The notes under the pieces are model-generated. The model saw only the letters and a program-made list of their open reading frames with translations, was not told where the DNA came from and made no database searches. Source: Limnothrix sp. BL-A-16 (GTDB lineage: Bacteria; Cyanobacteriota; Cyanobacteriia; CACIAM-69d). Taken from it: a DNA stretch of 64,000 nt. The translations under genes were made by a program, and so were the position numbers. The stretch covers positions 3,936,001-4,000,000 of the forward strand of contig CP166615.1 in assembly GCA_041937175.2 (NCBI GenBank), given 5' to 3'. Below, one piece after another: positions 1 through 64,000 of this stretch. The first letter of the stretch is position 1; each line of letters opens with the position of its first letter.

Positions 1-302
1 GTTTGGATCTGAACAAGATCAAGAATGACATTCAGCCCTGGCAAGCTCGCCGCGCGGCTGAGTACATGACGCACGCTCCTCTGGGTTCGTTGAACTCGGT
101 GGGCGGTGTGGCGACCGAAATTAACTCGTTTAACTACGTGTCGCCCCGCGCTTGGTTGGCTACGTCGCACTTTGTGTTGGCGTTCTTCTTCCTGGTGGGT
201 CACCTGTGGCACGCTGGTCGCGCTCGCGCGGCTGAAGCGGGCTTCGAGAAGGGGATCAACCGCGAGAGCGAACCCGCGCTGGCGATGCCCGACCTCGACT
301 AA
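1..302 (+). CDS. psbC: Photosystem II CP43 protein, C-terminal part (truncated by window edge)
   Basis: [19 protein letters not shown] and [11 protein letters not shown] motifs; stop at 302. Confidence 0.98.
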
Positions 303-363
303 TCGATCGAGCTGTTGGCAATTTGATCGGGTTTGTCCTGCGGGATGACCCGATCGCCCTTAA

Positions 364-399
364 CAGAGACCCTCGCTAGTCGGGGGTCTTTGTGTTTTT
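364..399 (+). terminator. Rho-independent terminator after psbC
   Basis: Stem cagagaccc(t)cg / cgggggtctttg followed by a T-rich tail; a second hairpin gatcgggt...acccgatc lies at 325-355. Confidence 0.75.
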
Positions 400-417
400 G
401 CAGGCGAGGCGAAAAAG

Positions 418-1098
418 ATGGCAGAGCTTGACCCCAGGGCCGCCCGAGAACGCTGGCAACGGGCACAACAATTAGCCCAAGAGACGGAGCAGGCCGCGAT
501 CGGGCGGTGGTCGGTGGCGGGTTTGCCTGGCTTGTTGCGCTTGCAGCGGGAACTGTGGGCTGCGGGCGATCGGGCGATTGCAGAGCGCCTGGAGCGGGCC
601 GATTGTTTTGTGGCCTGCGATCGGGGTTGTGATTGGTGCTGTTATCTGAACGTGCCGATCGCAGGGCTAGAAGCCCAGGTGATTGCCGATTGGATCAGAG
701 CGCTGCCGATGGCTCAACGGCGGCTGATGCTGGAGCGGTTGGCGCAAACCCTAGGGCAGCTCGAGTTGATGAACCCGGGCGATCGGCTCGGTCACAAAAT
801 CCCCTGCGCTTTTTTGGAACCCGATGGCACTTGCGGAATCTATCCCGTGCGGCCGGCCACCTGTCGATCGCACCACTCCACCTGTGCTGCCGATTGTCAA
901 CAGGGCTGGGAAACGGGCCAATGGCCGGCGCGATCGGGGCCGATCGATGCCCAGGTTTTTGACTTGGAAGCCCAGAACGCGGGGCTACAGGCGGCTTGCG
1001 TTGCCCTGGCAATTCCGTTGGCCACCGGGGAATTGCACCAAGCGCTTGGGATGCTGGTGCTCGATCGGCCACAGTTCAAGAACAACGGGTCAGGGTAA
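418..1098 (+). CDS. YkgJ-family CxxCxxCC cysteine-cluster protein
   Basis: CDRGCDWCC, CAFL and CGIYPVRPATCR motifs. Confidence 0.85.
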   Translation: MAELDPRAARERWQRAQQLAQETEQAAIGRWSVAGLPGLLRLQRELWAAGDRAIAERLERADCFVACDRGCDWCCYLNVPIAGLEAQVIADWIRALPMAQRRLMLERLAQTLGQLELMNPGDRLGHKIPCAFLEPDGTCGIYPVRPATCRSHHSTCAADCQQGWETGQWPARSGPIDAQVFDLEAQNAGLQAACVALAIPLATGELHQALGMLVLDRPQFKNNGSG

Positions 1099-1161
1099 CC
1101 GGCTAAGTTTTCCCAATTTCGCCTGAGACCAACAGCGGCCCTTTTCTCTTAAGGGCGGTTT

Positions 1162-1230
1162 CAGCGGTGAAGCTCAGCGGTGAATTTCAGTCATTCATTT
1201 CAACAGTGAATTTCAACAGTGAATTTCAAC
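1162..1230. repeat. Short tandem repeat, five in-phase 13-bp units (consensus CARCRGTGAATTT)
   Basis: cagcggtgaagct / cagcggtgaattt / cagtcattcattt / caacagtgaattt / caacagtgaattt. Confidence 0.85.
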
Positions 1231-1498
1231 GACGATCGGGCGATCGTACCTCTGAACCCGGCGCGTGAAACGGTTGAGCAACGGGCCCTTGGGATTGGGC
1301 ACGGGAAAACGCTGCCCACTGATCTAACCACTTGAAGGGCCAGCCCGCCCGATGATGCCAATTGGAAGCGGTGGCCAGAACCAAGCCCCCCACCCACAGC
1401 AGGGGAGTAGGCAACGTCACGGTTCGGAGCAACTGCCATAGTTCCGCCGCCAGAAAAAAACCGACTACCAAAACGAGCCACACTCGAAAATTCGCCAT
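1226..1498 (-). CDS. Small membrane hypothetical protein
   Basis: 90 aa with two hydrophobic segments; follows the lyase gene on the same strand. Confidence 0.65.
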   Translation of the reverse strand: MANFRVWLVLVVGFFLAAELWQLLRTVTLPTPLLWVGGLVLATASNWHHRAGWPFKWLDQWAAFSRAQSQGPVAQPFHAPGSEVRSPDRR

Positions 1499-1578
1499 TG
1501 TTGTTTCGATCGCCCCTCACGGCCCCAGTCTCGTCCAGATTGCTTGCCAGCCGTTGAACCCGGCACAACGGTTCTAGG

Positions 1579-2145
1579 CTAATTGATCTTCTGTTCAACA
1601 CCAAACCCCGCCAGCGCAATTTGATCCAACGGCGCATCCTCCGTGGCGGGGCGATGATAGTTCAAAATCCGCCGCAGGCGAAGGGTAGGATTCACCAGGG
1701 TGATGGAATCCACAGACACCACCCGTTGATAGTGGGTGGTCATCCTCAATTCCCGAGTGGCAACGGTGAAGTGAAATTGGGCCACCATCGGTTTGGCTTC
1801 CTCGTAGGCGCGATCGCGCAGGTAGTCGCCCTCCAGGATTGATCCCGTTTCAGCGTTGGGGACGAACAAAAAATTCAAGCTCTGGGCCACCCGCTCGCCA
1901 TGCTCGGAAACCGTTTGGAAGTCGAGGTGATAGCCCGGAATCTGGTCGAGATCGGCCCGATCGGGTCGTTCATTGTCCTGTAGGACTTGTTGCTTTTGCT
2001 CGAGTGAAATCGGGCGAATTTGAAATTCCGTGTGCGATCGCTCCACGGTTTGGTTGCGTAAGTAATGGTAGGTGCGTTCGGCGCTCCAGTCGCCAACACA
2101 ATGCTCAAAAAAGGTTTGAAATGGTTTTAGGGTTTGAAAAGTCAT
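1579..2145 (-). CDS. CpcS/CpeS-family (S/U/V-type) phycobiliprotein lyase
   Basis: FFEHCVGDWSAERTYHY N-terminus, YLRDRAYEE, LRLRRI. Confidence 0.85.
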   Translation of the reverse strand: MTFQTLKPFQTFFEHCVGDWSAERTYHYLRNQTVERSHTEFQIRPISLEQKQQVLQDNERPDRADLDQIPGYHLDFQTVSEHGERVAQSLNFLFVPNAETGSILEGDYLRDRAYEEAKPMVAQFHFTVATRELRMTTHYQRVVSVDSITLVNPTLRLRRILNYHRPATEDAPLDQIALAGFGVEQKIN

Positions 2146-2375
2146 CGGACGGTGGTTAGGGGCGGTGGATGGCGGCAGAACACTGAGCCGGCCGGATCGA
2201 TCGCTGGCGAATCGATCACCCAGGGCGATCGCGTCTCAACTTGGTTTGCACGGCGCTGCTTGAATTATCCAGGGTGGCTGCCTAGGGATAAACCCCATTG
2301 ACCGTCTAGCGATCACGACCCGACTAGTCTAGAATCGAAAGGTTGTCTGTTTGTCGCGACACGACACCTGATCGT

Positions 2376-2552
2376 ATGGCAGTCCCTAAGAAGAAAACCT
2401 CCAACGGCAAGCGCGATCAACGCCGTGCCACTTGGAAGCGCAAAGCCAATTTGCGTGCTCAGCAAGCCCTGTCCCTGGGCAAGTCGATCCTGACCGGTCG
2501 ATCGAATTTTGTCTTCCCCACCAAAGAAACCGAAGACGAAACCGAAGAATAA
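2376..2552 (+). CDS. rpmF: 50S ribosomal protein L32
   Basis: MAVPKKKTS...[13 protein letters not shown]. Confidence 0.97.
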
Positions 2553-2828
2553 GTCATCTTGCGGCGGTTGATGTCGCTCTCTGCAAGTGCGCCACCACCG
2601 CCCTCGATCGCCCCGCCTGTTTTGCCTAGCCCAGTTACCTGAGTTTGGGTCAGCGCGGGTACTAAATCAGATTAATTACTTGATTCATTATTTATACAAT
2701 TCCTGACTCATTATCTCTGTTCAAGACTGTTTAAGATTAATCCAGTCGTCAACATCGAACCACATCGGAATCAGAAATTCTGAGAGCGCTTTAAAATCAA
2801 AACAGGAATGTTAAAACAAGACGACTCA

Positions 2829-2951
2829 GAGGATGTCTGAAAAGCCAAACTTGCTACTCGGTATGCCCCGATAATCGACGCAGACAAGGGGCTTAAGCCC
2901 CTTGCCCCCACGACACTGGCCCGTACTGAAAGACACTTCTCAGACATCCTC
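2829..2951 (+). mobile_element. MITE family A, copy 1 (123 bp)
   Basis: TIRs GAGGATGTCTGAAAAG / CTTCTCAGACATCCTC; TCA duplicated at 2826-2828 and 2952-2954; palindrome at 2885-2904. Confidence 0.9.
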
Positions 2952-3033
2952 TCAGGCAACTCTCCGATCAGATTTCAAGCCAGCAAACTTAAGCAAGTGT
3001 TTTCTCAGTCAGTCTCTACCCGGTGCTGCGACT

Positions 3034-3642
3034 ATGCTAGGCAAGTTTTTTCAAAAACCAGAACCCAATCAGGGCGATCGCGTGCCGCCGGGTCAATACT
3101 TAGCCACGGGGTTTCCGGTGCTGACCTATGGCGATACACCGGACATTCACCTAGAGGATTGGGAACTGGAGGTTTGGGGTTGTGCCCAGCCGGTCAAGCT
3201 TCGTTGGCATGACCTGATGGCCATGCCCCAGTCGGACTTCACGGCGGATTTTCACTGCGTTACCCGCTGGTCCAAGCTGGATGTGCAGTGGCGCGGGGTG
3301 AAGGTGACGGACTTTATGCGGGCGATCGATCTGGATCCGAAGGCAGTGCATGTGATGCAGCACTGCTATGGGGACTACACCACTAACTTGGCGATCGAGG
3401 ATTTCCTGCGCGAGGAAAACTTCTTTGCGCATACGTTGTTTGGCGAACCTTTGCCCCCGGATCATGGCGGGCCGCTGCGGTTGGTGGTTCCCCATTTATA
3501 TGCTTGGAAAAGCGGCAAGTGGCTGAAGGGCTTGGAATTTTTGGATCACGAAGCCCTGGGTTTTTGGGAACGCAATGGTTACCACAAGCGCGGTGAACCC
3601 TGGGCGGAGGAACGGTATGCCGGGCGTGGCTTGTTCCTTTAG
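3034..3642 (+). CDS. Sulfite-oxidase-like molybdopterin-dependent oxidoreductase
   Basis: RVPPGQ, DFHCVTRWS, HGGPLRLVVPHLYAWKSGKW, GFWERNGYH. Confidence 0.92.
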   Translation: MLGKFFQKPEPNQGDRVPPGQYLATGFPVLTYGDTPDIHLEDWELEVWGCAQPVKLRWHDLMAMPQSDFTADFHCVTRWSKLDVQWRGVKVTDFMRAIDLDPKAVHVMQHCYGDYTTNLAIEDFLREENFFAHTLFGEPLPPDHGGPLRLVVPHLYAWKSGKWLKGLEFLDHEALGFWERNGYHKRGEPWAEERYAGRGLFL

Positions 3643-3663
3643 CCTGAAATCCTGAATACGGAT

Positions 3664-4218
3664 ATGGGTGCAACTCCCGCAATTAATCCCGTCATGAATA
3701 CCGAAGATACCGGGCGAAAGCACGAGCAGGAACCAAAACCAGGGCTAGAGCCAAAACAACAACCTTTCACCACTGGCGATCGAACTGATCCATCACAGAA
3801 CCCTGACCAGGGGCCAAAAAACGTTTTGGGCGGGCCGCTGGCGCTCTGTGGCCAAAATCCGGTCACGGGGTTCTATCGCACGGGCTGTTGCGAAACGGGG
3901 CCGCTTGATCGGGGATCCCATACGGTTTGTGCCCAGGTGACGGCAGCATTTTTGGAATTCACCCGATCGCGCGGCAATGATCTGAGCACTCCGCTACCTT
4001 GGGCTGATTTTCCGGGGCTGAAACCGGGCGATCGGTGGTGTCTATGCGCCAGTCGGTGGCTAGAGGCCGTGGCGGCCGGGGCGGCTCCGCCTGTGGATTT
4101 GCAAGCAACCCATGAGGCTGCCCTGCGAATTGTGCCCCTAGAGGCCTTAAAGCGCCATGCCTTGTCCCGATCGCCCGAGGCCAGCTCAGATGGGACTCAG
4201 CCAAATCAGGCCAGTTAA
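3664..4218 (+). CDS. DUF2237-family protein
   Basis: NVLG...PVTGFYRTGCC...GLKPGDRWCLCASRW; start uncertain. Confidence 0.9.
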   Translation: MGATPAINPVMNTEDTGRKHEQEPKPGLEPKQQPFTTGDRTDPSQNPDQGPKNVLGGPLALCGQNPVTGFYRTGCCETGPLDRGSHTVCAQVTAAFLEFTRSRGNDLSTPLPWADFPGLKPGDRWCLCASRWLEAVAAGAAPPVDLQATHEAALRIVPLEALKRHALSRSPEASSDGTQPNQAS

Positions 4219-4302
4219 CCGAATCAGGCCAGTTAAATATAAACAAATCAGGCCAGTTAAATATAAATAACTTAGACAAATTGGGCAGATTAGACCAGTT
4301 AG
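4204..4302. repeat. Three exact copies of AATCAGGCCAGTTAA plus one degenerate copy
   Basis: Copies at 4204-4218, 4222-4236, 4246-4260; degenerate at ~4289-4302; the first copy contains the DUF2237 stop codon. Confidence 0.85.
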
Positions 4303-4491
4303 GTGTGATCCCCGTAATCTATAGCATTTCGGTTGATTGCGACTCATTGCAAAAGACCAAGGGTGAGTAATCACTCCCAAGGGCTGTAAGGCAAGGCTAG
4401 CCGTCGTTTTCAGGGCTGTGCAGTACGGTTTTCCCACAATTCTTCGCTAGATTGTCAGAGCAGGTCAGGGTACAGTAGAAGCAGGTCAGCA

Positions 4492-4685
4492 ACCTGCTTG
4501 GCAAACACCCTAGCGATACACCAACGCAGCAAAACACTGCATGAGGCGATCGTCCTAGCTTGGCTCAAGTAGCAATGGAATTGGGAGTGAGCCTTGGGAC
4601 TGAGAACCTTACCCGGTTCCAGACTCGTCCTCTACACCCTTGAGGCTTGTTCACCGAATCTGCGCTGCGTTTGCTGTGCAGGCTT
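4492..4685 (+). ncRNA. ssrS: Probable 6S RNA (ends approximate)
   Basis: Rod-like fold with internal bulge: tggaattggg/cccggttcca, gtag/ctac, ctcaag/cttgag, and closing stem cctgc..gcaaac / gtttgc..gcagg; -10-like TACAGT at 4471-4476; core resembles cyanobacterial 6S RNA from recall; strand inferred. Confidence 0.65.
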
Positions 4686-4882
4686 AACGCTCGGTTGTGC
4701 TGGCTGATGGGCCCCTGTTGCAACAAACCTAACCCTTGGCATTTTGCCAAGACTCGATCGAGTCGTTCCAACGACGACACCAGAGCCGATCGAAACTTTC
4801 TGGCAAACTCGCGGCGCGATCGCGAATATTTTTGCCAAACTATTCGGACGGACTCGGCTTTTATTGGGAGGGCCATCGTCAA

Positions 4883-5116
4883 GTGTCTGACAACACCAAC
4901 ATCCACGAACAAATCGAAGAAGAACGGCAGGCTGCACGCGAAGCGTGCAGCACGAACGGAGTTCACTCGCCTGAATGTGCGGCTGCTTGGGATGCACTGG
5001 AAGAACTGCAAGCCGAAGCATCGCATCAAAAAGAAGGGCACCCTGAAAAGAATTCCTTTGAAAAGTATTGCGATGACAACCCAGATGCGGCTGAATGCCG
5101 TCTCTACGACGACTAA
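4883..5116 (+). CDS. cp12: Calvin cycle regulatory protein CP12
   Basis: ECAAAWDALEEL and YCDDNPDAAECRLYDD; both Cys pairs present; GTG start. Confidence 0.95.
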   Translation: MSDNTNIHEQIEEERQAAREACSTNGVHSPECAAAWDALEELQAEASHQKEGHPEKNSFEKYCDDNPDAAECRLYDD

Positions 5117-5398
5117 GCCATAGTGCTTCTCGGTCATCTAGCAAAAGTTTGGCAGCCGAACCCCCATTCAAAATCCCAAGACTGATCACCTGAAGATTCA
5201 TGATTTGGGGCGTTCGGCCACTGGCGAATCACTCACATGAGTGCTGATTTCTGACTCGGCCTGCGGGCCGACGTGCAGGTTTTGGTCTTTTCGCTCTCGT
5301 TTGAAATCTGGCCCCAGGGCCGCAGCAACAGGATGCGCAGTCAAAGCGTTATCCTGTTTTTGCTTTTTGGGCCCATGGGGCCGATCGAGGACAAAACC

Positions 5399-6112
5399 GT
5401 GAGTGGCGATCGAGTAATTGTGGCGCTGGATGTGTCTACCTATGAGGCGGCGATCGCTTGGGTCGATCGCTTGCCGGAGGTGTCGTTCTGGAAAGTGGGT
5501 TTGGAGCTGTTCATCAGTGCGGGCCCCGCGATCGTACAGGAATTGAAGCAGCGACAAAAGCGGGTTTTTCTGGATCTGAAGCTCCATGACATTCCCAACA
5601 CCATGGCCGGGGCGGCCCGGGCCGTGGGGCGTTATGGCGTGGATTTGTTGACGGTGCATGGGGCTGCGGGGCTGACGGCCTTGGAAGCGGCCCAAACGGC
5701 GGCGATTGCAGGGGCTGCCGAAGCGGGCGCTACGCCGCCCCAACTGATTGCCGTGACCCTGCTCACCAGCATTGGCCCCGAGTGCTTGGCGGCCGATTTG
5801 CAGGTGTCTGCGAGCGTGGCTGACTACACCGCCCATTTGGCGCAATTGGCGAAAACGGCTGGTTTGGCGGGGGCCGTTTGTTCTCCCCAGGAGGCAACGA
5901 CCTTGCGATCGCACTGTGGCTCTGACTTTCTGTTGGTTTGTCCTGGGGTGCGGCCGGCTTGGGCCGCATCCGGCGATCAACAGCGCACCCTCACGCCTGC
6001 CGAGGCTTTCGCGGCCGGAGCCAGTTATTTGGTGGTGGGCCGACCGGTGACGGCGGCGGCGGATCCGGTGGCAGCTTGGGAGCGGCTGGTGGCTGAGGTC
6101 GCCAGCCGCTAG
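5399..6112 (+). CDS. pyrF: Orotidine-5'-phosphate decarboxylase
   Basis: [37 protein letters not shown]; start could be 5375. Confidence 0.96.
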
Positions 6113-6293
6113 ACCTGATGCAATTTCGCCCAAGGCGGGTGAGCGGTTCGATCGCGGTTGATGTCATCCTATTGCTATTGCGTTTTTTGCAATTGCCCTT
6201 TGCGATTGCCCTTTGCGATGGCGATGGCGATCGCATTCATTAGCCACTGCATTTTCATTCCCCAGGATTCAATCAAAAGGATTTGGTCAAACC

Positions 6294-6575
6294 ATGGCGC
6301 AAACGACTGGAGCAGACGCGATCGATGTGGCGATCGAGCAGGGGATTGATTTTGACGGAACGCCGATCCCGGTCGCGCGTCTGGAACTCTATCGCAAGGT
6401 GATGGCCATTGAAGCCCAGCGCCAACGCAGCGGCGTGACCAACACCATGCGATCGCGAATTGTGCGAATTGGGGCTAAGCACTTTGCCCAAGCGGAATTA
6501 AATCAAATGTTGCTGGATGCTGACCTGACCCCGCTCAAGGAGAAGGAAATTGCGTTTTACTACGGCGGCAAATAG
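6294..6575 (+). CDS. Conserved cyanobacterial protein (DUF4090-like)
   Basis: TTGADAIDVAI...GIDFDG...RQRSGV..TMRSRIVRIGAKH. Confidence 0.8.
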   Translation: MAQTTGADAIDVAIEQGIDFDGTPIPVARLELYRKVMAIEAQRQRSGVTNTMRSRIVRIGAKHFAQAELNQMLLDADLTPLKEKEIAFYYGGK

Positions 6576-6579
6576 CCTA

Positions 6580-6721
6580 GTTGCACAGCAAGCGTATTTT
6601 GATAGGTCAAATCAAATGACGGTTACCGTTACCAGACCGTTAGGCAGCAAGGGGCTTAAGCCCCTTGTTACAACGGCTGGCTCCGCAACGTTGACCCAGC
6701 GAATTAGGGCAGCCGTGCCAT
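6580..6721 (+). mobile_element. MITE family C, copy 1 (~142 bp)
   Basis: Imperfect TIRs GTTGCACAGC / GCCGTGCCAT; body homologous to 46467-46627; palindrome at 6648-6667. Confidence 0.7.
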
Positions 6722-7806
6722 CACTGGGGCGATCGGGCCTGATTTTTGGGGCGATCGGGCTGGGGTTGGGCTTGGGGGCCCAGCCCTTGGCGGCGGCCCC
6801 CAGCAACCCGCTCACCCCCTTGCAACGGTTGCAAACCACCCGTGCCTGCGTTGAGTGTGACCTGTCTGGGGTTGATCTGAGCGGCTTGGACTTGCGGGGC
6901 GTTGACTTGCAGCGAGCCACACTGACGGCAGCGGTTTTGAACGGGGCGAACCTGCGCGGGGCCCGGCTCGATGGCATTGCCGGCCAGGAAGCCCAGTTTC
7001 GGGATGCGGATTTGAGCGGGGCCACCCTGACCGATGCGCGGATGCGTGGGGCCAAGTTCCAGCGGGCTAACCTCACGGAAGCGGTGTTGGATAAGGCTCG
7101 CCTGCGGGAAGCGAACTTTCGAGGCGCAACCCTGACCCGCGCCAGTTTGGTGCAGAGCCTGTTGGTGGCCAGTCGCCTCAAGGAAGCGAACTTGCAGGGG
7201 GCTGATCTGCGGTTTGCCCAGTTGGATGGGGCGGATTTGTCCGATGCTCAGTTGCGATCGAGCAAGTTGGTGCGATCGAGCCTGACGGGAGCTACCCTAC
7301 TGGGGGCAAACCTGGTGATGGCTAACTTTGAAGGGGCCAATCTCTCCCAAGCCAAGCTGGGCGGCGCGGACGGGTTTCAAGCCAACTTTGCCAATGCTCT
7401 GTTGTTGGGGGCGGGCCTGCGGCAAACCAACTTGGAAGAAGCCAACCTCAGCAGTGTGAAGGCGGTAGGGGCGCGGTTTTTGGAAACGAACCTCCGCAGC
7501 GCGATCGCCACGGGAGCCGACTTCACCCAAGCTGACTTCAGCAAGGCCAATCTCCAGCGGGCGGGTCTCAGCTTGGCGGTGTTTCGGCAAGCGCGCCTGA
7601 TTGGCACGAATCTGCAACAGGCCAAGATGGGAGGGGCCGTGATGCAAGGGGCTGTGCTCACCGATGCTCGGCTCGATCGCGCCTACCTGGCCCAGGCGGA
7701 CTTACGAAGCATCGTGACCCGCAACACCAATTTCACCGGAGCCACCTTAGACGGAGCCGTGACCCGTGGGGCTGACCTATCTGGGGCGATCGGCTGGGTG
7801 CAATAG
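6616..7806 (+). CDS. Secreted pentapeptide-repeat protein
   Basis: Hydrophobic signal-like segment, CVECDLSG, long A(D/N)LXX array; start (ATG 6616 or GTG 6715) lies inside MITE C1. Confidence 0.88.
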   Translation: MTVTVTRPLGSKGLKPLVTTAGSATLTQRIRAAVPSLGRSGLIFGAIGLGLGLGAQPLAAAPSNPLTPLQRLQTTRACVECDLSGVDLSGLDLRGVDLQRATLTAAVLNGANLRGARLDGIAGQEAQFRDADLSGATLTDARMRGAKFQRANLTEAVLDKARLREANFRGATLTRASLVQSLLVASRLKEANLQGADLRFAQLDGADLSDAQLRSSKLVRSSLTGATLLGANLVMANFEGANLSQAKLGGADGFQANFANALLLGAGLRQTNLEEANLSSVKAVGARFLETNLRSAIATGADFTQADFSKANLQRAGLSLAVFRQARLIGTNLQQAKMGGAVMQGAVLTDARLDRAYLAQADLRSIVTRNTNFTGATLDGAVTRGADLSGAIGWVQ

Positions 7807-7999
7807 GCCGTTGATCAAGTTGATCAACCCGCTAGCCGATTGATCAAATGGGTCGATCGATCGGGTCAATTTCCATGGGCGATCGCGCTGATTGGGCGAT
7901 CGCCTCGTTCGGTCAATGGTTGGTTTAAGGGGCAAATTTCTGGATCACCCAATGGTGGGATCACAGATTATTTTGATTGGTTTGACCCCAATTATTCAT

Positions 8000-8221
8000 T
8001 TATTCATTGGGTTTTTGGTCGCGGGGAAAGCCACCAATCAGGCCGCTTTCAATCATCAACCCCACGCCGGCATTAATCACCGCCAGGGCGATCGTGCCCC
8101 ACCAAAACCAAGAATCGCCGTTAATGCGGCGTGTTACCGCTTCCCCAAATAAACAAAGACCCAAGGGAAACAGCAACACACCCGCTTGGGCTTTGATATA
8201 CCAAGTCCACTTTTTACTCAT
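8000..8221 (-). CDS. Small two-TM hypothetical protein
   Basis: 73 aa with two hydrophobic helices (…WFWWGTIALAVIN…). Confidence 0.6.
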   Translation of the reverse strand: MSKKWTWYIKAQAGVLLFPLGLCLFGEAVTRRINGDSWFWWGTIALAVINAGVGLMIESGLIGGFPRDQKPNE

Positions 8222-8406
8222 CGGTCTGTTTTGCGCTTTTGTGCTTTTTGTTTGTACTTTTTTGATGGAGCTTGTGCTCTTTGATTCGGTGCTCGGGAAT
8301 CTGATTAGGGCAAATCTTGATCGATCGGGGGATTGGAATCAAGACCCGAGGAATTTGGGCCGCAATCGATCGGGCGATCGAACCCATGGGGCGGCCTAAA
8401 TTCAAG

Positions 8407-8814
8407 CTATTGATTCTTCATCTTGATCTGTTCTGCCGACAGACCATAATTCGATTCAATGTCGATCGCGGCGGAACCCCCCTTCACCATCAGGCTAAAC
8501 ATCGATCCCATTTGCAGCCAAATGAAGATCGCCGTGGGAACCACCACCAACAGGCTCACCCCATAGGCCAACAGGGTAAAAAATCCCAAAACCTTCAGGC
8601 TTTCGCCCATGCACAAAAAGGTGAACACCGCCAAACCCAAGTAGGCGATGCGCATTTGGGGCTTTTTATATTCCACGGTGGGCTGGGTGCTGCGGTTTTC
8701 ATACCAGCGGTTCACCTGAAATTCCAGCATGTTCTTAAAAATTTGCCCAAAGGCCAGGGCAAAGAACAGGGTAACCAGAACGAATTGCGTGCTGTGGGGA
8801 CTGCTGTAGATCAT
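8407..8814 (-). CDS. Conserved cyanobacterial membrane protein
   Basis: 135 aa with three TM segments; IWLQMGSM...GGSAAIDI C-terminus. Confidence 0.7.
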   Translation of the reverse strand: MIYSSPHSTQFVLVTLFFALAFGQIFKNMLEFQVNRWYENRSTQPTVEYKKPQMRIAYLGLAVFTFLCMGESLKVLGFFTLLAYGVSLLVVVPTAIFIWLQMGSMFSLMVKGGSAAIDIESNYGLSAEQIKMKNQ

Positions 8815-8988
8815 GGTTTGCAGGGCAGGGTTTGAAGGTCCGTTAAATCGAGCGATCGAGGCGGGGTTTTGTAACGGAATTGCAACAAAGTTGGTGTTGC
8901 CATCCTACCGCATCCGCTGGGCTGGCCGGCTCGATCGCCCCGCAATTCAGCTTAGAATGCAGCCTAGTTTCCGTCAGAGCGTGATCTC

Positions 8989-10068
8989 ATGGGTCTGCTA
9001 TTGCACCATTTTTCCCGTTGCGGGCCGGGTCGGGCTGTTCGGGCGATCGGGCTGGGGCTGTTGGTCGGGGCGATCGGGACAGTAGGCGGCCCGCTTCAGT
9101 CGCCTGCCCGTTCCAGCGTGGTGTTAACGGTGGATCCCCAAGGCAATGATGCGGCTGCCCGATCGGGCCGCGGCAGCTTCCGCACCATCACCAGCGCCCT
9201 TGACCATGCGAGCCAATACAGCAATGGGGTCACCATTCGTCTGGCTCCGGGCCGCTACAGTGCGGAATTAGGCGAGCAGTTTCCCCTGCGTGTGCCCGAT
9301 GGGGTGACCCTCAGCGGCGATCTGGACGGCCAGGGCCAAGCGGTGGTCATTCAAGGGGCCGGCGGCTTCAGCAGTCGCAGTTTCTCGCAACAGGCCGTGG
9401 CGATCGCCCTGACGGGGAGCGGGTCAGTGTTGGGGGTCACGGTCAGCAATCCGGTGCCACGCGGTACGGGCATTTGGGTGGAAAGCGACGGAGCCACGCC
9501 CGTGATCGCCAACAATCGCCTTTTGAACAACCATCGCGACGGCATTTTCGTGACGGGGCGGGCCCAACCGCAAATTTTGCGCAATTGGTTCCAAAACAAT
9601 GGCGGCAATGGCCTGTCCATCACCCGTGATGCGGGGGGGATTGTGCGCGAAAACCGGTTTCAGGCAACGGGGTTTGGTCTGGCGATCGGGGGCAATGCCA
9701 GCCCGGTGATTCAAGACAACCAAATTACCCAAAACCGAGACGGGGTGGTGATTTCTAATCAGGCCCAACCGCTGCTGCGCCGTAACCAAATTGAAGGTAA
9801 CAGTAACGATGGGTTGGTGATGATTGATCGCGCCCAGCCGGATTTGGGCACGGCCTTCAGTCCCGGCGAGAATCGCATTCTGAATAATGGTCGCTACGCA
9901 ATCTATAACGCCACCAAGGGAACGACGGTTTCGGCGGTGGGCAATGAGTTAGATCGATCGCGGGTGATGGGATCGGTGCTGCTGTCTTGGGGTGGCTTCG
10001 GGGGATCGCAATCGATCGCCCCAGGATTCCGCCCGATCGCCCCTATCCTCTCGTTTCAACGACCATGA
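8989..10068 (+). CDS. DUF1565 / right-handed parallel beta-helix protein, probably exported
   Basis: VDPQGND...FRTITSAL...LAPGRYS...GEQFPL; Asn/Gly beta-helix repeats. Confidence 0.85.
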   Translation: MGLLLHHFSRCGPGRAVRAIGLGLLVGAIGTVGGPLQSPARSSVVLTVDPQGNDAAARSGRGSFRTITSALDHASQYSNGVTIRLAPGRYSAELGEQFPLRVPDGVTLSGDLDGQGQAVVIQGAGGFSSRSFSQQAVAIALTGSGSVLGVTVSNPVPRGTGIWVESDGATPVIANNRLLNNHRDGIFVTGRAQPQILRNWFQNNGGNGLSITRDAGGIVRENRFQATGFGLAIGGNASPVIQDNQITQNRDGVVISNQAQPLLRRNQIEGNSNDGLVMIDRAQPDLGTAFSPGENRILNNGRYAIYNATKGTTVSAVGNELDRSRVMGSVLLSWGGFGGSQSIAPGFRPIAPILSFQRP

Positions 10069-10712
10069 TCCCAACTTCAGATTCGCAGCCCTCAGATTCC
10101 CAACTCTCCAACTCCCCAACGCCCCCATCCCCTGATTTAGCTCCTTGGCGATCGCCCCTGTCGCGGGCCTTGCACCGTAACCGATCGCTGATCTATGCCC
10201 GCTATTTGCAACTGGCCACGGTGCGCCCCGATGGCAGTCCTGCGAACCGAACGGTGGTCTTTCGGGGATTTCGCGATCGCACGGATTGGCTCACGGTGAT
10301 CACGGACAGCCGCAGCGAAAAGATGCCGCAACTAGCTGCAAATCCCCGCGCGGAAGCCTGTTGGTACTTTCCCAAAACGCGCGAACAATTTCGGATTGCC
10401 GGAACCTTGCGGGCGGTGCTGTCCACCACGCCCGACCCCACGGAGCAGGCCGAGCGATCGCACCTGTGGCAAAACCTCTCGGATGCGGCCCGGTTGCAGT
10501 TTGCCTGGCCCGAGCCTCGGGGCGATCGCACGGTTGATCCGGCCGCCTTTGCGCCGCCGCCGCCGGATTCGATCGCGCCGCTGGAGACCTTTGTGCTGTT
10601 GTGGCTCATCCCTGAGCGGGTGGATTGGCTGGAGCTAAAGGGGGAGCCGCAAAATCGCACCGGGTTCGATCGCACCCCCGACGGTTGGCAAACCCACGCC
10701 CTCAACCCTTAG
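10065..10712 (+). CDS. FMN-dependent pyridoxamine-5'-phosphate-oxidase-type flavoprotein (Npun_F5749-like)
   Basis: LAPWRSPL, YLQLATV..PANRTVVFRGF, CWYFPKTREQFRI. Confidence 0.88.
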   Translation: MIPTSDSQPSDSQLSNSPTPPSPDLAPWRSPLSRALHRNRSLIYARYLQLATVRPDGSPANRTVVFRGFRDRTDWLTVITDSRSEKMPQLAANPRAEACWYFPKTREQFRIAGTLRAVLSTTPDPTEQAERSHLWQNLSDAARLQFAWPEPRGDRTVDPAAFAPPPPDSIAPLETFVLLWLIPERVDWLELKGEPQNRTGFDRTPDGWQTHALNP

Positions 10713-10842
10713 AGGATGTCTGAAAAGCCAAAATTGCTACTCTGTACGCCCCAGGGATCGATGTAGACAAGGGGCTTAAGCCCCTTGCTCCCACGACAAT
10801 TAATGTTTAGCCCGTACTGAAAGATACTTCTCAGACATCCTC
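10712..10842 (+). mobile_element. MITE family A, copy 2 (131 bp)
   Basis: Same TIRs as A1; TTA duplicated at 10709-10711 and 10843-10845; palindrome at 10768-10787. Confidence 0.9.
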
Positions 10843-10861
10843 TTAGGGCGGTGGCTGCCAT

Positions 10862-13150
10862 CTATTGGGGACATTGGGGGTGAATGGCCCCTTGGGTGCA
10901 GAGATAGGCCAACTGGCGGGGATCCAAATTCTTGGCTTGGCTGAAGTCTGCGCCCTTCACCAGGGCCGAGGGCTTTTCGCCGTCGGTGCGGCCCACAAAC
11001 CCACCGGCCGGGGCTGTGTTGGTTGGGGCAAAGATCGCGCCTTTCAGGTTGGCTCCCTCAAACAGGGCCCCGCGTAAATCGGCCTGGGAAAAATCAGTGC
11101 CTTGTAATTGGGCATTTTGCAGTTGTGCCCCTTGCAGGTTGGCTCCGATCAGGCGGGTGGCGCTCAGGTCGGCATTCCGCAGGTTGGCCCGGTTTAAATC
11201 AGCGGTGGATAGATCGCCCCCGCGCCAACTGGCTTCGGTGAGGTCGGCTTGGGCCAAGCTGGCTCCCACGGCCCGGGCTTGACCCAGCTTGGCTCCATGT
11301 AAACTGGCTTGGTTCAGCTTGGCATCTCCGAGATCGGCCCCCGTGAGGCTGGCTCCATCGAGGTTGGCCGCTTCCAGGTTTGCTCCCAGTAGTTTGGCTT
11401 GGCTGAGGTTGGCTCCAATTAAACGCGCACTGGTCAGATTGGTGCCATTCAGGGCGGCCGCAACCAGGCTGGTGCGCTCCAGTTGACCGGTAATTAAGGA
11501 CGCGCCGGTCAGGTCGGCTCCGCGCAAGTCGGCTCCTGAGAGATCGGTGAGGGCATCGTCAAAGGTGTTCCAGCGGCCGTCGGGCCCGGCCGATCGAAAG
11601 ACGGAGCCGCGCAGGTTGGCCCCGGTGAGCACGGCGCTGCGGAGTTTGAGTCCCGAAAGATCAGCCCGATCGAGCACCAGAGAAAATTGAGCGTTGGGCG
11701 AATTGGACTGGCCCAAATCCACGCGGCTGAGGTCGATCGCCCCATCAGCCCCCGATCGCAACCGCAGCAATTTGGCGATCGCCCGTTGGGTGGCCCGCAA
11801 CCGCAGGGCTGCTCGGGTGGCCTCTCCGGTGTTGGGCCCCGCCGCCAAACTATCGGCATCGGTCTTGAGGGTTTGGTTTAACCGTTGCAGATAGGGCAAG
11901 GCGGCCGGCCCGGCGCTGGTGATCGACTGTTGCAGGGCTTCAATGAGCTGTGGGGATTCCTCTTGGCCCAACAAATTCAGCAGCAGCACAATTTCCGGAT
12001 TTGGATCCTGCACGGCCCCCAGGGCCAGCACGGAACCCCGTCGTTGGTCAGGGGCGTTTTGGCTATATTTCGCCACCAAATCCAGCAGCAGTTCCTTCTT
12101 CTGGGCTTGGGCTGCCCGTCGATCGACCTGATCTTGGACATAGATTTGAGTAGCCGCAAAAGTTCCCAACACCAGCACCAAACCGAGCGATCCCACCACC
12201 ACAATCGCCGTACCGGGATTTTGGCGCACCCAACCCCACAGCCCCCGGGCCCCGATCGGGGAAAGGATCAAATTCGTGGTTTCCTGGCCACTAGGATGAT
12301 TCAGGGTCAGCCGCGCTGCCGATCGCTCCGTGAGCGAACCACTGCCCGATCGATCATTAACCAGGAGCGATCGGCCCATGGTGGCCGGCTCGATCGGCCC
12401 CGGTTCCATGGCCGCCATCCCCGGTTCCACCCAGCCTTCCGGGTCTTGCAAGTCCACAACCCGTGTCTTGGCCAATCGATCGCGCCAGGGCCGCCGCTGA
12501 GGATCCAACAGGGCTGCTCCTGACTCCACCGCCAGCCCCACCACCGCCAAACCCAGCAAAATCGACAAATCTGGATAGGCCCCGCTGGCCCGCCACACGC
12601 CATAGGCCGTTCCCAGCGGCAAACCCCAGCGGCCCACCCCTTCTCGCAACAACACCCGCCCCAAACCAGGAGCGCGCCCTTGCTCATCCGTTAATTGCAA
12701 ACCAAACCAGGCCTTCGGCGACGTTTTGCCTGTGGTAGCCAGTAAAAAAAGTTGTAAGCCGCCCAGGGCCACCGGCAACACCAAGGCCCCAGACCAAAAG
12801 AGATTGGTCATCGGAGCCACGGCCGTGGGGCGCAAGTGTGGCGGAATGGCAAAGGTTTTGGCGGCCGCATCCTCCACACTGGCCAGCACCGGATTCAGCG
12901 GAACGGGTGGCCCCTCCAAGGCCGTGCGAGCCGCTTGCCCGATCGCAAAGGGCAAGCCCCCGCTGGCCGCAATCAGCGCCACTTCCACCGCCCAAGCCCC
13001 CATCCGCCGCCACAGAAGTGATCGCCGCTTGGGGCGATCGCTTCCTTCCGGGGCGAAGGTGGAGCCAAAGTCGGGATTAAAGTCGGGATTGTCGTTCGGA
13101 GCAGTCGGCGGGCTAACCATGCGGCGATTCCTGATGACGGCCAAGGTCAT
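10862..13150 (-). CDS. HglK-like RDD-domain membrane protein with C-terminal pentapeptide repeats
   Basis: RRMGAWAVEV...TGKTSPKAWFGL...DRLAKTRVV (RDD), TM helix, HEAT-like linker, A(D/N)LXX repeats. Confidence 0.85.
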   Translation of the reverse strand: MTLAVIRNRRMVSPPTAPNDNPDFNPDFGSTFAPEGSDRPKRRSLLWRRMGAWAVEVALIAASGGLPFAIGQAARTALEGPPVPLNPVLASVEDAAAKTFAIPPHLRPTAVAPMTNLFWSGALVLPVALGGLQLFLLATTGKTSPKAWFGLQLTDEQGRAPGLGRVLLREGVGRWGLPLGTAYGVWRASGAYPDLSILLGLAVVGLAVESGAALLDPQRRPWRDRLAKTRVVDLQDPEGWVEPGMAAMEPGPIEPATMGRSLLVNDRSGSGSLTERSAARLTLNHPSGQETTNLILSPIGARGLWGWVRQNPGTAIVVVGSLGLVLVLGTFAATQIYVQDQVDRRAAQAQKKELLLDLVAKYSQNAPDQRRGSVLALGAVQDPNPEIVLLLNLLGQEESPQLIEALQQSITSAGPAALPYLQRLNQTLKTDADSLAAGPNTGEATRAALRLRATQRAIAKLLRLRSGADGAIDLSRVDLGQSNSPNAQFSLVLDRADLSGLKLRSAVLTGANLRGSVFRSAGPDGRWNTFDDALTDLSGADLRGADLTGASLITGQLERTSLVAAALNGTNLTSARLIGANLSQAKLLGANLEAANLDGASLTGADLGDAKLNQASLHGAKLGQARAVGASLAQADLTEASWRGGDLSTADLNRANLRNADLSATRLIGANLQGAQLQNAQLQGTDFSQADLRGALFEGANLKGAIFAPTNTAPAGGFVGRTDGEKPSALVKGADFSQAKNLDPRQLAYLCTQGAIHPQCPQ

Positions 13151-13884
13151 GGGGAGGACAAAACCAGACTACTCGAACCTTAGGCGAGGCACAGCCCTTC
13201 CTGGGGCCGCATCAGGCTTTGGGCGTTGCCAGCCTGGAACGCAGCTTTGGGCGCAACCCATGACCGAAATTGGGCCTACCCATCATGCCACAACCCCATT
13301 GGTACTCAAGTAACTCAAGGGTTGAAAGGCTGGCCCTTAGGTCAATGAAAATTTCAGTGCGCAAGCCCCCAAGTCAAGTTCTCAAACTGCTGCTAATGAA
13401 GGCTTTTGCGCCTAAGGTGGCTGACCGAGAGCGGCGGGATCGGTGAAATGCTTGTGGGTGAAATGTGACTGCTCACCTTGCTTTCTGCTCGGGCCTGGTT
13501 GCCCAATAGCGGTCTTGGGAGCCGATCACCCAATTTCACCGGTTTTTGCTGCTTTACGAGTTCAGGGGCCTTTTTTCACTGTTGTTCGATCGGACAGGGC
13601 GATCAAGCAACTGATCAATGATCCAGCGCTAACCCGTATTTTTTGTAGTTCTCAATACAAAAAGATCCGTAAATTTACAGAAACTTCCCATTTAATAATT
13701 CAAGGTAAAAATCAAGTTAAATTCAATCACCTTTTAAATTCACATTTAATGAAAAAGTATTTGAATGACCGTTTCAGACCACTCCAGCCTGAAGCGAACT
13801 GTCTTGAATCATCGACCATTTTTTTCATTAATTACCCCTTATCCTCTCTTGCGATCTCCGGAAAGAGAAAGCACTATAGATTTA

Positions 13885-14046
13885 ATGGACAACAGTCCAC
13901 AGATGGGAAACATTCGGGATCGTAGCCCAAGTGAAGTTTGGCATGATTATGTATCAGATTGGGAACAATTCGATACAGGGGAACCCAAATCAAACCAAGC
14001 AAACTTGTTGGCTCTTAGGCATCTTAAGGAAGCTTTAGCATGGTGA
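13885..14046 (+). CDS. Possible small protein translationally coupled to the downstream oxidoreductase
   Basis: 53 aa; stop overlaps the next start (ATGGTGA). Confidence 0.35.
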   Translation: MDNSPQMGNIRDRSPSEVWHDYVSDWEQFDTGEPKSNQANLLALRHLKEALAW

Positions 14047-16145
14047 AAGTTGTCATCCTCGGTGGTGGTATTGCCGGAATGAGCGCCGCCCATGAGTTAG
14101 TTGAGCGGGGTTTTGCCGTTGAAGTGTATGAACTCAAAAGCATTGCGGGCGGCAAGGCGCGCAGCATCAAAGTGCCAGACAGCGCTGCCCCAGGCAAACA
14201 GCCCCTGCCGGGTGAGCATGGGTTTCGCTTCTTTCCCAGCTTTTATCGGCATGTGACCGACACCATGAAGCGCATTCCTTACCAGCCTCCTCAGGGTGGA
14301 AAATTGCGCAGGGTTTTTGACAATTTGGTGGACACCACTCGGTTAGCATTGGCGCAATATGAGGATCACAAAAACCTCATTATCCTGCCCGATCGCTTTC
14401 CCCAAAGCCTAGGAGACCTGATCCTCATTTTTCGGGCTTTGCTGCAAGGGGCTACCGCTGACCTCTTGCCCGGTGAATTGGAGTTCTTTGCAGAACGCGT
14501 TTTCCAACTCCTAACCTCCTGTCCAGAACGCCGCCTGGGAGAATATGAAAAAATTGGCTGGTGGGATTATTTGGATGCCCAAAACAAGTCGATCGCCTAT
14601 CAAAATTTACTGGCCCGCGGCCTGACCACCTCGCTCGTGGCTTCCCGGGCTGAATTGGCCAGTACCAAGACCATGGGCGATATCTTCTTGCAGCTTTTGT
14701 TGGGCATTGTAGATCCCAGCAACAGCAGCGCCGATCGCGTCTTGAATGGCCCGACCAATGATGTTTGGATTGATCCCTGGCTAAAATACCTCAAGGCCCG
14801 GGGTGTGGAATATCATTTTTCCAGCCGCCTGCGTTCCATCCAAACGGAACGGGATGCCCAGGGCAACACCAAAATTTCAGGGGCGATCGTCACTGACTTA
14901 GAAACCAAGGTCGATCGCTTTGTCACGGGTGATGTTTACATTGCTGCCCTGCCCGCAGAAATTATCGCTGGACTGATCTCCGATGACCTGATTCAAGGCG
15001 ATCCCACCTTCGCCAACCTCAAGCGCCTGGCAACCAGCACCGCCTGGATGAACGGTATTCAGTACTATCTCAACCGAGATGTGCCCGTCACCCATGGCCA
15101 CGTGTTGTATGTGGATTCCCCTTGGGCCTTAACGTCCATTTCCCAAACCAAGTTTTGGCCAGAATTTCCCGTTGAACAATTTGGCGATGGGCAAGTCCGA
15201 GGCATCATCTCCGCCATCCCCTCCAACTGGGGTTACTTCATCAACCCAAACACCGATGAAGTGGGCGCAATCAACGGTACGTTGGGGCTGAAAATTCCCA
15301 AACCAGCCCAAATTTGCAACCCCGAGGAGATTAAGGAAGAAGTGTGGGAGCAAATGAAGCGCTCCTTGAAGGAAAAGGGGAAACCGCTCCTGAAAGATGA
15401 GGATCTTCATAGCTGGTTTTTGGATCCCGATATTGTTCACAACTGCTGTGACTTAGCAACCGATCCTGAAAAACTCGATGAAGTCTTGAATGGTGCATTA
15501 CCTGACTTCTTCAAGGATCTATTTTTGTGGATTCATCACCAGAACCGCGAAGTTACCTTGGAGGAGATTGCTGAGTATCTCAATGTGGATCAAAGCCAAG
15601 CCCGGTTGGCGGTGAATGCGCTAGTGGCGAAGGGATTTGTGGGGCCGATTCCACTGCCAGTGCCTAACGAGAAACTGCACCTGGAGTCCTCACAGCTATC
15701 CCAGCGTTTTCATGAACGATTGGGACGAGAAAGACTGCTCTACAAGAGCCGCATTGGTGACCCTAACGCCAATGTTAACGGTGAACCCTTGCTGGTCAAT
15801 CTGGTGAATACTTGGGTGCTGCGTCCGGAAGCCCATACCAAGATTCCCAACTTTTTCTTGGCCTCAGACTATGTGCGCACCAACACGGACTTGGCAACCA
15901 TGGAAGGAGCCAATGAAGCAGCTCGCCGGGCAGTGAACGCCATCATTGATGCTTATCAAGTCAAGGCTCCCTATTGCAAAATTTGGGAATTAAGGGAGCC
16001 AATTGTGTTTGCAGTTCGTCGTTGGTCAGACTATTTGCGCTACAAGCGGGGACTGCCCTGGAACGGAAAGGTTTCACCTTGGTATTTGCGGCTATTTTTT
16101 CCCTTTATTGCCCTATGGCAATTAATAAACCGTTGGTTTAGCTAG
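14040..16145 (+). CDS. FAD-dependent oxidoreductase (carotene/hydroxysqualene desaturase-like) with an internal winged-helix-like insertion
   Basis: GGGIAGMSAA..E...GGKARS, GEHGFRFFP, FLASDYV...ATMEGANEAARRAVNAI. Confidence 0.88.
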   Translation: MVKVVILGGGIAGMSAAHELVERGFAVEVYELKSIAGGKARSIKVPDSAAPGKQPLPGEHGFRFFPSFYRHVTDTMKRIPYQPPQGGKLRRVFDNLVDTTRLALAQYEDHKNLIILPDRFPQSLGDLILIFRALLQGATADLLPGELEFFAERVFQLLTSCPERRLGEYEKIGWWDYLDAQNKSIAYQNLLARGLTTSLVASRAELASTKTMGDIFLQLLLGIVDPSNSSADRVLNGPTNDVWIDPWLKYLKARGVEYHFSSRLRSIQTERDAQGNTKISGAIVTDLETKVDRFVTGDVYIAALPAEIIAGLISDDLIQGDPTFANLKRLATSTAWMNGIQYYLNRDVPVTHGHVLYVDSPWALTSISQTKFWPEFPVEQFGDGQVRGIISAIPSNWGYFINPNTDEVGAINGTLGLKIPKPAQICNPEEIKEEVWEQMKRSLKEKGKPLLKDEDLHSWFLDPDIVHNCCDLATDPEKLDEVLNGALPDFFKDLFLWIHHQNREVTLEEIAEYLNVDQSQARLAVNALVAKGFVGPIPLPVPNEKLHLESSQLSQRFHERLGRERLLYKSRIGDPNANVNGEPLLVNLVNTWVLRPEAHTKIPNFFLASDYVRTNTDLATMEGANEAARRAVNAIIDAYQVKAPYCKIWELREPIVFAVRRWSDYLRYKRGLPWNGKVSPWYLRLFFPFIALWQLINRWFS

Positions 16146-16504
16146 CGTTTGCCTTCGAGGGAAGAGTCATCGATCACGATTTGATGTTAATATCACTTTA
16201 CTAATGTCTAATCGTGACCGATGTCATAACATCTAGTTTGAACATTGATGACCAATCTAAATTCGACATGGCCAATCGCTTCAGTGGGCAAGTCTTTAGT
16301 TGGTAAGCCGAAATTAATTGATTTTGAGCATGAGAGCGAAAATTTAGTAAAAACATGACAATTTAGCAAAGTCAAGCAATAATTACAAATTCATGTGAAT
16401 CTAGATTCAGGGTTGACTTACAGCCTTCAAGATTGATTATATTTCGATTTTGCCCCTGCTCTGATTCTGGTTTTGTTTGTAAATTGCGCTGCCACTAAAT
16501 TGCT

Positions 16505-19500
16505 ATGGACATGTTCGCTCAGTATCAAATTTCAGAGGTTCTTTCAACAACCGAACGGACGATTGTCTATCGGGCAGTGAAACAACCAGAGCAAAAGCCG
16601 GTCATCTTAAAAACGGTGGCCTCTGATTATCCTAATCGGGCTGATTTGGCTAAGCTTCAACATGAGTATGAAGTGCTCAGAAATTTAAATCTAGAAGGGG
16701 TTGTGGAAGCCTATGGACTTGATGAAATTCAGGGAAAACCCTTTTTAGTTCTTGAAGACTTTGGAGGGTGTGACTTGATCTCTTGCCTCCAAAATCAATC
16801 GCTTTCACTGGGTGATATTCTATGGATTGGTTGTCAGTTGGCGGCAATTTTAGGACGGTTGCATAACTGCCAAATTATTCACAAGGATATTAAGCCACAT
16901 AATCTAATCTTTGAACCTAAGGTTCGGCAATTAAAGCTAACAGACTTTTCGATCGCCTCTCGCCTTTCCAAGGAACATCCGATCCTCAGTAGTCCCAATC
17001 TTTTGGAGGGGACGTTGCTCTATGTGTCGCCAGAGCAAACGGGACGCATGAACCGCACGGTGGACTATCGAACCGATTTTTATTCTTTGGGTGTCACGCT
17101 CTATGAGTTATTAACGGGTCAGCTTCCTTTCCAATCCAGCGATCCCATGGAATTGGTACATTGCCATATTGCAAAGTCACCCATTCCGCCTCATTACCTC
17201 AATGTCCAAATTCCGCCTCAAGTGTCGGCAGTGATTTTGAAGCTGATGGCCAAAACGGCGGAAGAACGCTACCAAAGCGCCTATGGCATTCAGCGAGATT
17301 TGGAGGAATGCCTGAGCCAGTGGCAACGGTCTGGTTCGATCGCCCCGTTTCCCCTGGCGGAACGTGATCAGTGCGGCACGTTCTGCATTCCCCAGAAGCT
17401 CTACGGGCGGGAAGTGGAAGTGCAACAGCTTTTGGCTGTGTTTGATCGCGTCAGTGCGGGAAATACGGAAATGGTGCTGGTGGCGGGCTATTCCGGCATC
17501 GGTAAATCGGCTTTGGTGAATGAGGTGCATAAGCCGATCGCCCGTCAGCGTGGGTACTTCATTAGCGGCAAGTTTGACCAATTTCAGCGCAATGTTCCCT
17601 ATGCTTCTCCGATTCAAGCATTCCGCGAATTAGCGCGACAGTTGCTGACCGAAACGGAGGAACAAATTTCGGTTTGGCGCGCAAAATTGACCGCAGCTTT
17701 GGGCAGCAATGGATCAATCATTACCGACGTGATTCCCGAATTGGAATCGATTATTGGTCGCCAAGCGCCAGCGCCAGAGTTACCACCCTCCGAAGCCCAA
17801 AATCGCTTCAATTTGGTCTTTCGCACCTTCATCCATGTGTTTTGTCAGGTCGATCGACCGCTGGTCATTTTTCTAGATGATTTGCAATGGGCCGATGCGG
17901 CTTCCTTGCAGCTGATTGAACAGTTAATGACCGATCCCGATGGGCAATATTTGCTGATGTTGGGGGCCTATCGGGACAATGAAGTGGATTCCATGCATCC
18001 CCTGCTGCGGATGCTAAGTACGATCAATGCGGAGGGAGCCAAACTGCAAACCATTACCCTCAAGCCCTTGACGCTCGATCATGTGTTGACCTTGGTGGGC
18101 GATACCTTGCACCGACCATCGAAAAGCGTGGAACCCATCGCCCAGTTGTTGGTGCAAAAAACCCAGGGAAATCCATTTTTCCTAACGCAGTTGTTTAAAT
18201 ATCTCTATGTTGAAGGAGTGATTTGGTTTGAGTCTGAAACAGGGCAATGGGAATGGAGCTTTCAGCATTTGCCTTCCATTGAAGTCACAGAAAATGTGAT
18301 TAATTTGATGGTTCATGAAATCCAAAAATTGGATATTTCTGTGCAACGGGCTTTGCAACTGGCCGCCTGCATTGGTAACCAATTTGATTTGGACATGTTG
18401 GCAATTGTCCATGAGAAATCTACGGCTGAAACTTCCGCAGATTTGTGGCAAGCCCTTCAGGCAGGGTTGGTTATCCCGCTTAATACGGCTTACAAAATTC
18501 CACAAGTTTTGGAAGATTGTCAAACCATCACCATCACCTACAAGTTTCTTCACGATCGCGTACAGCAAGCGGCTTACTCGTTAATTCCCGATGATGAAAA
18601 GCAACTTATCCATCTAACAGTGGGCCGTTTGTTACTCAACAGCATTGAACCCGATCGGCTGGATGACTACTTGTTTGATGTGGTGAATGCAATGAATGTG
18701 GGTTCCGCCCTCATAACCAATTCTCAGGAACAGCTCCTCTTGGCGCGGCTCAATGATCGAGCGGGCAGTAAAGCGAAGGCTGCGGCGGCCTACAGCTCGG
18801 CCCAAGAATACTTGGAAATGGGTCGTCAATTGTTGCCGGAAAATGCTTGGGAAACGGACTATGAATTAACATTCAGTCTTTATACCGAAAGTGTTGAAGT
18901 TGAATATTTACTGGCTCAATTTGAAAAAGCTCAGACCCTCTCGGAAGTTGCCTTGAAGCAATCACAATCGCTGCTTGATCGCACAAAAATTTATGAATTA
19001 AAAATTCAATTTCTGATCGCTGAAAACCAAATGCAAAGCGCGATCGAAACAGCTTTGCCTGTCTTGGAGCTGCTGGGCTATCCCTTGGTGGTTGATCCGC
19101 AATTGTTGCAACTGAATCAGCCGCTGCCAGAGCTAGATCAGTTGGCCAACTGCCCAGAGATGAGCGATCGCGCTGCTCTGGCGGCCCTCAAAATTCTGAT
19201 TATTATTACGGGCCCCTCTTACCAAGCAAGACCCGATTTGCTGCCCTTCATCGTCTTTCGGATGGTGAACATGTGCCTAGAGCTGGGCCATTCCGCCCTC
19301 GCCGCCTACGCCTATGGCATGTATGGATTGTTATTGTGTGGCCCCTTAGATCAAATTGAATTGGGTTATCGATCGGGACAAATTTCCCTGCGAATTTTGG
19401 AGCAATACCCTTCGGATGCTCTGAAATGCAAAATCCACATGCTCTTCAATTCCTTTGTGGTTCATTGGAAAGAGCCGCATCAAAACACGATTCAATTCCT

Positions 19501-21907
19501 TGAGCGCACAGTGCAAATGGGAATGGAAACGGGCGATGTGGTTTATGCCACTTACTGTGCCATGTGGTCTTGTGGCTACATGATGCTGGTGGGAATGCCC
19601 CTGACGGAAGTCGCCCGAGAGCAACAGCTTTATATCGAATTGCTCCAGAAGATTAAACAAGATCATGGTCTATATCCAGCCATGACCTGGCGACAACTAA
19701 CGGAAGCTTTGGAATCACTGGAAGCTCCCACTTCCCAACTGGAAGGTCGCTATATCAACCGCCAATTGGTTTCAGAGATTCAAGCCTCTGAAAACCAAAT
19801 GTTGCTCTTTTTCATCTACTTTGCTGAAACTATTCTGGCTTACGTGATGAATGACTGGGAAGCGGCTAAAACCAAGGTGGATTTGGCTGCTCAATACCAA
19901 GCAGCAGCTCAGGCTTCCATGCTGTCTGGTGGCTTTACTTTCTATGCCGCATTGGTTTATCTAAAAACTGCTCAATTTAGCGATTCAGCTATTTCAAATG
20001 TGAATGTAAATGCTGATGAAAAAGATCAACGTTCAACCTTAGAATGTTTGATTGCTAAGCTGAAAAATTGGTCAAATCACGCACCAGAAAACTATCAAAG
20101 TAAATATGAATTGGTGATGGCGGAAACGGCCCGTTGGCAAGGGGAAATCCTCTGCGCCATGGACTATTACGATCGCGCCATGAACACAGCCCAAACCCAT
20201 GGTCTTTGGGCTGAAGTTGCGATCGCCGCCGAGCGCGCCGCCGAGCTATATCAGGATTCCGGGCGTGGCAAAATTGCGAAACAATATTGGTTGGATGCGA
20301 TTCATGCTTACGATCGCTGGGGAGCCAAAGCCAAGGTCGCCGCGCTCCAGACCAAAGTTTTGCCCCTGCAAAATCTATCTCCTCGGCGATCGCCCACCTT
20401 GCCGCCCAAGGGCACCCAGCACTCTACTCATCCCCACACAACCGCCAGTACGGTACTGGACATTAACACCGTAATTAAAGCGGCCCAAGCCCTTTCTCGG
20501 GAAATTGTGTTGTCACAATTGCTAACGCAATTAACGCGGTTAACCCTGGAAAATGCAGGAGCCCAAACCGGCTATTTGCTACTCAAGGATCCTCAAAAAA
20601 ATAATCAGTTAATGGTGGTAGCGACCAGCCATGTGGAAGGGCAAACGGCCGTAGATGTTCCCCTGAACTGCCCCTTATCTCCGAGTTTATCTTTGCCGGT
20701 TTCCCTAATTCAATACGTGCAACGAACTCAAGAATCAGTGGTTTTGGGAAATGCCATGGCCGAAGGACTATTTACCAATGATCCTTACATTGCAAACCAT
20801 CAAATTCAATCGGTGATTTGTATGCCCATTACTCAACAAGGACAGTTAATGGGCGTTCTCTATTTGGAGAATAATTTGGCGATCGATGCTTTCACGCCCG
20901 ATCGCCTGGAAGTGTTGCAAATTCTGATGGCGCAGGCGGCTATTTCCATTGAAAATGCGCGTCTCTACCGAAACTTGGAAGACTACAGCAACAATCTGGA
21001 AAAGAAAGTAGCTGCTCGCACTCAGGAGCTAACCGAAAGAAATCAGCAATTGAAGATTACACTCCAAGAACTGCAACAAACCCAAGCGCAATTGATTCAA
21101 GCGGAAAAAATGTCGAGCTTGGGGCAAATGGTGGCGGGTATTGCTCACGAAATTAATAATCCAATTAGTTTCATCATGGGAAATATTACCCATGCCCGGT
21201 CATATTTTTTAGACTTGCTGGATTTGTTGGCACTCCATGAGCAGCATTCCTCTGCAATTCATCCAATTGTTCAGGCAAAAATGCAAGAAATGGAGCTGGA
21301 TTTCTTGAAGGAAGATTTGAACAGTCTGTTTCACTCCATGCAAAATGGAGTCGATCGGGTTCGGCAAATTGTCCTAGGACTGCGAAATTTCTCGCGCTTG
21401 GATGAATCGGATCAAAAACAAGTAGACCTGCACGAAGGAATTGACAACACGCTGCTGATTTTGCAACACCGATTACAGGTACAAAGCCAACAGCCAAAAA
21501 TTAGCGTGTTAAAAAACTATGGTGAAATTCCGTTGGTGAATTGCTACGCCAGTATGGTGAATCAGGTCTTTTTGAATATTTTGACTAATGCGATCGATGC
21601 CTTGCGATCGCCCGCCGGTTTTGCCTTGCAGCCAATGCCCGAAATTTCCATTGAAACTCGCAAAATTAGCGATCGCACTGTGCAAATTTCCATTACCGAT
21701 AATGGCCCAGGTATGGAAGACACTGTGCGACAAAAAATCTTTGATCCCTTCTTCACCACAAAACCCGTGGGCGAAGGCAAAGGATTGGGGTTGTCGGTTA
21801 GCTATCAGATCATTACCCAACAACATCAGGGACAGTTATCTTGTCAGTCTGCACCCCAACAGGGAACCACATTAATGATTGAGTTACCCATTGCTGGCCC
21901 ATCCTAA
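16505..21907 (+). CDS. Hybrid Ser/Thr kinase - AAA ATPase - GAF - histidine kinase (HstK type)
   Basis: [18 protein letters not shown], Walker [20 protein letters not shown] (LYLENN), H-box AHEINNP, N/G/F boxes. Confidence 0.95.
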
Positions 21908-22010
21908 GGGGCTAATGATCCTGGCAAAGTTTCATCAAATTTGCCAGAATTTTTAAATTGAACCCGTGGGCTACAAGCTCATCTTACGATTTCATGGGTG
22001 ACCCATTACT

Positions 22011-22631
22011 ATGACTAGTCAATTACGAATTGGGGTGGCTGGACCAGTCGGTTCTGGAAAAACAGCATTGGTTGATGCCCTTTGCAAAAAATTGCGCGAT
22101 CAATATAGTTTAGCGGTGGTGACCAACGATATTTACACCCAAGAGGATGCACAGTTTTTAGTTCGGAGCGCCGCCCTTTCACCCGATCGAATTGTGGGTG
22201 TGGAAACGGGCGGTTGCCCCCACACGGCTATCCGAGAAGATGCCTCCATTAATCTAGTGGCGATCGAGCAATTAGAGGCTAAATTTGTGCAGGGCGATCG
22301 TCCTATTCAAATCACCTTTGTTGAAAGCGGGGGAGATAACTTGGCCGCCACTTTTAGCCCAGAGTTAGTTGATTTAACGATTTACGTGATTGATGTGGCA
22401 GCCGGTGACAAAATTCCCCGAAAAGGGGGGCCGGGCATCACGAAATCTGATCTCTTGGTGATTAATAAAATCGATTTAGCTCCCCATGTGGGTGCTGACT
22501 TAGCCATCATGGAACGGGATGCCCAAAAAATGCGGGGCGATCGTCCTTTTCTTTTCAGCAATCTGAAAACGGGCCATGGGTTGCCCGAAATTATTGGCTT
22601 TATTGAACAGCAGTTGCCCCCGGTTTCCTAG
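22011..22631 (+). CDS. ureG: Urease accessory GTPase UreG
   Basis: [30 protein letters not shown]. Confidence 0.97.
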
Positions 22632-22709
22632 GGAATACTTGAATAATCAAAGCCGATTAATTGCCTGACTTTAATTCATGATTGATCAATAGGTTAATCC
22701 ATGGGTTAA

Positions 22710-24704
22710 TCATGAATCAATGGGCAAACGAATCAAAAACTCAGTCCCTTGATTGAGTTGAGATTGTACATCGATCGACCCGCCATGTTTGGTCACTACA
22801 ATTTCTCGAGCGATCGATAGGCCAATCCCTGTGCCTTGGTTCACGCCCTTGGTTGTGAAGAGGTGATCAAAAACCCGAGCGATCGTTGCCTCATCCATTC
22901 CTTTAGCATTGTCAGCAATGCTAATCACAATCTGATTAGTTTCTAACTTTGTGGTTACGGTAATTTGATAGGAGTGGGTTGGTAAATTTTCAAGGCTCTG
23001 CTCCATGGCGGACTCGTCGATCGCGTCAATGGCATTGGCCAAAATATTCATAAATACCTGATTCATCTGCCCCGGAAAGCAGTAAATCTCAGGCGAATTC
23101 TCATAATTACGAACCACCCGGATTTCAGCGCGATGGTTAGTCGCCTTTAGGCGATATTTTAAAATTAGAATCGTGCTGTCCAAATTTTCCGTCAGTTGGG
23201 CCCTAACTTTTTGATCGGTGTCCGATCGCGTGAATGCTCGCAAACTTTTACTAATTCCAGTCACACGCCCTGTGGCATTGTGCATGGATTCAAACAACTT
23301 AGGAAAATCTTCCTCTAAAAACTCTAAATCGATATCCTCAGCATGTTCAACAATATCCCTGCCAGGTTCAGGGTATTGCTGCTGGTAAAGTCGGATATGC
23401 TCCAATAGATAATTGGCATATTCTTCAGCATTTTCAATGCTGCCATTCAAGAAGCCGATCGGGTTATTAATTTCATGGGCAACCCCAGCGATTAAATTTC
23501 CCAGTGCAGACATTTTTTCACTTTGCACCATTTGGGCTTGAGTGAACTTCAACTCCTCAAGAGTTTGCTCTAAGGTTCGATTTTGCTGAATTAATGTTTT
23601 GGCCTGATGCTCTAAAACATGATTAGCAACCTTTAAATCTGCGAATGCTCGATCCAGCTTCACCTTGGCAGTGTTTTGCTCAGCCAAAGTTGCCGTCAAA
23701 ATTAACGACGTAAAAACCACCACCACTATAAAGGACTGCAAACCCATCAACGACTGATTCAAGTGAGGGCTGGCAAAACTGCCCAACCCGCGCACCGTGC
23801 CTAAAATAGCCATCAAAGAAATCAAGAAAGCTGTGAGATTAGCGCCCAAATCTCCAAATCGAAAAACAGCCCAAATTAATAAGGGAATTAATATATAGGC
23901 GATGGATTGTCCATTCCAAAAAGCAGAAAGACTGATGAAGAAAACACTTGAAGTCAAAAATAGAAATTCAATTTCTTTGCTCGGAATTGCCTTAATTCCC
24001 AATCGTGATAAAACACCTTTAAAAGAATATGGAGTTACGATCTTACGGTTCAAAATATGAAAAATCAGTTTCGGTAAGTTACGATAACTCAGTTGATTCA
24101 GTTTTAGGTAGCGATATCCACTCAAAATGAGTGGTGTCAAAATAAAGATACCGGCAACGTTGGAAATCCACCAAGTTAACCAAGTGCTGAGAGCATTTTC
24201 AAAAAAATCAATTTTCCCAGCAGCAGCTAACATGCCTACGCCCATTGTTGCGTTGACGATGGGGCCCAGCAATCCTGCGTAAACCAAAAACCGAATGGTG
24301 TCAGAAACTTGGCTAAATGGATATCGACTGCGGGTTGACTGTTTAAATAAATCGGTTCCTAATTGAGTGCCCGCAGTGGTACCTGCGGCAATACCCAGTA
24401 CGGCCACGGTGGATAACAGCAAGGTGATCAGATTACGATCGCCCCAAAAGGCTTGAATATTGGCCCCTAAGGATCCCAAAAAAATGCCGGGAAGCACGCT
24501 TTTGCCACAGAGCAAGACAATGCCAACGGCGAATCCATCCGGCGGCCAAACTGGGGTGACCGAGTTTGGCGTGGAAGCGACGGCCCGGGACAGCTCTGCC
24601 AGGGCATCGTAAACCAAGGCGGTTGCCAAGATTGGCCCGAAGTGAAACCTTTGCAGCCACACCAGGGATTTGCGAACTGTGATGACGTTGGTGATCTGTT
24701 CCAT
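22710..24704 (-). CDS. MASE1-domain sensor histidine kinase
   Basis: TPVWPPDG MASE1 TM region, H-box AHEINNP, NQVFMNILANAIDA, GTGIGL. Confidence 0.92.
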   Translation of the reverse strand: MEQITNVITVRKSLVWLQRFHFGPILATALVYDALAELSRAVASTPNSVTPVWPPDGFAVGIVLLCGKSVLPGIFLGSLGANIQAFWGDRNLITLLLSTVAVLGIAAGTTAGTQLGTDLFKQSTRSRYPFSQVSDTIRFLVYAGLLGPIVNATMGVGMLAAAGKIDFFENALSTWLTWWISNVAGIFILTPLILSGYRYLKLNQLSYRNLPKLIFHILNRKIVTPYSFKGVLSRLGIKAIPSKEIEFLFLTSSVFFISLSAFWNGQSIAYILIPLLIWAVFRFGDLGANLTAFLISLMAILGTVRGLGSFASPHLNQSLMGLQSFIVVVVFTSLILTATLAEQNTAKVKLDRAFADLKVANHVLEHQAKTLIQQNRTLEQTLEELKFTQAQMVQSEKMSALGNLIAGVAHEINNPIGFLNGSIENAEEYANYLLEHIRLYQQQYPEPGRDIVEHAEDIDLEFLEEDFPKLFESMHNATGRVTGISKSLRAFTRSDTDQKVRAQLTENLDSTILILKYRLKATNHRAEIRVVRNYENSPEIYCFPGQMNQVFMNILANAIDAIDESAMEQSLENLPTHSYQITVTTKLETNQIVISIADNAKGMDEATIARVFDHLFTTKGVNQGTGIGLSIAREIVVTKHGGSIDVQSQLNQGTEFLIRLPIDS

Positions 24705-25374
24705 AGATTTCCAGTGGACGATCGAGCTATTGAGTATTACGTCGATCTATGAAAAAGTCGTGAAAGTATTCAGCAAATTTGTGGAAATGCAGACAAATCA
24801 GGTGTTGTTCCCATTAATTAGCCTAAATACGAGCCTTTTGGTAGTCTAAGCTTCAGACAAATTCCAATCAGTCCATTTTTTAGCAACCGTTGAATAATTG
24901 TTAAAGTTTTTAAAATGTTTACATGAAGTTCAAGCTTTTATTGATCAATTATTTTTTGCTAATTAATAGAATCCCTGAATTTTAATTTCGTATTGTTATT
25001 TGTATGAATGAATCGATTTCTGTGCTTTTTGGTTGTTTTTGGCTGTTGCTTCACGAATTATTTGAATTGCAATTTGATGCTATGTAATAGACAACAGGTG
25101 AGGAGAATTTGACTAGACTGGTGATTTAGATGGCATTAAACGAACAAAATATTAAGCGTGATTTCCTGAATTTGAAAAACTAATAATCTTACGATCTGTT
25201 TAAATTTCTATATAAAAATTAATGTCAATCCATTTGACCTCAACGGAATTTCAGCATGTCACTGCCCGATCGAGCCAGCCAGCCTCTGGAATCGATCGAT
25301 CCAGGCTTGCCCCTGGACGCTTGGACTGAACCCGGCCATAAGGTTCAGGCTCATGGCTTGCTGGGGGCTTGTGG

Positions 25375-26046
25375 CTAAAGGTCTCCCCATTTCCGCAGCA
25401 GGTTGGCGTGGGTTTTGGCAATCAGGTCAAATTCGGGTGTTTTGCCGGTTTTGGCAAATAGTGATTGGCGGGCGGTGTCCAGATCAAAAAGCAGCTCTCG
25501 TTCGGCGGGATCTTTGACGAGACTTTGGATCCAAGTGACGGCCACCAGCCGCACACCCTGCTCGATCGCTTCAACGCGGTGCAGGGTGGAGGAGGGATAG
25601 AGCACCATGGCTCCGGCTGCGAGCTTGAAGGTTTCTTCGCCATTGGTGGTTTCAATCACCAATTCGCCACCGTCGTAGGTTTCGGGCGATCGCAAAAACA
25701 GGGTGAGAGACAAGTCCGATCGAATCTTGGGATCGCTGCCCATGAAGGCGTTGTCCACGTGGCTGCCGTAGGCCATGCCGGTTTCGTAGCGACTGAACAA
25801 AATGGGGCCGATCGCCTTGGGCAGTGCTGCCATCTGAAACAACGGATTGCGCCATAGGGCCTGTTGTACCAACGTTCGCAAGGGGCCAAAGGCGGGGTCT
25901 GTGCTGGCCAGTTGGGTGTTGTGCTTCACGAGCTTGGCGTGCCAGCCAGCGGTGGCCTGGCCGTCAATAAATGTTGCGCCTGCCAGTTGCGCCTCAATGG
26001 TGGCCAGTTCCTCCACGCTCAGCACATTAGCAATAGAAATAATCAT
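25375..26046 (-). CDS. PKHD-type Fe(II)/2-oxoglutarate dioxygenase (PiuC/YbiX-like)
   Basis: FIDGQATAG, YGSHVDNA, DLSLTLFL, YDGGEL, LHRV, WIQS. Confidence 0.93.
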   Translation of the reverse strand: MIISIANVLSVEELATIEAQLAGATFIDGQATAGWHAKLVKHNTQLASTDPAFGPLRTLVQQALWRNPLFQMAALPKAIGPILFSRYETGMAYGSHVDNAFMGSDPKIRSDLSLTLFLRSPETYDGGELVIETTNGEETFKLAAGAMVLYPSSTLHRVEAIEQGVRLVAVTWIQSLVKDPAERELLFDLDTARQSLFAKTGKTPEFDLIAKTHANLLRKWGDL

Positions 26047-26226
26047 TAGTCTTTTTAATTGCAGATCGTTTTCTTAGAAAAATTACTACGGTTTGGCATT
26101 AAGCAGCTCAAGTTCCTTGAGTATGGTTGACTGCAAAAACGGTTAAATTCAAGAAATATCAGCATTTTCCCGATCACGACTGCTCTGGCTTGGCTCCAGG
26201 AAGCGGGACAAGCACCTGTTATACTC

Positions 26227-26244
26227 TTGCAAGTAATTCGCAAT
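26227..26244. promoter_or_regulatory. Putative Fur box between divergent piuC-like and efeO genes
   Basis: TTGCAAGTAATTCGCAAT resembles the TTGAGAATnATTCTCAAT-type Fur consensus; sits between iron-uptake genes. Confidence 0.55.
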
Positions 26245-26356
26245 TTTTGACCTCCGCTCCAATTTCTGGAGGGGCCAATCGGTGCGCCTCAGCAACCTCC
26301 GCCATGCAACCGTTGCCACTGGCCATCGGATCTTTAGCCATCAGACTTCAGCAGCC

Positions 26357-27397
26357 ATGAAAAATAAAACAAAACTTTGGGTTGGCATTGGTGCATATCT
26401 ATTAACCGCCCTGAGTCCCACGGGTTGTGCGGTTGCACCTCAGCAAAATGCAGCGGTCTCAACCCAGGGAGCGGTCTCACCTGGGGCTGAATCTCCCGTA
26501 GCTTCCGCCACAGCCTCGCCGGGGGCGGTGGCTTCGGAACTGGATCCCTGTCGGCGGGGGGCTGGCGGCGAAGGGGGCGAAGGGGGCGAAGGCGGTGAAG
26601 GGGGCGAAGGGGCCGAAGACAGCAGCGCTCCGGCCACGCCGAACCCGGCCATTAAGCCAGAGGAGTTGCAGAAGGCGGTGGCCGATTACAAGACCTATGT
26701 GGTGCAAGAGGTCGATCGCCTGGTAACTGATACGAAGGTGTTTACCGATCGGGTAATTGCCGGAGATGTGGCGGGGGCGAAAGCGGTGTATGGCTCATCG
26801 CGGTTGGGTTGGGAACGAATTGAGCCGATCGCCTCGTCCTTTGCGGCCCTGGATGGGGCGATCGATGCGCGGGTGGATGACTTTAAAGGGGAAGACGACC
26901 CCGCATTCACCGGCTTCCACCGCATTGAAATGGGGCTGTTTAAATACAACACCACCAAAGGTTATGAACCCTTTGCCCGCAAGCTGATGACGGATCTTGA
27001 GGGTCTGAAAACCTGTGTCGCTTCCTTAGAAATTGAGCCGAGGGATATGGTTCGGGGGGCTTCGGAACTGATTGAAGAAGTCTCCCTGGGCAAAATTACC
27101 GGCGAGGAAGATCGCTACAGCCGTCTGGATTTTTGGTCATTCCGCGCCAACTTGGAAGGTTCCCAAAAAGTGGTGGATTTGGTGCGGCCCATGGTGCAGC
27201 GAATTCAGCCCACGGTGTTGCAACGGGTCGATCGGGATTTTGCGGCCGTGAATCAGGTGTTGGAGAAATATAAGCTGCCCAATGGCGACTTCATGACCTA
27301 CGACAAACTTTCGGCCGCCGACAAAAAGCGCCTCCAGGCAGATTTGGCCAAGCTTGCGGAAAACATTTCCAAACTACGGGGCGTAATCGGCGTTTAG
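26357..27397 (+). CDS. efeO: Iron-uptake lipoprotein EfeO/EfeM (imelysin M75 domain, no cupredoxin domain)
   Basis: Lipobox-like LSPTGC, WERIEPIA, FTGFHRIE (HxxE), KITGEEDRYS; Gly/Glu GGE-repeat linker. Confidence 0.9.
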   Translation: MKNKTKLWVGIGAYLLTALSPTGCAVAPQQNAAVSTQGAVSPGAESPVASATASPGAVASELDPCRRGAGGEGGEGGEGGEGGEGAEDSSAPATPNPAIKPEELQKAVADYKTYVVQEVDRLVTDTKVFTDRVIAGDVAGAKAVYGSSRLGWERIEPIASSFAALDGAIDARVDDFKGEDDPAFTGFHRIEMGLFKYNTTKGYEPFARKLMTDLEGLKTCVASLEIEPRDMVRGASELIEEVSLGKITGEEDRYSRLDFWSFRANLEGSQKVVDLVRPMVQRIQPTVLQRVDRDFAAVNQVLEKYKLPNGDFMTYDKLSAADKKRLQADLAKLAENISKLRGVIGV

Positions 27398-27487
27398 GGC
27401 TAACTAACCGTTATCCCATCCCCACCACTGCTTGCTATACCAACGGGCCAGACATCGTTTTTGAGGAGACACTCAGAGGACATATTC

Positions 27488-28735
27488 ATGGTAAAACCAC
27501 GCTTTTCCTGGAGTCGGCGGCAACTCCTGGGACGGGGATTGGCGGTCGCCGTTGGTGCAGGCTTGGGCCTGTGGCAAGGTCAGCGCTGGTGGGGCGATCG
27601 CTCCCAGGCCGCTGCCCTGACGGAGGCGATTCCCTTTTGGGGCCCCCACCAACCGGGCATCGCGACACCGGATGTAGCCGCTGCCCTGGTGGTGGCTCTG
27701 GACGTGACCGCGCGCGATCGCCAGGAGCTGACCCAACTGTTTCAAACCCTGACCGATCGAATTGCCTACTTGATGGCCGGGGGGGCCCTGAAACCCTTGG
27801 ATCAGCGTTATCCCCCCAGCGGCTCCGGCATTTTGGGCGACGAATTTCCCGCCGATCGGCTCACGGTCACTGTTTCCGTGGGGGCTTCTCTGTTTGACCA
27901 GCGCTATGGTCTAGCCGCCGCCAAACCCCGTCATTTGACGGAAATGCCCAATTTCCCGAACGATCGCCTCGATCCCCAGCTTTGCCATGGCGACTTGCTC
28001 TTGCAGTTTTGCGCCAACCACGAAGAAACCAACATCCACGCCCTGCGCGACATCCTGAAGCAATTGTCGGGGTTGGTGGTTTTGCGCTGGCAAATGGCCG
28101 GTTTCCAACAGCCCGATCGCGATCCCCATCCCCGCCGTACCACCGTTCGCAACCTGTTGGGTTTCAAGGACGGCACGGTGAATCCGAACCCGAAGGATGA
28201 GGCGGTAATGAACCGGTTGGTGTGGGTGACTCAGAACAACCAAGAACCGGCCTGGACGGTCGGCGGTTCCTATCATGTGGTGCGAATTATTCGGATGTTT
28301 GTGGAGTTTTGGGATCGAACTCCCTTGGATGAGCAAGAGGCGGTGATGGGACGATCGCGCAGTAGCGGCGCTCCCTTGGGTTATCGCCACGAGGAAGATA
28401 TTCCGAATTATCAACGGGCTGGCAAAGCCATTCCCCTCGACTCCCATATTCGATTGGCAAATCCGCGCAATCCCGGCATGGGAGAACATCAAATTTTACG
28501 CAAGGGATTCCACTACTCTCGCGACATCGATCGCGCTGGCCAGTTGGACATGGGCTTGCTCTTTTTGGCCTTTCAACAGGATGTGAAAACGGGCTTTGAA
28601 GCCATCCAAAATCGATTGAATGGTGAACCCTTGGAGGAATACATTAAGCCGATCGGGGGTGGCTACTTTTTTGCCCTTCCCGGCGTGGCCGATCGCGGCA
28701 GTTACTTGGGCCAGTCCCTGTTGCGATCGGTGTAA
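27488..28735 (+). CDS. efeB: Tat-exported DyP-type peroxidase EfeB
   Basis: Tat motif SRRQLL, HQPGIATP, GFKDGTVNP, HIRLANPR, EYIKPIGGGYFF. Confidence 0.93.
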   Translation: MVKPRFSWSRRQLLGRGLAVAVGAGLGLWQGQRWWGDRSQAAALTEAIPFWGPHQPGIATPDVAAALVVALDVTARDRQELTQLFQTLTDRIAYLMAGGALKPLDQRYPPSGSGILGDEFPADRLTVTVSVGASLFDQRYGLAAAKPRHLTEMPNFPNDRLDPQLCHGDLLLQFCANHEETNIHALRDILKQLSGLVVLRWQMAGFQQPDRDPHPRRTTVRNLLGFKDGTVNPNPKDEAVMNRLVWVTQNNQEPAWTVGGSYHVVRIIRMFVEFWDRTPLDEQEAVMGRSRSSGAPLGYRHEEDIPNYQRAGKAIPLDSHIRLANPRNPGMGEHQILRKGFHYSRDIDRAGQLDMGLLFLAFQQDVKTGFEAIQNRLNGEPLEEYIKPIGGGYFFALPGVADRGSYLGQSLLRSV

Positions 28736-28768
28736 TTGCGATCGATCTAATTCAGAAGGTACAGCTTA

Positions 28769-28910
28769 GGGCCTGTCGTCATTTAACCCGAAACCCTAGA
28801 TCTACCGTTAGCGGATCGTGAGGGACAAGGGGCTTGAGCATCTTGCTACGACGGTTAGGACACAGAAGATCAGCCGTTCTAGCATCACCTCGAAAAATGA
28901 CGACAAGCCC
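28769..28910 (+). mobile_element. MITE family B, copy 1 (142 bp)
   Basis: TIRs GGGCCTGTCGTCATTT / AAATGACGACAAGCCC flanked by TA; degenerate palindrome at 28826-28845. Confidence 0.88.
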
Positions 28911-28913
28911 TAA

Positions 28914-29044
28914 GAGGATGTCTGAAAAGTATCTTTTGGCCTGTGCCAAACACCAATAGTTGTGGGGGCAAGGGGCTTAAGCCCCTTGTCTCCGTCGATC
29001 CCTGGGGCGTACAGGGTAGCAATTTTGGCTTTTCAGACATCCTT
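28914..29044 (-). mobile_element. MITE family A, copy 3 (131 bp, inverted), abutting B1
   Basis: GAGGATGTCTGAAAAG ... CTTTTCAGACATCCTT; TAA duplicated at 28911-28913 and 29045-29047; palindrome at 28969-28988. Confidence 0.88.
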
Positions 29045-29147
29045 TAAGGCGCATTGACTCAACCAATTGAGCGAATCAATCGATCAATTGAATCAATCAA
29101 TCGATCGAATGAATTAAGCAGGGTAATTCAGACCGAATTGGACTGAG

Positions 29148-30164
29148 CTAGATCGAATAATGCAGCGGAAACGCCTTCGCTCCCTTGGGCTTGACGTAAA
29201 CCCGTTGCTGGGGCGAAAGATCTAATTCATCAAATCGTTCCCGTGTTAGATGGGCCGTCATCACCTGCCCATCATCCAACACCAATTCCGCCTGAATTTC
29301 CCAACCCAAATGCACCAGCCGACTAATCCGGGCCGGAGCCGTGGCCCTGTCCGGTGTTAGCTCAATCACCACATCATGGGGTCGCAAGAAAATTTCCGGC
29401 TCCGTGGAAGCAATGCCATGGGCTTGGAAGATTTGGGAATCGCTGGGCAGAATGTTCACCGGCCCAATGAACTTCATCACAAAAGGCGTGGCGGGGCGAT
29501 CGTAAATTTCAGCGGGCGAACCAATTTGTTCAATGCGCCCATGATTCACAATCACGATTTCATCGGCCACTTCCATCGCTTCCTCTTGGTCGTGGGTCAC
29601 AAAAACCGTGGTCACATGCACTTCATCGTGCAAACGCCGCAACCAGGCCCGTAAATCCTTGCGCACCCTGGCATCCAATGCCCCAAAGGGTTCATCCAAC
29701 AGCAACACCTTCGGTTCCACAGCCAACGCCCGCGCCAGGGCCACCCGTTGCCGTTGGCCGCCGGACAGTTGGGAGGGGTAGCGATCGCCCAACCCCGAAA
29801 GCTGCACCAACTCCAGCAGCTCATCTACCCGCTGGCGCACCTTGGCGCGATCGGCCTTTTGTAACTCCAACCCAAAGCCAATGTTTTGGCGCACGGTCAT
29901 GTGCTTAAACAGGGCGTAGTGCTGAAACACAAAGCCGATGTTGCGCTCTTGTACGGTTTGGTCGGTGGCATCTTTGCCGGTGAGCCAAATGCGCCCGCTG
30001 TCTGGCTTTTCGAGACCGGCAATCAACCGCAGCAAGGTTGATTTCCCAGACCCCGACGCACCCAACAGGGCCACTAGCGAACCGGACTCTAAGCTAAGGC
30101 TGACGTTATCGACGGCCAGGAAATCGCCAAAGCGTTTGGTGACGTTTTCTACGACGATGCCCAC
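29148..30164 (-). CDS. cysA: Sulfate/thiosulfate ABC transporter ATP-binding subunit
   Basis: [45 protein letters not shown]-like C-terminus. Confidence 0.93.
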
Positions 30165-30282
30165 GATGCCGCTGCTCCCGATGCGAAAGGTTGACCCCCA
30201 TTATGCAATGGATAGGTCGCCGATCGATTGCATAAACCCCGCTTTCTCGGTCGTGTTACCGGGGTTTTGTCGGGTTCGCAGC

Positions 30283-31260
30283 CTAGTTTTCTCCCGTGGC
30301 ATCGGCCGATCGCCCCAGTCGATCGAGCCATTGGCGCAAGAGGGCATTCACCTGATCGGGCGCTTCATCGTGGGGACAATGGCCTGCTCCCTCGATCGGC
30401 ACAAACTCCAAACGCGGTGAACAACCGACAAATTGTTGGGACAGGGCAAAGGGAATCAGTCGATCGCGCGTTCCCCACAACAGGAGCACCGGAATTTGGA
30501 TGTGGTTCAACACCCGCCGAATGGGGGGCGAAAACCGACTGCTGGCCATGGCGCGGATAATTTGGGCAAAGGTGCGGGCCGCCCCCCGATCGCGGGCCGG
30601 TTCTGTCAAAATTTCCACCAACTCCGGATCGATCGCCCCGGGATCTCCCCAAGCCAAGCCAGCCCAGCGCCGCACCACGGCCGGCCGGCGCACCCCATAA
30701 AAAACAGCCTGCAACAGCCAGGGAGAAGCCACCAAAGCCTCCAGCCCGAGCACCAGCGGGCGCAGGGCCCTGGGAATGATCTCCTCGCGCATAGATGGAT
30801 CGGGCAAGCTAATCGCCACGGCCCCACAAACCATTTCGGGGTAGCATTCCGCCACCGTGAGGGCAATGGCCGAGCCGATCGAGTTGCCCACCACCACCGC
30901 CGGAACCCCGATGAAGGTTTGCCAAAAATCCCGCACCTGTTCCGCCCAAAAGTAGGCATCGTAGGCCACCGAAGGTTTGCAGGATGCGCCAAAGCCCACC
31001 AAATCGAGGGCATAAACCGGGTGGTGGGTGGCCAAGGCTTCCATGTTGGAGCGCCAATAGCCGATCGAGGCCCCGAACCCATGCAGCAACAAAATGGGCG
31101 GCCCGCCATTCACCGCCGGCCCGGGCAGGAAACTGTAGCGGGTTGACCAACCGCGCCAAACCCAATCACGCCGATCGCCCACGCGATCGACCCACGATCG
31201 CGCCGGGAGTTGAGGGACTGGGGGTTGCTGGTCGGTTGTGGCCAGTGGAGTTGCGTTCAT
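30283..31260 (-). CDS. Alpha/beta-fold hydrolase
   Basis: LLHGFG, GNSIG nucleophile elbow, GHCPHDE. Confidence 0.9.
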   Translation of the reverse strand: MNATPLATTDQQPPVPQLPARSWVDRVGDRRDWVWRGWSTRYSFLPGPAVNGGPPILLLHGFGASIGYWRSNMEALATHHPVYALDLVGFGASCKPSVAYDAYFWAEQVRDFWQTFIGVPAVVVGNSIGSAIALTVAECYPEMVCGAVAISLPDPSMREEIIPRALRPLVLGLEALVASPWLLQAVFYGVRRPAVVRRWAGLAWGDPGAIDPELVEILTEPARDRGAARTFAQIIRAMASSRFSPPIRRVLNHIQIPVLLLWGTRDRLIPFALSQQFVGCSPRLEFVPIEGAGHCPHDEAPDQVNALLRQWLDRLGRSADATGEN

Positions 31261-31728
31261 TGGGTACTTTGGCCGAATACTTTTGATCGAGCGGCCTCGA
31301 TGATCGAATGGCCTCGATCGAGGCACTGGATCACAAGGGCCATCGTGATTAAGTTGCCTGGATCAAATACTAAGAAATCTTGCGAATTTATTGACATCCT
31401 TAGCTGCACCTTAGCCGATCAAACCGCCTATTTCCAAGGTGTGATCGCCCGAAAAGTCCCTCATCCCATCCACCCCTGGCACAGAGTAAAATAGGTGGCA
31501 GTCCCTGTTGTTTTGGGCCCAGTTTGTCCCGCAGCAGCCAGACGCTGGATGGTTCAATACCGTTCGACACCATTCAATTGATTGCTCGATCGTGCTAAGA
31601 CGGAAGCAAATCGCCTCAATCGCCCCATGCGATCGGCTGTTTCCCGCCTTAGCAACGCTGGCCCAGCCTAAATAAACTTCAAAAGCTCCATTCACAGCGA
31701 TCGCGCTACCCCAGAATCCATTTCACCA

Positions 31729-32271
31729 ATGCCACCAGTCATCGACAAACGCAAACCCGCGAATCTTCCCCCCATCAACGAAAACATCCGCTTTCCCGAA
31801 GTGCGCCTGATTGATGCGGACGGCGCACAGGTTGGAATCATCCCCACCTACGACGCACGCCGCATGGCCGAGGAAAAGGAACTAGACCTCGTGCTGATTA
31901 GTGACAAGGCCGTGCCGCCCGTTTGCCGGATCATGGACTACGGCAAATATAAGTTTGAGCAAGAAAAGAAGGCGCGCGAGGCCAAGAAGAAGCAGCACAC
32001 GGCTGACGTGAAAGAAGTCAAGATGCGCTACAAAATCGACCCGCACGATTACCAAGTGCGGATCCGCGCCGCTGAACGCTTCCTCAAGGCCGGTGACAAA
32101 GTGAAGGCTACGATCACCTTCCGGGGGCGGGAAATTCAACACGCCCACCTGGCGGAAACCCTGCTCAATCAAATGATGCGGGATCTGCAAGAAGTGGCTG
32201 AGGTGCAGCAAGCACCGAAGCGGGAAGGCCGCAATATGATGATGCTGCTGTCACCCAAGCGGGAAAAGTAA
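31729..32271 (+). CDS. infC: Translation initiation factor IF-3
   Basis: [33 protein letters not shown]. Confidence 0.97.
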
Positions 32272-32456
32272 CCTTCGGCCAGGATGGCCAGGGGTGAAAA
32301 CTGGGTGATGGCACGCGGAGGCCCCTGGGCCCAACCGTGACCATTAGATTGACGAGCCATCCACGGTTTTGTCACCCTTGTGTGGTGGGGGGCGCGCGAT
32401 CGCGCGCCCCTCTCCCTTGCCCGTCCGCCCACTCCATATTGACTGACCGATCGCCC

Positions 32457-35400
32457 ATGGATGCCAACTATCAGGGAACCCGAGGCGGCGCATGGCAACA
32501 GGTGCTGCGCTGGCTGAACCTTCGGCCCGAAGAAGGAGAACGCACTTGGTTGATGTTCGCCTTCTATACCACCACCACCGTGGGGTTGAGTTGGCTGGAT
32601 AACAGCACGGCGGGCCTGTTTGTCGATCGCTACGGGGCCGTGGGCCTGCCGCTCATTTACTTGGGCAACGCGGCGATCGGGGCCTTGATGGGCTTTGCCT
32701 ATTCCCTGATGCAGAAGGTTATTCCCCTGCGTCAGACGATTGTCTTGATTCCGATTTTGATTGCCCTGCCCCTGGTGGCCTTTCGGGCGGGCTTGGGCAT
32801 TGAGCACCTGGCGGCGATCACGGTTTTTGTGATGCGGCTGTGGCTGGATGTGACCTATGTGCTCAATGACATCAACACCTCCATCACCGCCAACCAGCTT
32901 TTTAACATTCGAGAAATTAAGCGCACCTATCCCCTCATCAGCAGCGGTGTGCTAGTAGCGGATGTGATTAGCGGTTTTTCGCTGCCGGTGCTGTTGGATT
33001 GGGTGGGGCTGCCGAATGTGTTGCTGTTGGCGGCCGCTACGATCGCCTTTGGGGGCGGCATTTTGTTTTATCTGGGCCGGGCCTACAGCCAGGCCTTTCC
33101 CGATTCCCCCAGTCGCTACACCGAAGAGTCCCAGGCGGATTCTAATCGCCGGCTTCAGGGGCCCCTGCGCAGCTATGCGGGCTGGCTGGTGGCCTTTTTC
33201 ATGCTGGCGCAGGTGTTGTTTTTGCTGGTGGAATTTCAGTTCTTCGATCGACTGGAGTTGCAAAGTAAAACGTCGGCAGTCACGGGCACTGGGGGCGACG
33301 TGGCCAGCGAGATTGCCAGTTTTTTGGGCCTGTTTAATGGGGTGTTGGGGTTGGCGGAGTTGCTGACCCAATGGCTGGTGTCCAGTCGGGCGATCGAGCG
33401 GATTGGCCTGTTTCGATCGGCGGCTATTTTGCCCACGGCGGTGCTGATTTCCGGGGTGTTGGCCCTGTTGAGCATTCCGCTAGCGTCCCATGGATTTTCG
33501 GGCGCGTTCCTCGGGGCGATCGGCCTGAAGTTCATGGATGAGCTGCTGCGCTACACCCTCTTTGCCAGCACCAACCCGGTGTTGTTCCAGCCCATTCCCG
33601 ACAGCGTGCGAGGCAGCATCCAAGCCCGGGTTCGGGGCGTGTTTGAGTCGCTCTCCACGGGGCTGGCGGGGCTGCTAATTTTGGGGACGGTGTTTGTTTG
33701 CAAGCACTTTTTACCACCGGACTACCTGGAAGCCCAAAGCTGGATTGTGCTGGGGGCGATCGTCATTTTGGCGGTGCTCTGGGTGGTGGCGGTGTTGGGA
33801 TTGCGATCGCGCTACATCAGCCTGTTGGTGATCAGTGCTGAGCGGGGCCGACTGGGCACGATGGATGTGGATTCTTCCACCCTGCGCCAGGCGGTGATTG
33901 AGGCCCTGGTGCAACCGGGAACCACCCCCGAAGACAAGCGATCGTGCATCGAACTCCTGAGCCGCATTGACCCCGAGCGGGCCAGTGAAGTGCTCGCCCC
34001 CCTGCTGACCGGGTTTCCGCCCGTGCTGCAAAAGCAATGTTTGGAAGTGATGCTGGAGCGGCCCCAAACGGACTATCTCGCGCAAGTGCGGGCCCTGATT
34101 GTGCAGCAACCACCGCCGGAGGTGCTGGCGGCGGCCCTGCGCTACGTCTGGATTACGGAATCCGATCAGGATGTGCGCCATTTGCAGCCCTACCTGCGGC
34201 CCGAGGTGGATCCCATGGTGCGGGGCACGGCGGCCTCGTTGATTATGCGCCGAGGATCTGCGAGCCAGAAGGCGGAAGCTACCAACAGTTTGCGCCGAAT
34301 GCTCACCAGCGGTGATGTGCGAGAGCGGGTGATGGGTTGTCGGGCCTTGGGCGAGGCGGCCTATCTCCAGGCCCTGCGGTTGTATGTGCCGGATTTGCTT
34401 CAAGATTCATCGGTGGAGGTGCGTTGCGCCCTGCTGGAAGTGATTGCCTCGGCCCGGCTGGAAGACTACTACCCGGCCCTGTTGCGGGGGCTAAATTACA
34501 AGAGCACCCGGGAATCGGCCCTGCGCGGGTTGACCAAGCTGGAGCATGAGGTGCTGCCGATGCTGTTGGAGATGGCGGAGGACTGCCATAAGCCGGATCT
34601 GATGCGGATGCAGGCCTGGGGGGCGATCGGGCGCATTAGCACCTCGGAAGCCTTGGATATTTTGGTGTCGCGGTTGTTGGTGTCCTGGGGAGCCACCCGC
34701 CAAACGATTATGCGTACCCTGCTGAAGCTGCCCGACGACGCGGGGATTGAGGGCGTGTTGCGGCGGATTGGGCGAAGTGGGGTGGAAATGGCGATCGACC
34801 AGGAGTTGCGCTACGTGGGGCAATTGGCGGCGGCGCTGGTGGATTTGTCGGAAGCGTCCCTCACGGGGCGGGAGGCGGATTTGCTGCGCCAGTCCCTGCG
34901 CGATTCGATCCAGGATGCCCATGAACGGCTCTTTTCCTTGATGAAGTTCCTCTATCCGATCGGGTCGATTCAAGCGGCTTCCTTCAATTTGCGATCGGGG
35001 TCGCGGGAGTCTGTGGCTCGGGGCTTGGAAATTTTGGATAATACGCTGGATATTCCCAGTAAGCGGGCGGTGTTGGGAATTTTTGACTCGGCGAACGATC
35101 GCGATCGGCTGGCGGCGGTGAATGAGCTGATGCATTACCAACCGATGGCTCCGCGCGATCGGGTGCGGCGGCTTTTGGATTTGCGCTACTTTCTGTCCGA
35201 TTGGCCCTTGGCCTGTTGCTTCCATGTGGCGCGGTCTTTGCGCTGGAGCCTGACCACGGATCAAACCCTGGCCTGTTTGCGTCACCCACGCGGCTTTGTG
35301 CGGGAAGCGGTGCTAGCCTATTTGGAGTTGGCTTCTCAGCGGATGTTGGCGGAGATTTTGCCCCGGATGGTGCATGATCCCGATCGCCTGGTGTTAGCCC

Positions 35401-35474
35401 AGGTGCAACATCTGGCCCAGGGGTTGGGCGTGGCCCTGCCCACCAAGTCCGCCGAGGCCTCGGGCCCGGTCTAG
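32457..35474 (+). CDS. MFS/NTT-like membrane domain fused to HEAT repeats
   Basis: ~12 TM N-terminal half (NQLFNIREIKRTYPLI) followed by HEAT-like helical repeats. Confidence 0.82.
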   Translation: MDANYQGTRGGAWQQVLRWLNLRPEEGERTWLMFAFYTTTTVGLSWLDNSTAGLFVDRYGAVGLPLIYLGNAAIGALMGFAYSLMQKVIPLRQTIVLIPILIALPLVAFRAGLGIEHLAAITVFVMRLWLDVTYVLNDINTSITANQLFNIREIKRTYPLISSGVLVADVISGFSLPVLLDWVGLPNVLLLAAATIAFGGGILFYLGRAYSQAFPDSPSRYTEESQADSNRRLQGPLRSYAGWLVAFFMLAQVLFLLVEFQFFDRLELQSKTSAVTGTGGDVASEIASFLGLFNGVLGLAELLTQWLVSSRAIERIGLFRSAAILPTAVLISGVLALLSIPLASHGFSGAFLGAIGLKFMDELLRYTLFASTNPVLFQPIPDSVRGSIQARVRGVFESLSTGLAGLLILGTVFVCKHFLPPDYLEAQSWIVLGAIVILAVLWVVAVLGLRSRYISLLVISAERGRLGTMDVDSSTLRQAVIEALVQPGTTPEDKRSCIELLSRIDPERASEVLAPLLTGFPPVLQKQCLEVMLERPQTDYLAQVRALIVQQPPPEVLAAALRYVWITESDQDVRHLQPYLRPEVDPMVRGTAASLIMRRGSASQKAEATNSLRRMLTSGDVRERVMGCRALGEAAYLQALRLYVPDLLQDSSVEVRCALLEVIASARLEDYYPALLRGLNYKSTRESALRGLTKLEHEVLPMLLEMAEDCHKPDLMRMQAWGAIGRISTSEALDILVSRLLVSWGATRQTIMRTLLKLPDDAGIEGVLRRIGRSGVEMAIDQELRYVGQLAAALVDLSEASLTGREADLLRQSLRDSIQDAHERLFSLMKFLYPIGSIQAASFNLRSGSRESVARGLEILDNTLDIPSKRAVLGIFDSANDRDRLAAVNELMHYQPMAPRDRVRRLLDLRYFLSDWPLACCFHVARSLRWSLTTDQTLACLRHPRGFVREAVLAYLELASQRMLAEILPRMVHDPDRLVLAQVQHLAQGLGVALPTKSAEASGPV

Positions 35475-35683
35475 GGGCTGGGGTGGCTCCGAGTCGATTG
35501 AACTCTGCCCGCGAAGAACCCCCAGCCCAGCACTCGCCACTCCCACAAAGCGGGATAAGATAGCGGGGTGTTGAGCTTTCATCATGTCGTTTCACCCCCA
35601 GCCTTGCCCTCGCGGTGCATCAACCAGCTTTGAGTCATTGACCGCCTGGGGCCTGTTGCCTGACCCACCGCGCCTAGCCGCTC

Positions 35684-36172
35684 ATGCTCACTAGCGTCGA
35701 TCGCCTGCTCTTTATCCGCGAAGTCCCGATTTTTAAAGAACTGCGCGACGAGTTCCTCGTGCGGTTGGCTTCCTGCATGGATGAGTTATCGTTTTCTGCC
35801 AAGCAAACGATCTTCACGCAGGGGCAAGAAGGGCGATCGCTCTACATTGTGGTGTCGGGACGGGTGCGAGTGCATCTGAACGATCGAGATTTGGCCCATC
35901 TGGGGAAAGGATCCTTTTTTGGGGAAATGTCGCTGTTTGATGCGGAACCCCGATCGGCCTCCGTCACCACGATCGAACCCTGTGAATGTTTGATGCTGAC
36001 CCAACAGCAGCTCTACGACGCGATCGACGAAACCCCCGATATTGCGGTGAATGTGATTCGGCTGCTCTCCCGTCGGATTCGGGAGCTGAATCAAAAACTG
36101 AATGCCAGTCGCGACTTGGACGGTAAGGGATCCGGATCAACCCTCTTGCCGTCCAATTCCCAAAACAGCTAG
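35684..36172 (+). CDS. Stand-alone cyclic-nucleotide-binding domain protein
   Basis: FFGEMSLFDAEPRSASV phosphate-binding cassette; no HTH. Confidence 0.92.
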   Translation: MLTSVDRLLFIREVPIFKELRDEFLVRLASCMDELSFSAKQTIFTQGQEGRSLYIVVSGRVRVHLNDRDLAHLGKGSFFGEMSLFDAEPRSASVTTIEPCECLMLTQQQLYDAIDETPDIAVNVIRLLSRRIRELNQKLNASRDLDGKGSGSTLLPSNSQNS

Positions 36173-36246
36173 GGCCTAGGATTTAGACCTGATTGGAGTC
36201 GCCAGCCGAACCCTAGCCCCCACAAATCGCCCAGTCAGATCCTGTC

Positions 36247-38757
36247 CTAGAGGGTGATCGCCCCCGTGATCGCCTCAGTGCTGGCCAGCTTCACCAGTCG
36301 ATCGCCCTGATCTTCGCGGCCCAAGACGGGGAAATCGGCCCAAGCCAAACCGCCCGATCGACCCGTGTTGGTGCTGATCCACCAGAGGCCGCGATCGGCT
36401 ACCGGAGCCATGGCCACCAGCCGATCGCCCCGAGCCAGGGTCAGGAAATTGCTGCCCGCTTCGCCCAATCCATTCAGGCGCAGGCGATCCACTCGCAGTT
36501 GCTTGCCATAGCCCCGCTCGGTGATCAGGGCCAGGGTTTGCCCCGGGCCCAAGGTGCAACAGCCCAACAACCGTTCCGATCGACTCACCTTCGTGGCCAA
36601 GGCTCCTTGGGTGTTGCGATTGCTGACCGGCAGGGTAACCGCGTCCAGGGGCAAAATCATCCCTCGGCCCATGGAAGTGGCCACCACCAGCCGATCGCCC
36701 TCGGATCCCAAGGCGGCGGCCACCAACTGATCCCCCTCCTTCAGCTTTAGGGCCACCAGGCCCCGCCCGGTAATTCGCTCAAATTCCCCCAGGGCCAAGC
36801 GCTTCACCCGCCCTTGCTGAGTGAGCACAATCAAATCCTGGGGCGGATGGGGATGATCGGCAAAGTCCAACGACAACACGGCCACAATTTCCCGGGCCAG
36901 GGCTGCCACCGAGTCATCCGCACTTTGCAGGGCGGTCGATCGGGCTGATTCCGGCAGCAGCGTAACCAGGGGCAATCCTCGGGGCGCTTTTTTGCTGATC
37001 GGGGGAATGTCGCCCACCCGCAGGCTATAGGCCTTGCCCGATCGGGTGAGCACTAGCAGTTCCCGATCGGTTTGCGTATTAAAGGTCTGCACGGCGGCCT
37101 CGTCCCGCTCCGTCAGCTCGCCCGGCGTGGGTTCGCTGCGCCGTCGCTTGGGCGGAACCCGCCGCACATAACCCCGATCGCTCAGTTCCACAATGGCCGG
37201 TTCTGGAGCCGTGGGAGCTGCCACCGCTGGCGATTCCGTGGTCGCCTGCACCGTCGCTTCATCCAAAATTCGGGTGCGGCGCGGATCAGCAAATTTCTTT
37301 TTGAACGATCGCAGGTCTTTTTTCAGAAATTTCAGCCGTTCTTGTCGATCGGCCAGCAAATTCGACAGCTCTGCTAGGCGCGATCGCAGGGTTTCCCGCT
37401 CCTCCAACAGTTTTTGGCGCTCCAGTCCCGTCAGTCGCCGCATGGGCATTCCCAACACCGCCTGGGCCTGGGAATCGCTCATGCCCAGCCGCACAGCCAA
37501 CTGGGCTTGGGCAGTGGTTCCATCCGGGGCAAACCGCAAAATCTCGATCGTTTCATCCAAATGATCCAGGGCCAGGACTAACCCTTCCACCAACTCCAGT
37601 CGATCGGCCACTTGCTCGCGATCGGCCGTCAATTGCTTGGTCAGGGTTTCTTCCCGGAACGCCAAAAAGACTTGGAGGGCCTGCTTCAGGCTCAACTGCT
37701 GGGGCTGGCGATCGACAATGGCCAGCAGAATCATGCCAAAGGTGGACTGCAAATCCGTTTGGCGATAAAGCTGCTTTAAAACCGCCGCTGGCTCCGCCTC
37801 CCGCTTCAGTTCAATGACGACCCGAATTCCGTCGCGATCGCTCTCATCCCGCAAATCGCTGATGCCCGTTAGCTTGCCCAGGTTCACCAACTCGGCCATT
37901 TTTTCTAGCCAACTGGCCTTGTTGGTTTGGTAGGGCAATTCCGTCACCACGATCGCCGTCCGTTTTTGGCGACCCCGCCCGCCGGGAATTTCCTCCACAT
38001 GGGTCACCCCGCGCAGGACAATGCTGCCCTTGCCGGTGCGATAGGCATCCTCAATGCCCTTGGTGCCGATAATTTCGCCCCCGGTGGGGAAGTCGGGGCC
38101 CGGAATCAGTTTCCACAGTTGCGCATCGGACAAGTCCGGGCGATCGATCAGCGCCACCAACCCATCCACCAACTCGCCCAGGTGGTGCGGGGGAATATTG
38201 GTGGCCATACCCACGGCAATGCCCGAACAGCCATTCAGCAACAACAGGGGCAACTGCACCGGCAACACCACCGGCTCCTGTTGGGAACTGTCGAAATTGG
38301 GCGCAAAGTTAACGGTGGCCTCGCTCAGGTTCGCCAGGGCTGAAACCTGGGCAATTTCCGCCAATCGAGTTTCCGTGTAGCGCATGGCGGCCGGTGGATC
38401 ATCGTCGATCGAGCCAAAATTGCCATGGCCCTGCAACAGGGGATAGCGCATGGAAAAGCTCTGCACCATCCGCACCAGTGCGTCATAAACCGCCTTGTCT
38501 CCGTGGGGGTGATATTTCCCCAACACATCCCCCACCACCCGGGCACATTTGCGAAAGGGGCGATCGGGCGTTAATCCCAACTCATGCATCGCGTACAAAA
38601 TCCGCCGATGCACCGGTTTGAGGCCATCCCGCGCATCCGGCAGGGCTCGGCCGACGATCGTACTCATGGCGTATTCCAAATACGATCGCTGCATTTCCCC
38701 ATGCAACGAGGTCGGAATGATTTGCCCAGAGCCAAGAAGGTTGAGTTGCGCGGTCAT
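36247..38757 (-). CDS. Type IIA topoisomerase subunit A (GyrA paralogue, ParC-like)
   Basis: [30 protein letters not shown] catalytic Tyr; no GyrA-box seen. Confidence 0.9.
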
Positions 38758-38907
38758 CAGGCGAGTCCAGTCCAAAAAACGGCCAAGGGGTGAGCGAAAT
38801 TAAAAATCGCAAGAAAGACGAGGATTAATCAGCAGTCGCTTGCACGGAAAGAGCAATGAGGCATAGCATAACAACTAGACAGCCTCGCGTTTGGCGCAAC
38901 TTGCTCG

Positions 38908-39309
38908 ATGAAAACGGTTTTGATCGTTGAAGACGACCCAATTAATGCACGCGTCTTCTCCAAAATTTTGACCAAGCGGGGCGGCCTGGCCGTGCAGCAC
39001 ACAGAAGATGTGGAAGAGGTCGTGAAGATTGCCCGGGCGGGCGAAGCGGACATCATCTTGATGGACGTTTCCTTGGCCCACAGCACCTATGAGGGCAAAT
39101 CGGTTGATGGCATTAAAATCACCCAAATGCTGAAGGGGGATCCGGCCACGGCCAAGCTGCCCATCATTTTGGTGACGGCCCACGCCATGGAAGGCGATCG
39201 GGAAAATTTCCTGTCCGAAAGTGGCGCGGATGACTACATTTCCAAGCCCGTGGTGGATCACCAGGCCTTTGTGGACAAAATCGTCAGCCTGCTGCCCACG
39301 GATGCTTAG
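38908..39309 (+). CDS. Single-domain response regulator (CheY/DivK-like)
   Basis: LIVEDD, LMDVSL, LVTAHAM, YISKP. Confidence 0.93.
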   Translation: MKTVLIVEDDPINARVFSKILTKRGGLAVQHTEDVEEVVKIARAGEADIILMDVSLAHSTYEGKSVDGIKITQMLKGDPATAKLPIILVTAHAMEGDRENFLSESGADDYISKPVVDHQAFVDKIVSLLPTDA

Positions 39310-39405
39310 GGCGGGCGATCGAGGGCTGGAGAGATAGTTCACGGGTCGCCAATTGCTGTTTGGGCCATCTTCCGTTGGGAGGGTGGCCCATTGCCCGATC
39401 GGCCC

Positions 39406-41649
39406 CTAGGCCTGATTGCCCGTGGCTTCCAGGGATTCGAGAATGTTCAAAATTTCCAGAGCGGCGGCGTAGGTATCGTTCAAAATCCGTTCGTCTTCTT
39501 CGGGATCATCGGTCAAGTCATCCAAAATGAGCCGCAGGGCCCCAATAATTTCGCTGAGGCGCGATCGCACCTGATAGGAAATTTGGGCGAAGGTTTCATA
39601 GCGATCCATGCCCCCACCTCCTGAGTCGCTGTAGAACGATCGCTGAACTTGCAGCGCGTCTTCAAACAACTCCATGGTGCTCAACATCCGAATGGCCGAT
39701 CGATAGGATTCGCGCAGGAGTTCTTGGCGTTCCTCGTTGCTGTCCACCAAGTCATCCACCAGCAATTGCAGGGAGCCGACGGTGATGTTGAGCCGGGTGC
39801 GAATTTCGTAGGAGGTGCGGTTGAAGGTTTCGCTGGCGGTGGCCATCGGTTGCTGCACCCGGGCATTGCCAAACTGCATGGTGTAGAGCTTGGCGTAGGC
39901 TCCGCCCTTGGCCAGCAGTTCCGCATGGTTGCCCACTTCCACCACGCGCCCCTTGTCCAGGACGGCGATTTGGTTGGCCCGCTGCACGGTTGAGAGGCGG
40001 TGGGCAATGGCGATCACGGTGCGATCGCGGCTGAGGGTTTCGATCGCCTCCTGCACCAACCGCTCGGACACCGTATCCAGGGCGCTGGTGGCCTCATCCA
40101 AAATCAGCACTGGGGGATTTTGCAGCAAGGCCCGGGCGATCGCCAGCCGCTGCCGTTGCCCCCCCGACAACATCACACCCCGATCGCCAATGGTGGTTTC
40201 CAGGCCGCGCGGCATTCGCTCAATAAATTCCATGGCGTTGGCTAATTTGGCGGCGGCAATCACCTCCTCATCGGTGGCCGTGGGCATCGGGTAGGCGATG
40301 TTGTTGCGGATGGTGTCGTTAAACAGAAAGGTTTCTTGGCTGACAATGCCCAGGGATCGCCGGAGCGATCGCACATCAAAGCTGCGTAAGTCTTGACCAT
40401 CAATGAGGATCCGCCCCGCCGTTGGGTCGGCAAACCGGGGCACTAACTCCACAAGGGTTGATTTCCCGGCTCCGGAGCTGCCCACCAGGGCCAAGGTTGT
40501 GCCCCGGGGCAAGGTGAGGGTGATGTCTTGGAGTGTCAGCTCGCTGCTGCCTTCGTAGGCAAAGCTGAGATTTTCAAACCGAATGTCCTGGTGCAGTCCC
40601 GTGAAGGGGGTGGAACCATTGGCCAAAAAGGTCTTGTTGCTCGATCGCAAAAAGTCTTCCACCACATCCACACTGGCGGCCGTGTTGGCCAACTGGCCCC
40701 GCAACCGGTTGAGCTGGGCCACCAGGGGCAACAGCCGAAACAGCAGTGTCAGATAGGTTAGCAGCACCGTGGACAGGGCACTGAGCTGATCCGCAAACAG
40801 CCAGCGACTGATGCCAACGATCGCCATCAACATCACCACGCTCACCACTTCCGTGACCGGGGCGATCGCGATCGAGTTGGCCTGGGATTTAAACTCCGCT
40901 GCCTCCCGGGCCTTGGTTAGCCGCAGCATTCGATCGAACTCCCGCGCCTCCATGGCAGCCGATCGCACCAACCGCATCCCGCCCAAAATCTCCAACAGGG
41001 CCACGGAATAGTCCTTGGAGGTTTGGGACACATCCTTCCCCAGTTGGCGGGATTGGTTGACATAGAGCTGATTAATCCACACCACCCCCGTAAACAACAC
41101 CGTGGCCACCACCGTCAGTTGCCAAGACAGCAGCAGCAACAGCCCCACCATCACCAGGATCGAAACCACCGTGGCCACCAATTGCAGCAAATTGGCCACC
41201 GTGGCCGAAACCCGCCCAATTTCATTCCCCAGGCGGTTGTTGATGTCGCCCACGCGGGTGCGAGCAAAGTAGCTGAGATTTACATCCAGCAGTAACTGAA
41301 TGGCGTTCATGCGCAGGTCAGCCGCCAGCGATCGCTGCAAAATTCCGACGGCCAAGGCGCTGAGATAGGTGGCCAGGTTTTTGAGGGCGATCGTGCCCAC
41401 CACCGCCACGGCCATGGCGATCGGTTGGTAGGCCACCGGCAGCCCCTCAAAGGGCGAAAAAAGTTTGCGCAAAATGGGCGGCCCGCCGGACAGCACCATT
41501 TCTTGGCCCAAAAAGCGCAGCACCACTGGCACAATCAGCGCCGTGCTCACCCCGTTGAACAGGGCCCCCGAGAAGCCCATGATCATGGTCCAAGCCGCTT
41601 GTCGGGGATAGCGCCGAATCAGTTGCCAAAGGAATTTGCGTCGGGCCAT
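39406..41649 (-). CDS. HepA/MsbA-like ABC exporter (TMD+NBD) with C-terminal tandem HisKA-like domains
   Basis: [26 protein letters not shown]; ~145 aa tail with two related helical-hairpin repeats. Confidence 0.92.
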   Translation of the reverse strand: MARRKFLWQLIRRYPRQAAWTMIMGFSGALFNGVSTALIVPVVLRFLGQEMVLSGGPPILRKLFSPFEGLPVAYQPIAMAVAVVGTIALKNLATYLSALAVGILQRSLAADLRMNAIQLLLDVNLSYFARTRVGDINNRLGNEIGRVSATVANLLQLVATVVSILVMVGLLLLLSWQLTVVATVLFTGVVWINQLYVNQSRQLGKDVSQTSKDYSVALLEILGGMRLVRSAAMEAREFDRMLRLTKAREAAEFKSQANSIAIAPVTEVVSVVMLMAIVGISRWLFADQLSALSTVLLTYLTLLFRLLPLVAQLNRLRGQLANTAASVDVVEDFLRSSNKTFLANGSTPFTGLHQDIRFENLSFAYEGSSELTLQDITLTLPRGTTLALVGSSGAGKSTLVELVPRFADPTAGRILIDGQDLRSFDVRSLRRSLGIVSQETFLFNDTIRNNIAYPMPTATDEEVIAAAKLANAMEFIERMPRGLETTIGDRGVMLSGGQRQRLAIARALLQNPPVLILDEATSALDTVSERLVQEAIETLSRDRTVIAIAHRLSTVQRANQIAVLDKGRVVEVGNHAELLAKGGAYAKLYTMQFGNARVQQPMATASETFNRTSYEIRTRLNITVGSLQLLVDDLVDSNEERQELLRESYRSAIRMLSTMELFEDALQVQRSFYSDSGGGGMDRYETFAQISYQVRSRLSEIIGALRLILDDLTDDPEEDERILNDTYAAALEILNILESLEATGNQA

Positions 41650-41874
41650 TGGATCACAAGGGAAAGGGAACGAGATCTACCCAAAATAGGCAGCGGTGGC
41701 CAAAAACCACACCAAGAACCCATCAGGCAGAACCTGATGCAACGTCCTGACGCGATCGCCCCGGGGATCTGGAGAAATGCGCATCTGAATTTTAGGCCGG
41801 GCATTGGCCCGATGGGGGGCGACCGCCACCGCTTCTTGGCCACCGACCCGCAGCAGCCCCACCCCGCCGCCCTA

Positions 41875-42016
41875 GGGCCTGTCGTCATTTCGCCCAAAAC
41901 CCTAAATCTGCCGTTAGCGGATCGTGGGGGACAAGGGGCTTGAGCATCTTGTTACGACGATTAGGGCGCGGAAGATCAACCGTTTCAGCATCACCTCGAA
42001 AAATGACGACACCCCC
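41875..42016 (+). mobile_element. MITE family B, copy 2 (142 bp)
   Basis: GGGCCTGTCGTCATTT / AAATGACGACACCCCC; TA duplication in a CTAG context; degenerate palindrome at 41932-41951. Confidence 0.9.
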
Positions 42017-43224
42017 TAGCACCGATCGAGAATTTGGTGCAGGCCCGTGGCCATCGCTTCCAGGCTGTAGTGCTCAATGCAGCGCTGCCGGGCCCGCCGC
42101 CCGATCGCCCCCGATTGTTCCGGATCATCCAACACCTGGCGAATGGCTTGGGCCAGTTGACTCGGCTGGCTGGGTTCCACCAACAGCCCCGTATCCCCCA
42201 GCAATTGCGGAATATCGCCCACGCGGGTGGCAATGACCGGCTTGCCCATGGCCATGCCGTCCGTCAGCTTCAGGGGAAATTGGGCGCGGGTTTCCGGGGT
42301 GTCCCGTTGGGGAACCACCACCGCGTGGGCCGCCGCCACCACCGCTGGCATCTCCGAGGCCGGTTGTTTGGGTAAATAGATCAGCCACCGGCCCCAGCGG
42401 GCCTGTAGTTGCTGGTCATAGTCATCGTAGGGACTGCCCCCCACGATCACCAGCCGAATTTGTGGATCGTTGAGCTGATCCAAAGCCACCAACAAGTCTT
42501 CAACGCCTTTGTAGGGGCGGGTGGCTCCTGGAAACATCAAAATTTTGTAGTCTTGCCAGCCTTGGTGCGATCGGGCGGCGACGGGATCGAATCGATCGGG
42601 ATCAAACAGGGCCGTATCCTTGCCGCTGGGAATCAAAACCCCACCGAACCGTTGCTGTAACGCTAAGGTATTGACGGTAATCGCTGTGGCATGGCTGGCC
42701 CAAGGCTCGATCGCCTGGAGATAGAGGGGATGATCGGGCCGGCGCAGTTCCCCATCTTTACCTAACAAGTCGCGCAGAAATTTGCGCGGCCGCAGCCGAT
42801 AGCGGTATTGATCGCCCCCGTGCCAGCTCAACTCCCAATCATCAATATCCACAATCACCGGCCGCCGATGGGCGATCGCCTTCAGCAGCCCCAAGCCGTA
42901 GCTGCTGGGCTTCAGCTTTTGGGCATAGATGATATCGCCGGTAATTTGGGGCCAAAGCCGGGCGATCGAGCGAAAGTAGCCAGGATAGGGGTAACCCGGT
43001 ACGGTCACCACCTGCCAGTGGGGCGGAGCGGGCAACGTTCCCAACTCCCCAAACACCGACCCCACGATCTGGATTCGATAACCCAGGCGATCGAGTGCTT
43101 GGGCCAACAAAAATGTGCGCACCGCACCGCCCCAACGGCCGACCCCCTTGGTGGACAGATCGCTCACCAGAATGGTGACTTGGCGCGGTTGGGCCGAGGG
43201 TTGAGACTTGGAGAAAACAGACAT
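42016..43224 (-). CDS. Glycosyltransferase family 4
   Basis: YKGVEDL, FPLKLTDGMAMGKPVIATRVGDI. Confidence 0.92.
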   Translation of the reverse strand: MSVFSKSQPSAQPRQVTILVSDLSTKGVGRWGGAVRTFLLAQALDRLGYRIQIVGSVFGELGTLPAPPHWQVVTVPGYPYPGYFRSIARLWPQITGDIIYAQKLKPSSYGLGLLKAIAHRRPVIVDIDDWELSWHGGDQYRYRLRPRKFLRDLLGKDGELRRPDHPLYLQAIEPWASHATAITVNTLALQQRFGGVLIPSGKDTALFDPDRFDPVAARSHQGWQDYKILMFPGATRPYKGVEDLLVALDQLNDPQIRLVIVGGSPYDDYDQQLQARWGRWLIYLPKQPASEMPAVVAAAHAVVVPQRDTPETRAQFPLKLTDGMAMGKPVIATRVGDIPQLLGDTGLLVEPSQPSQLAQAIRQVLDDPEQSGAIGRRARQRCIEHYSLEAMATGLHQILDRC

Positions 43225-43341
43225 CAGCGGCACAGCAGCAAGAGGGCGAGGAACCACCGCAGATCAGCCGATTCGCCAATCTGCTTCAGGGTTCTGACGG
43301 TTTAGATCGCTCGGCCAGGCCAAATCTATGGCCAGACCAGC

Positions 43342-43542
43342 CTATGGATGCACAATTCGCACCCGCCCCAACTTCACCAGGTCAAAAAGCCTGGACACTT
43401 GCCGCCGCTGCTCGTCAGTCATCTTAAAATCACTGAGAAGGCAGTTGGCCAGGCTCAGGTAATCTTGCCGGGGAATCGCTTCGACTCCATCTAAGCGATC
43501 GAGAATTGGCTGAAGGTCGAATTCTGTCGCTTTCGTCGCCAT
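43342..43542 (-). CDS. Small conserved cyanobacterial hypothetical protein
   Basis: 66 aa, ...LLSD...RRQVSRLFDLVKLGRVRIV; divergent from gloB. Confidence 0.6.
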   Translation of the reverse strand: MATKATEFDLQPILDRLDGVEAIPRQDYLSLANCLLSDFKMTDEQRRQVSRLFDLVKLGRVRIVHP

Positions 43543-43648
43543 TGACGCTGATGTCGAAGAGGTCGCAAGGCCGATCCGCCGCGATTTTCGCCGCTTGCGC
43601 GCTCTTCGCGCGGTGGGGGGTCTGTTGTTAATTCTATTTCGCACCCCA

Positions 43649-44431
43649 ATGTACGTCGAACGCATTCCGGCTCTGTTGGACAACTATATCTTTTTGTTAG
43701 TCGATCGCGCTCGTCAAGAGGCCGCCGTGGTCGATCCGGCGGAAGCCCAACCGGTGCTCGATCGGCTGGCAGCCCTCAACTGCCGCCTCACCACAATTTT
43801 TAACACCCATCACCACCGCGATCATGTGGGTGGCACACCGGCCCTGTTGCAGGCCTTTCCTGAACTGGTGGTCTATGGGGGCGCGCGCGATCGGGGGCGA
43901 ATTCCCGCGCAACAGGTGTTTTTGGAAGGGGGTGAAACAATTCTCTTTGCCGATCGCACCGCCCAAGTGTTCTTTGTGCCCGGCCACACCCGCGCCCATG
44001 TGGCCTATTACTTTGCCCCCGCCAACGGCCCCGACAGCGACGGTTGGGGCGATTTATTTTCCGGGGATGTGATTTTTGGGGCCGGTTGCGGTCGCCTCTT
44101 TGAGGGCACACCGGCCGAAATGCTCCAGTCGATCGACCAACTGCGCCAACTGCCAGACAGCACCCGGATTTGGTGTGCCCATGAATACACCCTGGGTAAC
44201 CTGGAATTTGCCCAAACCATCGAACCCCAAAACCTCGCGCTGCAACAACGCCTCCAGGAAACTCGCCTCGCGCGATCGCACCAGCAACCCACCGTCCCCC
44301 TCCGCTTGGGCCAAGAAAAACAAACCAATCCTTTTCTACGTTGGGATAGTCCTGCCGTCCAAGCCGCCATGGCCACCGATGATCCCGTGCGCACCTTTGC
44401 CCGTCTGAGGGGTAAAAAAGATCTTTGGTAG
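43649..44431 (+). CDS. gloB: Hydroxyacylglutathione hydrolase (glyoxalase II)
   Basis: DNYIF, THHHRDHVGG, PGHT, GCGRLFEG, CAHEYT, TNPFLR. Confidence 0.95.
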   Translation: MYVERIPALLDNYIFLLVDRARQEAAVVDPAEAQPVLDRLAALNCRLTTIFNTHHHRDHVGGTPALLQAFPELVVYGGARDRGRIPAQQVFLEGGETILFADRTAQVFFVPGHTRAHVAYYFAPANGPDSDGWGDLFSGDVIFGAGCGRLFEGTPAEMLQSIDQLRQLPDSTRIWCAHEYTLGNLEFAQTIEPQNLALQQRLQETRLARSHQQPTVPLRLGQEKQTNPFLRWDSPAVQAAMATDDPVRTFARLRGKKDLW

Positions 44432-44698
44432 CGATATCAAGATGCCGTCAAGATGTCGCCTCTCCCCATCGAAAATCCAGGTTGCTCCTTTGATCCTCCA
44501 AGGGGCATGAAAATTGGTAACCCTTGAATCAATTTGACCCCGGCATCAACCAAGATGACCATTGCTATCAATTGCTATCAATGGTGCAAGTGGTTTTGAG
44601 ATGGGCAATTGAGCCACTATTTCGATCACTAAGAGGGATGATCGATTCTCTAACAACGCTCCTGGAAAAGGCGAATTAGCGATGAAGTTTAAATCTGC

Positions 44699-44740
44699 GT
44701 AGTTTCGGCTACAAATAGTCCAAAAAATCCTTGCTAGGCT
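44699..44740 (+). promoter_or_regulatory. Canonical NtcA-activated promoter of nrrA
   Basis: GTA-gtttcggc-TAC (44699-44712), exactly 22 nt, then TAGGCT (TAN3T, 44735-44740). Confidence 0.88.
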
Positions 44741-44797
44741 ACGGGGTAATTCTCGAATCTGCTGCCGCATTGGGCAACAACGAGTTGAATCAAGCCT

Positions 44798-45601
44798 GTG
44801 GCTCCTATTAGCATTCAGATTATTGAGACGAATCCACACCTACGCTCGTTGTTGGGGTGGCACTTACAACAACTGGGCTACGTGGTTTGTCCGTCAGCAA
44901 CGCTTCAGCAAGCACGGGACGTGGCCCAGGCCCAACGGCCAATGTTGGTTGTGCTGGATCCCGATTTGCCCGATGGGGATGGTTTGGAATTCTGTGCCTG
45001 GTTGCAACGGGTTCAGCAGCCGATGGTGCTGATGATTTCGGCGCGATCGGGCGAGGCGGATGCGGTGGCGGCCCTGCGGGCGGGAGCAGATGACTATCTG
45101 CGTAAGCCTTTTGGGATGCAGGAATTTTTGGCGCGGGTGCAGGCGTTGGTGCGTCGGGGCCGATCGCGATCGGCTCCGGCCCTGCTGGACTGCGGGGTGT
45201 TGCGGATTGATCTGATTCAGCGGCGGGTGTGGCTGTTTGAGCGGTCGATCGAGCTGACCCCCCAGGAATTTAGCCTGCTCTATGCCCTGGCCCAGGCGGG
45301 CGGTGTGCCCCTCAGTCGGGCGGAAATTTTGCAGCGGGCTTGGCCCGAGTCGATCGACAATCCGCGCACGGTGGATACCCACGTGTTGTCCCTGCGCAAA
45401 AAGCTGGAGGCCGATCCCCGCCAACCCAGCACCATCCAAACCGTCCGCAATGTGGGCTATCGCCTGAATCTGGAGCGCTTGGAACTGCATCGGGAACCCA
45501 CCAATGGCCATGGCCCGCCGCCAAATCCGGTGGGGGGTGGCCCCGCTGGTTCGGGCGGGGGAGCCTTGTCCCGATCGATGTTGTCCGTGTCCTCGGGCTA
45601 G
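44798..45601 (+). CDS. nrrA: OmpR-family nitrogen-regulated response regulator NrrA
   Basis: NPHLRSLLGWHLQQ N-terminus, KPFGMQEFLAR, RTVDTHVLSLRKK; upstream NtcA promoter. Confidence 0.85.
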   Translation: MAPISIQIIETNPHLRSLLGWHLQQLGYVVCPSATLQQARDVAQAQRPMLVVLDPDLPDGDGLEFCAWLQRVQQPMVLMISARSGEADAVAALRAGADDYLRKPFGMQEFLARVQALVRRGRSRSAPALLDCGVLRIDLIQRRVWLFERSIELTPQEFSLLYALAQAGGVPLSRAEILQRAWPESIDNPRTVDTHVLSLRKKLEADPRQPSTIQTVRNVGYRLNLERLELHREPTNGHGPPPNPVGGGPAGSGGGALSRSMLSVSSG

Positions 45602-45660
45602 GGGCGATCGCGCTAGGATCCTGACAAATCAATTGGATCGAGCTAGCCCGATCATCGCGC

Positions 45661-46368
45661 ATGTTTCCCATTGGCGACGACAATCCCACCCGCCGCACAG
45701 CCTATGTGACCTATGGGTTAATTGGGGTTAATTTGCTCGTATTTTTATACGAAATTAGCCTCAACCCCTTGCAATTACGGGCGTTGTTCGAGGTATGGGC
45801 CGTTGTGCCCTTAGAGCTGACCGCACAGTTCAACGGCTATCCGGTCACCATTCCCGGAACCAACCTACCCGAAGCAATCACCCTGCTCACCTCCCAGTTT
45901 TTGCATGGGGGCTGGGCCCACTTGGGCGGAAACATGCTGTTCCTGTGGATCTTTGGCAACAATGTTGAAGATCGATTGGGATCCATGAAATACCTCCTGT
46001 TTTACCTGGCTTCGGGAGCCATTGCAGGGCTTTGCCAGTGGTTCTTCGCGCCGCTATCTTCCGTCCCTTCATTAGGCGCGAGTGGTGCGATCGCGGGGGT
46101 GATGGGAGCCTATATCTTGCGCTATCCCCGAGCGAGCGTTTTAACCCTCGTGCCCCTAGGATTCGTGCTCATCCCCTTGCGAATTGCGGCTTTTTGGTAT
46201 TTGGGTATTTGGTTTTTGCAACAGGCGCTTTATGGGCTGGGATCGCTCCAACAGCCCATGAATATCGGCTTGAGTGAGGGTGGAATTGCCTATTGGGCCC
46301 ATGCGGGCGGTTTCGTGGCCGGGGCCTTGCTGGGGCCATTGTTGGGGCTATTCAAGAAAGACGATTAA
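45661..46368 (+). CDS. Rhomboid intramembrane serine protease
   Basis: FLHGGWAHLGGNM, GASG, WAHAGGF. Confidence 0.95.
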   Translation: MFPIGDDNPTRRTAYVTYGLIGVNLLVFLYEISLNPLQLRALFEVWAVVPLELTAQFNGYPVTIPGTNLPEAITLLTSQFLHGGWAHLGGNMLFLWIFGNNVEDRLGSMKYLLFYLASGAIAGLCQWFFAPLSSVPSLGASGAIAGVMGAYILRYPRASVLTLVPLGFVLIPLRIAAFWYLGIWFLQQALYGLGSLQQPMNIGLSEGGIAYWAHAGGFVAGALLGPLLGLFKKDD

Positions 46369-46466
46369 GCAAAAACTCCAGACCGGGAATGCTCACTGAT
46401 CGGTTTGAAAGGCATCCCGATCGCCCGTCCGAGCTGAACTTTGAGCCAGGTGTTTAGTCAAGCCTA

Positions 46467-46627
46467 CGAGCACGGACAGTTTATTTTCATCGGTCAAGTC
46501 AAACCCTATTGGTCAACTCAAGCGACTGCCACCGTTACCCGATCGTTAGGCAGCAAGGGGCTTAAGCCCCTTGTCATGGTGACTGGTTCCGCAACGTTGA
46601 CCCAACGAATTAAGCCTGTTGTGCCAC
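46467..46627 (+). mobile_element. MITE family C, copy 2 (~161 bp)
   Basis: Homologous to 6580-6721 with a short internal duplication; flanked by TA; palindrome at 46554-46573. Confidence 0.7.
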
Positions 46628-49434
46628 TACAGATTCAGCACGGCCAAGGTGATATCGGCGGCCCGTTGGATTTGGAAACCCAGTTTTTCGCACAGATGGC
46701 GCATGGGGGCGTTGTTGGGCAAAATTTCGCCCCGCAGTCGATCGATCTTTTCGTCGCGGGCAATGGCAACCAACCGCTGCAAAAGTTCCGTGCCTAGCCC
46801 CTGATTTTGATAGCGATCGCGAATCAGCATCGCAAACTCCGCTTCATTGGAGCCGTGCAGCTTGCTAATGCGGCTGACTCCCAAAATTTCCCGCTCTTCG
46901 CTGGGATCGCGTCCCTCCGCCACCAGTGCCATTTCCCGATCGTAGTCAATGAAGCAAATCCGCGATAGGCGCTCGTGGCTAATGCGCTGGCTCAGTTTCA
47001 GGGCGTGGAAATAGCGTAGATAAACCGTTTGTTCCGACAAGCTCTCGTGGAAACGCACCAAAGGCGGTTCATCCTCCGGGCGAATGGGGCGGATGTTGAC
47101 CGCTGTGCCATCGCGCAGAGTCCAGGGAGCTGCGTATTGAATGGGATAAGGGCGGATGGCCGGCCGGGGCAACGTTGCCGGATCCATGGGCGGGTGCAAC
47201 ACCACCCGCGCATCCAGGGCAATCAGCGAACTGGTGGTTCCGGTGGCCACGGCCTGGCCAGCCTCGCGGGCGAGGAGGGGGTTGATGTCAATTTCCTTAA
47301 TCCAGGGCTGTTCCACCACCAGTTGGCTGAAGCGCACCAGGAGTTGCTCCAGGGCGGCCAAGTCCACGGGGGCCCGGCCGCGTACCCCTTGCAGGGCTTT
47401 ATAAATGCGGGTTTGTTCCATCATCCGCCGGGCCAGGGTGGTGTTGAGCGGGGGCAGGCCCAAGGCCCGATCGCGGAACACCTCCACCAACTGACCGCCC
47501 AACCCAAACAGCAACACGGGGCCAAATTGTGGATCCACACTACTGCCCAGGATCAGCTCATAGCCATCCAACTTGAGCATGGGTTGCACGGTTACCCCCA
47601 AAAAGTCCGCCGTCAGGACGCGCCGTTGGGGATCGGTATCCCCTTCTTCGGCGTTGCTGCTGGTTGGTTGGGGTTTGTGGCGGTTGGCGATCGCCACGCC
47701 GGCCACGATCGCCAGGTAAGCCCAGCGCACCTCATTGGCATTTTGCAAATTCAGCCGCACACCGCCCACATCGCTTTTGTGGGTGATGGTTTCGGAATAG
47801 AGCTTCAGGGCCACGGGATAGCCAATGTCGTTGGCAATTTCCACGGCCTCTTCGAGCTTGGTGGCGATGCGGGTTTCCACCACGGGAATTCCATAGGCGG
47901 CCAGGATTTGCTTAGCTTCAAATTCCGTGAGTAGATTGCGGCCCACCGCCTGGGCTTGCTGAATAATCCGAGTGACGGCGGCCCGATCGGGTTCGGCGGC
48001 AAAGCTGCCCGCCACTGCGTTGGGGGTTTCATACAGTCCCCGCAGGTTGTAGCTGTAGCGCCACATGTAGTTGAACACCCGGGTGGCCGCGTCGGGGTAG
48101 GGGAGGGTGAAGATGCCCGCTTGGTTCAAAATTGCCTCGCCAGCGGCCACGGCTGAACCGCCCATCCAACTGGCCAAAATGGGCTTCCCGCAATGGGCAT
48201 AGGGCCGCAGCCGTTCGGCAATTTGGGTGGGATCGGTCATGGCCTGGGGGGTGAGGATGGTCAGCAGCCCGTCTCCGTTGGGATCGGCGGCGGCAATTTC
48301 CAAGGCCTGGGAATAGCGATCGGGGTCGGCATCTCCCAAAATGTCGATCGGGTTGCGGCGGCTCCAACTGGGCGGCAACACCTGATCTAACCGCTCGATC
48401 GTCTCCGGCGACAGCTCGGCCAAATCGCCCCCACCGGACACCACCTCATCGGCCGCCAACACTCCGGGGCCGCCCGCATTGGTCAACACAATCAACTTGC
48501 GCCCCCGGGGGCGGGGTTGCTTGGCCAACACTTCGGTCATGTCGAACAGGTCTTCGATCGTCTCGACGCGCAACACCCCCGATCGCCGAAAGGCCGCATC
48601 CAACACCGCGTCACTACCCGACAGCGATCCCGTGTGGGAGGCGGCCGCCTGGGCCGCCGCTTCCGTGCGCCCCACCTTGATCACCATGATCGGTTTTTGC
48701 AACGCCACTTCTCGCGCCGCCGACAGGAAGGCCCGCGCATCCCCCACCGATTCCATATAAATGGCGATCGTGTGGGTGCGGGGATCATCGCCCAGGTATT
48801 CAATCAGGTCGCCCCAGCCCACATCCAGCATTGACCCGATCGACACAAAGGAACTGAAGCCCACCTGTTCCCGGAAGCTCCAATCCAAAATCGCCGTACA
48901 CATGGCCCCGCTTTGGCTCAGGAATGCCACATTTCCCGGCCGAGCCATGGCGCTGGCAAAGGTGGCGTTCAAACCGGAAATCGGATTCATCACCCCCAAG
49001 CAGTTGGGGCCCACCACCCGCATGTTGTAGCGACGGGCTTCGGTCAGGAGTCGTTTTTCTAGCTCAATGCCAGCGGGGCCAATTTCCTTGAAGCCCGCAG
49101 ACAGAACGATCGCCCCGCGTACCCCTGCCTGGCCACAATCGCGAATCAAGTCGGGAACGGTGGCGGCCGGGGTGGCAATCACCGCCAAATCCACGGTTTC
49201 GGGCACGTCTGCGATCGAGGGATAAGCTCGCACCCCCAACACGTTCGATCGCTTGGGATTAATCGGAAACACCGTGCCCCCAAAGGGGTTTTGCAACAAA
49301 TTGGTCAAGAGCGTGCGCCCCACACTCCCTTCCCGATCGGTTGCGCCAATCAGCGCCACACTCCGAGGCACAAAAATTGCATCCAAAGGATGGCGATCGG
49401 GAGAGACTTCAAGGGCGATGGAAGCAACTGTCAT
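46627..49434 (-). CDS. Bifunctional ADP-forming acyl-CoA synthetase-like / GNAT acetyltransferase (Pat type)
   Basis: [35 protein letters not shown]-terminal GNAT (QNQGLG). Confidence 0.92.
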
Positions 49435-49847
49435 AGCCAGCGACCTACGTGAATGCAATAGGTAAAGAAAACAAAGGGGCAATGCCGGGCCCATGGCCCA
49501 ATTGTTCAGATCAACGCAACACCGCTCAGGCAGCCCCAAGGTCGCAATTCATCCCGGCCCTAGCGCTCGTCTGGGGTTGAAACCATCGCCGCAATTTCAT
49601 GACGGCATTTGCGGGGATGCAAATACTGGGATTGGTTTCTGCTCGGAGGTTAGGAAATCTGTTGATCGTGAAGTCTTGATCCGATCTTGACCCGACTTGA
49701 TGGGGAATTTCCTAAATCGCATACAGTTTTTTCGATTCAGGGTGATTGATGCAGCGCCCTGATGCTGCCTCATCAATAACATTAGAAACATTGAAAAAGG
49801 GTGACTCAAAGCCATCTGAACGAAATCTGAAAAGAATTGGATATTAA

Positions 49848-50963
49848 TCAATTGGATCCTGAGGGGCGGCGGATATAGCCCAGCAGAGATTGGGGATTGA
49901 TCCAGCGGGTGTGGGATCCCAGCCGATCGAGCAGGTTAGCCCGGAGCACTGGGGGCAATAAACTAATCAACAGTAATCCCAACAAGGCTTTCACCGCTCC
50001 GGGCGATCGCCCAAAGGCCGGATCATGGCCCAAGAGATGCCAACCCAATTGCCAACCGAGCTGCCCTTGGCGATCGGGCGGGTTCAATCGCAGGGTCACG
50101 GCATCCAAGCGCGGGGCCAAGTATTTATAGAGCAGGTATTTATAAAAATTGCCAAAGGCGATCGGCCCATGAACAGCCAGGTGGGGATGCTGGGCGATGG
50201 TTTGCCGCAAACAGGCCAACCCCGATCGCGCAATGCGGGCCACATTCGCCGACTGGGATCCCGCGGCCATCCGATAGAGCACCTGCACCCGGGGCACACA
50301 AACCAGCGGAAACCGGGCCGCCAACCGCAACCACAAATCCCAATCCTCCGAAGGAACCAGATCGGGATCAAAGGGAGCGATCGGGCGGGGATCGGCGGGA
50401 TGGGGCCAGCCCACGGCCGCCAGGGCCGATCGGCGGATCAGCGGGTTAGAGCCGTTTTCTAAAAAATTGAGCTGTAACAAAGCGGGCAGCACGGCTCCTT
50501 CCAGGCTGACATAGCTGCCCCGGTGGGAAAACTGTGCCCGATCGTCCACGTAGTCCGTCCAGCTATAGGCCAAGGCCGCCTGGGGATTGGCGGCCAAGGC
50601 CGCCCACTGGGCCGCCAATTTGTCCGGAGTCCACCAATCATCCGCATCCAAAAAGGCAATCCATTGACCCCGCGCTTGGGCTAAGCCTCGGTTCCGGGCG
50701 ATCGCCTGGCCACTGTTCGCAAACCGGAATGGCCGCACCCGAACATCCCGCGCGGCCCAAGCTTGCAAGCAGTCCCAGGTCTGGTCGATCGACCCGTCAT
50801 CCACCACCACAATTTCAAAATCTGGGTCGGTTTGGGCCAAGACAGACTCGATCGTGTGGGAAAGGGTAGCCGCTGCGTTGTAGGCCGGAATGATCACCGA
50901 GATCGCCGGGCTGGGCATTGCTGAATCCAGTCTTGTGGCGTTGGGTATTGCTGCTTTGGACAT
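49848..50963 (-). CDS. Glycosyltransferase family 2
   Basis: SVIIPAYN, VVDDGS, FLDADD, SEDWD. Confidence 0.93.
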   Translation of the reverse strand: MSKAAIPNATRLDSAMPSPAISVIIPAYNAAATLSHTIESVLAQTDPDFEIVVVDDGSIDQTWDCLQAWAARDVRVRPFRFANSGQAIARNRGLAQARGQWIAFLDADDWWTPDKLAAQWAALAANPQAALAYSWTDYVDDRAQFSHRGSYVSLEGAVLPALLQLNFLENGSNPLIRRSALAAVGWPHPADPRPIAPFDPDLVPSEDWDLWLRLAARFPLVCVPRVQVLYRMAAGSQSANVARIARSGLACLRQTIAQHPHLAVHGPIAFGNFYKYLLYKYLAPRLDAVTLRLNPPDRQGQLGWQLGWHLLGHDPAFGRSPGAVKALLGLLLISLLPPVLRANLLDRLGSHTRWINPQSLLGYIRRPSGSN

Positions 50964-51071
50964 TGGGTTAAACGATAGGCCGCCTCAAAAACAGCAATCG
51001 AGAACGGAACTTTCGCGATCGCCGCCTACAATTTTGGCAATGCTGCGAGGGGCCCGACTGCCCTGCTATCC

Positions 51072-51608
51072 ATGAATCGTCGATCGTCCGCCGCCTCCGC
51101 CCCGATTGCCACCCCTGGGGTTACGCCGCAGTTTTCCAGCCAAGATTGGCAACGCTTGAAACGGGTGCGAGCGATCGCCACCCTGATGGACAATGCGATC
51201 GAACTGCCGATTGTGCGCTACCGGGTGGGTCTCGATCCCGTGATTGGCCTGCTCCCGATCGGGGGAGACCTAGTGAGTTTTTTGCTGTCGGTTTATTTGG
51301 TTTGGGAGTCGGCCCGCTTGGGCACACCGCCCGCCCTGCTCACCCGCATGACCGTAAACATTGCCTTGGAAACCCTGGCCGGCGTGGTTCCGGCCCTCGG
51401 GGACTTGGTGGATGTGGCCTGGAAAGCCAACGCTCAAAATTTGCAGTTGCTGGAGGCCCATTTGCACGCGCCCGATCGGGGGCCGGGGCGTGTGTCCAAA
51501 CGGTTTGTGTTGCTGTTGATTGGGGGCCTGTTGCTGTTGACGATCGCCACGGCCAGCCTCAGTCTGTGGTTGCTGCAACTGGTTTGGCAGACCCTCGTTG
51601 GTGCATAG
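51072..51608 (+). CDS. DUF4112 membrane protein
   Basis: LMDNAI...GLDPVIGLLP.GGD...GDLVDVAWKAN. Confidence 0.9.
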   Translation: MNRRSSAASAPIATPGVTPQFSSQDWQRLKRVRAIATLMDNAIELPIVRYRVGLDPVIGLLPIGGDLVSFLLSVYLVWESARLGTPPALLTRMTVNIALETLAGVVPALGDLVDVAWKANAQNLQLLEAHLHAPDRGPGRVSKRFVLLLIGGLLLLTIATASLSLWLLQLVWQTLVGA

Positions 51609-51725
51609 GCTTGGGGAATTGGATCATCGGCTTTAGGGTTAATCAACAGTGATTGATTTCCTCTTATTTGCTCACATTCTCCTAAAAATGCGAATCCATC
51701 CTAGAGGCTGTCATACAATGAACAG

Positions 51726-52880
51726 ATGCTACTCGGATTCAAAACTCAACTTAAGCTCAACAACCAACAACGCACCGCGTTAGCTCGCCATGCCGGTGTT
51801 GCGCGTCATGCTTGGAATTGGGGTTTGGGACTGACCAAGGAAATCCTTGACCACAACCAATTACATCCCGAGGGAAAGATCAAATTTCCATCCGCTATTG
51901 ATTTGCACAAGTGGTTAGTAGCCTTGGTCAAGTCTGAACACCCTTGGTACTATGAGGTTTCCAAAAGTTCTCCTCAAAATGCCCTTCGTCATTTACGGGC
52001 GGCTTGGGATCGCTGCTTCAAAAAGACTTCAGGTGCTCCTAAATTCAAGAAAAAGGGTCGCCATGACTCCTTTGAACTGGATGGAGCTATTCATATTAAG
52101 GGTTTGAATAAGATTCAGGTTCCTAAGATTGGCATCCTGAAGACCTATGAAGCCTTGCCTCAAAATGTTCAACCTAAATCAGTCACCATCAGCCGCCAAG
52201 CGCATGATTGGTTTATCTCGTTTCGGATTGAGATCGAACCCGTCATTACGCCTAAATTGGTTGATGTTGTAGGTGTTGACTTGGGTGTCAAGTCCTTGGC
52301 AACTCTCAGCACTGGAGAATTGTTTGAAGGTGCTAAAGCCTACAGACAACTGGAGTCCCGGCTCTCTCGGTTGCAATGGCTGAATCGCCACAAACAGCGA
52401 GGATCTGAGAACTGGAAAAAGGCTCAATTGAGGATCGCCCAGTTGCATCAGCGAATCGTCAACATCCGTAAAGACACGCTCCATAAGCTCACGACCTACC
52501 TCGCCAAGAACCACGGCACGGTAGTCATTGAGGATCTGAATGTGTCTGGAATGATGGCGAACCGCAAGCTAGCCAAGGCGATTCAGGATATGGGGTTCTA
52601 CGAGTTTCGGCGGCAACTGGATTACAAGACAAAACTTTATGGCTCTGAACTGGTGATCGTAGACCGCTGGTTTCCATCTAGCAAGACTTGTTCCCGTTGT
52701 GGCAAGAAAAAAGAGACCCTATCGCTTTCAGAGCGGGTGTTTGATTGTGATCACTGTGGATTGCAGATTGATCGCGATTTGAATGCCGCGATTAATCTGC
52801 AAAAGGCGGCCAGTCCGGTCGTGTCAGCCTGTGGAGCGGATGAAGCCGACTTCGCCGCAATGAAGCAGGAAGTTTCCTGA
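51726..52880 (+). CDS. tnpB: RNA-guided endonuclease TnpB
   Basis: RuvC triad intact (VGVDLG, VIEDL, DRDLNAA); CSRC..CDHC Zn finger. Confidence 0.95.
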   Translation: MLLGFKTQLKLNNQQRTALARHAGVARHAWNWGLGLTKEILDHNQLHPEGKIKFPSAIDLHKWLVALVKSEHPWYYEVSKSSPQNALRHLRAAWDRCFKKTSGAPKFKKKGRHDSFELDGAIHIKGLNKIQVPKIGILKTYEALPQNVQPKSVTISRQAHDWFISFRIEIEPVITPKLVDVVGVDLGVKSLATLSTGELFEGAKAYRQLESRLSRLQWLNRHKQRGSENWKKAQLRIAQLHQRIVNIRKDTLHKLTTYLAKNHGTVVIEDLNVSGMMANRKLAKAIQDMGFYEFRRQLDYKTKLYGSELVIVDRWFPSSKTCSRCGKKKETLSLSERVFDCDHCGLQIDRDLNAAINLQKAASPVVSACGADEADFAAMKQEVS

Positions 52881-52930
52881 TTGCTGTATTTGCTAGTCAA
52901 TTGCAGCAATTGTTAGTGAATTAGTGACGG
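52800..52930 (+). ncRNA. Predicted omegaRNA/reRNA scaffold (5' end approximate)
   Basis: Overlaps the tnpB 3' end and runs to the right end, as established for TnpB; stem ttgctg..cagcaa at 52881-52909. Confidence 0.55.
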
Positions 52931-54307
52931 TTGGATGAGTTCGTTGCGGCTAGGGTCGCCCAACAACGGCTCGATCGGAGGCGGTATCACCACCGGCTGT
53001 GGCGGGCCACCCCATTGGGTTTGTAAGGCCGTGAGGAGTTTGTCTTGCTCCGCCCGCAGGCTGTTGACCTTGGTGCTGCGGTTTTGAATCGAAAACCAAA
53101 CCAAGCCCCGATCGCGCGTGGGCAAAAATCCAGACAGGGCACTGACATTAAACAAGCTGCCGGTTTTGACAGCGGAACCGGCGGGCATTTTGCGCCGGGC
53201 AATGGTTCCCCGATCGCGTCCGGCCATGGGCAACAGGGCCGCAACGCCCTCCGGAATCCCCAGCCCTTGCAAGCGCCGTTCCAAGGCAATCCCGATCGCG
53301 GTGATCGCCCTTGGGGAAAAAGCATTGCCCTGGCCCAAACCGGAGCCATTGAGCGATCGCAATTCTGTTTCCGAGAGACCCGTGAGCGATCGCAACTGTT
53401 GCGCCACCTTCACGCCGCCGCCCATCTGGCGGGCCAGGGTTTCGGCCATGAAGTTATTGCTGTAGAGGTTCATTTGCTTCAGCAAACTCAGCAACGGCAG
53501 CGATCGATGGCGAATCAACAAGCGCCGACCCGCCACGGGGGTGGTCGTGCCCGGTGTGGCGGTGGCGGTGGGCAGTTGGTTGGGCGAAGCCGAGGGCAGG
53601 GCATCCAATGCCGGCCGCACCGTTCCCGCAATCACCACCTGGGGCTTGGGGGTGTCGGGGGGCATGGCTCCATGGACACGGGTGAGCAAGGGTGACCAAG
53701 CCGCCCCATTGATCCCTTGGCGCAGTAAGGTTCCACCCAGGGCTGGCCCCGGTGGGTTGGGGTCTTCCGGATCGGGCAAAAAGTTCATCTCAAAGCGCCC
53801 TTCAATCACCAGGTCGCCCGTAACCCGGTTGATGCCCAACCGCTGGAGCGCATTCCCGAGGGCGATCGCCTCTTCCCAAACAAACATCGGATCGCCCCCG
53901 CCGCGCACAATCAAGTTGCCCTGGAGGGTTCCTTGGGCGATCGACCCGTCGGCCCAAATTTCCGTGATGAATTGATGGTTTGGATCCCAGGTTTCCAAGG
54001 CCGCTAAGGAAGTGGCCACCTTGGTCAAGGATGCGGCGGACAGGGGCCGATCGCCCTGATGTTGGGCCAAGACTCGCCAGTGGGCTTGGAACCAGAGGCC
54101 CTGCTCAGCGGGGTCAATGCCGGCCGCCTTCAGGCGATCGAGATATTGCTGCACCGTTGCCTGTGCTTGGGGTTCCGCCTGATTTGGCCCCCAAAACCAA
54201 CTGCTGCCAGCATGATTCAAATAAGTCACGGCTCCCTGGTGGAGCAAGTCAACCCCGGGGGAGAGGGTGAGCAGCGTTGCGAGTCCCGTACCGATGAATC
54301 CTTGCAC
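52913..54307 (-). CDS. dacB: D-Ala-D-Ala carboxypeptidase/endopeptidase (PBP4, peptidase S13)
   Basis: ASLTK (SxxK), SNN, KTG motifs; start (GTG) uncertain. Confidence 0.9.
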   Translation of the reverse strand: MQGFIGTGLATLLTLSPGVDLLHQGAVTYLNHAGSSWFWGPNQAEPQAQATVQQYLDRLKAAGIDPAEQGLWFQAHWRVLAQHQGDRPLSAASLTKVATSLAALETWDPNHQFITEIWADGSIAQGTLQGNLIVRGGGDPMFVWEEAIALGNALQRLGINRVTGDLVIEGRFEMNFLPDPEDPNPPGPALGGTLLRQGINGAAWSPLLTRVHGAMPPDTPKPQVVIAGTVRPALDALPSASPNQLPTATATPGTTTPVAGRRLLIRHRSLPLLSLLKQMNLYSNNFMAETLARQMGGGVKVAQQLRSLTGLSETELRSLNGSGLGQGNAFSPRAITAIGIALERRLQGLGIPEGVAALLPMAGRDRGTIARRKMPAGSAVKTGSLFNVSALSGFLPTRDRGLVWFSIQNRSTKVNSLRAEQDKLLTALQTQWGGPPQPVVIPPPIEPLLGDPSRNELIQPSLIH

Positions 54308-54350
54308 TGTTATTGAATGCCCTGATGAGTTCTCTGATTTGCTGCGTTGC

Positions 54351-56048
54351 CTATTCGCTGCGTCGCCACCGTCGCAGCAGGATCTGCAATTCCGGCAGGC
54401 GCAACTGCCAAGCCACGGCCCCAAAAACCCCTAAGCCCGCTGAACCTGCCAACACCAACAACAGCAATTGCTCCAGTAGCGAGGATCCCAAGGATCCTGC
54501 TAGGCCCCAGCGCACCCCCCAGGCTACACCCCCAGCCAGGAAGCTCCCCAACAGCACACCGCCAAAGGGCTTGGCCCAATCGCCCCAGGGCAAGCCGCCC
54601 ATGCGTCGATCGAGCAACCAGAGCAGGGCCGCCATGGCCAGGGCATTCACCCCCACCGTGGCCAACACAATGCCGGCCGCGCCAAACCGAGGCACGAGCC
54701 ACCAGTCCAGCAGCGCATTAAACCCGATATTGACCAAACTGATCCGAAAGGGGGCATTGGCATCACCCAGGGCATAGAAGGCTCGCACCATCACATCCCG
54801 CCCCAGATAGACAAACATGCCAATCCCGGCGGCCATCAAGACGCTGGCCACCAGCTGGGAATCGTTGCTGTTGAAGGCTCCCCGCTCGTAGATGACTTGA
54901 ACGATCGGGTCGGCCAGGGCGATCGTTAGGCCGCTGAGGGGCAACATGGCGATCGCGGAGACCAACAACCCTTGCCGAAGCCGATCAATAAATACGGGGC
55001 GATCGTCCGCTGACCGGGCCAACACCGGCAGCAGGGGCACGAGCACCACGTTGGACACCAGGCCCAAAGGGGTTTGGATCAGCAAGTTGGCGTAATTGAG
55101 AGCCGCCGCGGCCTGGGGTACAAAGGAGGCAAAGAATAAATCCGTGTAGAGATTAATCTGCAACATCCCGGAGGAGAGGGCCGCGGGCCCCATCACGCCC
55201 ATCACCGCTTGCACTCCCGGGTGGCGCAGCGACCAGCCCAGCCGAAACCGCCCCATGCCCGCTTTGAGTTGGGCGGGCAGTTGGACTAACCATTGCAGGA
55301 GGGCCCCGGCCGTGGTGCTGGCGGCCAAAAGCACCCCACCCAGCGCCAGGGTGTCAGGGCCAGAGCCGCCCTGCTGCCAAGCGAACCAGCCGATCGCCCC
55401 GATCGTGACAATGCTGGACAGAACGGGACTGATTGAGGGCAACCAATAAAGATCGGCGGCGTTGAGCGTGCCGAAGCCAATCCCGATCGCTCCGGCCAAA
55501 AAGGCGATCGGGGCCATCACCTGCAATTGCAAAACCGCCAGCTCACGGGTTTGGATCGCCGCTGCGGTGTTGTGGACACTCAAGCCGGGAGCCAACAGCC
55601 CGATCGCCGGTTCCGCAAACACCACCAGGGCCGCACTCACCACCAGTAAGGCCCCACAAACTACCGTGGTGACCGTTTCCACGATCACCGCAGCCTCTGA
55701 TCGATCGCGCTTGGCCAACACACTGACCATGGCGCTGTGGAAGGGGCCGTTGATGCCGCCCAGCAGAATCAGCAGAAAGCCCGGTAGCACGTAGGCATAG
55801 GCGAAGGCATCCACCACCGGCCCGGCTCCAAAGGCCGCTGCGATCACCTGTTGGCGCACCAGACCCGCCACCTTGCTCAGAAGGGTGGCCCCGGCCACGA
55901 TGCTGGCAATGGACAGGATTGATCGCCCGGCCGGGATTGGCTCCGGGGCCTTTGGGGGCGGGGTTTCCGGGTCGAGATTGGCGGCCGGCTCGGCGGGCGA
56001 GGGGGGCGGCAATTCGGAAGCGGAGGAAGGGGGCGGAGAGTCGGTCAC
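54351..56048 (-). CDS. murJ: Lipid II flippase MurJ
   Basis: LLSKVAGLVRQ, LLGGINGPFHSA, YERGAF, RAFYALGD. Confidence 0.95.
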   Translation of the reverse strand: MTDSPPPSSASELPPPSPAEPAANLDPETPPPKAPEPIPAGRSILSIASIVAGATLLSKVAGLVRQQVIAAAFGAGPVVDAFAYAYVLPGFLLILLGGINGPFHSAMVSVLAKRDRSEAAVIVETVTTVVCGALLVVSAALVVFAEPAIGLLAPGLSVHNTAAAIQTRELAVLQLQVMAPIAFLAGAIGIGFGTLNAADLYWLPSISPVLSSIVTIGAIGWFAWQQGGSGPDTLALGGVLLAASTTAGALLQWLVQLPAQLKAGMGRFRLGWSLRHPGVQAVMGVMGPAALSSGMLQINLYTDLFFASFVPQAAAALNYANLLIQTPLGLVSNVVLVPLLPVLARSADDRPVFIDRLRQGLLVSAIAMLPLSGLTIALADPIVQVIYERGAFNSNDSQLVASVLMAAGIGMFVYLGRDVMVRAFYALGDANAPFRISLVNIGFNALLDWWLVPRFGAAGIVLATVGVNALAMAALLWLLDRRMGGLPWGDWAKPFGGVLLGSFLAGGVAWGVRWGLAGSLGSSLLEQLLLLVLAGSAGLGVFGAVAWQLRLPELQILLRRWRRSE

Positions 56049-56244
56049 GGTCGAAGGGCGATCGAGAATCCGATCGAAAAAGGCTGGTTTGCAGCATACC
56101 CGAGCCGGGGAGCGATCGACCTTTTCGCCAAACCGCTATAGTCGATCTGCATCGATTGGCTCCCCGATCGCCGCCCGCCAACGTTCAAATTTCGATTCAA
56201 GATTCCAACTTTTCCCTTGATCGTTTCGATCGCTTCTGAATCCT

Positions 56245-58650
56245 ATGACCCTGACTAGCCATCCCCCGTCCCCTAAACCAACGGCCGTGCTCACGGTTTC
56301 GGGCATGAAATGTGGCGGTTGTGTGGCGGCTGTGGAAAATCGCCTGAAGCGCCAACCCACGGTGGCCGATGCCAATGTGAACTTGGCGACGGGCTTGGCG
56401 GTGGTGGATTTGCTGCCGGGAACCGATGTGCAGGCCACCGTGCCTGCCCTGGCGGCGGCCTTGACGGGGGCAGGGTTTCCCAGCGAAGTGCAAACTTCGG
56501 CAGATTTGACCCCGATTGCCCCGGAAACCCCGGCCACGGCGGGCGATTGGTGGCGGCCCCTGGTGATTGCCGGGGTGCTGTTGCTGATTTCCACCTTGGG
56601 CCACCTCGATCGGCTGGGGGGCCCGCCCATCCCGCTAATCAGCCGGGTGGAATTTCACTTTGCGGTGGCGACCTTGGCCCTGCTGTTTCCGGGGCGAGAG
56701 ATTTTGCTAGAAGGGTTTCGATCGCTTCTGCGCGGCATTCCCACCATGAATTCCCTGATTGGCTTGGGAACCGGTGCGGCCTATTTGGCCAGTGTGGTGG
56801 CCTTGGTTCACCCCAGTTGGGATTGGGCTTGTTTTTTCGATGAGCCGGCCATGCTGTTGGGGTTTGTGCTGTTGGGCCGCACGATCGAGGCCCGGGTGCG
56901 GGTGCGATCGCGCGAATCCTTCACGGCCCTGCTGGCCCTGAAGCCAGCCCTGGCGCGTCGGTTGACCCAGGAACCCACGGAGTTGGGAGAAGCGCTGCCA
57001 ACGGAATCAATTCCCGTGGGAACGGTGCAGGTGGGCCAAGCCCTGTTGGTGTTGCCGGGCGATCGGTTGCCGGTGGACGGGGTGGTGGTGCTAGGTAAAA
57101 CCACAGTGGACGAGGCGATGTTGACGGGGGAATCGCAGCCGGTGATCAAGCAGCCGGGCGATCGCCTGCTGGCGGGAACCCTCAACCAATCGGGGGCAAT
57201 CGTGATCCGGGCCCAGCGGGTTGGCCGCGACACGGAATTGGCCCGCATTGTGCAATTGGTGGCCGAAGCCCAAGGGCGCAAGGCTCCGATCCAGCGGTTG
57301 GCCGATCGCGTGGCGGGCTATTTTTGCTGGGGGGTGATGGCGATCGCCGGGTTCACCTTCGGCTTTTGGGCCCTCTGGGGCGATCGATTCCCCGCTGTGT
57401 TGCAAGCGGCCGCCCAAACCACCACCCACGCCAACCACACCGCTCACCTGGCCATGGCTGGGATGGCCCCCATGGTGTCGGAGCCGGTGACCCCTGGACA
57501 ATTGGCCCTGAAGCTCGCCATTTCCGTGCTGGTGGTGGCCTGTCCCTGTGCCTTGGGCTTGGCCACGCCGACGGCCATTTTGGTTGGCTCCAGTTGGGGC
57601 GCAGAACAGGGGATTTTGATTCGGGGTGGGGATGTGTTGGAGCGGCTCCAGCAGGTGGCCACGGTGGTCTTTGACAAAACCGGAACCCTCACCACGGGGC
57701 GACCGGTGTTGGTCGATCGCCAACCCCTGGTGGCTGAGATGACGGGCGATCGCCTGGTGCAGTTGGCGGCGGCCGTGGAGCGGGGCACAGGCCACCCCCT
57801 GGCCCAAGCGATCGCCCAAGCGGCCGCTGCGTTACCCGCCCTCCCGGCCCAAGACTTCGTGACGGAACCGGGGCTGGGAGCCAAGGCCCAAGTGGCCGAT
57901 CGCCCCGTTTGGGTCGGCAATCGGGCCTGGCTGGCTCAAGGGGGAATTTCCTTGCCGGAGTCGCTGGAGTCGGCCCTTCAGCAAACGGCCCAGGCCGGGA
58001 AAACACCGATCCTGGTGGCGGAGGGCGATCGACTAGTGGGGGTGCTGTCGGCCGTCGATGAGCTGCGACCCGACGCGATCACCACCGTGCAGCGGCTCCA
58101 GCAACTGGGGTTGGACATTCGGGTGTTAACGGGCGATCGGGCTGAGGTGGCCAACGCCCTAGCCGATCGGGTCGGCCTGCCCCGATCGGCCGTGGTTGCC
58201 GAGCTGCGACCCGACCAAAAAGCCCAAATCATCAGCCAATTGCCCCATCCGGCCATGGTTGGCGACGGCATCAACGATGCACCCGCCCTGGCCACCGCTC
58301 CCGTTGGTATTGCCCTGGGATCGGCCACCGATGCTGCCCTAGAAACCGCCGGTGTCATTTTGACGCGCGATCGACTGCTCGACCTGCCGAGCGCGATCAT
58401 GCTTGGCCGCGCAACGTTCCGTAAAATTCGCCAAAACCTGTTATGGGCCATCGCGTACAATGCGATTGGCATTCCCCTCGCGGCGGGCCTTTGGTTACCC
58501 TCCGTTGGATGGGGGCTTAGTCCTGCCACCGCTGCCGCTCTGATGGCTTTCAGTTCTGTCAGTGTGGTAAGTAATTCCCTGCTCCTGCGTGTTAGCGCCC
58601 GATCGGCAGTTAGTGCGCTGCCTGAACAAAACCAGACATGTCAGAATTAG
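56245..58650 (+). CDS. Cu(I)-transporting P1B-type ATPase (CtaA-like)
   Basis: GMKCGGC, TGES, CPCALGLATP, DKTGT, GDGINDAP, YN...MAFSS. Confidence 0.93.
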   Translation: MTLTSHPPSPKPTAVLTVSGMKCGGCVAAVENRLKRQPTVADANVNLATGLAVVDLLPGTDVQATVPALAAALTGAGFPSEVQTSADLTPIAPETPATAGDWWRPLVIAGVLLLISTLGHLDRLGGPPIPLISRVEFHFAVATLALLFPGREILLEGFRSLLRGIPTMNSLIGLGTGAAYLASVVALVHPSWDWACFFDEPAMLLGFVLLGRTIEARVRVRSRESFTALLALKPALARRLTQEPTELGEALPTESIPVGTVQVGQALLVLPGDRLPVDGVVVLGKTTVDEAMLTGESQPVIKQPGDRLLAGTLNQSGAIVIRAQRVGRDTELARIVQLVAEAQGRKAPIQRLADRVAGYFCWGVMAIAGFTFGFWALWGDRFPAVLQAAAQTTTHANHTAHLAMAGMAPMVSEPVTPGQLALKLAISVLVVACPCALGLATPTAILVGSSWGAEQGILIRGGDVLERLQQVATVVFDKTGTLTTGRPVLVDRQPLVAEMTGDRLVQLAAAVERGTGHPLAQAIAQAAAALPALPAQDFVTEPGLGAKAQVADRPVWVGNRAWLAQGGISLPESLESALQQTAQAGKTPILVAEGDRLVGVLSAVDELRPDAITTVQRLQQLGLDIRVLTGDRAEVANALADRVGLPRSAVVAELRPDQKAQIISQLPHPAMVGDGINDAPALATAPVGIALGSATDAALETAGVILTRDRLLDLPSAIMLGRATFRKIRQNLLWAIAYNAIGIPLAAGLWLPSVGWGLSPATAAALMAFSSVSVVSNSLLLRVSARSAVSALPEQNQTCQN

Positions 58651-58721
58651 CCGTAACCGAGCTACGTCAAGAGTCTCCACGCTCCGTGGAGCACAGTTAA
58701 TCCAGTCCGCATAATCAGCCC

Positions 58722-59156
58722 ATGCCCGCAGAACCCAGGCAAAATCACCTCTTAATCGTTGAAGACGACAAGGGGAGACGGGAAGTCATTCTCGAAAATC
58801 CCGTCTACTCCATTGGACGCGATCCCAAGTGCGATGTCATCCTTGTTTCTCAATTTGTGTCGCGTCGGCACGCCACCCTCGTTCGTCTGTCCTATGACGA
58901 CGGTACAGCCTATTACCGAATAGTCGATGGCAACCTCAAGGGCAAACCCAGTGCCAATGGGCTGTTAATTAACGGTCGTAAGCTGCAAGTCCACGATTTA
59001 CAAAACGAGGACGAAATTGTCTTTGGGCCCCAGGTTCGGGCCATCTACTACACCCTCAAGCAAGATACGCTCTCGATCGGGCCGCCGGACGAGTTTGATA
59101 TCACCTTGATTAGCCCCAACATGGTGGGTGACCCGGAAGACACGGATGATGATTAA
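58722..59156 (+). CDS. FHA-domain protein
   Basis: IGRDP, VSRRHA, SANG. Confidence 0.92.
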   Translation: MPAEPRQNHLLIVEDDKGRREVILENPVYSIGRDPKCDVILVSQFVSRRHATLVRLSYDDGTAYYRIVDGNLKGKPSANGLLINGRKLQVHDLQNEDEIVFGPQVRAIYYTLKQDTLSIGPPDEFDITLISPNMVGDPEDTDDD

Positions 59157-59551
59157 CCCTTGTGTTAATCAGAACCCATAGGAGACTCCAGAATCTGAGC
59201 GTTTGAAGATGCTGTTGTTTGATCAGTCATCCCTCAAGGCTTCTGGAGTCATGTTTAAGCATTATCCTATGCGCTTTCCTATCGTTTTCGGCGTTGATTG
59301 ATTTAGCGTTGATTGATTCAGCATTTACGAAGCATCTACGAAGCATCTACTGAAAAGGTTTCTGAAAAGCTAAAACCGCGCCAGAGCCAGCCGCTGTTAC
59401 TGACCAAGCTCATTGAGAGTCTTAGGAAAGTTGCAGGTCTTGGCCCCGTTTCGGTTTTGGCTTTTCTTCGTTTTGGTTGTTTAAGCTGTGGGTTAATTAA
59501 TGCGCGGATGGATCGCCCTGTGAATTAATCGATGAATGAATCGATCGCGCC

Positions 59552-60601
59552 CTAGCCCAATTGAGCCGCGCACACCGCCGCTCCCAGCAGGCCCACTTGA
59601 GGATTCAAGACCACCGAAACGGGCACATTTTCTAGCAGCTCGCTCACCCGGCCCTTGCTGCCAAAGTGAAATAGAAACTGGCCCCGATCGAGCAAGGGCA
59701 AAATCTTGGCGGCAATGCCTCCGGCCACATACAGTCCGCCGTAGGGCAAGAGCTTCAGGGCCAAGTTGCCCGCCTCGGCTCCATAGGCCGCCACAAACAA
59801 GTTCATGGCCTGTTCGCAGAGTGCATCGGACTCTTCCAAGGCAGCACGGGCAATGATTGCGCCGGGATCGATGCTCTTTTCGCTGCGGCCCATTTCCTGT
59901 TCCCAGGTGCGGATGGCTTGGGCAACGGTGCTGTTTTCGTGGCCCGTTTGCCGATCGCGCAAAAATTGATAGATGCCGACAATCCCTTGGCCAGAAACAA
60001 TCCGCTCCACGGAGACCCGATCGATTTGATATCGCTCCTGCAAATAGTTGTGTAGTTCCCATTCCAGGGCCGATCGGGGCGCAAAGTCCGTGTGGCCGCC
60101 CTCGGTGCTGAAGGCGCGGTAGCGGCCCGGCTCGCCCGTTGGAATCAAAAATCCTTCGCCCAAGCCAGTGCCCGCCCCCAAAATCCCGATCGGGGCCATG
60201 GGGTCGGCCTTGGCCGGCTGCAACACTTGCAAATCCACCGCTTCCAGCACCGGGATGCCATAACCGACGGCGGCAAAGTCGTTGATCAGTTCCACGTGGG
60301 GAATTTCGAGGGCTTGGATCAGCCGATCGACCTCCAGGAACCAGCCCAGGTTGGTGAGCCGTGATGTGCCGTGGGCCACGGGCCCCGCAATCCCAAAGCA
60401 GGCGCGATCGGGCCGGCGATTGAGTCCGGAAGCCCCCAAAAAGGTTTCCACCATCGGCACCAAGTCGGTGAAGTCCCGGCTGGCGTATTGGGCCTCATAC
60501 AGGGGTTGTAACTCCACCGCCTGGGGGGTGCGGCTGTCGGTTTCCACCAACCGCAGAATCGTTTTGGTTCCGCCCACATCACCGGCCAACAGCAGCGCCA
60601 C
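59552..60601 (-). CDS. glk: Glucokinase
   Basis: AGDVGGTKT, LINDF, GAGTGLG, EGGH, ERIVSG. Confidence 0.95.
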   Translation of the reverse strand: MALLLAGDVGGTKTILRLVETDSRTPQAVELQPLYEAQYASRDFTDLVPMVETFLGASGLNRRPDRACFGIAGPVAHGTSRLTNLGWFLEVDRLIQALEIPHVELINDFAAVGYGIPVLEAVDLQVLQPAKADPMAPIGILGAGTGLGEGFLIPTGEPGRYRAFSTEGGHTDFAPRSALEWELHNYLQERYQIDRVSVERIVSGQGIVGIYQFLRDRQTGHENSTVAQAIRTWEQEMGRSEKSIDPGAIIARAALEESDALCEQAMNLFVAAYGAEAGNLALKLLPYGGLYVAGGIAAKILPLLDRGQFLFHFGSKGRVSELLENVPVSVVLNPQVGLLGAAVCAAQLG

Positions 60602-60741
60602 GGTTTCGCCTCCCGTTCTCAGATTGCTAGAGCTTCAGTAGGCCAAGGAACTCTGGCCCGCCCATCATTTTCTGCCCTGTACCGATGCGCGGGTTGCCCC
60701 AAGGCCCAATCGATCGATCTTGGGTCTTGTTTTGATTCCAA

Positions 60742-60829
60742 TCTTTGACCACCCCGTACGAGTCTTTGACCACCCCGTACGAGATCCCGGGAGGGCAGTC
60801 CCAGGGGACAAGGGGCTTAGGCCCCTTGT
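60742..60829. repeat. 21-bp tandem duplication plus a near-perfect copy of the CAAGGGGCTTAAGCCCCTTG palindrome
   Basis: tctttgaccaccccgtacgag x2 (60742-60783); acaaggggcttaggccccttgt at 60808-60829. Confidence 0.8.
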
Positions 60830-60856
60830 TTACGGTGATCTTGATGCAGTTGCGTC

Positions 60857-61933
60857 TTAGTTTTGCTCGAAGGGCAGGCCAAAGACCGAGCAGAATGTTT
60901 TCTCAACCTTATAGCCCGAGTCGATCGTCTCTAGCGGGTCTTTCCGGAGCCGGTGACGCAAACAGAGCACAATCACCCGGCGGATGTCATCGACGGTCAC
61001 TTGGGTGCGACCTTCGAGGGCGGCGATCGCCTTGGCGGCCCGGTTGGTCACAATGTCGCCCCGCAACCCGTCCACGTCCAGCTCAGAACAAACCTGGGAA
61101 ATTTGCACCCGCAAATCGTAGTCCAGCTCCACCGAGGGCAATAGGTTCCGAGCGTTTACCAGTTTGGCTTGCAGGGCTTGCTGCTCCGTTTGGCAACGAT
61201 CGAGGTAGCTTTGGGGGCTGCTGTCAAAGGCCGATCGCTCTTCCACGATTTGCACCCGCAGGTTCGGCTCCTTCACGGTGCGAATTTCCGCGTGCATCCC
61301 GAAGCGATCGAGCAGTTGGGGCCGCAGCTCCCCTTCTTCCGGGTTGCCGGAACCCACCAACACAAACCGCGCTGGGTGGCGAATCGAAATCCCTTCCCGT
61401 TCCACCGTGTTCCAGCCCGAGGCCGCCGAATCCAGCAGCACATCCACCAAGTGGTCATCGAGCAGGTTCACTTCATCCACATAAAGGATGCCGCGATTGG
61501 CCTTGGCCAACAGGCCCGGTTCAAAGGCTTTCACCCCTTCGGCCAGGGCTTTTTCAATGTCGATCGTGCCGCAAACGCGGTCTTCGGTGGCTCCCAAGGG
61601 CAGGTCAACCATTTGTACCTTGCGCTGCACCACGGGCAAGGACTGACCCGCCAACGCCCGATCGCGCACCTCGTCGCTCATCAATTCCGGGTCGCGGGGG
61701 TCGCTGTTGAAGGGGTCGCCGTCCACCACATCGATTTCCGGGAGCAAGTCGGCCAGGGCGCGAATCGTGGTGGATTTGCCCGTGCCCCGATCGCCAACGA
61801 TCAACACACCCCCAATCTTGGGGTCAATGACGTTGAGCATCAACGCCAACTTCATTTCTTCTTGACCGACGATCGCCGTGAAGGGAAACACGGGCCGACG
61901 GCGGGTTTCGGAACTGACAACGGTTGCGGTCAC
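60857..61933 (-). CDS. chlI: Magnesium chelatase subunit I
   Basis: [40 protein letters not shown]. Confidence 0.97.
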
Positions 61934-62158
61934 GGGCGTTTCAGGTAAGGTCGATTTTGAAGGGTTGGATCTTATTGGGATCGAAATTGGGCGGGCCCTT
62001 GCGGCCGGCCGTCTTTCATTTTGCCATAGGGGTTGCGCTCCCAACGGGCGATCGGCTCGTTGGGGGAGGCTGATACCATGGACTGGTAACTTTTCAAAAA
62101 TTTCGGCAAGGGCTGGGCTGTGGCTGCAACTTCATCTCCTTGGGTCTCGGTGGCACGC

Positions 62159-63172
62159 ATGGTGGAAGAGCTGCTCTACTCAACTCGCCATCGGGCCAGC
62201 CTGGGCCCGACGGCGCGGGGCCCGGCGGCCCGGCGGGGGCGCTCATCGCGTCCGGTCGGCCCAATGGCGAATTCCCAACCTAGTCGCCCCCAGCCAACTC
62301 GGCGTGATTCGCTGGATGATCCTTGGGCCGATGACCCCGATCGCTACGTGGATGAATATGCGAACCAAGATGCCGACCAATATGTCGATCGCCCCGTAGA
62401 CCGGCTCGGCGATCGATCCCTCAATCGCCGGCCACGCCCCAGCCACCATCCGCGTAAAACACGCCTCCGCTCTCGCTACGCGGCCCGATCGATCATCACC
62501 CGGCGTTGGTTGCCTTGGGTTGCCGGTGGCAGCCTGCTCTTGCTGTCGGATTGGCAGCTAGGATCCGCCGCTGCGGCCGGTGGAGCCGTGGTTTGGCTGG
62601 TCTACCGCACCGAGCCGCGCCATTGGCAATCCCTCGATCGACAAATTCAAGGTTGGTTGCGAGAACTGAACCGGGGCGAAAACGGCAAGCTGACCCTGGC
62701 CCTGGTGGGTGGTGGTGCAGCCATGCTGAGCACCTACGTGGCCGCGGCCGTGTTGGGAGAATCGACCGGCTGGCTGGGGGCGGCCACGGTGCTTCAGGGA
62801 TTTGGAACCCTGGGCGCATTGGCCCTGCTGGTGCGCCACTGGCTCGGCCAACCCACGATCGAGCACGATCGCCTCTTCCATCGGGCGATCGAGCGATTGA
62901 GCGATCGCGATCCCCTTTCCCAACTGGCCGCCGCCCGCCAACTGGGCCACCTGGCCGATCGGGGGCACTTGGATGCCACCCAAACACGCACCGCCGCCGA
63001 CTGTGTACGGTTGCTGTTGCAACAGGGGTGCGATCGCCCCGTCCATGAAGCCGCTTGGGATACCTTGGCCGTGCTGGAACCGGTGGGCGCAGAACCCGGA
63101 GCCGCCCGATCGGGACGATCGCCCCAGCCCGTTTTGGTGCGTTTGCCTCGGGTCACGGTTCGATCGCGCTAA
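62159..63172 (+). CDS. Hypothetical membrane protein with C-terminal ARM/HEAT-like helices
   Basis: Disordered N-terminus, ~4 TM segments, LSDRDPLSQLAAARQL; start uncertain. Confidence 0.65.
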   Translation: MVEELLYSTRHRASLGPTARGPAARRGRSSRPVGPMANSQPSRPQPTRRDSLDDPWADDPDRYVDEYANQDADQYVDRPVDRLGDRSLNRRPRPSHHPRKTRLRSRYAARSIITRRWLPWVAGGSLLLLSDWQLGSAAAAGGAVVWLVYRTEPRHWQSLDRQIQGWLRELNRGENGKLTLALVGGGAAMLSTYVAAAVLGESTGWLGAATVLQGFGTLGALALLVRHWLGQPTIEHDRLFHRAIERLSDRDPLSQLAAARQLGHLADRGHLDATQTRTAADCVRLLLQQGCDRPVHEAAWDTLAVLEPVGAEPGAARSGRSPQPVLVRLPRVTVRSR

Positions 63173-63177
63173 CCCTA

Positions 63178-63340
63178 GGAGTGTTGTCATTTCGCCCAAA
63201 ACCCTGATTCCACCGTGACAAAATCGCGAGGGGCAAGGGGCTTACTCGTGAGGGGCAAGGGGCTTAAGCCCCTTGTTACGACGATTTGGCAACGGAAAAT
63301 CTAGGGTTTCAGCCTTACATCGAGAAATGAGGACAGGGCC
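63178..63340 (+). mobile_element. MITE family B, copy 3 (163 bp, with ~22-bp internal duplication)
   Basis: GGAGTGTTGTCATTT / AAATGAGGACAGGGCC flanked by TA; perfect palindrome at 63256-63275 and half copy at 63234-63244. Confidence 0.8.
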
Positions 63341-63623
63341 TAATCCCCAGCGATCAAACTGATGGGATTGGGGTGGAAGTTTCCCGGGTGGAACAGCGAA
63401 TTCTTGAGAAAACCAGAAAATTTGAGAAAATTGCACCCGGTTCGTGTTTAAGGTTTCATGGGCTACCGTTTCCTGAAGATCGCGGCCAGCCCACATTGGC
63501 AGTCGATCGCAACCAGTTAAGATAGAAATACCAACTTCCATCGGGGTCACCTTCAATCGCGTTGCCAGGGTGCAACAAGCGCACGCGATTCCCGAGTTCT
63601 AAGCCTTGCACCAAAGGAGGCCT

Positions 63624-63869
63624 ATGCTTCAAGACCCTAGAGCCGTCCGCCACTTTCAAAAAATCGCCGATACGATCGCTGAACTGTGGAATCGGGGCTA
63701 CCGCTTTGACGATATGCGGATGTACCTTGACGGTTACTTGGCAGCCCTGCGTTACACCGAGTCCTTGGAAGCGTTTTCGATTAATCGTCTCGAAGAGGAA
63801 GCCACGCGCTATCTCTACGACCCATCCAACTACGACATGGTGCAACCTCAGCCGGATTTGGTTGAATAG
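63624..63869 (+). CDS. Conserved cyanobacterial protein (DUF6761-like)
   Basis: AGGAGG RBS; MLQD...WNRGYR...YLDGYLAALR. Confidence 0.8.
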   Translation: MLQDPRAVRHFQKIADTIAELWNRGYRFDDMRMYLDGYLAALRYTESLEAFSINRLEEEATRYLYDPSNYDMVQPQPDLVE

Positions 63870-64000
63870 TGCCGCTGACCGCGCTCCAATGTCCGCGATC
63901 CAATGTTTTGATGATTTGATGGGTCATTTGATCAGTGATTTGATTGTTGCAGTCACGTTCTCAGGAGATTGTTCCTAATCACGTTGCCGGCATCATATCC

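Follow-up and report, generated by a model that had tools for sequence, protein, structure and literature searches.

As far as the accessible portions of four reports go (PMC6006769, PMC5581495, PMC8266576, PMC3733652), REP/REPIN systems with RAYT genes (REPtrons) comprise a short, abundant extragenic palindrome, several copies of which flank an HUH-Y1 gene. The 20-bp palindromic core that recurs in the window (the whole stretch of 64,000 nucleotides analysed here) behaves in the same way, and as in REPtrons, in-frame copies within genes occur (8). Unlike REP/RAYT loci, the enzyme loci associated with this core lack the GTAG/GTGG foot canonical for REPs (the tetranucleotide just before the core is in most cases CAGG, GAGG, CAGA or GGAA, 43 copies); the enzyme lies mostly in-frame within restriction-modification (RM) enzymes, carries the motifs DHVH/WA/YVxNNH and scores below both NCBIfam cut-offs (RAYT, 60.7 of 80; IS200, 42.6 of 55). 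Unlike REPIN doublets, about half of the copies are single hairpins inside shells bounded by terminal inverted repeats (TIRs). TIRtrons and REP-fused TIRs, in the accessible sections of PMC3733652, also join REP units to unrelated inverted repeats in hundreds of copies, but they flank tyrosine transposase genes, whereas the outer repeats here are DDE-type IS ends with target duplications.

The cyanobacterial MITEs Nezha, MaeMITE and Muzha, as presented in the available parts of PMC3184786 and PMC10969869, resemble the shells described below in length (130–170 bp), in sharing TIRs with IS elements, in target duplications, in empty sites in relatives and in having a partner IS in another species. 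They differ in that the interior here is an exchangeable REP cargo common to unrelated shells, and in that one family here carries a near-optimal target for its own transposase. Insertion into or beside a palindromic repeat, or into the TIR of another element, is likewise described in the excerpts available: IS621, IS1594 and IS1397 (PMC3184786), and also ISPpu9, target REPs, IS4321/IS5075 target TIRs, and IS110 elements have a CT core with guides of 9 nt (left) and 4 nt (right) (PMC11208160). Here, in contrast to the REP-targeting IS, the element entering the REP is an IS5-family MITE with ordinary sequence bias, and an IS110 targets the TIR of that MITE. The core motif was found in no paper searched, as far as the accessible text extends, and the supplements of PMC3733652 and PMC6006769 held no core match; within the part of the literature covered, no account was found of IS5 MITE shells that carry REP cargo, or of the Y1 clade, which is apparently undescribed.

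Our main reading, to which we give a probability of roughly 0.7, is that the core is the REP hairpin of an HUH-Y1 clade that was enclosed by IS ends and is now moved as cargo in three MITE families, A, B and C. The genome contains 326 exact copies of the 20-mer and 512 with up to 3 mismatches, of which ~250 lie inside A, B or C and 503 lie outside genes predicted with a simple gene caller made for this analysis; the palindrome is short, high-copy and extragenic, as REPs are. Most copies are single hairpins and not inverted REP doublets, and the few inverted pairs are located at enzyme loci. A compensatory variant is present in 10 copies genome-wide. GTRG occurs within 9 nt of the core in 68/97 A, 91/125 B, 0/27 C and 22/100 free copies. 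The core is thus REP-like yet outside the canonical GTAG-family REPs. All nine core positions given for the window by the sequence-only reading are correct (six exact and three variants, where 100 shuffles lead one to expect 0). The asymmetric core of ~40 bp that it described holds for A and B; as a general core it does not, since all copies share only GGGGR-20mer-TY. Contigs from four environmental DNA runs over window positions 27800–47500 reach the elements at high depth and break inside the repeats, and plasmid searches gave only short or unannotated matches.

The earlier suggestion that the core is REP-like gains from the existence of a cognate HUH-Y1 clade and from the mutually unrelated shells that carry it. 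Cores lie near all 13 Y1 loci that reach ≥50% identity, the query itself included, every one of them from another genome or a metagenome, as against 0 of 50 distant Y1 loci. The only four cores of one genome (G081) flank a PF01797 domain that forms part of a type ISP RM gene, and one free-standing Y1 copy has a compensatory variant. Peptides encoded by the core lie within 90 aa of the domain in 54 of 68 long homologues (136 matches), compared with 12 matches in 43,269 aa elsewhere. The H-x-H and Y residues are invariant across 28 aligned homologues, and the closest fold match is E. coli TnpA-REP (4ER8). TnpA-Y1 class 3 of Quentin 2018 has NHVH, W[TA] and YV[VI]xEQ motifs and a CnGA foot; here WA matches, DHVH and YxxNNH differ, and CAGA precedes 4 of 43 core copies. 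In a quick tree the cyanobacterial REPtron copies, which lie in type ISP genes, group as a single clade, so the 13 loci should not be considered 13 independent events. The association argues that the core is the REP-like hairpin of a distinct, TnpA-REP-like HUH-Y1 clade, which would presumably cleave it, and pairs that clade with a defined candidate substrate.

A Y1 gene flanked by the core was sought in this genome as well. The cognate Y1 was not found in G000–G003 with the query used, nor in 83 of 89 core-positive genomes, and enzyme-driven seeding is therefore not demonstrated here; no Y1 gene lay within 1.2–1.5 kb of the core at 131 sampled core loci. Other candidate drivers were rejected: neither of the two resident Y1 genes (C1:1721528 and C1:4319872) has the core beside it, five Y1 matches in G001 and G002 lack a core-like hairpin and mostly have GTAG-type hairpins, and C1:4285376, considered as a relic of the cognate gene, is an A element with an internal duplication.

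In the window, eight of the nine cores lie within TIR-bounded elements of 123–163 bp, as first described, and the ninth (60809..60828, unstranded, 1 mismatch; no orthologue of the site was recovered) is free of any shell. Family A is represented by a 123-bp element with a TCA duplication (2829..2951, minus strand, core 2885–2904; missing from the corresponding, locally poorly aligned site of G002), a 131-bp element with TTA (10712..10842, minus strand, core 10768–10787; G002 site empty and 133 bp shorter) and a 131-bp element with TAA (28914..29044, plus strand, core 28969–28988; absent in G002). The last adjoins a 142-bp family B element (28769..28910) with the three-substitution core allele at 28826–28845, where G002 has a different B copy in opposite orientation. 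Two further B elements are found at 41875..42016 (142 bp, the same allele at 41932–41951; G002 site empty and 144 bp shorter) and at 63178..63340 (163 bp, half-core duplicated, core 63256–63275; G002 site empty and 165 bp shorter); all three are on the plus strand with TA duplications. Family C, also on the plus strand, comprises an element of ~145 bp with degenerate TIRs (6580..6724, core 6648–6667; G002 site empty and 147 bp shorter) and a degenerate one of ~161 bp with approximate ends, read from the sequence (46467..46627, core 46554–46573; no orthologue of this site was recovered either).

Shells were counted genome-wide as TIR pairs ≤260 bp apart, and the core is held by 107/110 A, 110/120 B and 29/32 C pairs. 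With TIRs, target duplications and no coding capacity, all three are MITEs. The duplications claimed for A (TNA) and B (TA) were confirmed, as was TA for C; the TIR proposed for C was not, the consensus being rather GTAGCGYGRCWRGC... with target CTAG. The shells had been called unrelated, which is true of the TIRs and outer arms of A compared with B and C (z ≤2.2). The 30 nt beside the core show a weak relationship (B vs C, z 2.3–3.4; A vs B, z 2.3–3.1 in 3 of 4 tests; A vs C not significant). A, B and C are not a single diverged family, the core is not the interior of any single IS, and the proposed two-tier system holds. Birth of the MITEs by fold-back of a single IS end was rejected, as B carries both left-type and right-type TIRs, and so was a selected rod-like structure, the inner arms pairing no better than shuffles (p 0.12–0.69).

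Empty sites of all three families were found in a sister species. Differences in length between filled sites and their G002 counterparts cluster at element plus duplication (A, 132–135 in 8/19; B, 143–144 in 5/15; C, 144–147 in 4/9), the remaining sites being shared, replaced or rearranged. A sister species of 93% identity shares 31 of 41 orthologous sites of free cores, compared with 11/30 for A, 9/36 for B and 4/13 for C; the 10 unshared "free" cores are decayed shells, tandem duplications or unalignable. The shells move, and free cores are mostly old. In the main reading, an ancestor of the lineage would have received free core copies, probably while the cognate enzyme was present, and pairs of IS ends would then have come to enclose the hairpin with some flanking DNA. 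The resulting shells now carry the hairpin as cargo by ordinary DDE transposition, as the empty sites and duplications show. The capture step was unobserved, since the genome-wide TIR-pair search turned up no A or C element that has intact arms and lacks the core, as an ancestor would.

The search for IS5-type partners with matching TIRs succeeded for B and A, whose ends are of the IS5 family and whose partners we take to belong to the groups IS427 and IS1031. L282, an IS5 by its NF033580 score (above cut-off), has B TIRs and sits at the TA of the core inside a B MITE, and a decayed IS copy with B TIRs is at C1:1150888. L466, 913 bp long, is a transposase element bounded by A TIRs and IS5-like by eye. 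No partner was found for C, whose TIR pattern turned up in only the three same-genus genomes among 151: IS630-type loci gave no convincing match to its TIRs, and an ISAzo13 search gave no signal, even in its controls. In other genomes a TIR pair surrounds the core at 24 of 128 core loci (controls, 4%), with at least 10 TIR types distinguished by eye. MITE-sized A-type shells in other genera all lack the core (16/16), and 10 hold other hairpin pairs by eye; in this genome B and D shells also enclose hairpin pairs, of GTAG type or of other kinds. Shell and cargo are combinatorial.

Family B, which has IS5 ends, enters the core at its central TA. Of the 76 B insertions whose TA duplications are clean, 18 (24%) lie in cores, compared with 1% of intergenic TA sites, because the B transposase prefers the palindrome RSCY-TA-RGSY and the centre of the hairpin is a near-optimal match. 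Insertions occur in free cores and in the cores of A, B and C, which gives nested and tandem arrays; the same core is occupied by different B elements in two species, and in G001 the core that a B-in-B nest occupies is still empty. A special affinity of B for the core was rejected: a matrix trained on 41 sites distant from it puts the expected share of core hits at 6% (6-mer), 35% (10-mer) or 60% (20-mer), a range that spans the observed 24%, and ordinary target bias therefore suffices. Among 30 related IS5 loci, L306 alone sits in a core.

The three-substitution allele occurs in 68 copies with only 4 intermediates, in both orientations (A, 20; B, 33; C, 12; free cores, 3). It is not an assembly artefact, being present also in G001 (3 in 0.77 Mb) and G002 (4 in 1.2 Mb), in one case at an orthologous position. 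The sequence directly beside it is family-specific, and arms that are nearly identical occur with different alleles. As the allele is common to A, B and C, cores have been exchanged between families, over tracts of ~20–25 bp. It breaks the stem and loses the central TA, and no B junction was seen in it; it may, as a weak suggestion, spread because it is immune to B insertion. The exchange may proceed by nesting and slippage deletion, short gene conversion or HUH strand transfer. This distribution also counts in favour of a core that is still independently mobile: either the cognate HUH enzyme, passing through on mobile RM genes, or a Y1 enzyme resident here would cut and paste or swap the hairpin and so colonise and homogenise the MITEs; TnpA-REP cleaves and recombines single-stranded REPs in vitro, according to the accessible portion of PMC8266576. 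We consider such mobility unlikely. The earlier proposal of a mobile bare core found no support here, since no clean core-only insertion was present among the 41 orthologous free-core sites; the genome yielded no cognate Y1 and its two resident genes lack flanking cores, B nesting with slippage offers an enzyme-free route, and A/B and B/C chimeras of left and right arms exist.

Those chimeras, together with the weak homology of the inner flanks for B–C and A–B, could instead reflect a single capture by one ancestral MITE, with A, B and C arising by outer-end swaps through recombination at a passive hairpin. As a full account this is improbable, since it leaves unexplained why at least 10 further shell types in other genera have unrelated flanks and why the same shells also hold other hairpins. 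One capture with later end-swapping accounts for the inner-flank similarity no less well than three captures do, and a single capture can hold locally as part of the main reading. Retention of the hairpin because it serves as a site for a host protein, terminates or stabilises RNA 3′ ends or enhances transposition is very improbable: it would fit the core's presence in nearly all A, B and C copies, the compensatory variant and the convergent bias of core-bearing intergenic regions (130 convergent vs 49 divergent; background 616 vs 615), but a stem-breaking allele has spread, the inner arms pair like shuffles, strand bias relative to upstream genes is not clear for A, C and free cores (B, 45:28), and selection against promoter insertions would by itself produce a 3′ bias.

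Dissemination of REPs is described as poorly understood in the available part of PMC8266576. The main reading suggests a RAYT-free route, carriage by DDE-mobilised MITEs, that can be tested, since the shells and partner transposases are named, empty sites are available and one allele serves as a marker, and it suggests where MITE interiors originate. We would tentatively go further and regard many cyanobacterial MITEs as general REP shuttles, in which IS ends repeatedly capture hairpins of HUH and other nucleases, shell and cargo mix across genera, and core-level exchange moves alleles between unrelated shells. If so, REP families could spread and persist after enzyme loss, and the system would be nested in four tiers: the REP, the MITE shells, an IS5 MITE that targets itself, and a bridge-RNA IS110 adapted to that MITE.

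That further tier would be added by an IS110 of which four identical copies sit on the B TIR (4/4 insertions). Its protein (NF033542, 244 bits, cut-off 140; IS621, E 6.5e-68), CT core and putative guides matching the target place it with the IS621-group bridge recombinases. The left non-coding end contains a 9-nt match to the left target and the complement of the right target; the single-sequence fold of the putative bridge RNA was not significant (z −0.99). The element appears to be an IS621-like IS110 with putative bridge-RNA guides for the end of the B TIR and, given the presumed pairing, supplies a natural retargeting event from REPs to a MITE end. Neither this targeting nor the insertion of B into the core was part of the sequence-only reading. 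In the relative L342, the putative guide and the target change together.

The 20-bp palindromic core, a REP-like hairpin, belongs to a genuine system of several tiers, assembled from known parts. REPs, RAYTs, MITEs and insertion sequences (ISs) targeting REPs or TIRs have been described (in passages of PMC3184786, PMC3733652, PMC6006769, PMC8266576 and PMC11208160). The arrangement was not found in the literature searched, which lies outside the key cyanobacterial repeat papers; this applies to the core motif, its cognate Y1 clade and REP cargo in interchangeable IS5 shells.

All nine core matches reported in the window were recovered as described, with 0 expected by chance. The 4.54-Mb chromosome of G000, the Limnothrix genome studied (GC 55%, rich in the HIP1 octamer, which marks it as cyanobacterial), carries 326 exact copies and 512 at ≤3 mismatches, making the core its most abundant 16-mer family. 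The ~40-bp shared core of the sequence-only reading shrank to GGGGR-20mer-TY, the only part common to all copies. Flank clustering of all 512 assigned 97 to MITE family, or shell, A (both arms), 78 to B1, 47 to B2 and 27 to C; 100 were unclustered, and the others were partial, tandem or chimeric. Nearly every TIR pair in G000 encloses a core (A, 107/110; B, 110/120; C, 29/32). The shells had been called unrelated, which holds for the A TIRs and outer arms against B and C; the 30 core-adjacent nucleotides are weakly related between B and C and between A and B. Cores also lie in-frame within predicted genes at C1:349074, 1305066, 1429062, 1437967, 1817937, 1818018, 3573190 and 4087301; one of these genes encodes an 1158-aa protein, presumably an MmeI-type RM enzyme. 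Other abundant repeat families, e.g. near C1:624967 and C1:3261997, resemble CRISPR repeats.

Core sites were compared with 1.2 Mb of G002, which is ∼93% identical, and with 0.77 Mb of the more distant G001 (∼83%). By this orthologous-site comparison, shells A, B and C are mobile MITEs, and no recent precise insertion of a bare core was found in the sample (41 orthologous free-core sites in G002). The proposed two-tier idea holds, with mobility seen for the shells and not, in this sample, for the bare core. Empty sites were present in the sister species, the clean ones being shorter by the length of the element and its duplication (A, 134 bp; B and C, 144 bp). At 120 orthologous sites, G002 has a core or half-core at 11/30 for A, 9/36 for B, 4/13 for C and 31/41 for free cores. 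Orthologous intervals were recovered for seven of the nine window cores, the element being absent from G002 at six; at window position 28769, G002 carries a different B in opposite orientation. Ten free cores absent from G002 were rejected as core-only gains, being decayed shells, tandem duplications or unalignable.

The core is also a target of B. About 96 half-core/B-TIR junctions occur in G000, some derived from 68-bp tandem amplification, and B insertions were found in free cores as well as in those carried by A, B and C. G001 has an empty core at the site of a B-in-B nest, the B element differs between the two species at two sites, and a full-length B-TIR IS of genome G003 is itself inserted in a core. 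Among B insertions with a clean TA duplication, 18/76 lie in cores, versus 1% of TA sites in intergenic DNA. Matrices built from insertions outside cores predict 6–35% core insertions (6- and 10-mer), so the usual target preference, applied to an optimal site that is abundant, accounts for this. IS5 relatives elsewhere insert at generic YTAR sites. Tandem arrays of the 68-bp unit (B TIR, left arm, half-core) at C1:68895, 327313, 2460854, 3246365 and 3569018 are as expected of slippage between outer half-core and inner core.

Partner elements with matching TIRs were found for the B ends (IS5 family) and the A ends (IS5-like by eye); a partner IS for C was looked for and not found. G003 contains a two-ORF IS5 element (NF033580) bearing B TIRs, a decayed relative of which comes after a B TIR at C1:1150888 in G000, and A TIRs bound a 913-bp element (L466) enclosing a 264-aa transposase-like ORF. 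We take the partner elements to belong to the IS427 and IS1031 groups.

The B TIR is in turn occupied by four identical IS621-like IS110 copies (L275–L278; C1:438684, 2154196, 3000077 and 3394391), all at the TIR end with a CT core and identical proteins close to IS621. Their left non-coding end matches both target halves (putative guides). The 11-base target has 80 copies in the genome, of which a scripted rule classes 69 as B-type TIR ends. Ends could be parsed at 8/30 related IS110 loci; one has an IS5 TIR target with a matching guide, and inspection by eye suggests REP targets for four.

Shell and cargo occur in many combinations, and the cargo is modular. In other genomes, an automatic score that 4% of control positions reach gives a TIR pair at 24/128 core loci, with ≥10 TIR types by eye. 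Among 30 loci examined, the core was absent from 16 MITE-sized A-type shells of other genera, 10 of which, by eye, hold other hairpin pairs. Some G000 B shells enclose GTAG-type pairs. Family D, a 173-bp MITE at C1:1153103 and 13 other sites whose ends are those of an IS5-like element resident in nine copies, holds hairpin pairs different from the core; its copy at 2403840 has a GTAG-type pair similar to the pairs next to the Y1 gene of locus L135. Shells A, B and C probably arose when pairs of IS ends captured a hairpin between them. 

Core alleles are shared among the families. A three-substitution allele has 68 copies, with just 4 intermediates, and is found in all three families and in either orientation, where the abutting bases are family-specific; near-identical arms carry different alleles. 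Independent mutation as the source of these copies is implausible. Transfer between families would require nesting combined with deletion, a short conversion, or strand transfer by an HUH enzyme. Inversion is possible via template switching in a quasi-palindrome.

The core is present, patchily, in 89/401 genomes of the class (41/169 genera) and, among the matches listed, in some Chloroflexota and other phyla. Y1 (HUH; TnpA-REP/RAYT/IS200-like) genes flanked by the hairpin exist in other genomes: cores lie beside 13/13 loci at ≥50% identity, a count that includes the query and overstates independence because the cyanobacterial copies form one clade in a quick tree. Distant Y1 loci have no core nearby (0/50). 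Cognate Y1 occurs in 6/401 genomes, every one core-positive, and was not found in G000–G003 nor in 83/89 core-positive genomes; how many cores a genome carries is thus mostly independent of the enzyme. In 28 aligned homologues the H-x-H and Y of the active site do not vary, and the predicted model (pLDDT 85) matches TnpA-REP and IS200 transposases structurally. The clade scores under both NCBIfam cut-offs, that for RAYT and that for IS200. The GTAG foot is absent at this clade's core copies. This Y1 may act on the hairpin, which may also have a function.

In genome G081, all four cores form two pairs flanking a PF01797 domain of 158 aa that is read in-frame within a type ISP RM gene. One core-flanked Y1 locus lies within a different, IIG-like RM gene; another stands alone, is interrupted by an internal stop and has a compensatory variant of the hairpin. 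Of the 68 longer Y1 homologues, 67 carry RM Pfams and 54 have core-encoded peptides adjoining the Y1 domain. Anaerolineae and WOR-3 are among both the homologue taxa and the core-bearing records. Y1 domain and hairpins are in-frame in type ISP and Eco57I-like IIG RM enzymes at two host positions (L368 in G081:C218; L388–L400; P0055–P0122). The only two cores of genome G014 (L369, C1:2030200–2030260) are in-frame in a DUF7149/DUF7814 protein, with no Y1 domain in the part of the locus examined. One Y1 homologue (P0118) is fused to a PriA-like helicase. At L001 (G000:C1:1720028–1723369), a Y1 gene adjoins a subtilisin-like protease, a prenyltransferase-like ORF and ∼500-bp tandem repeats, and the locus resembles a cyanobactin cluster.
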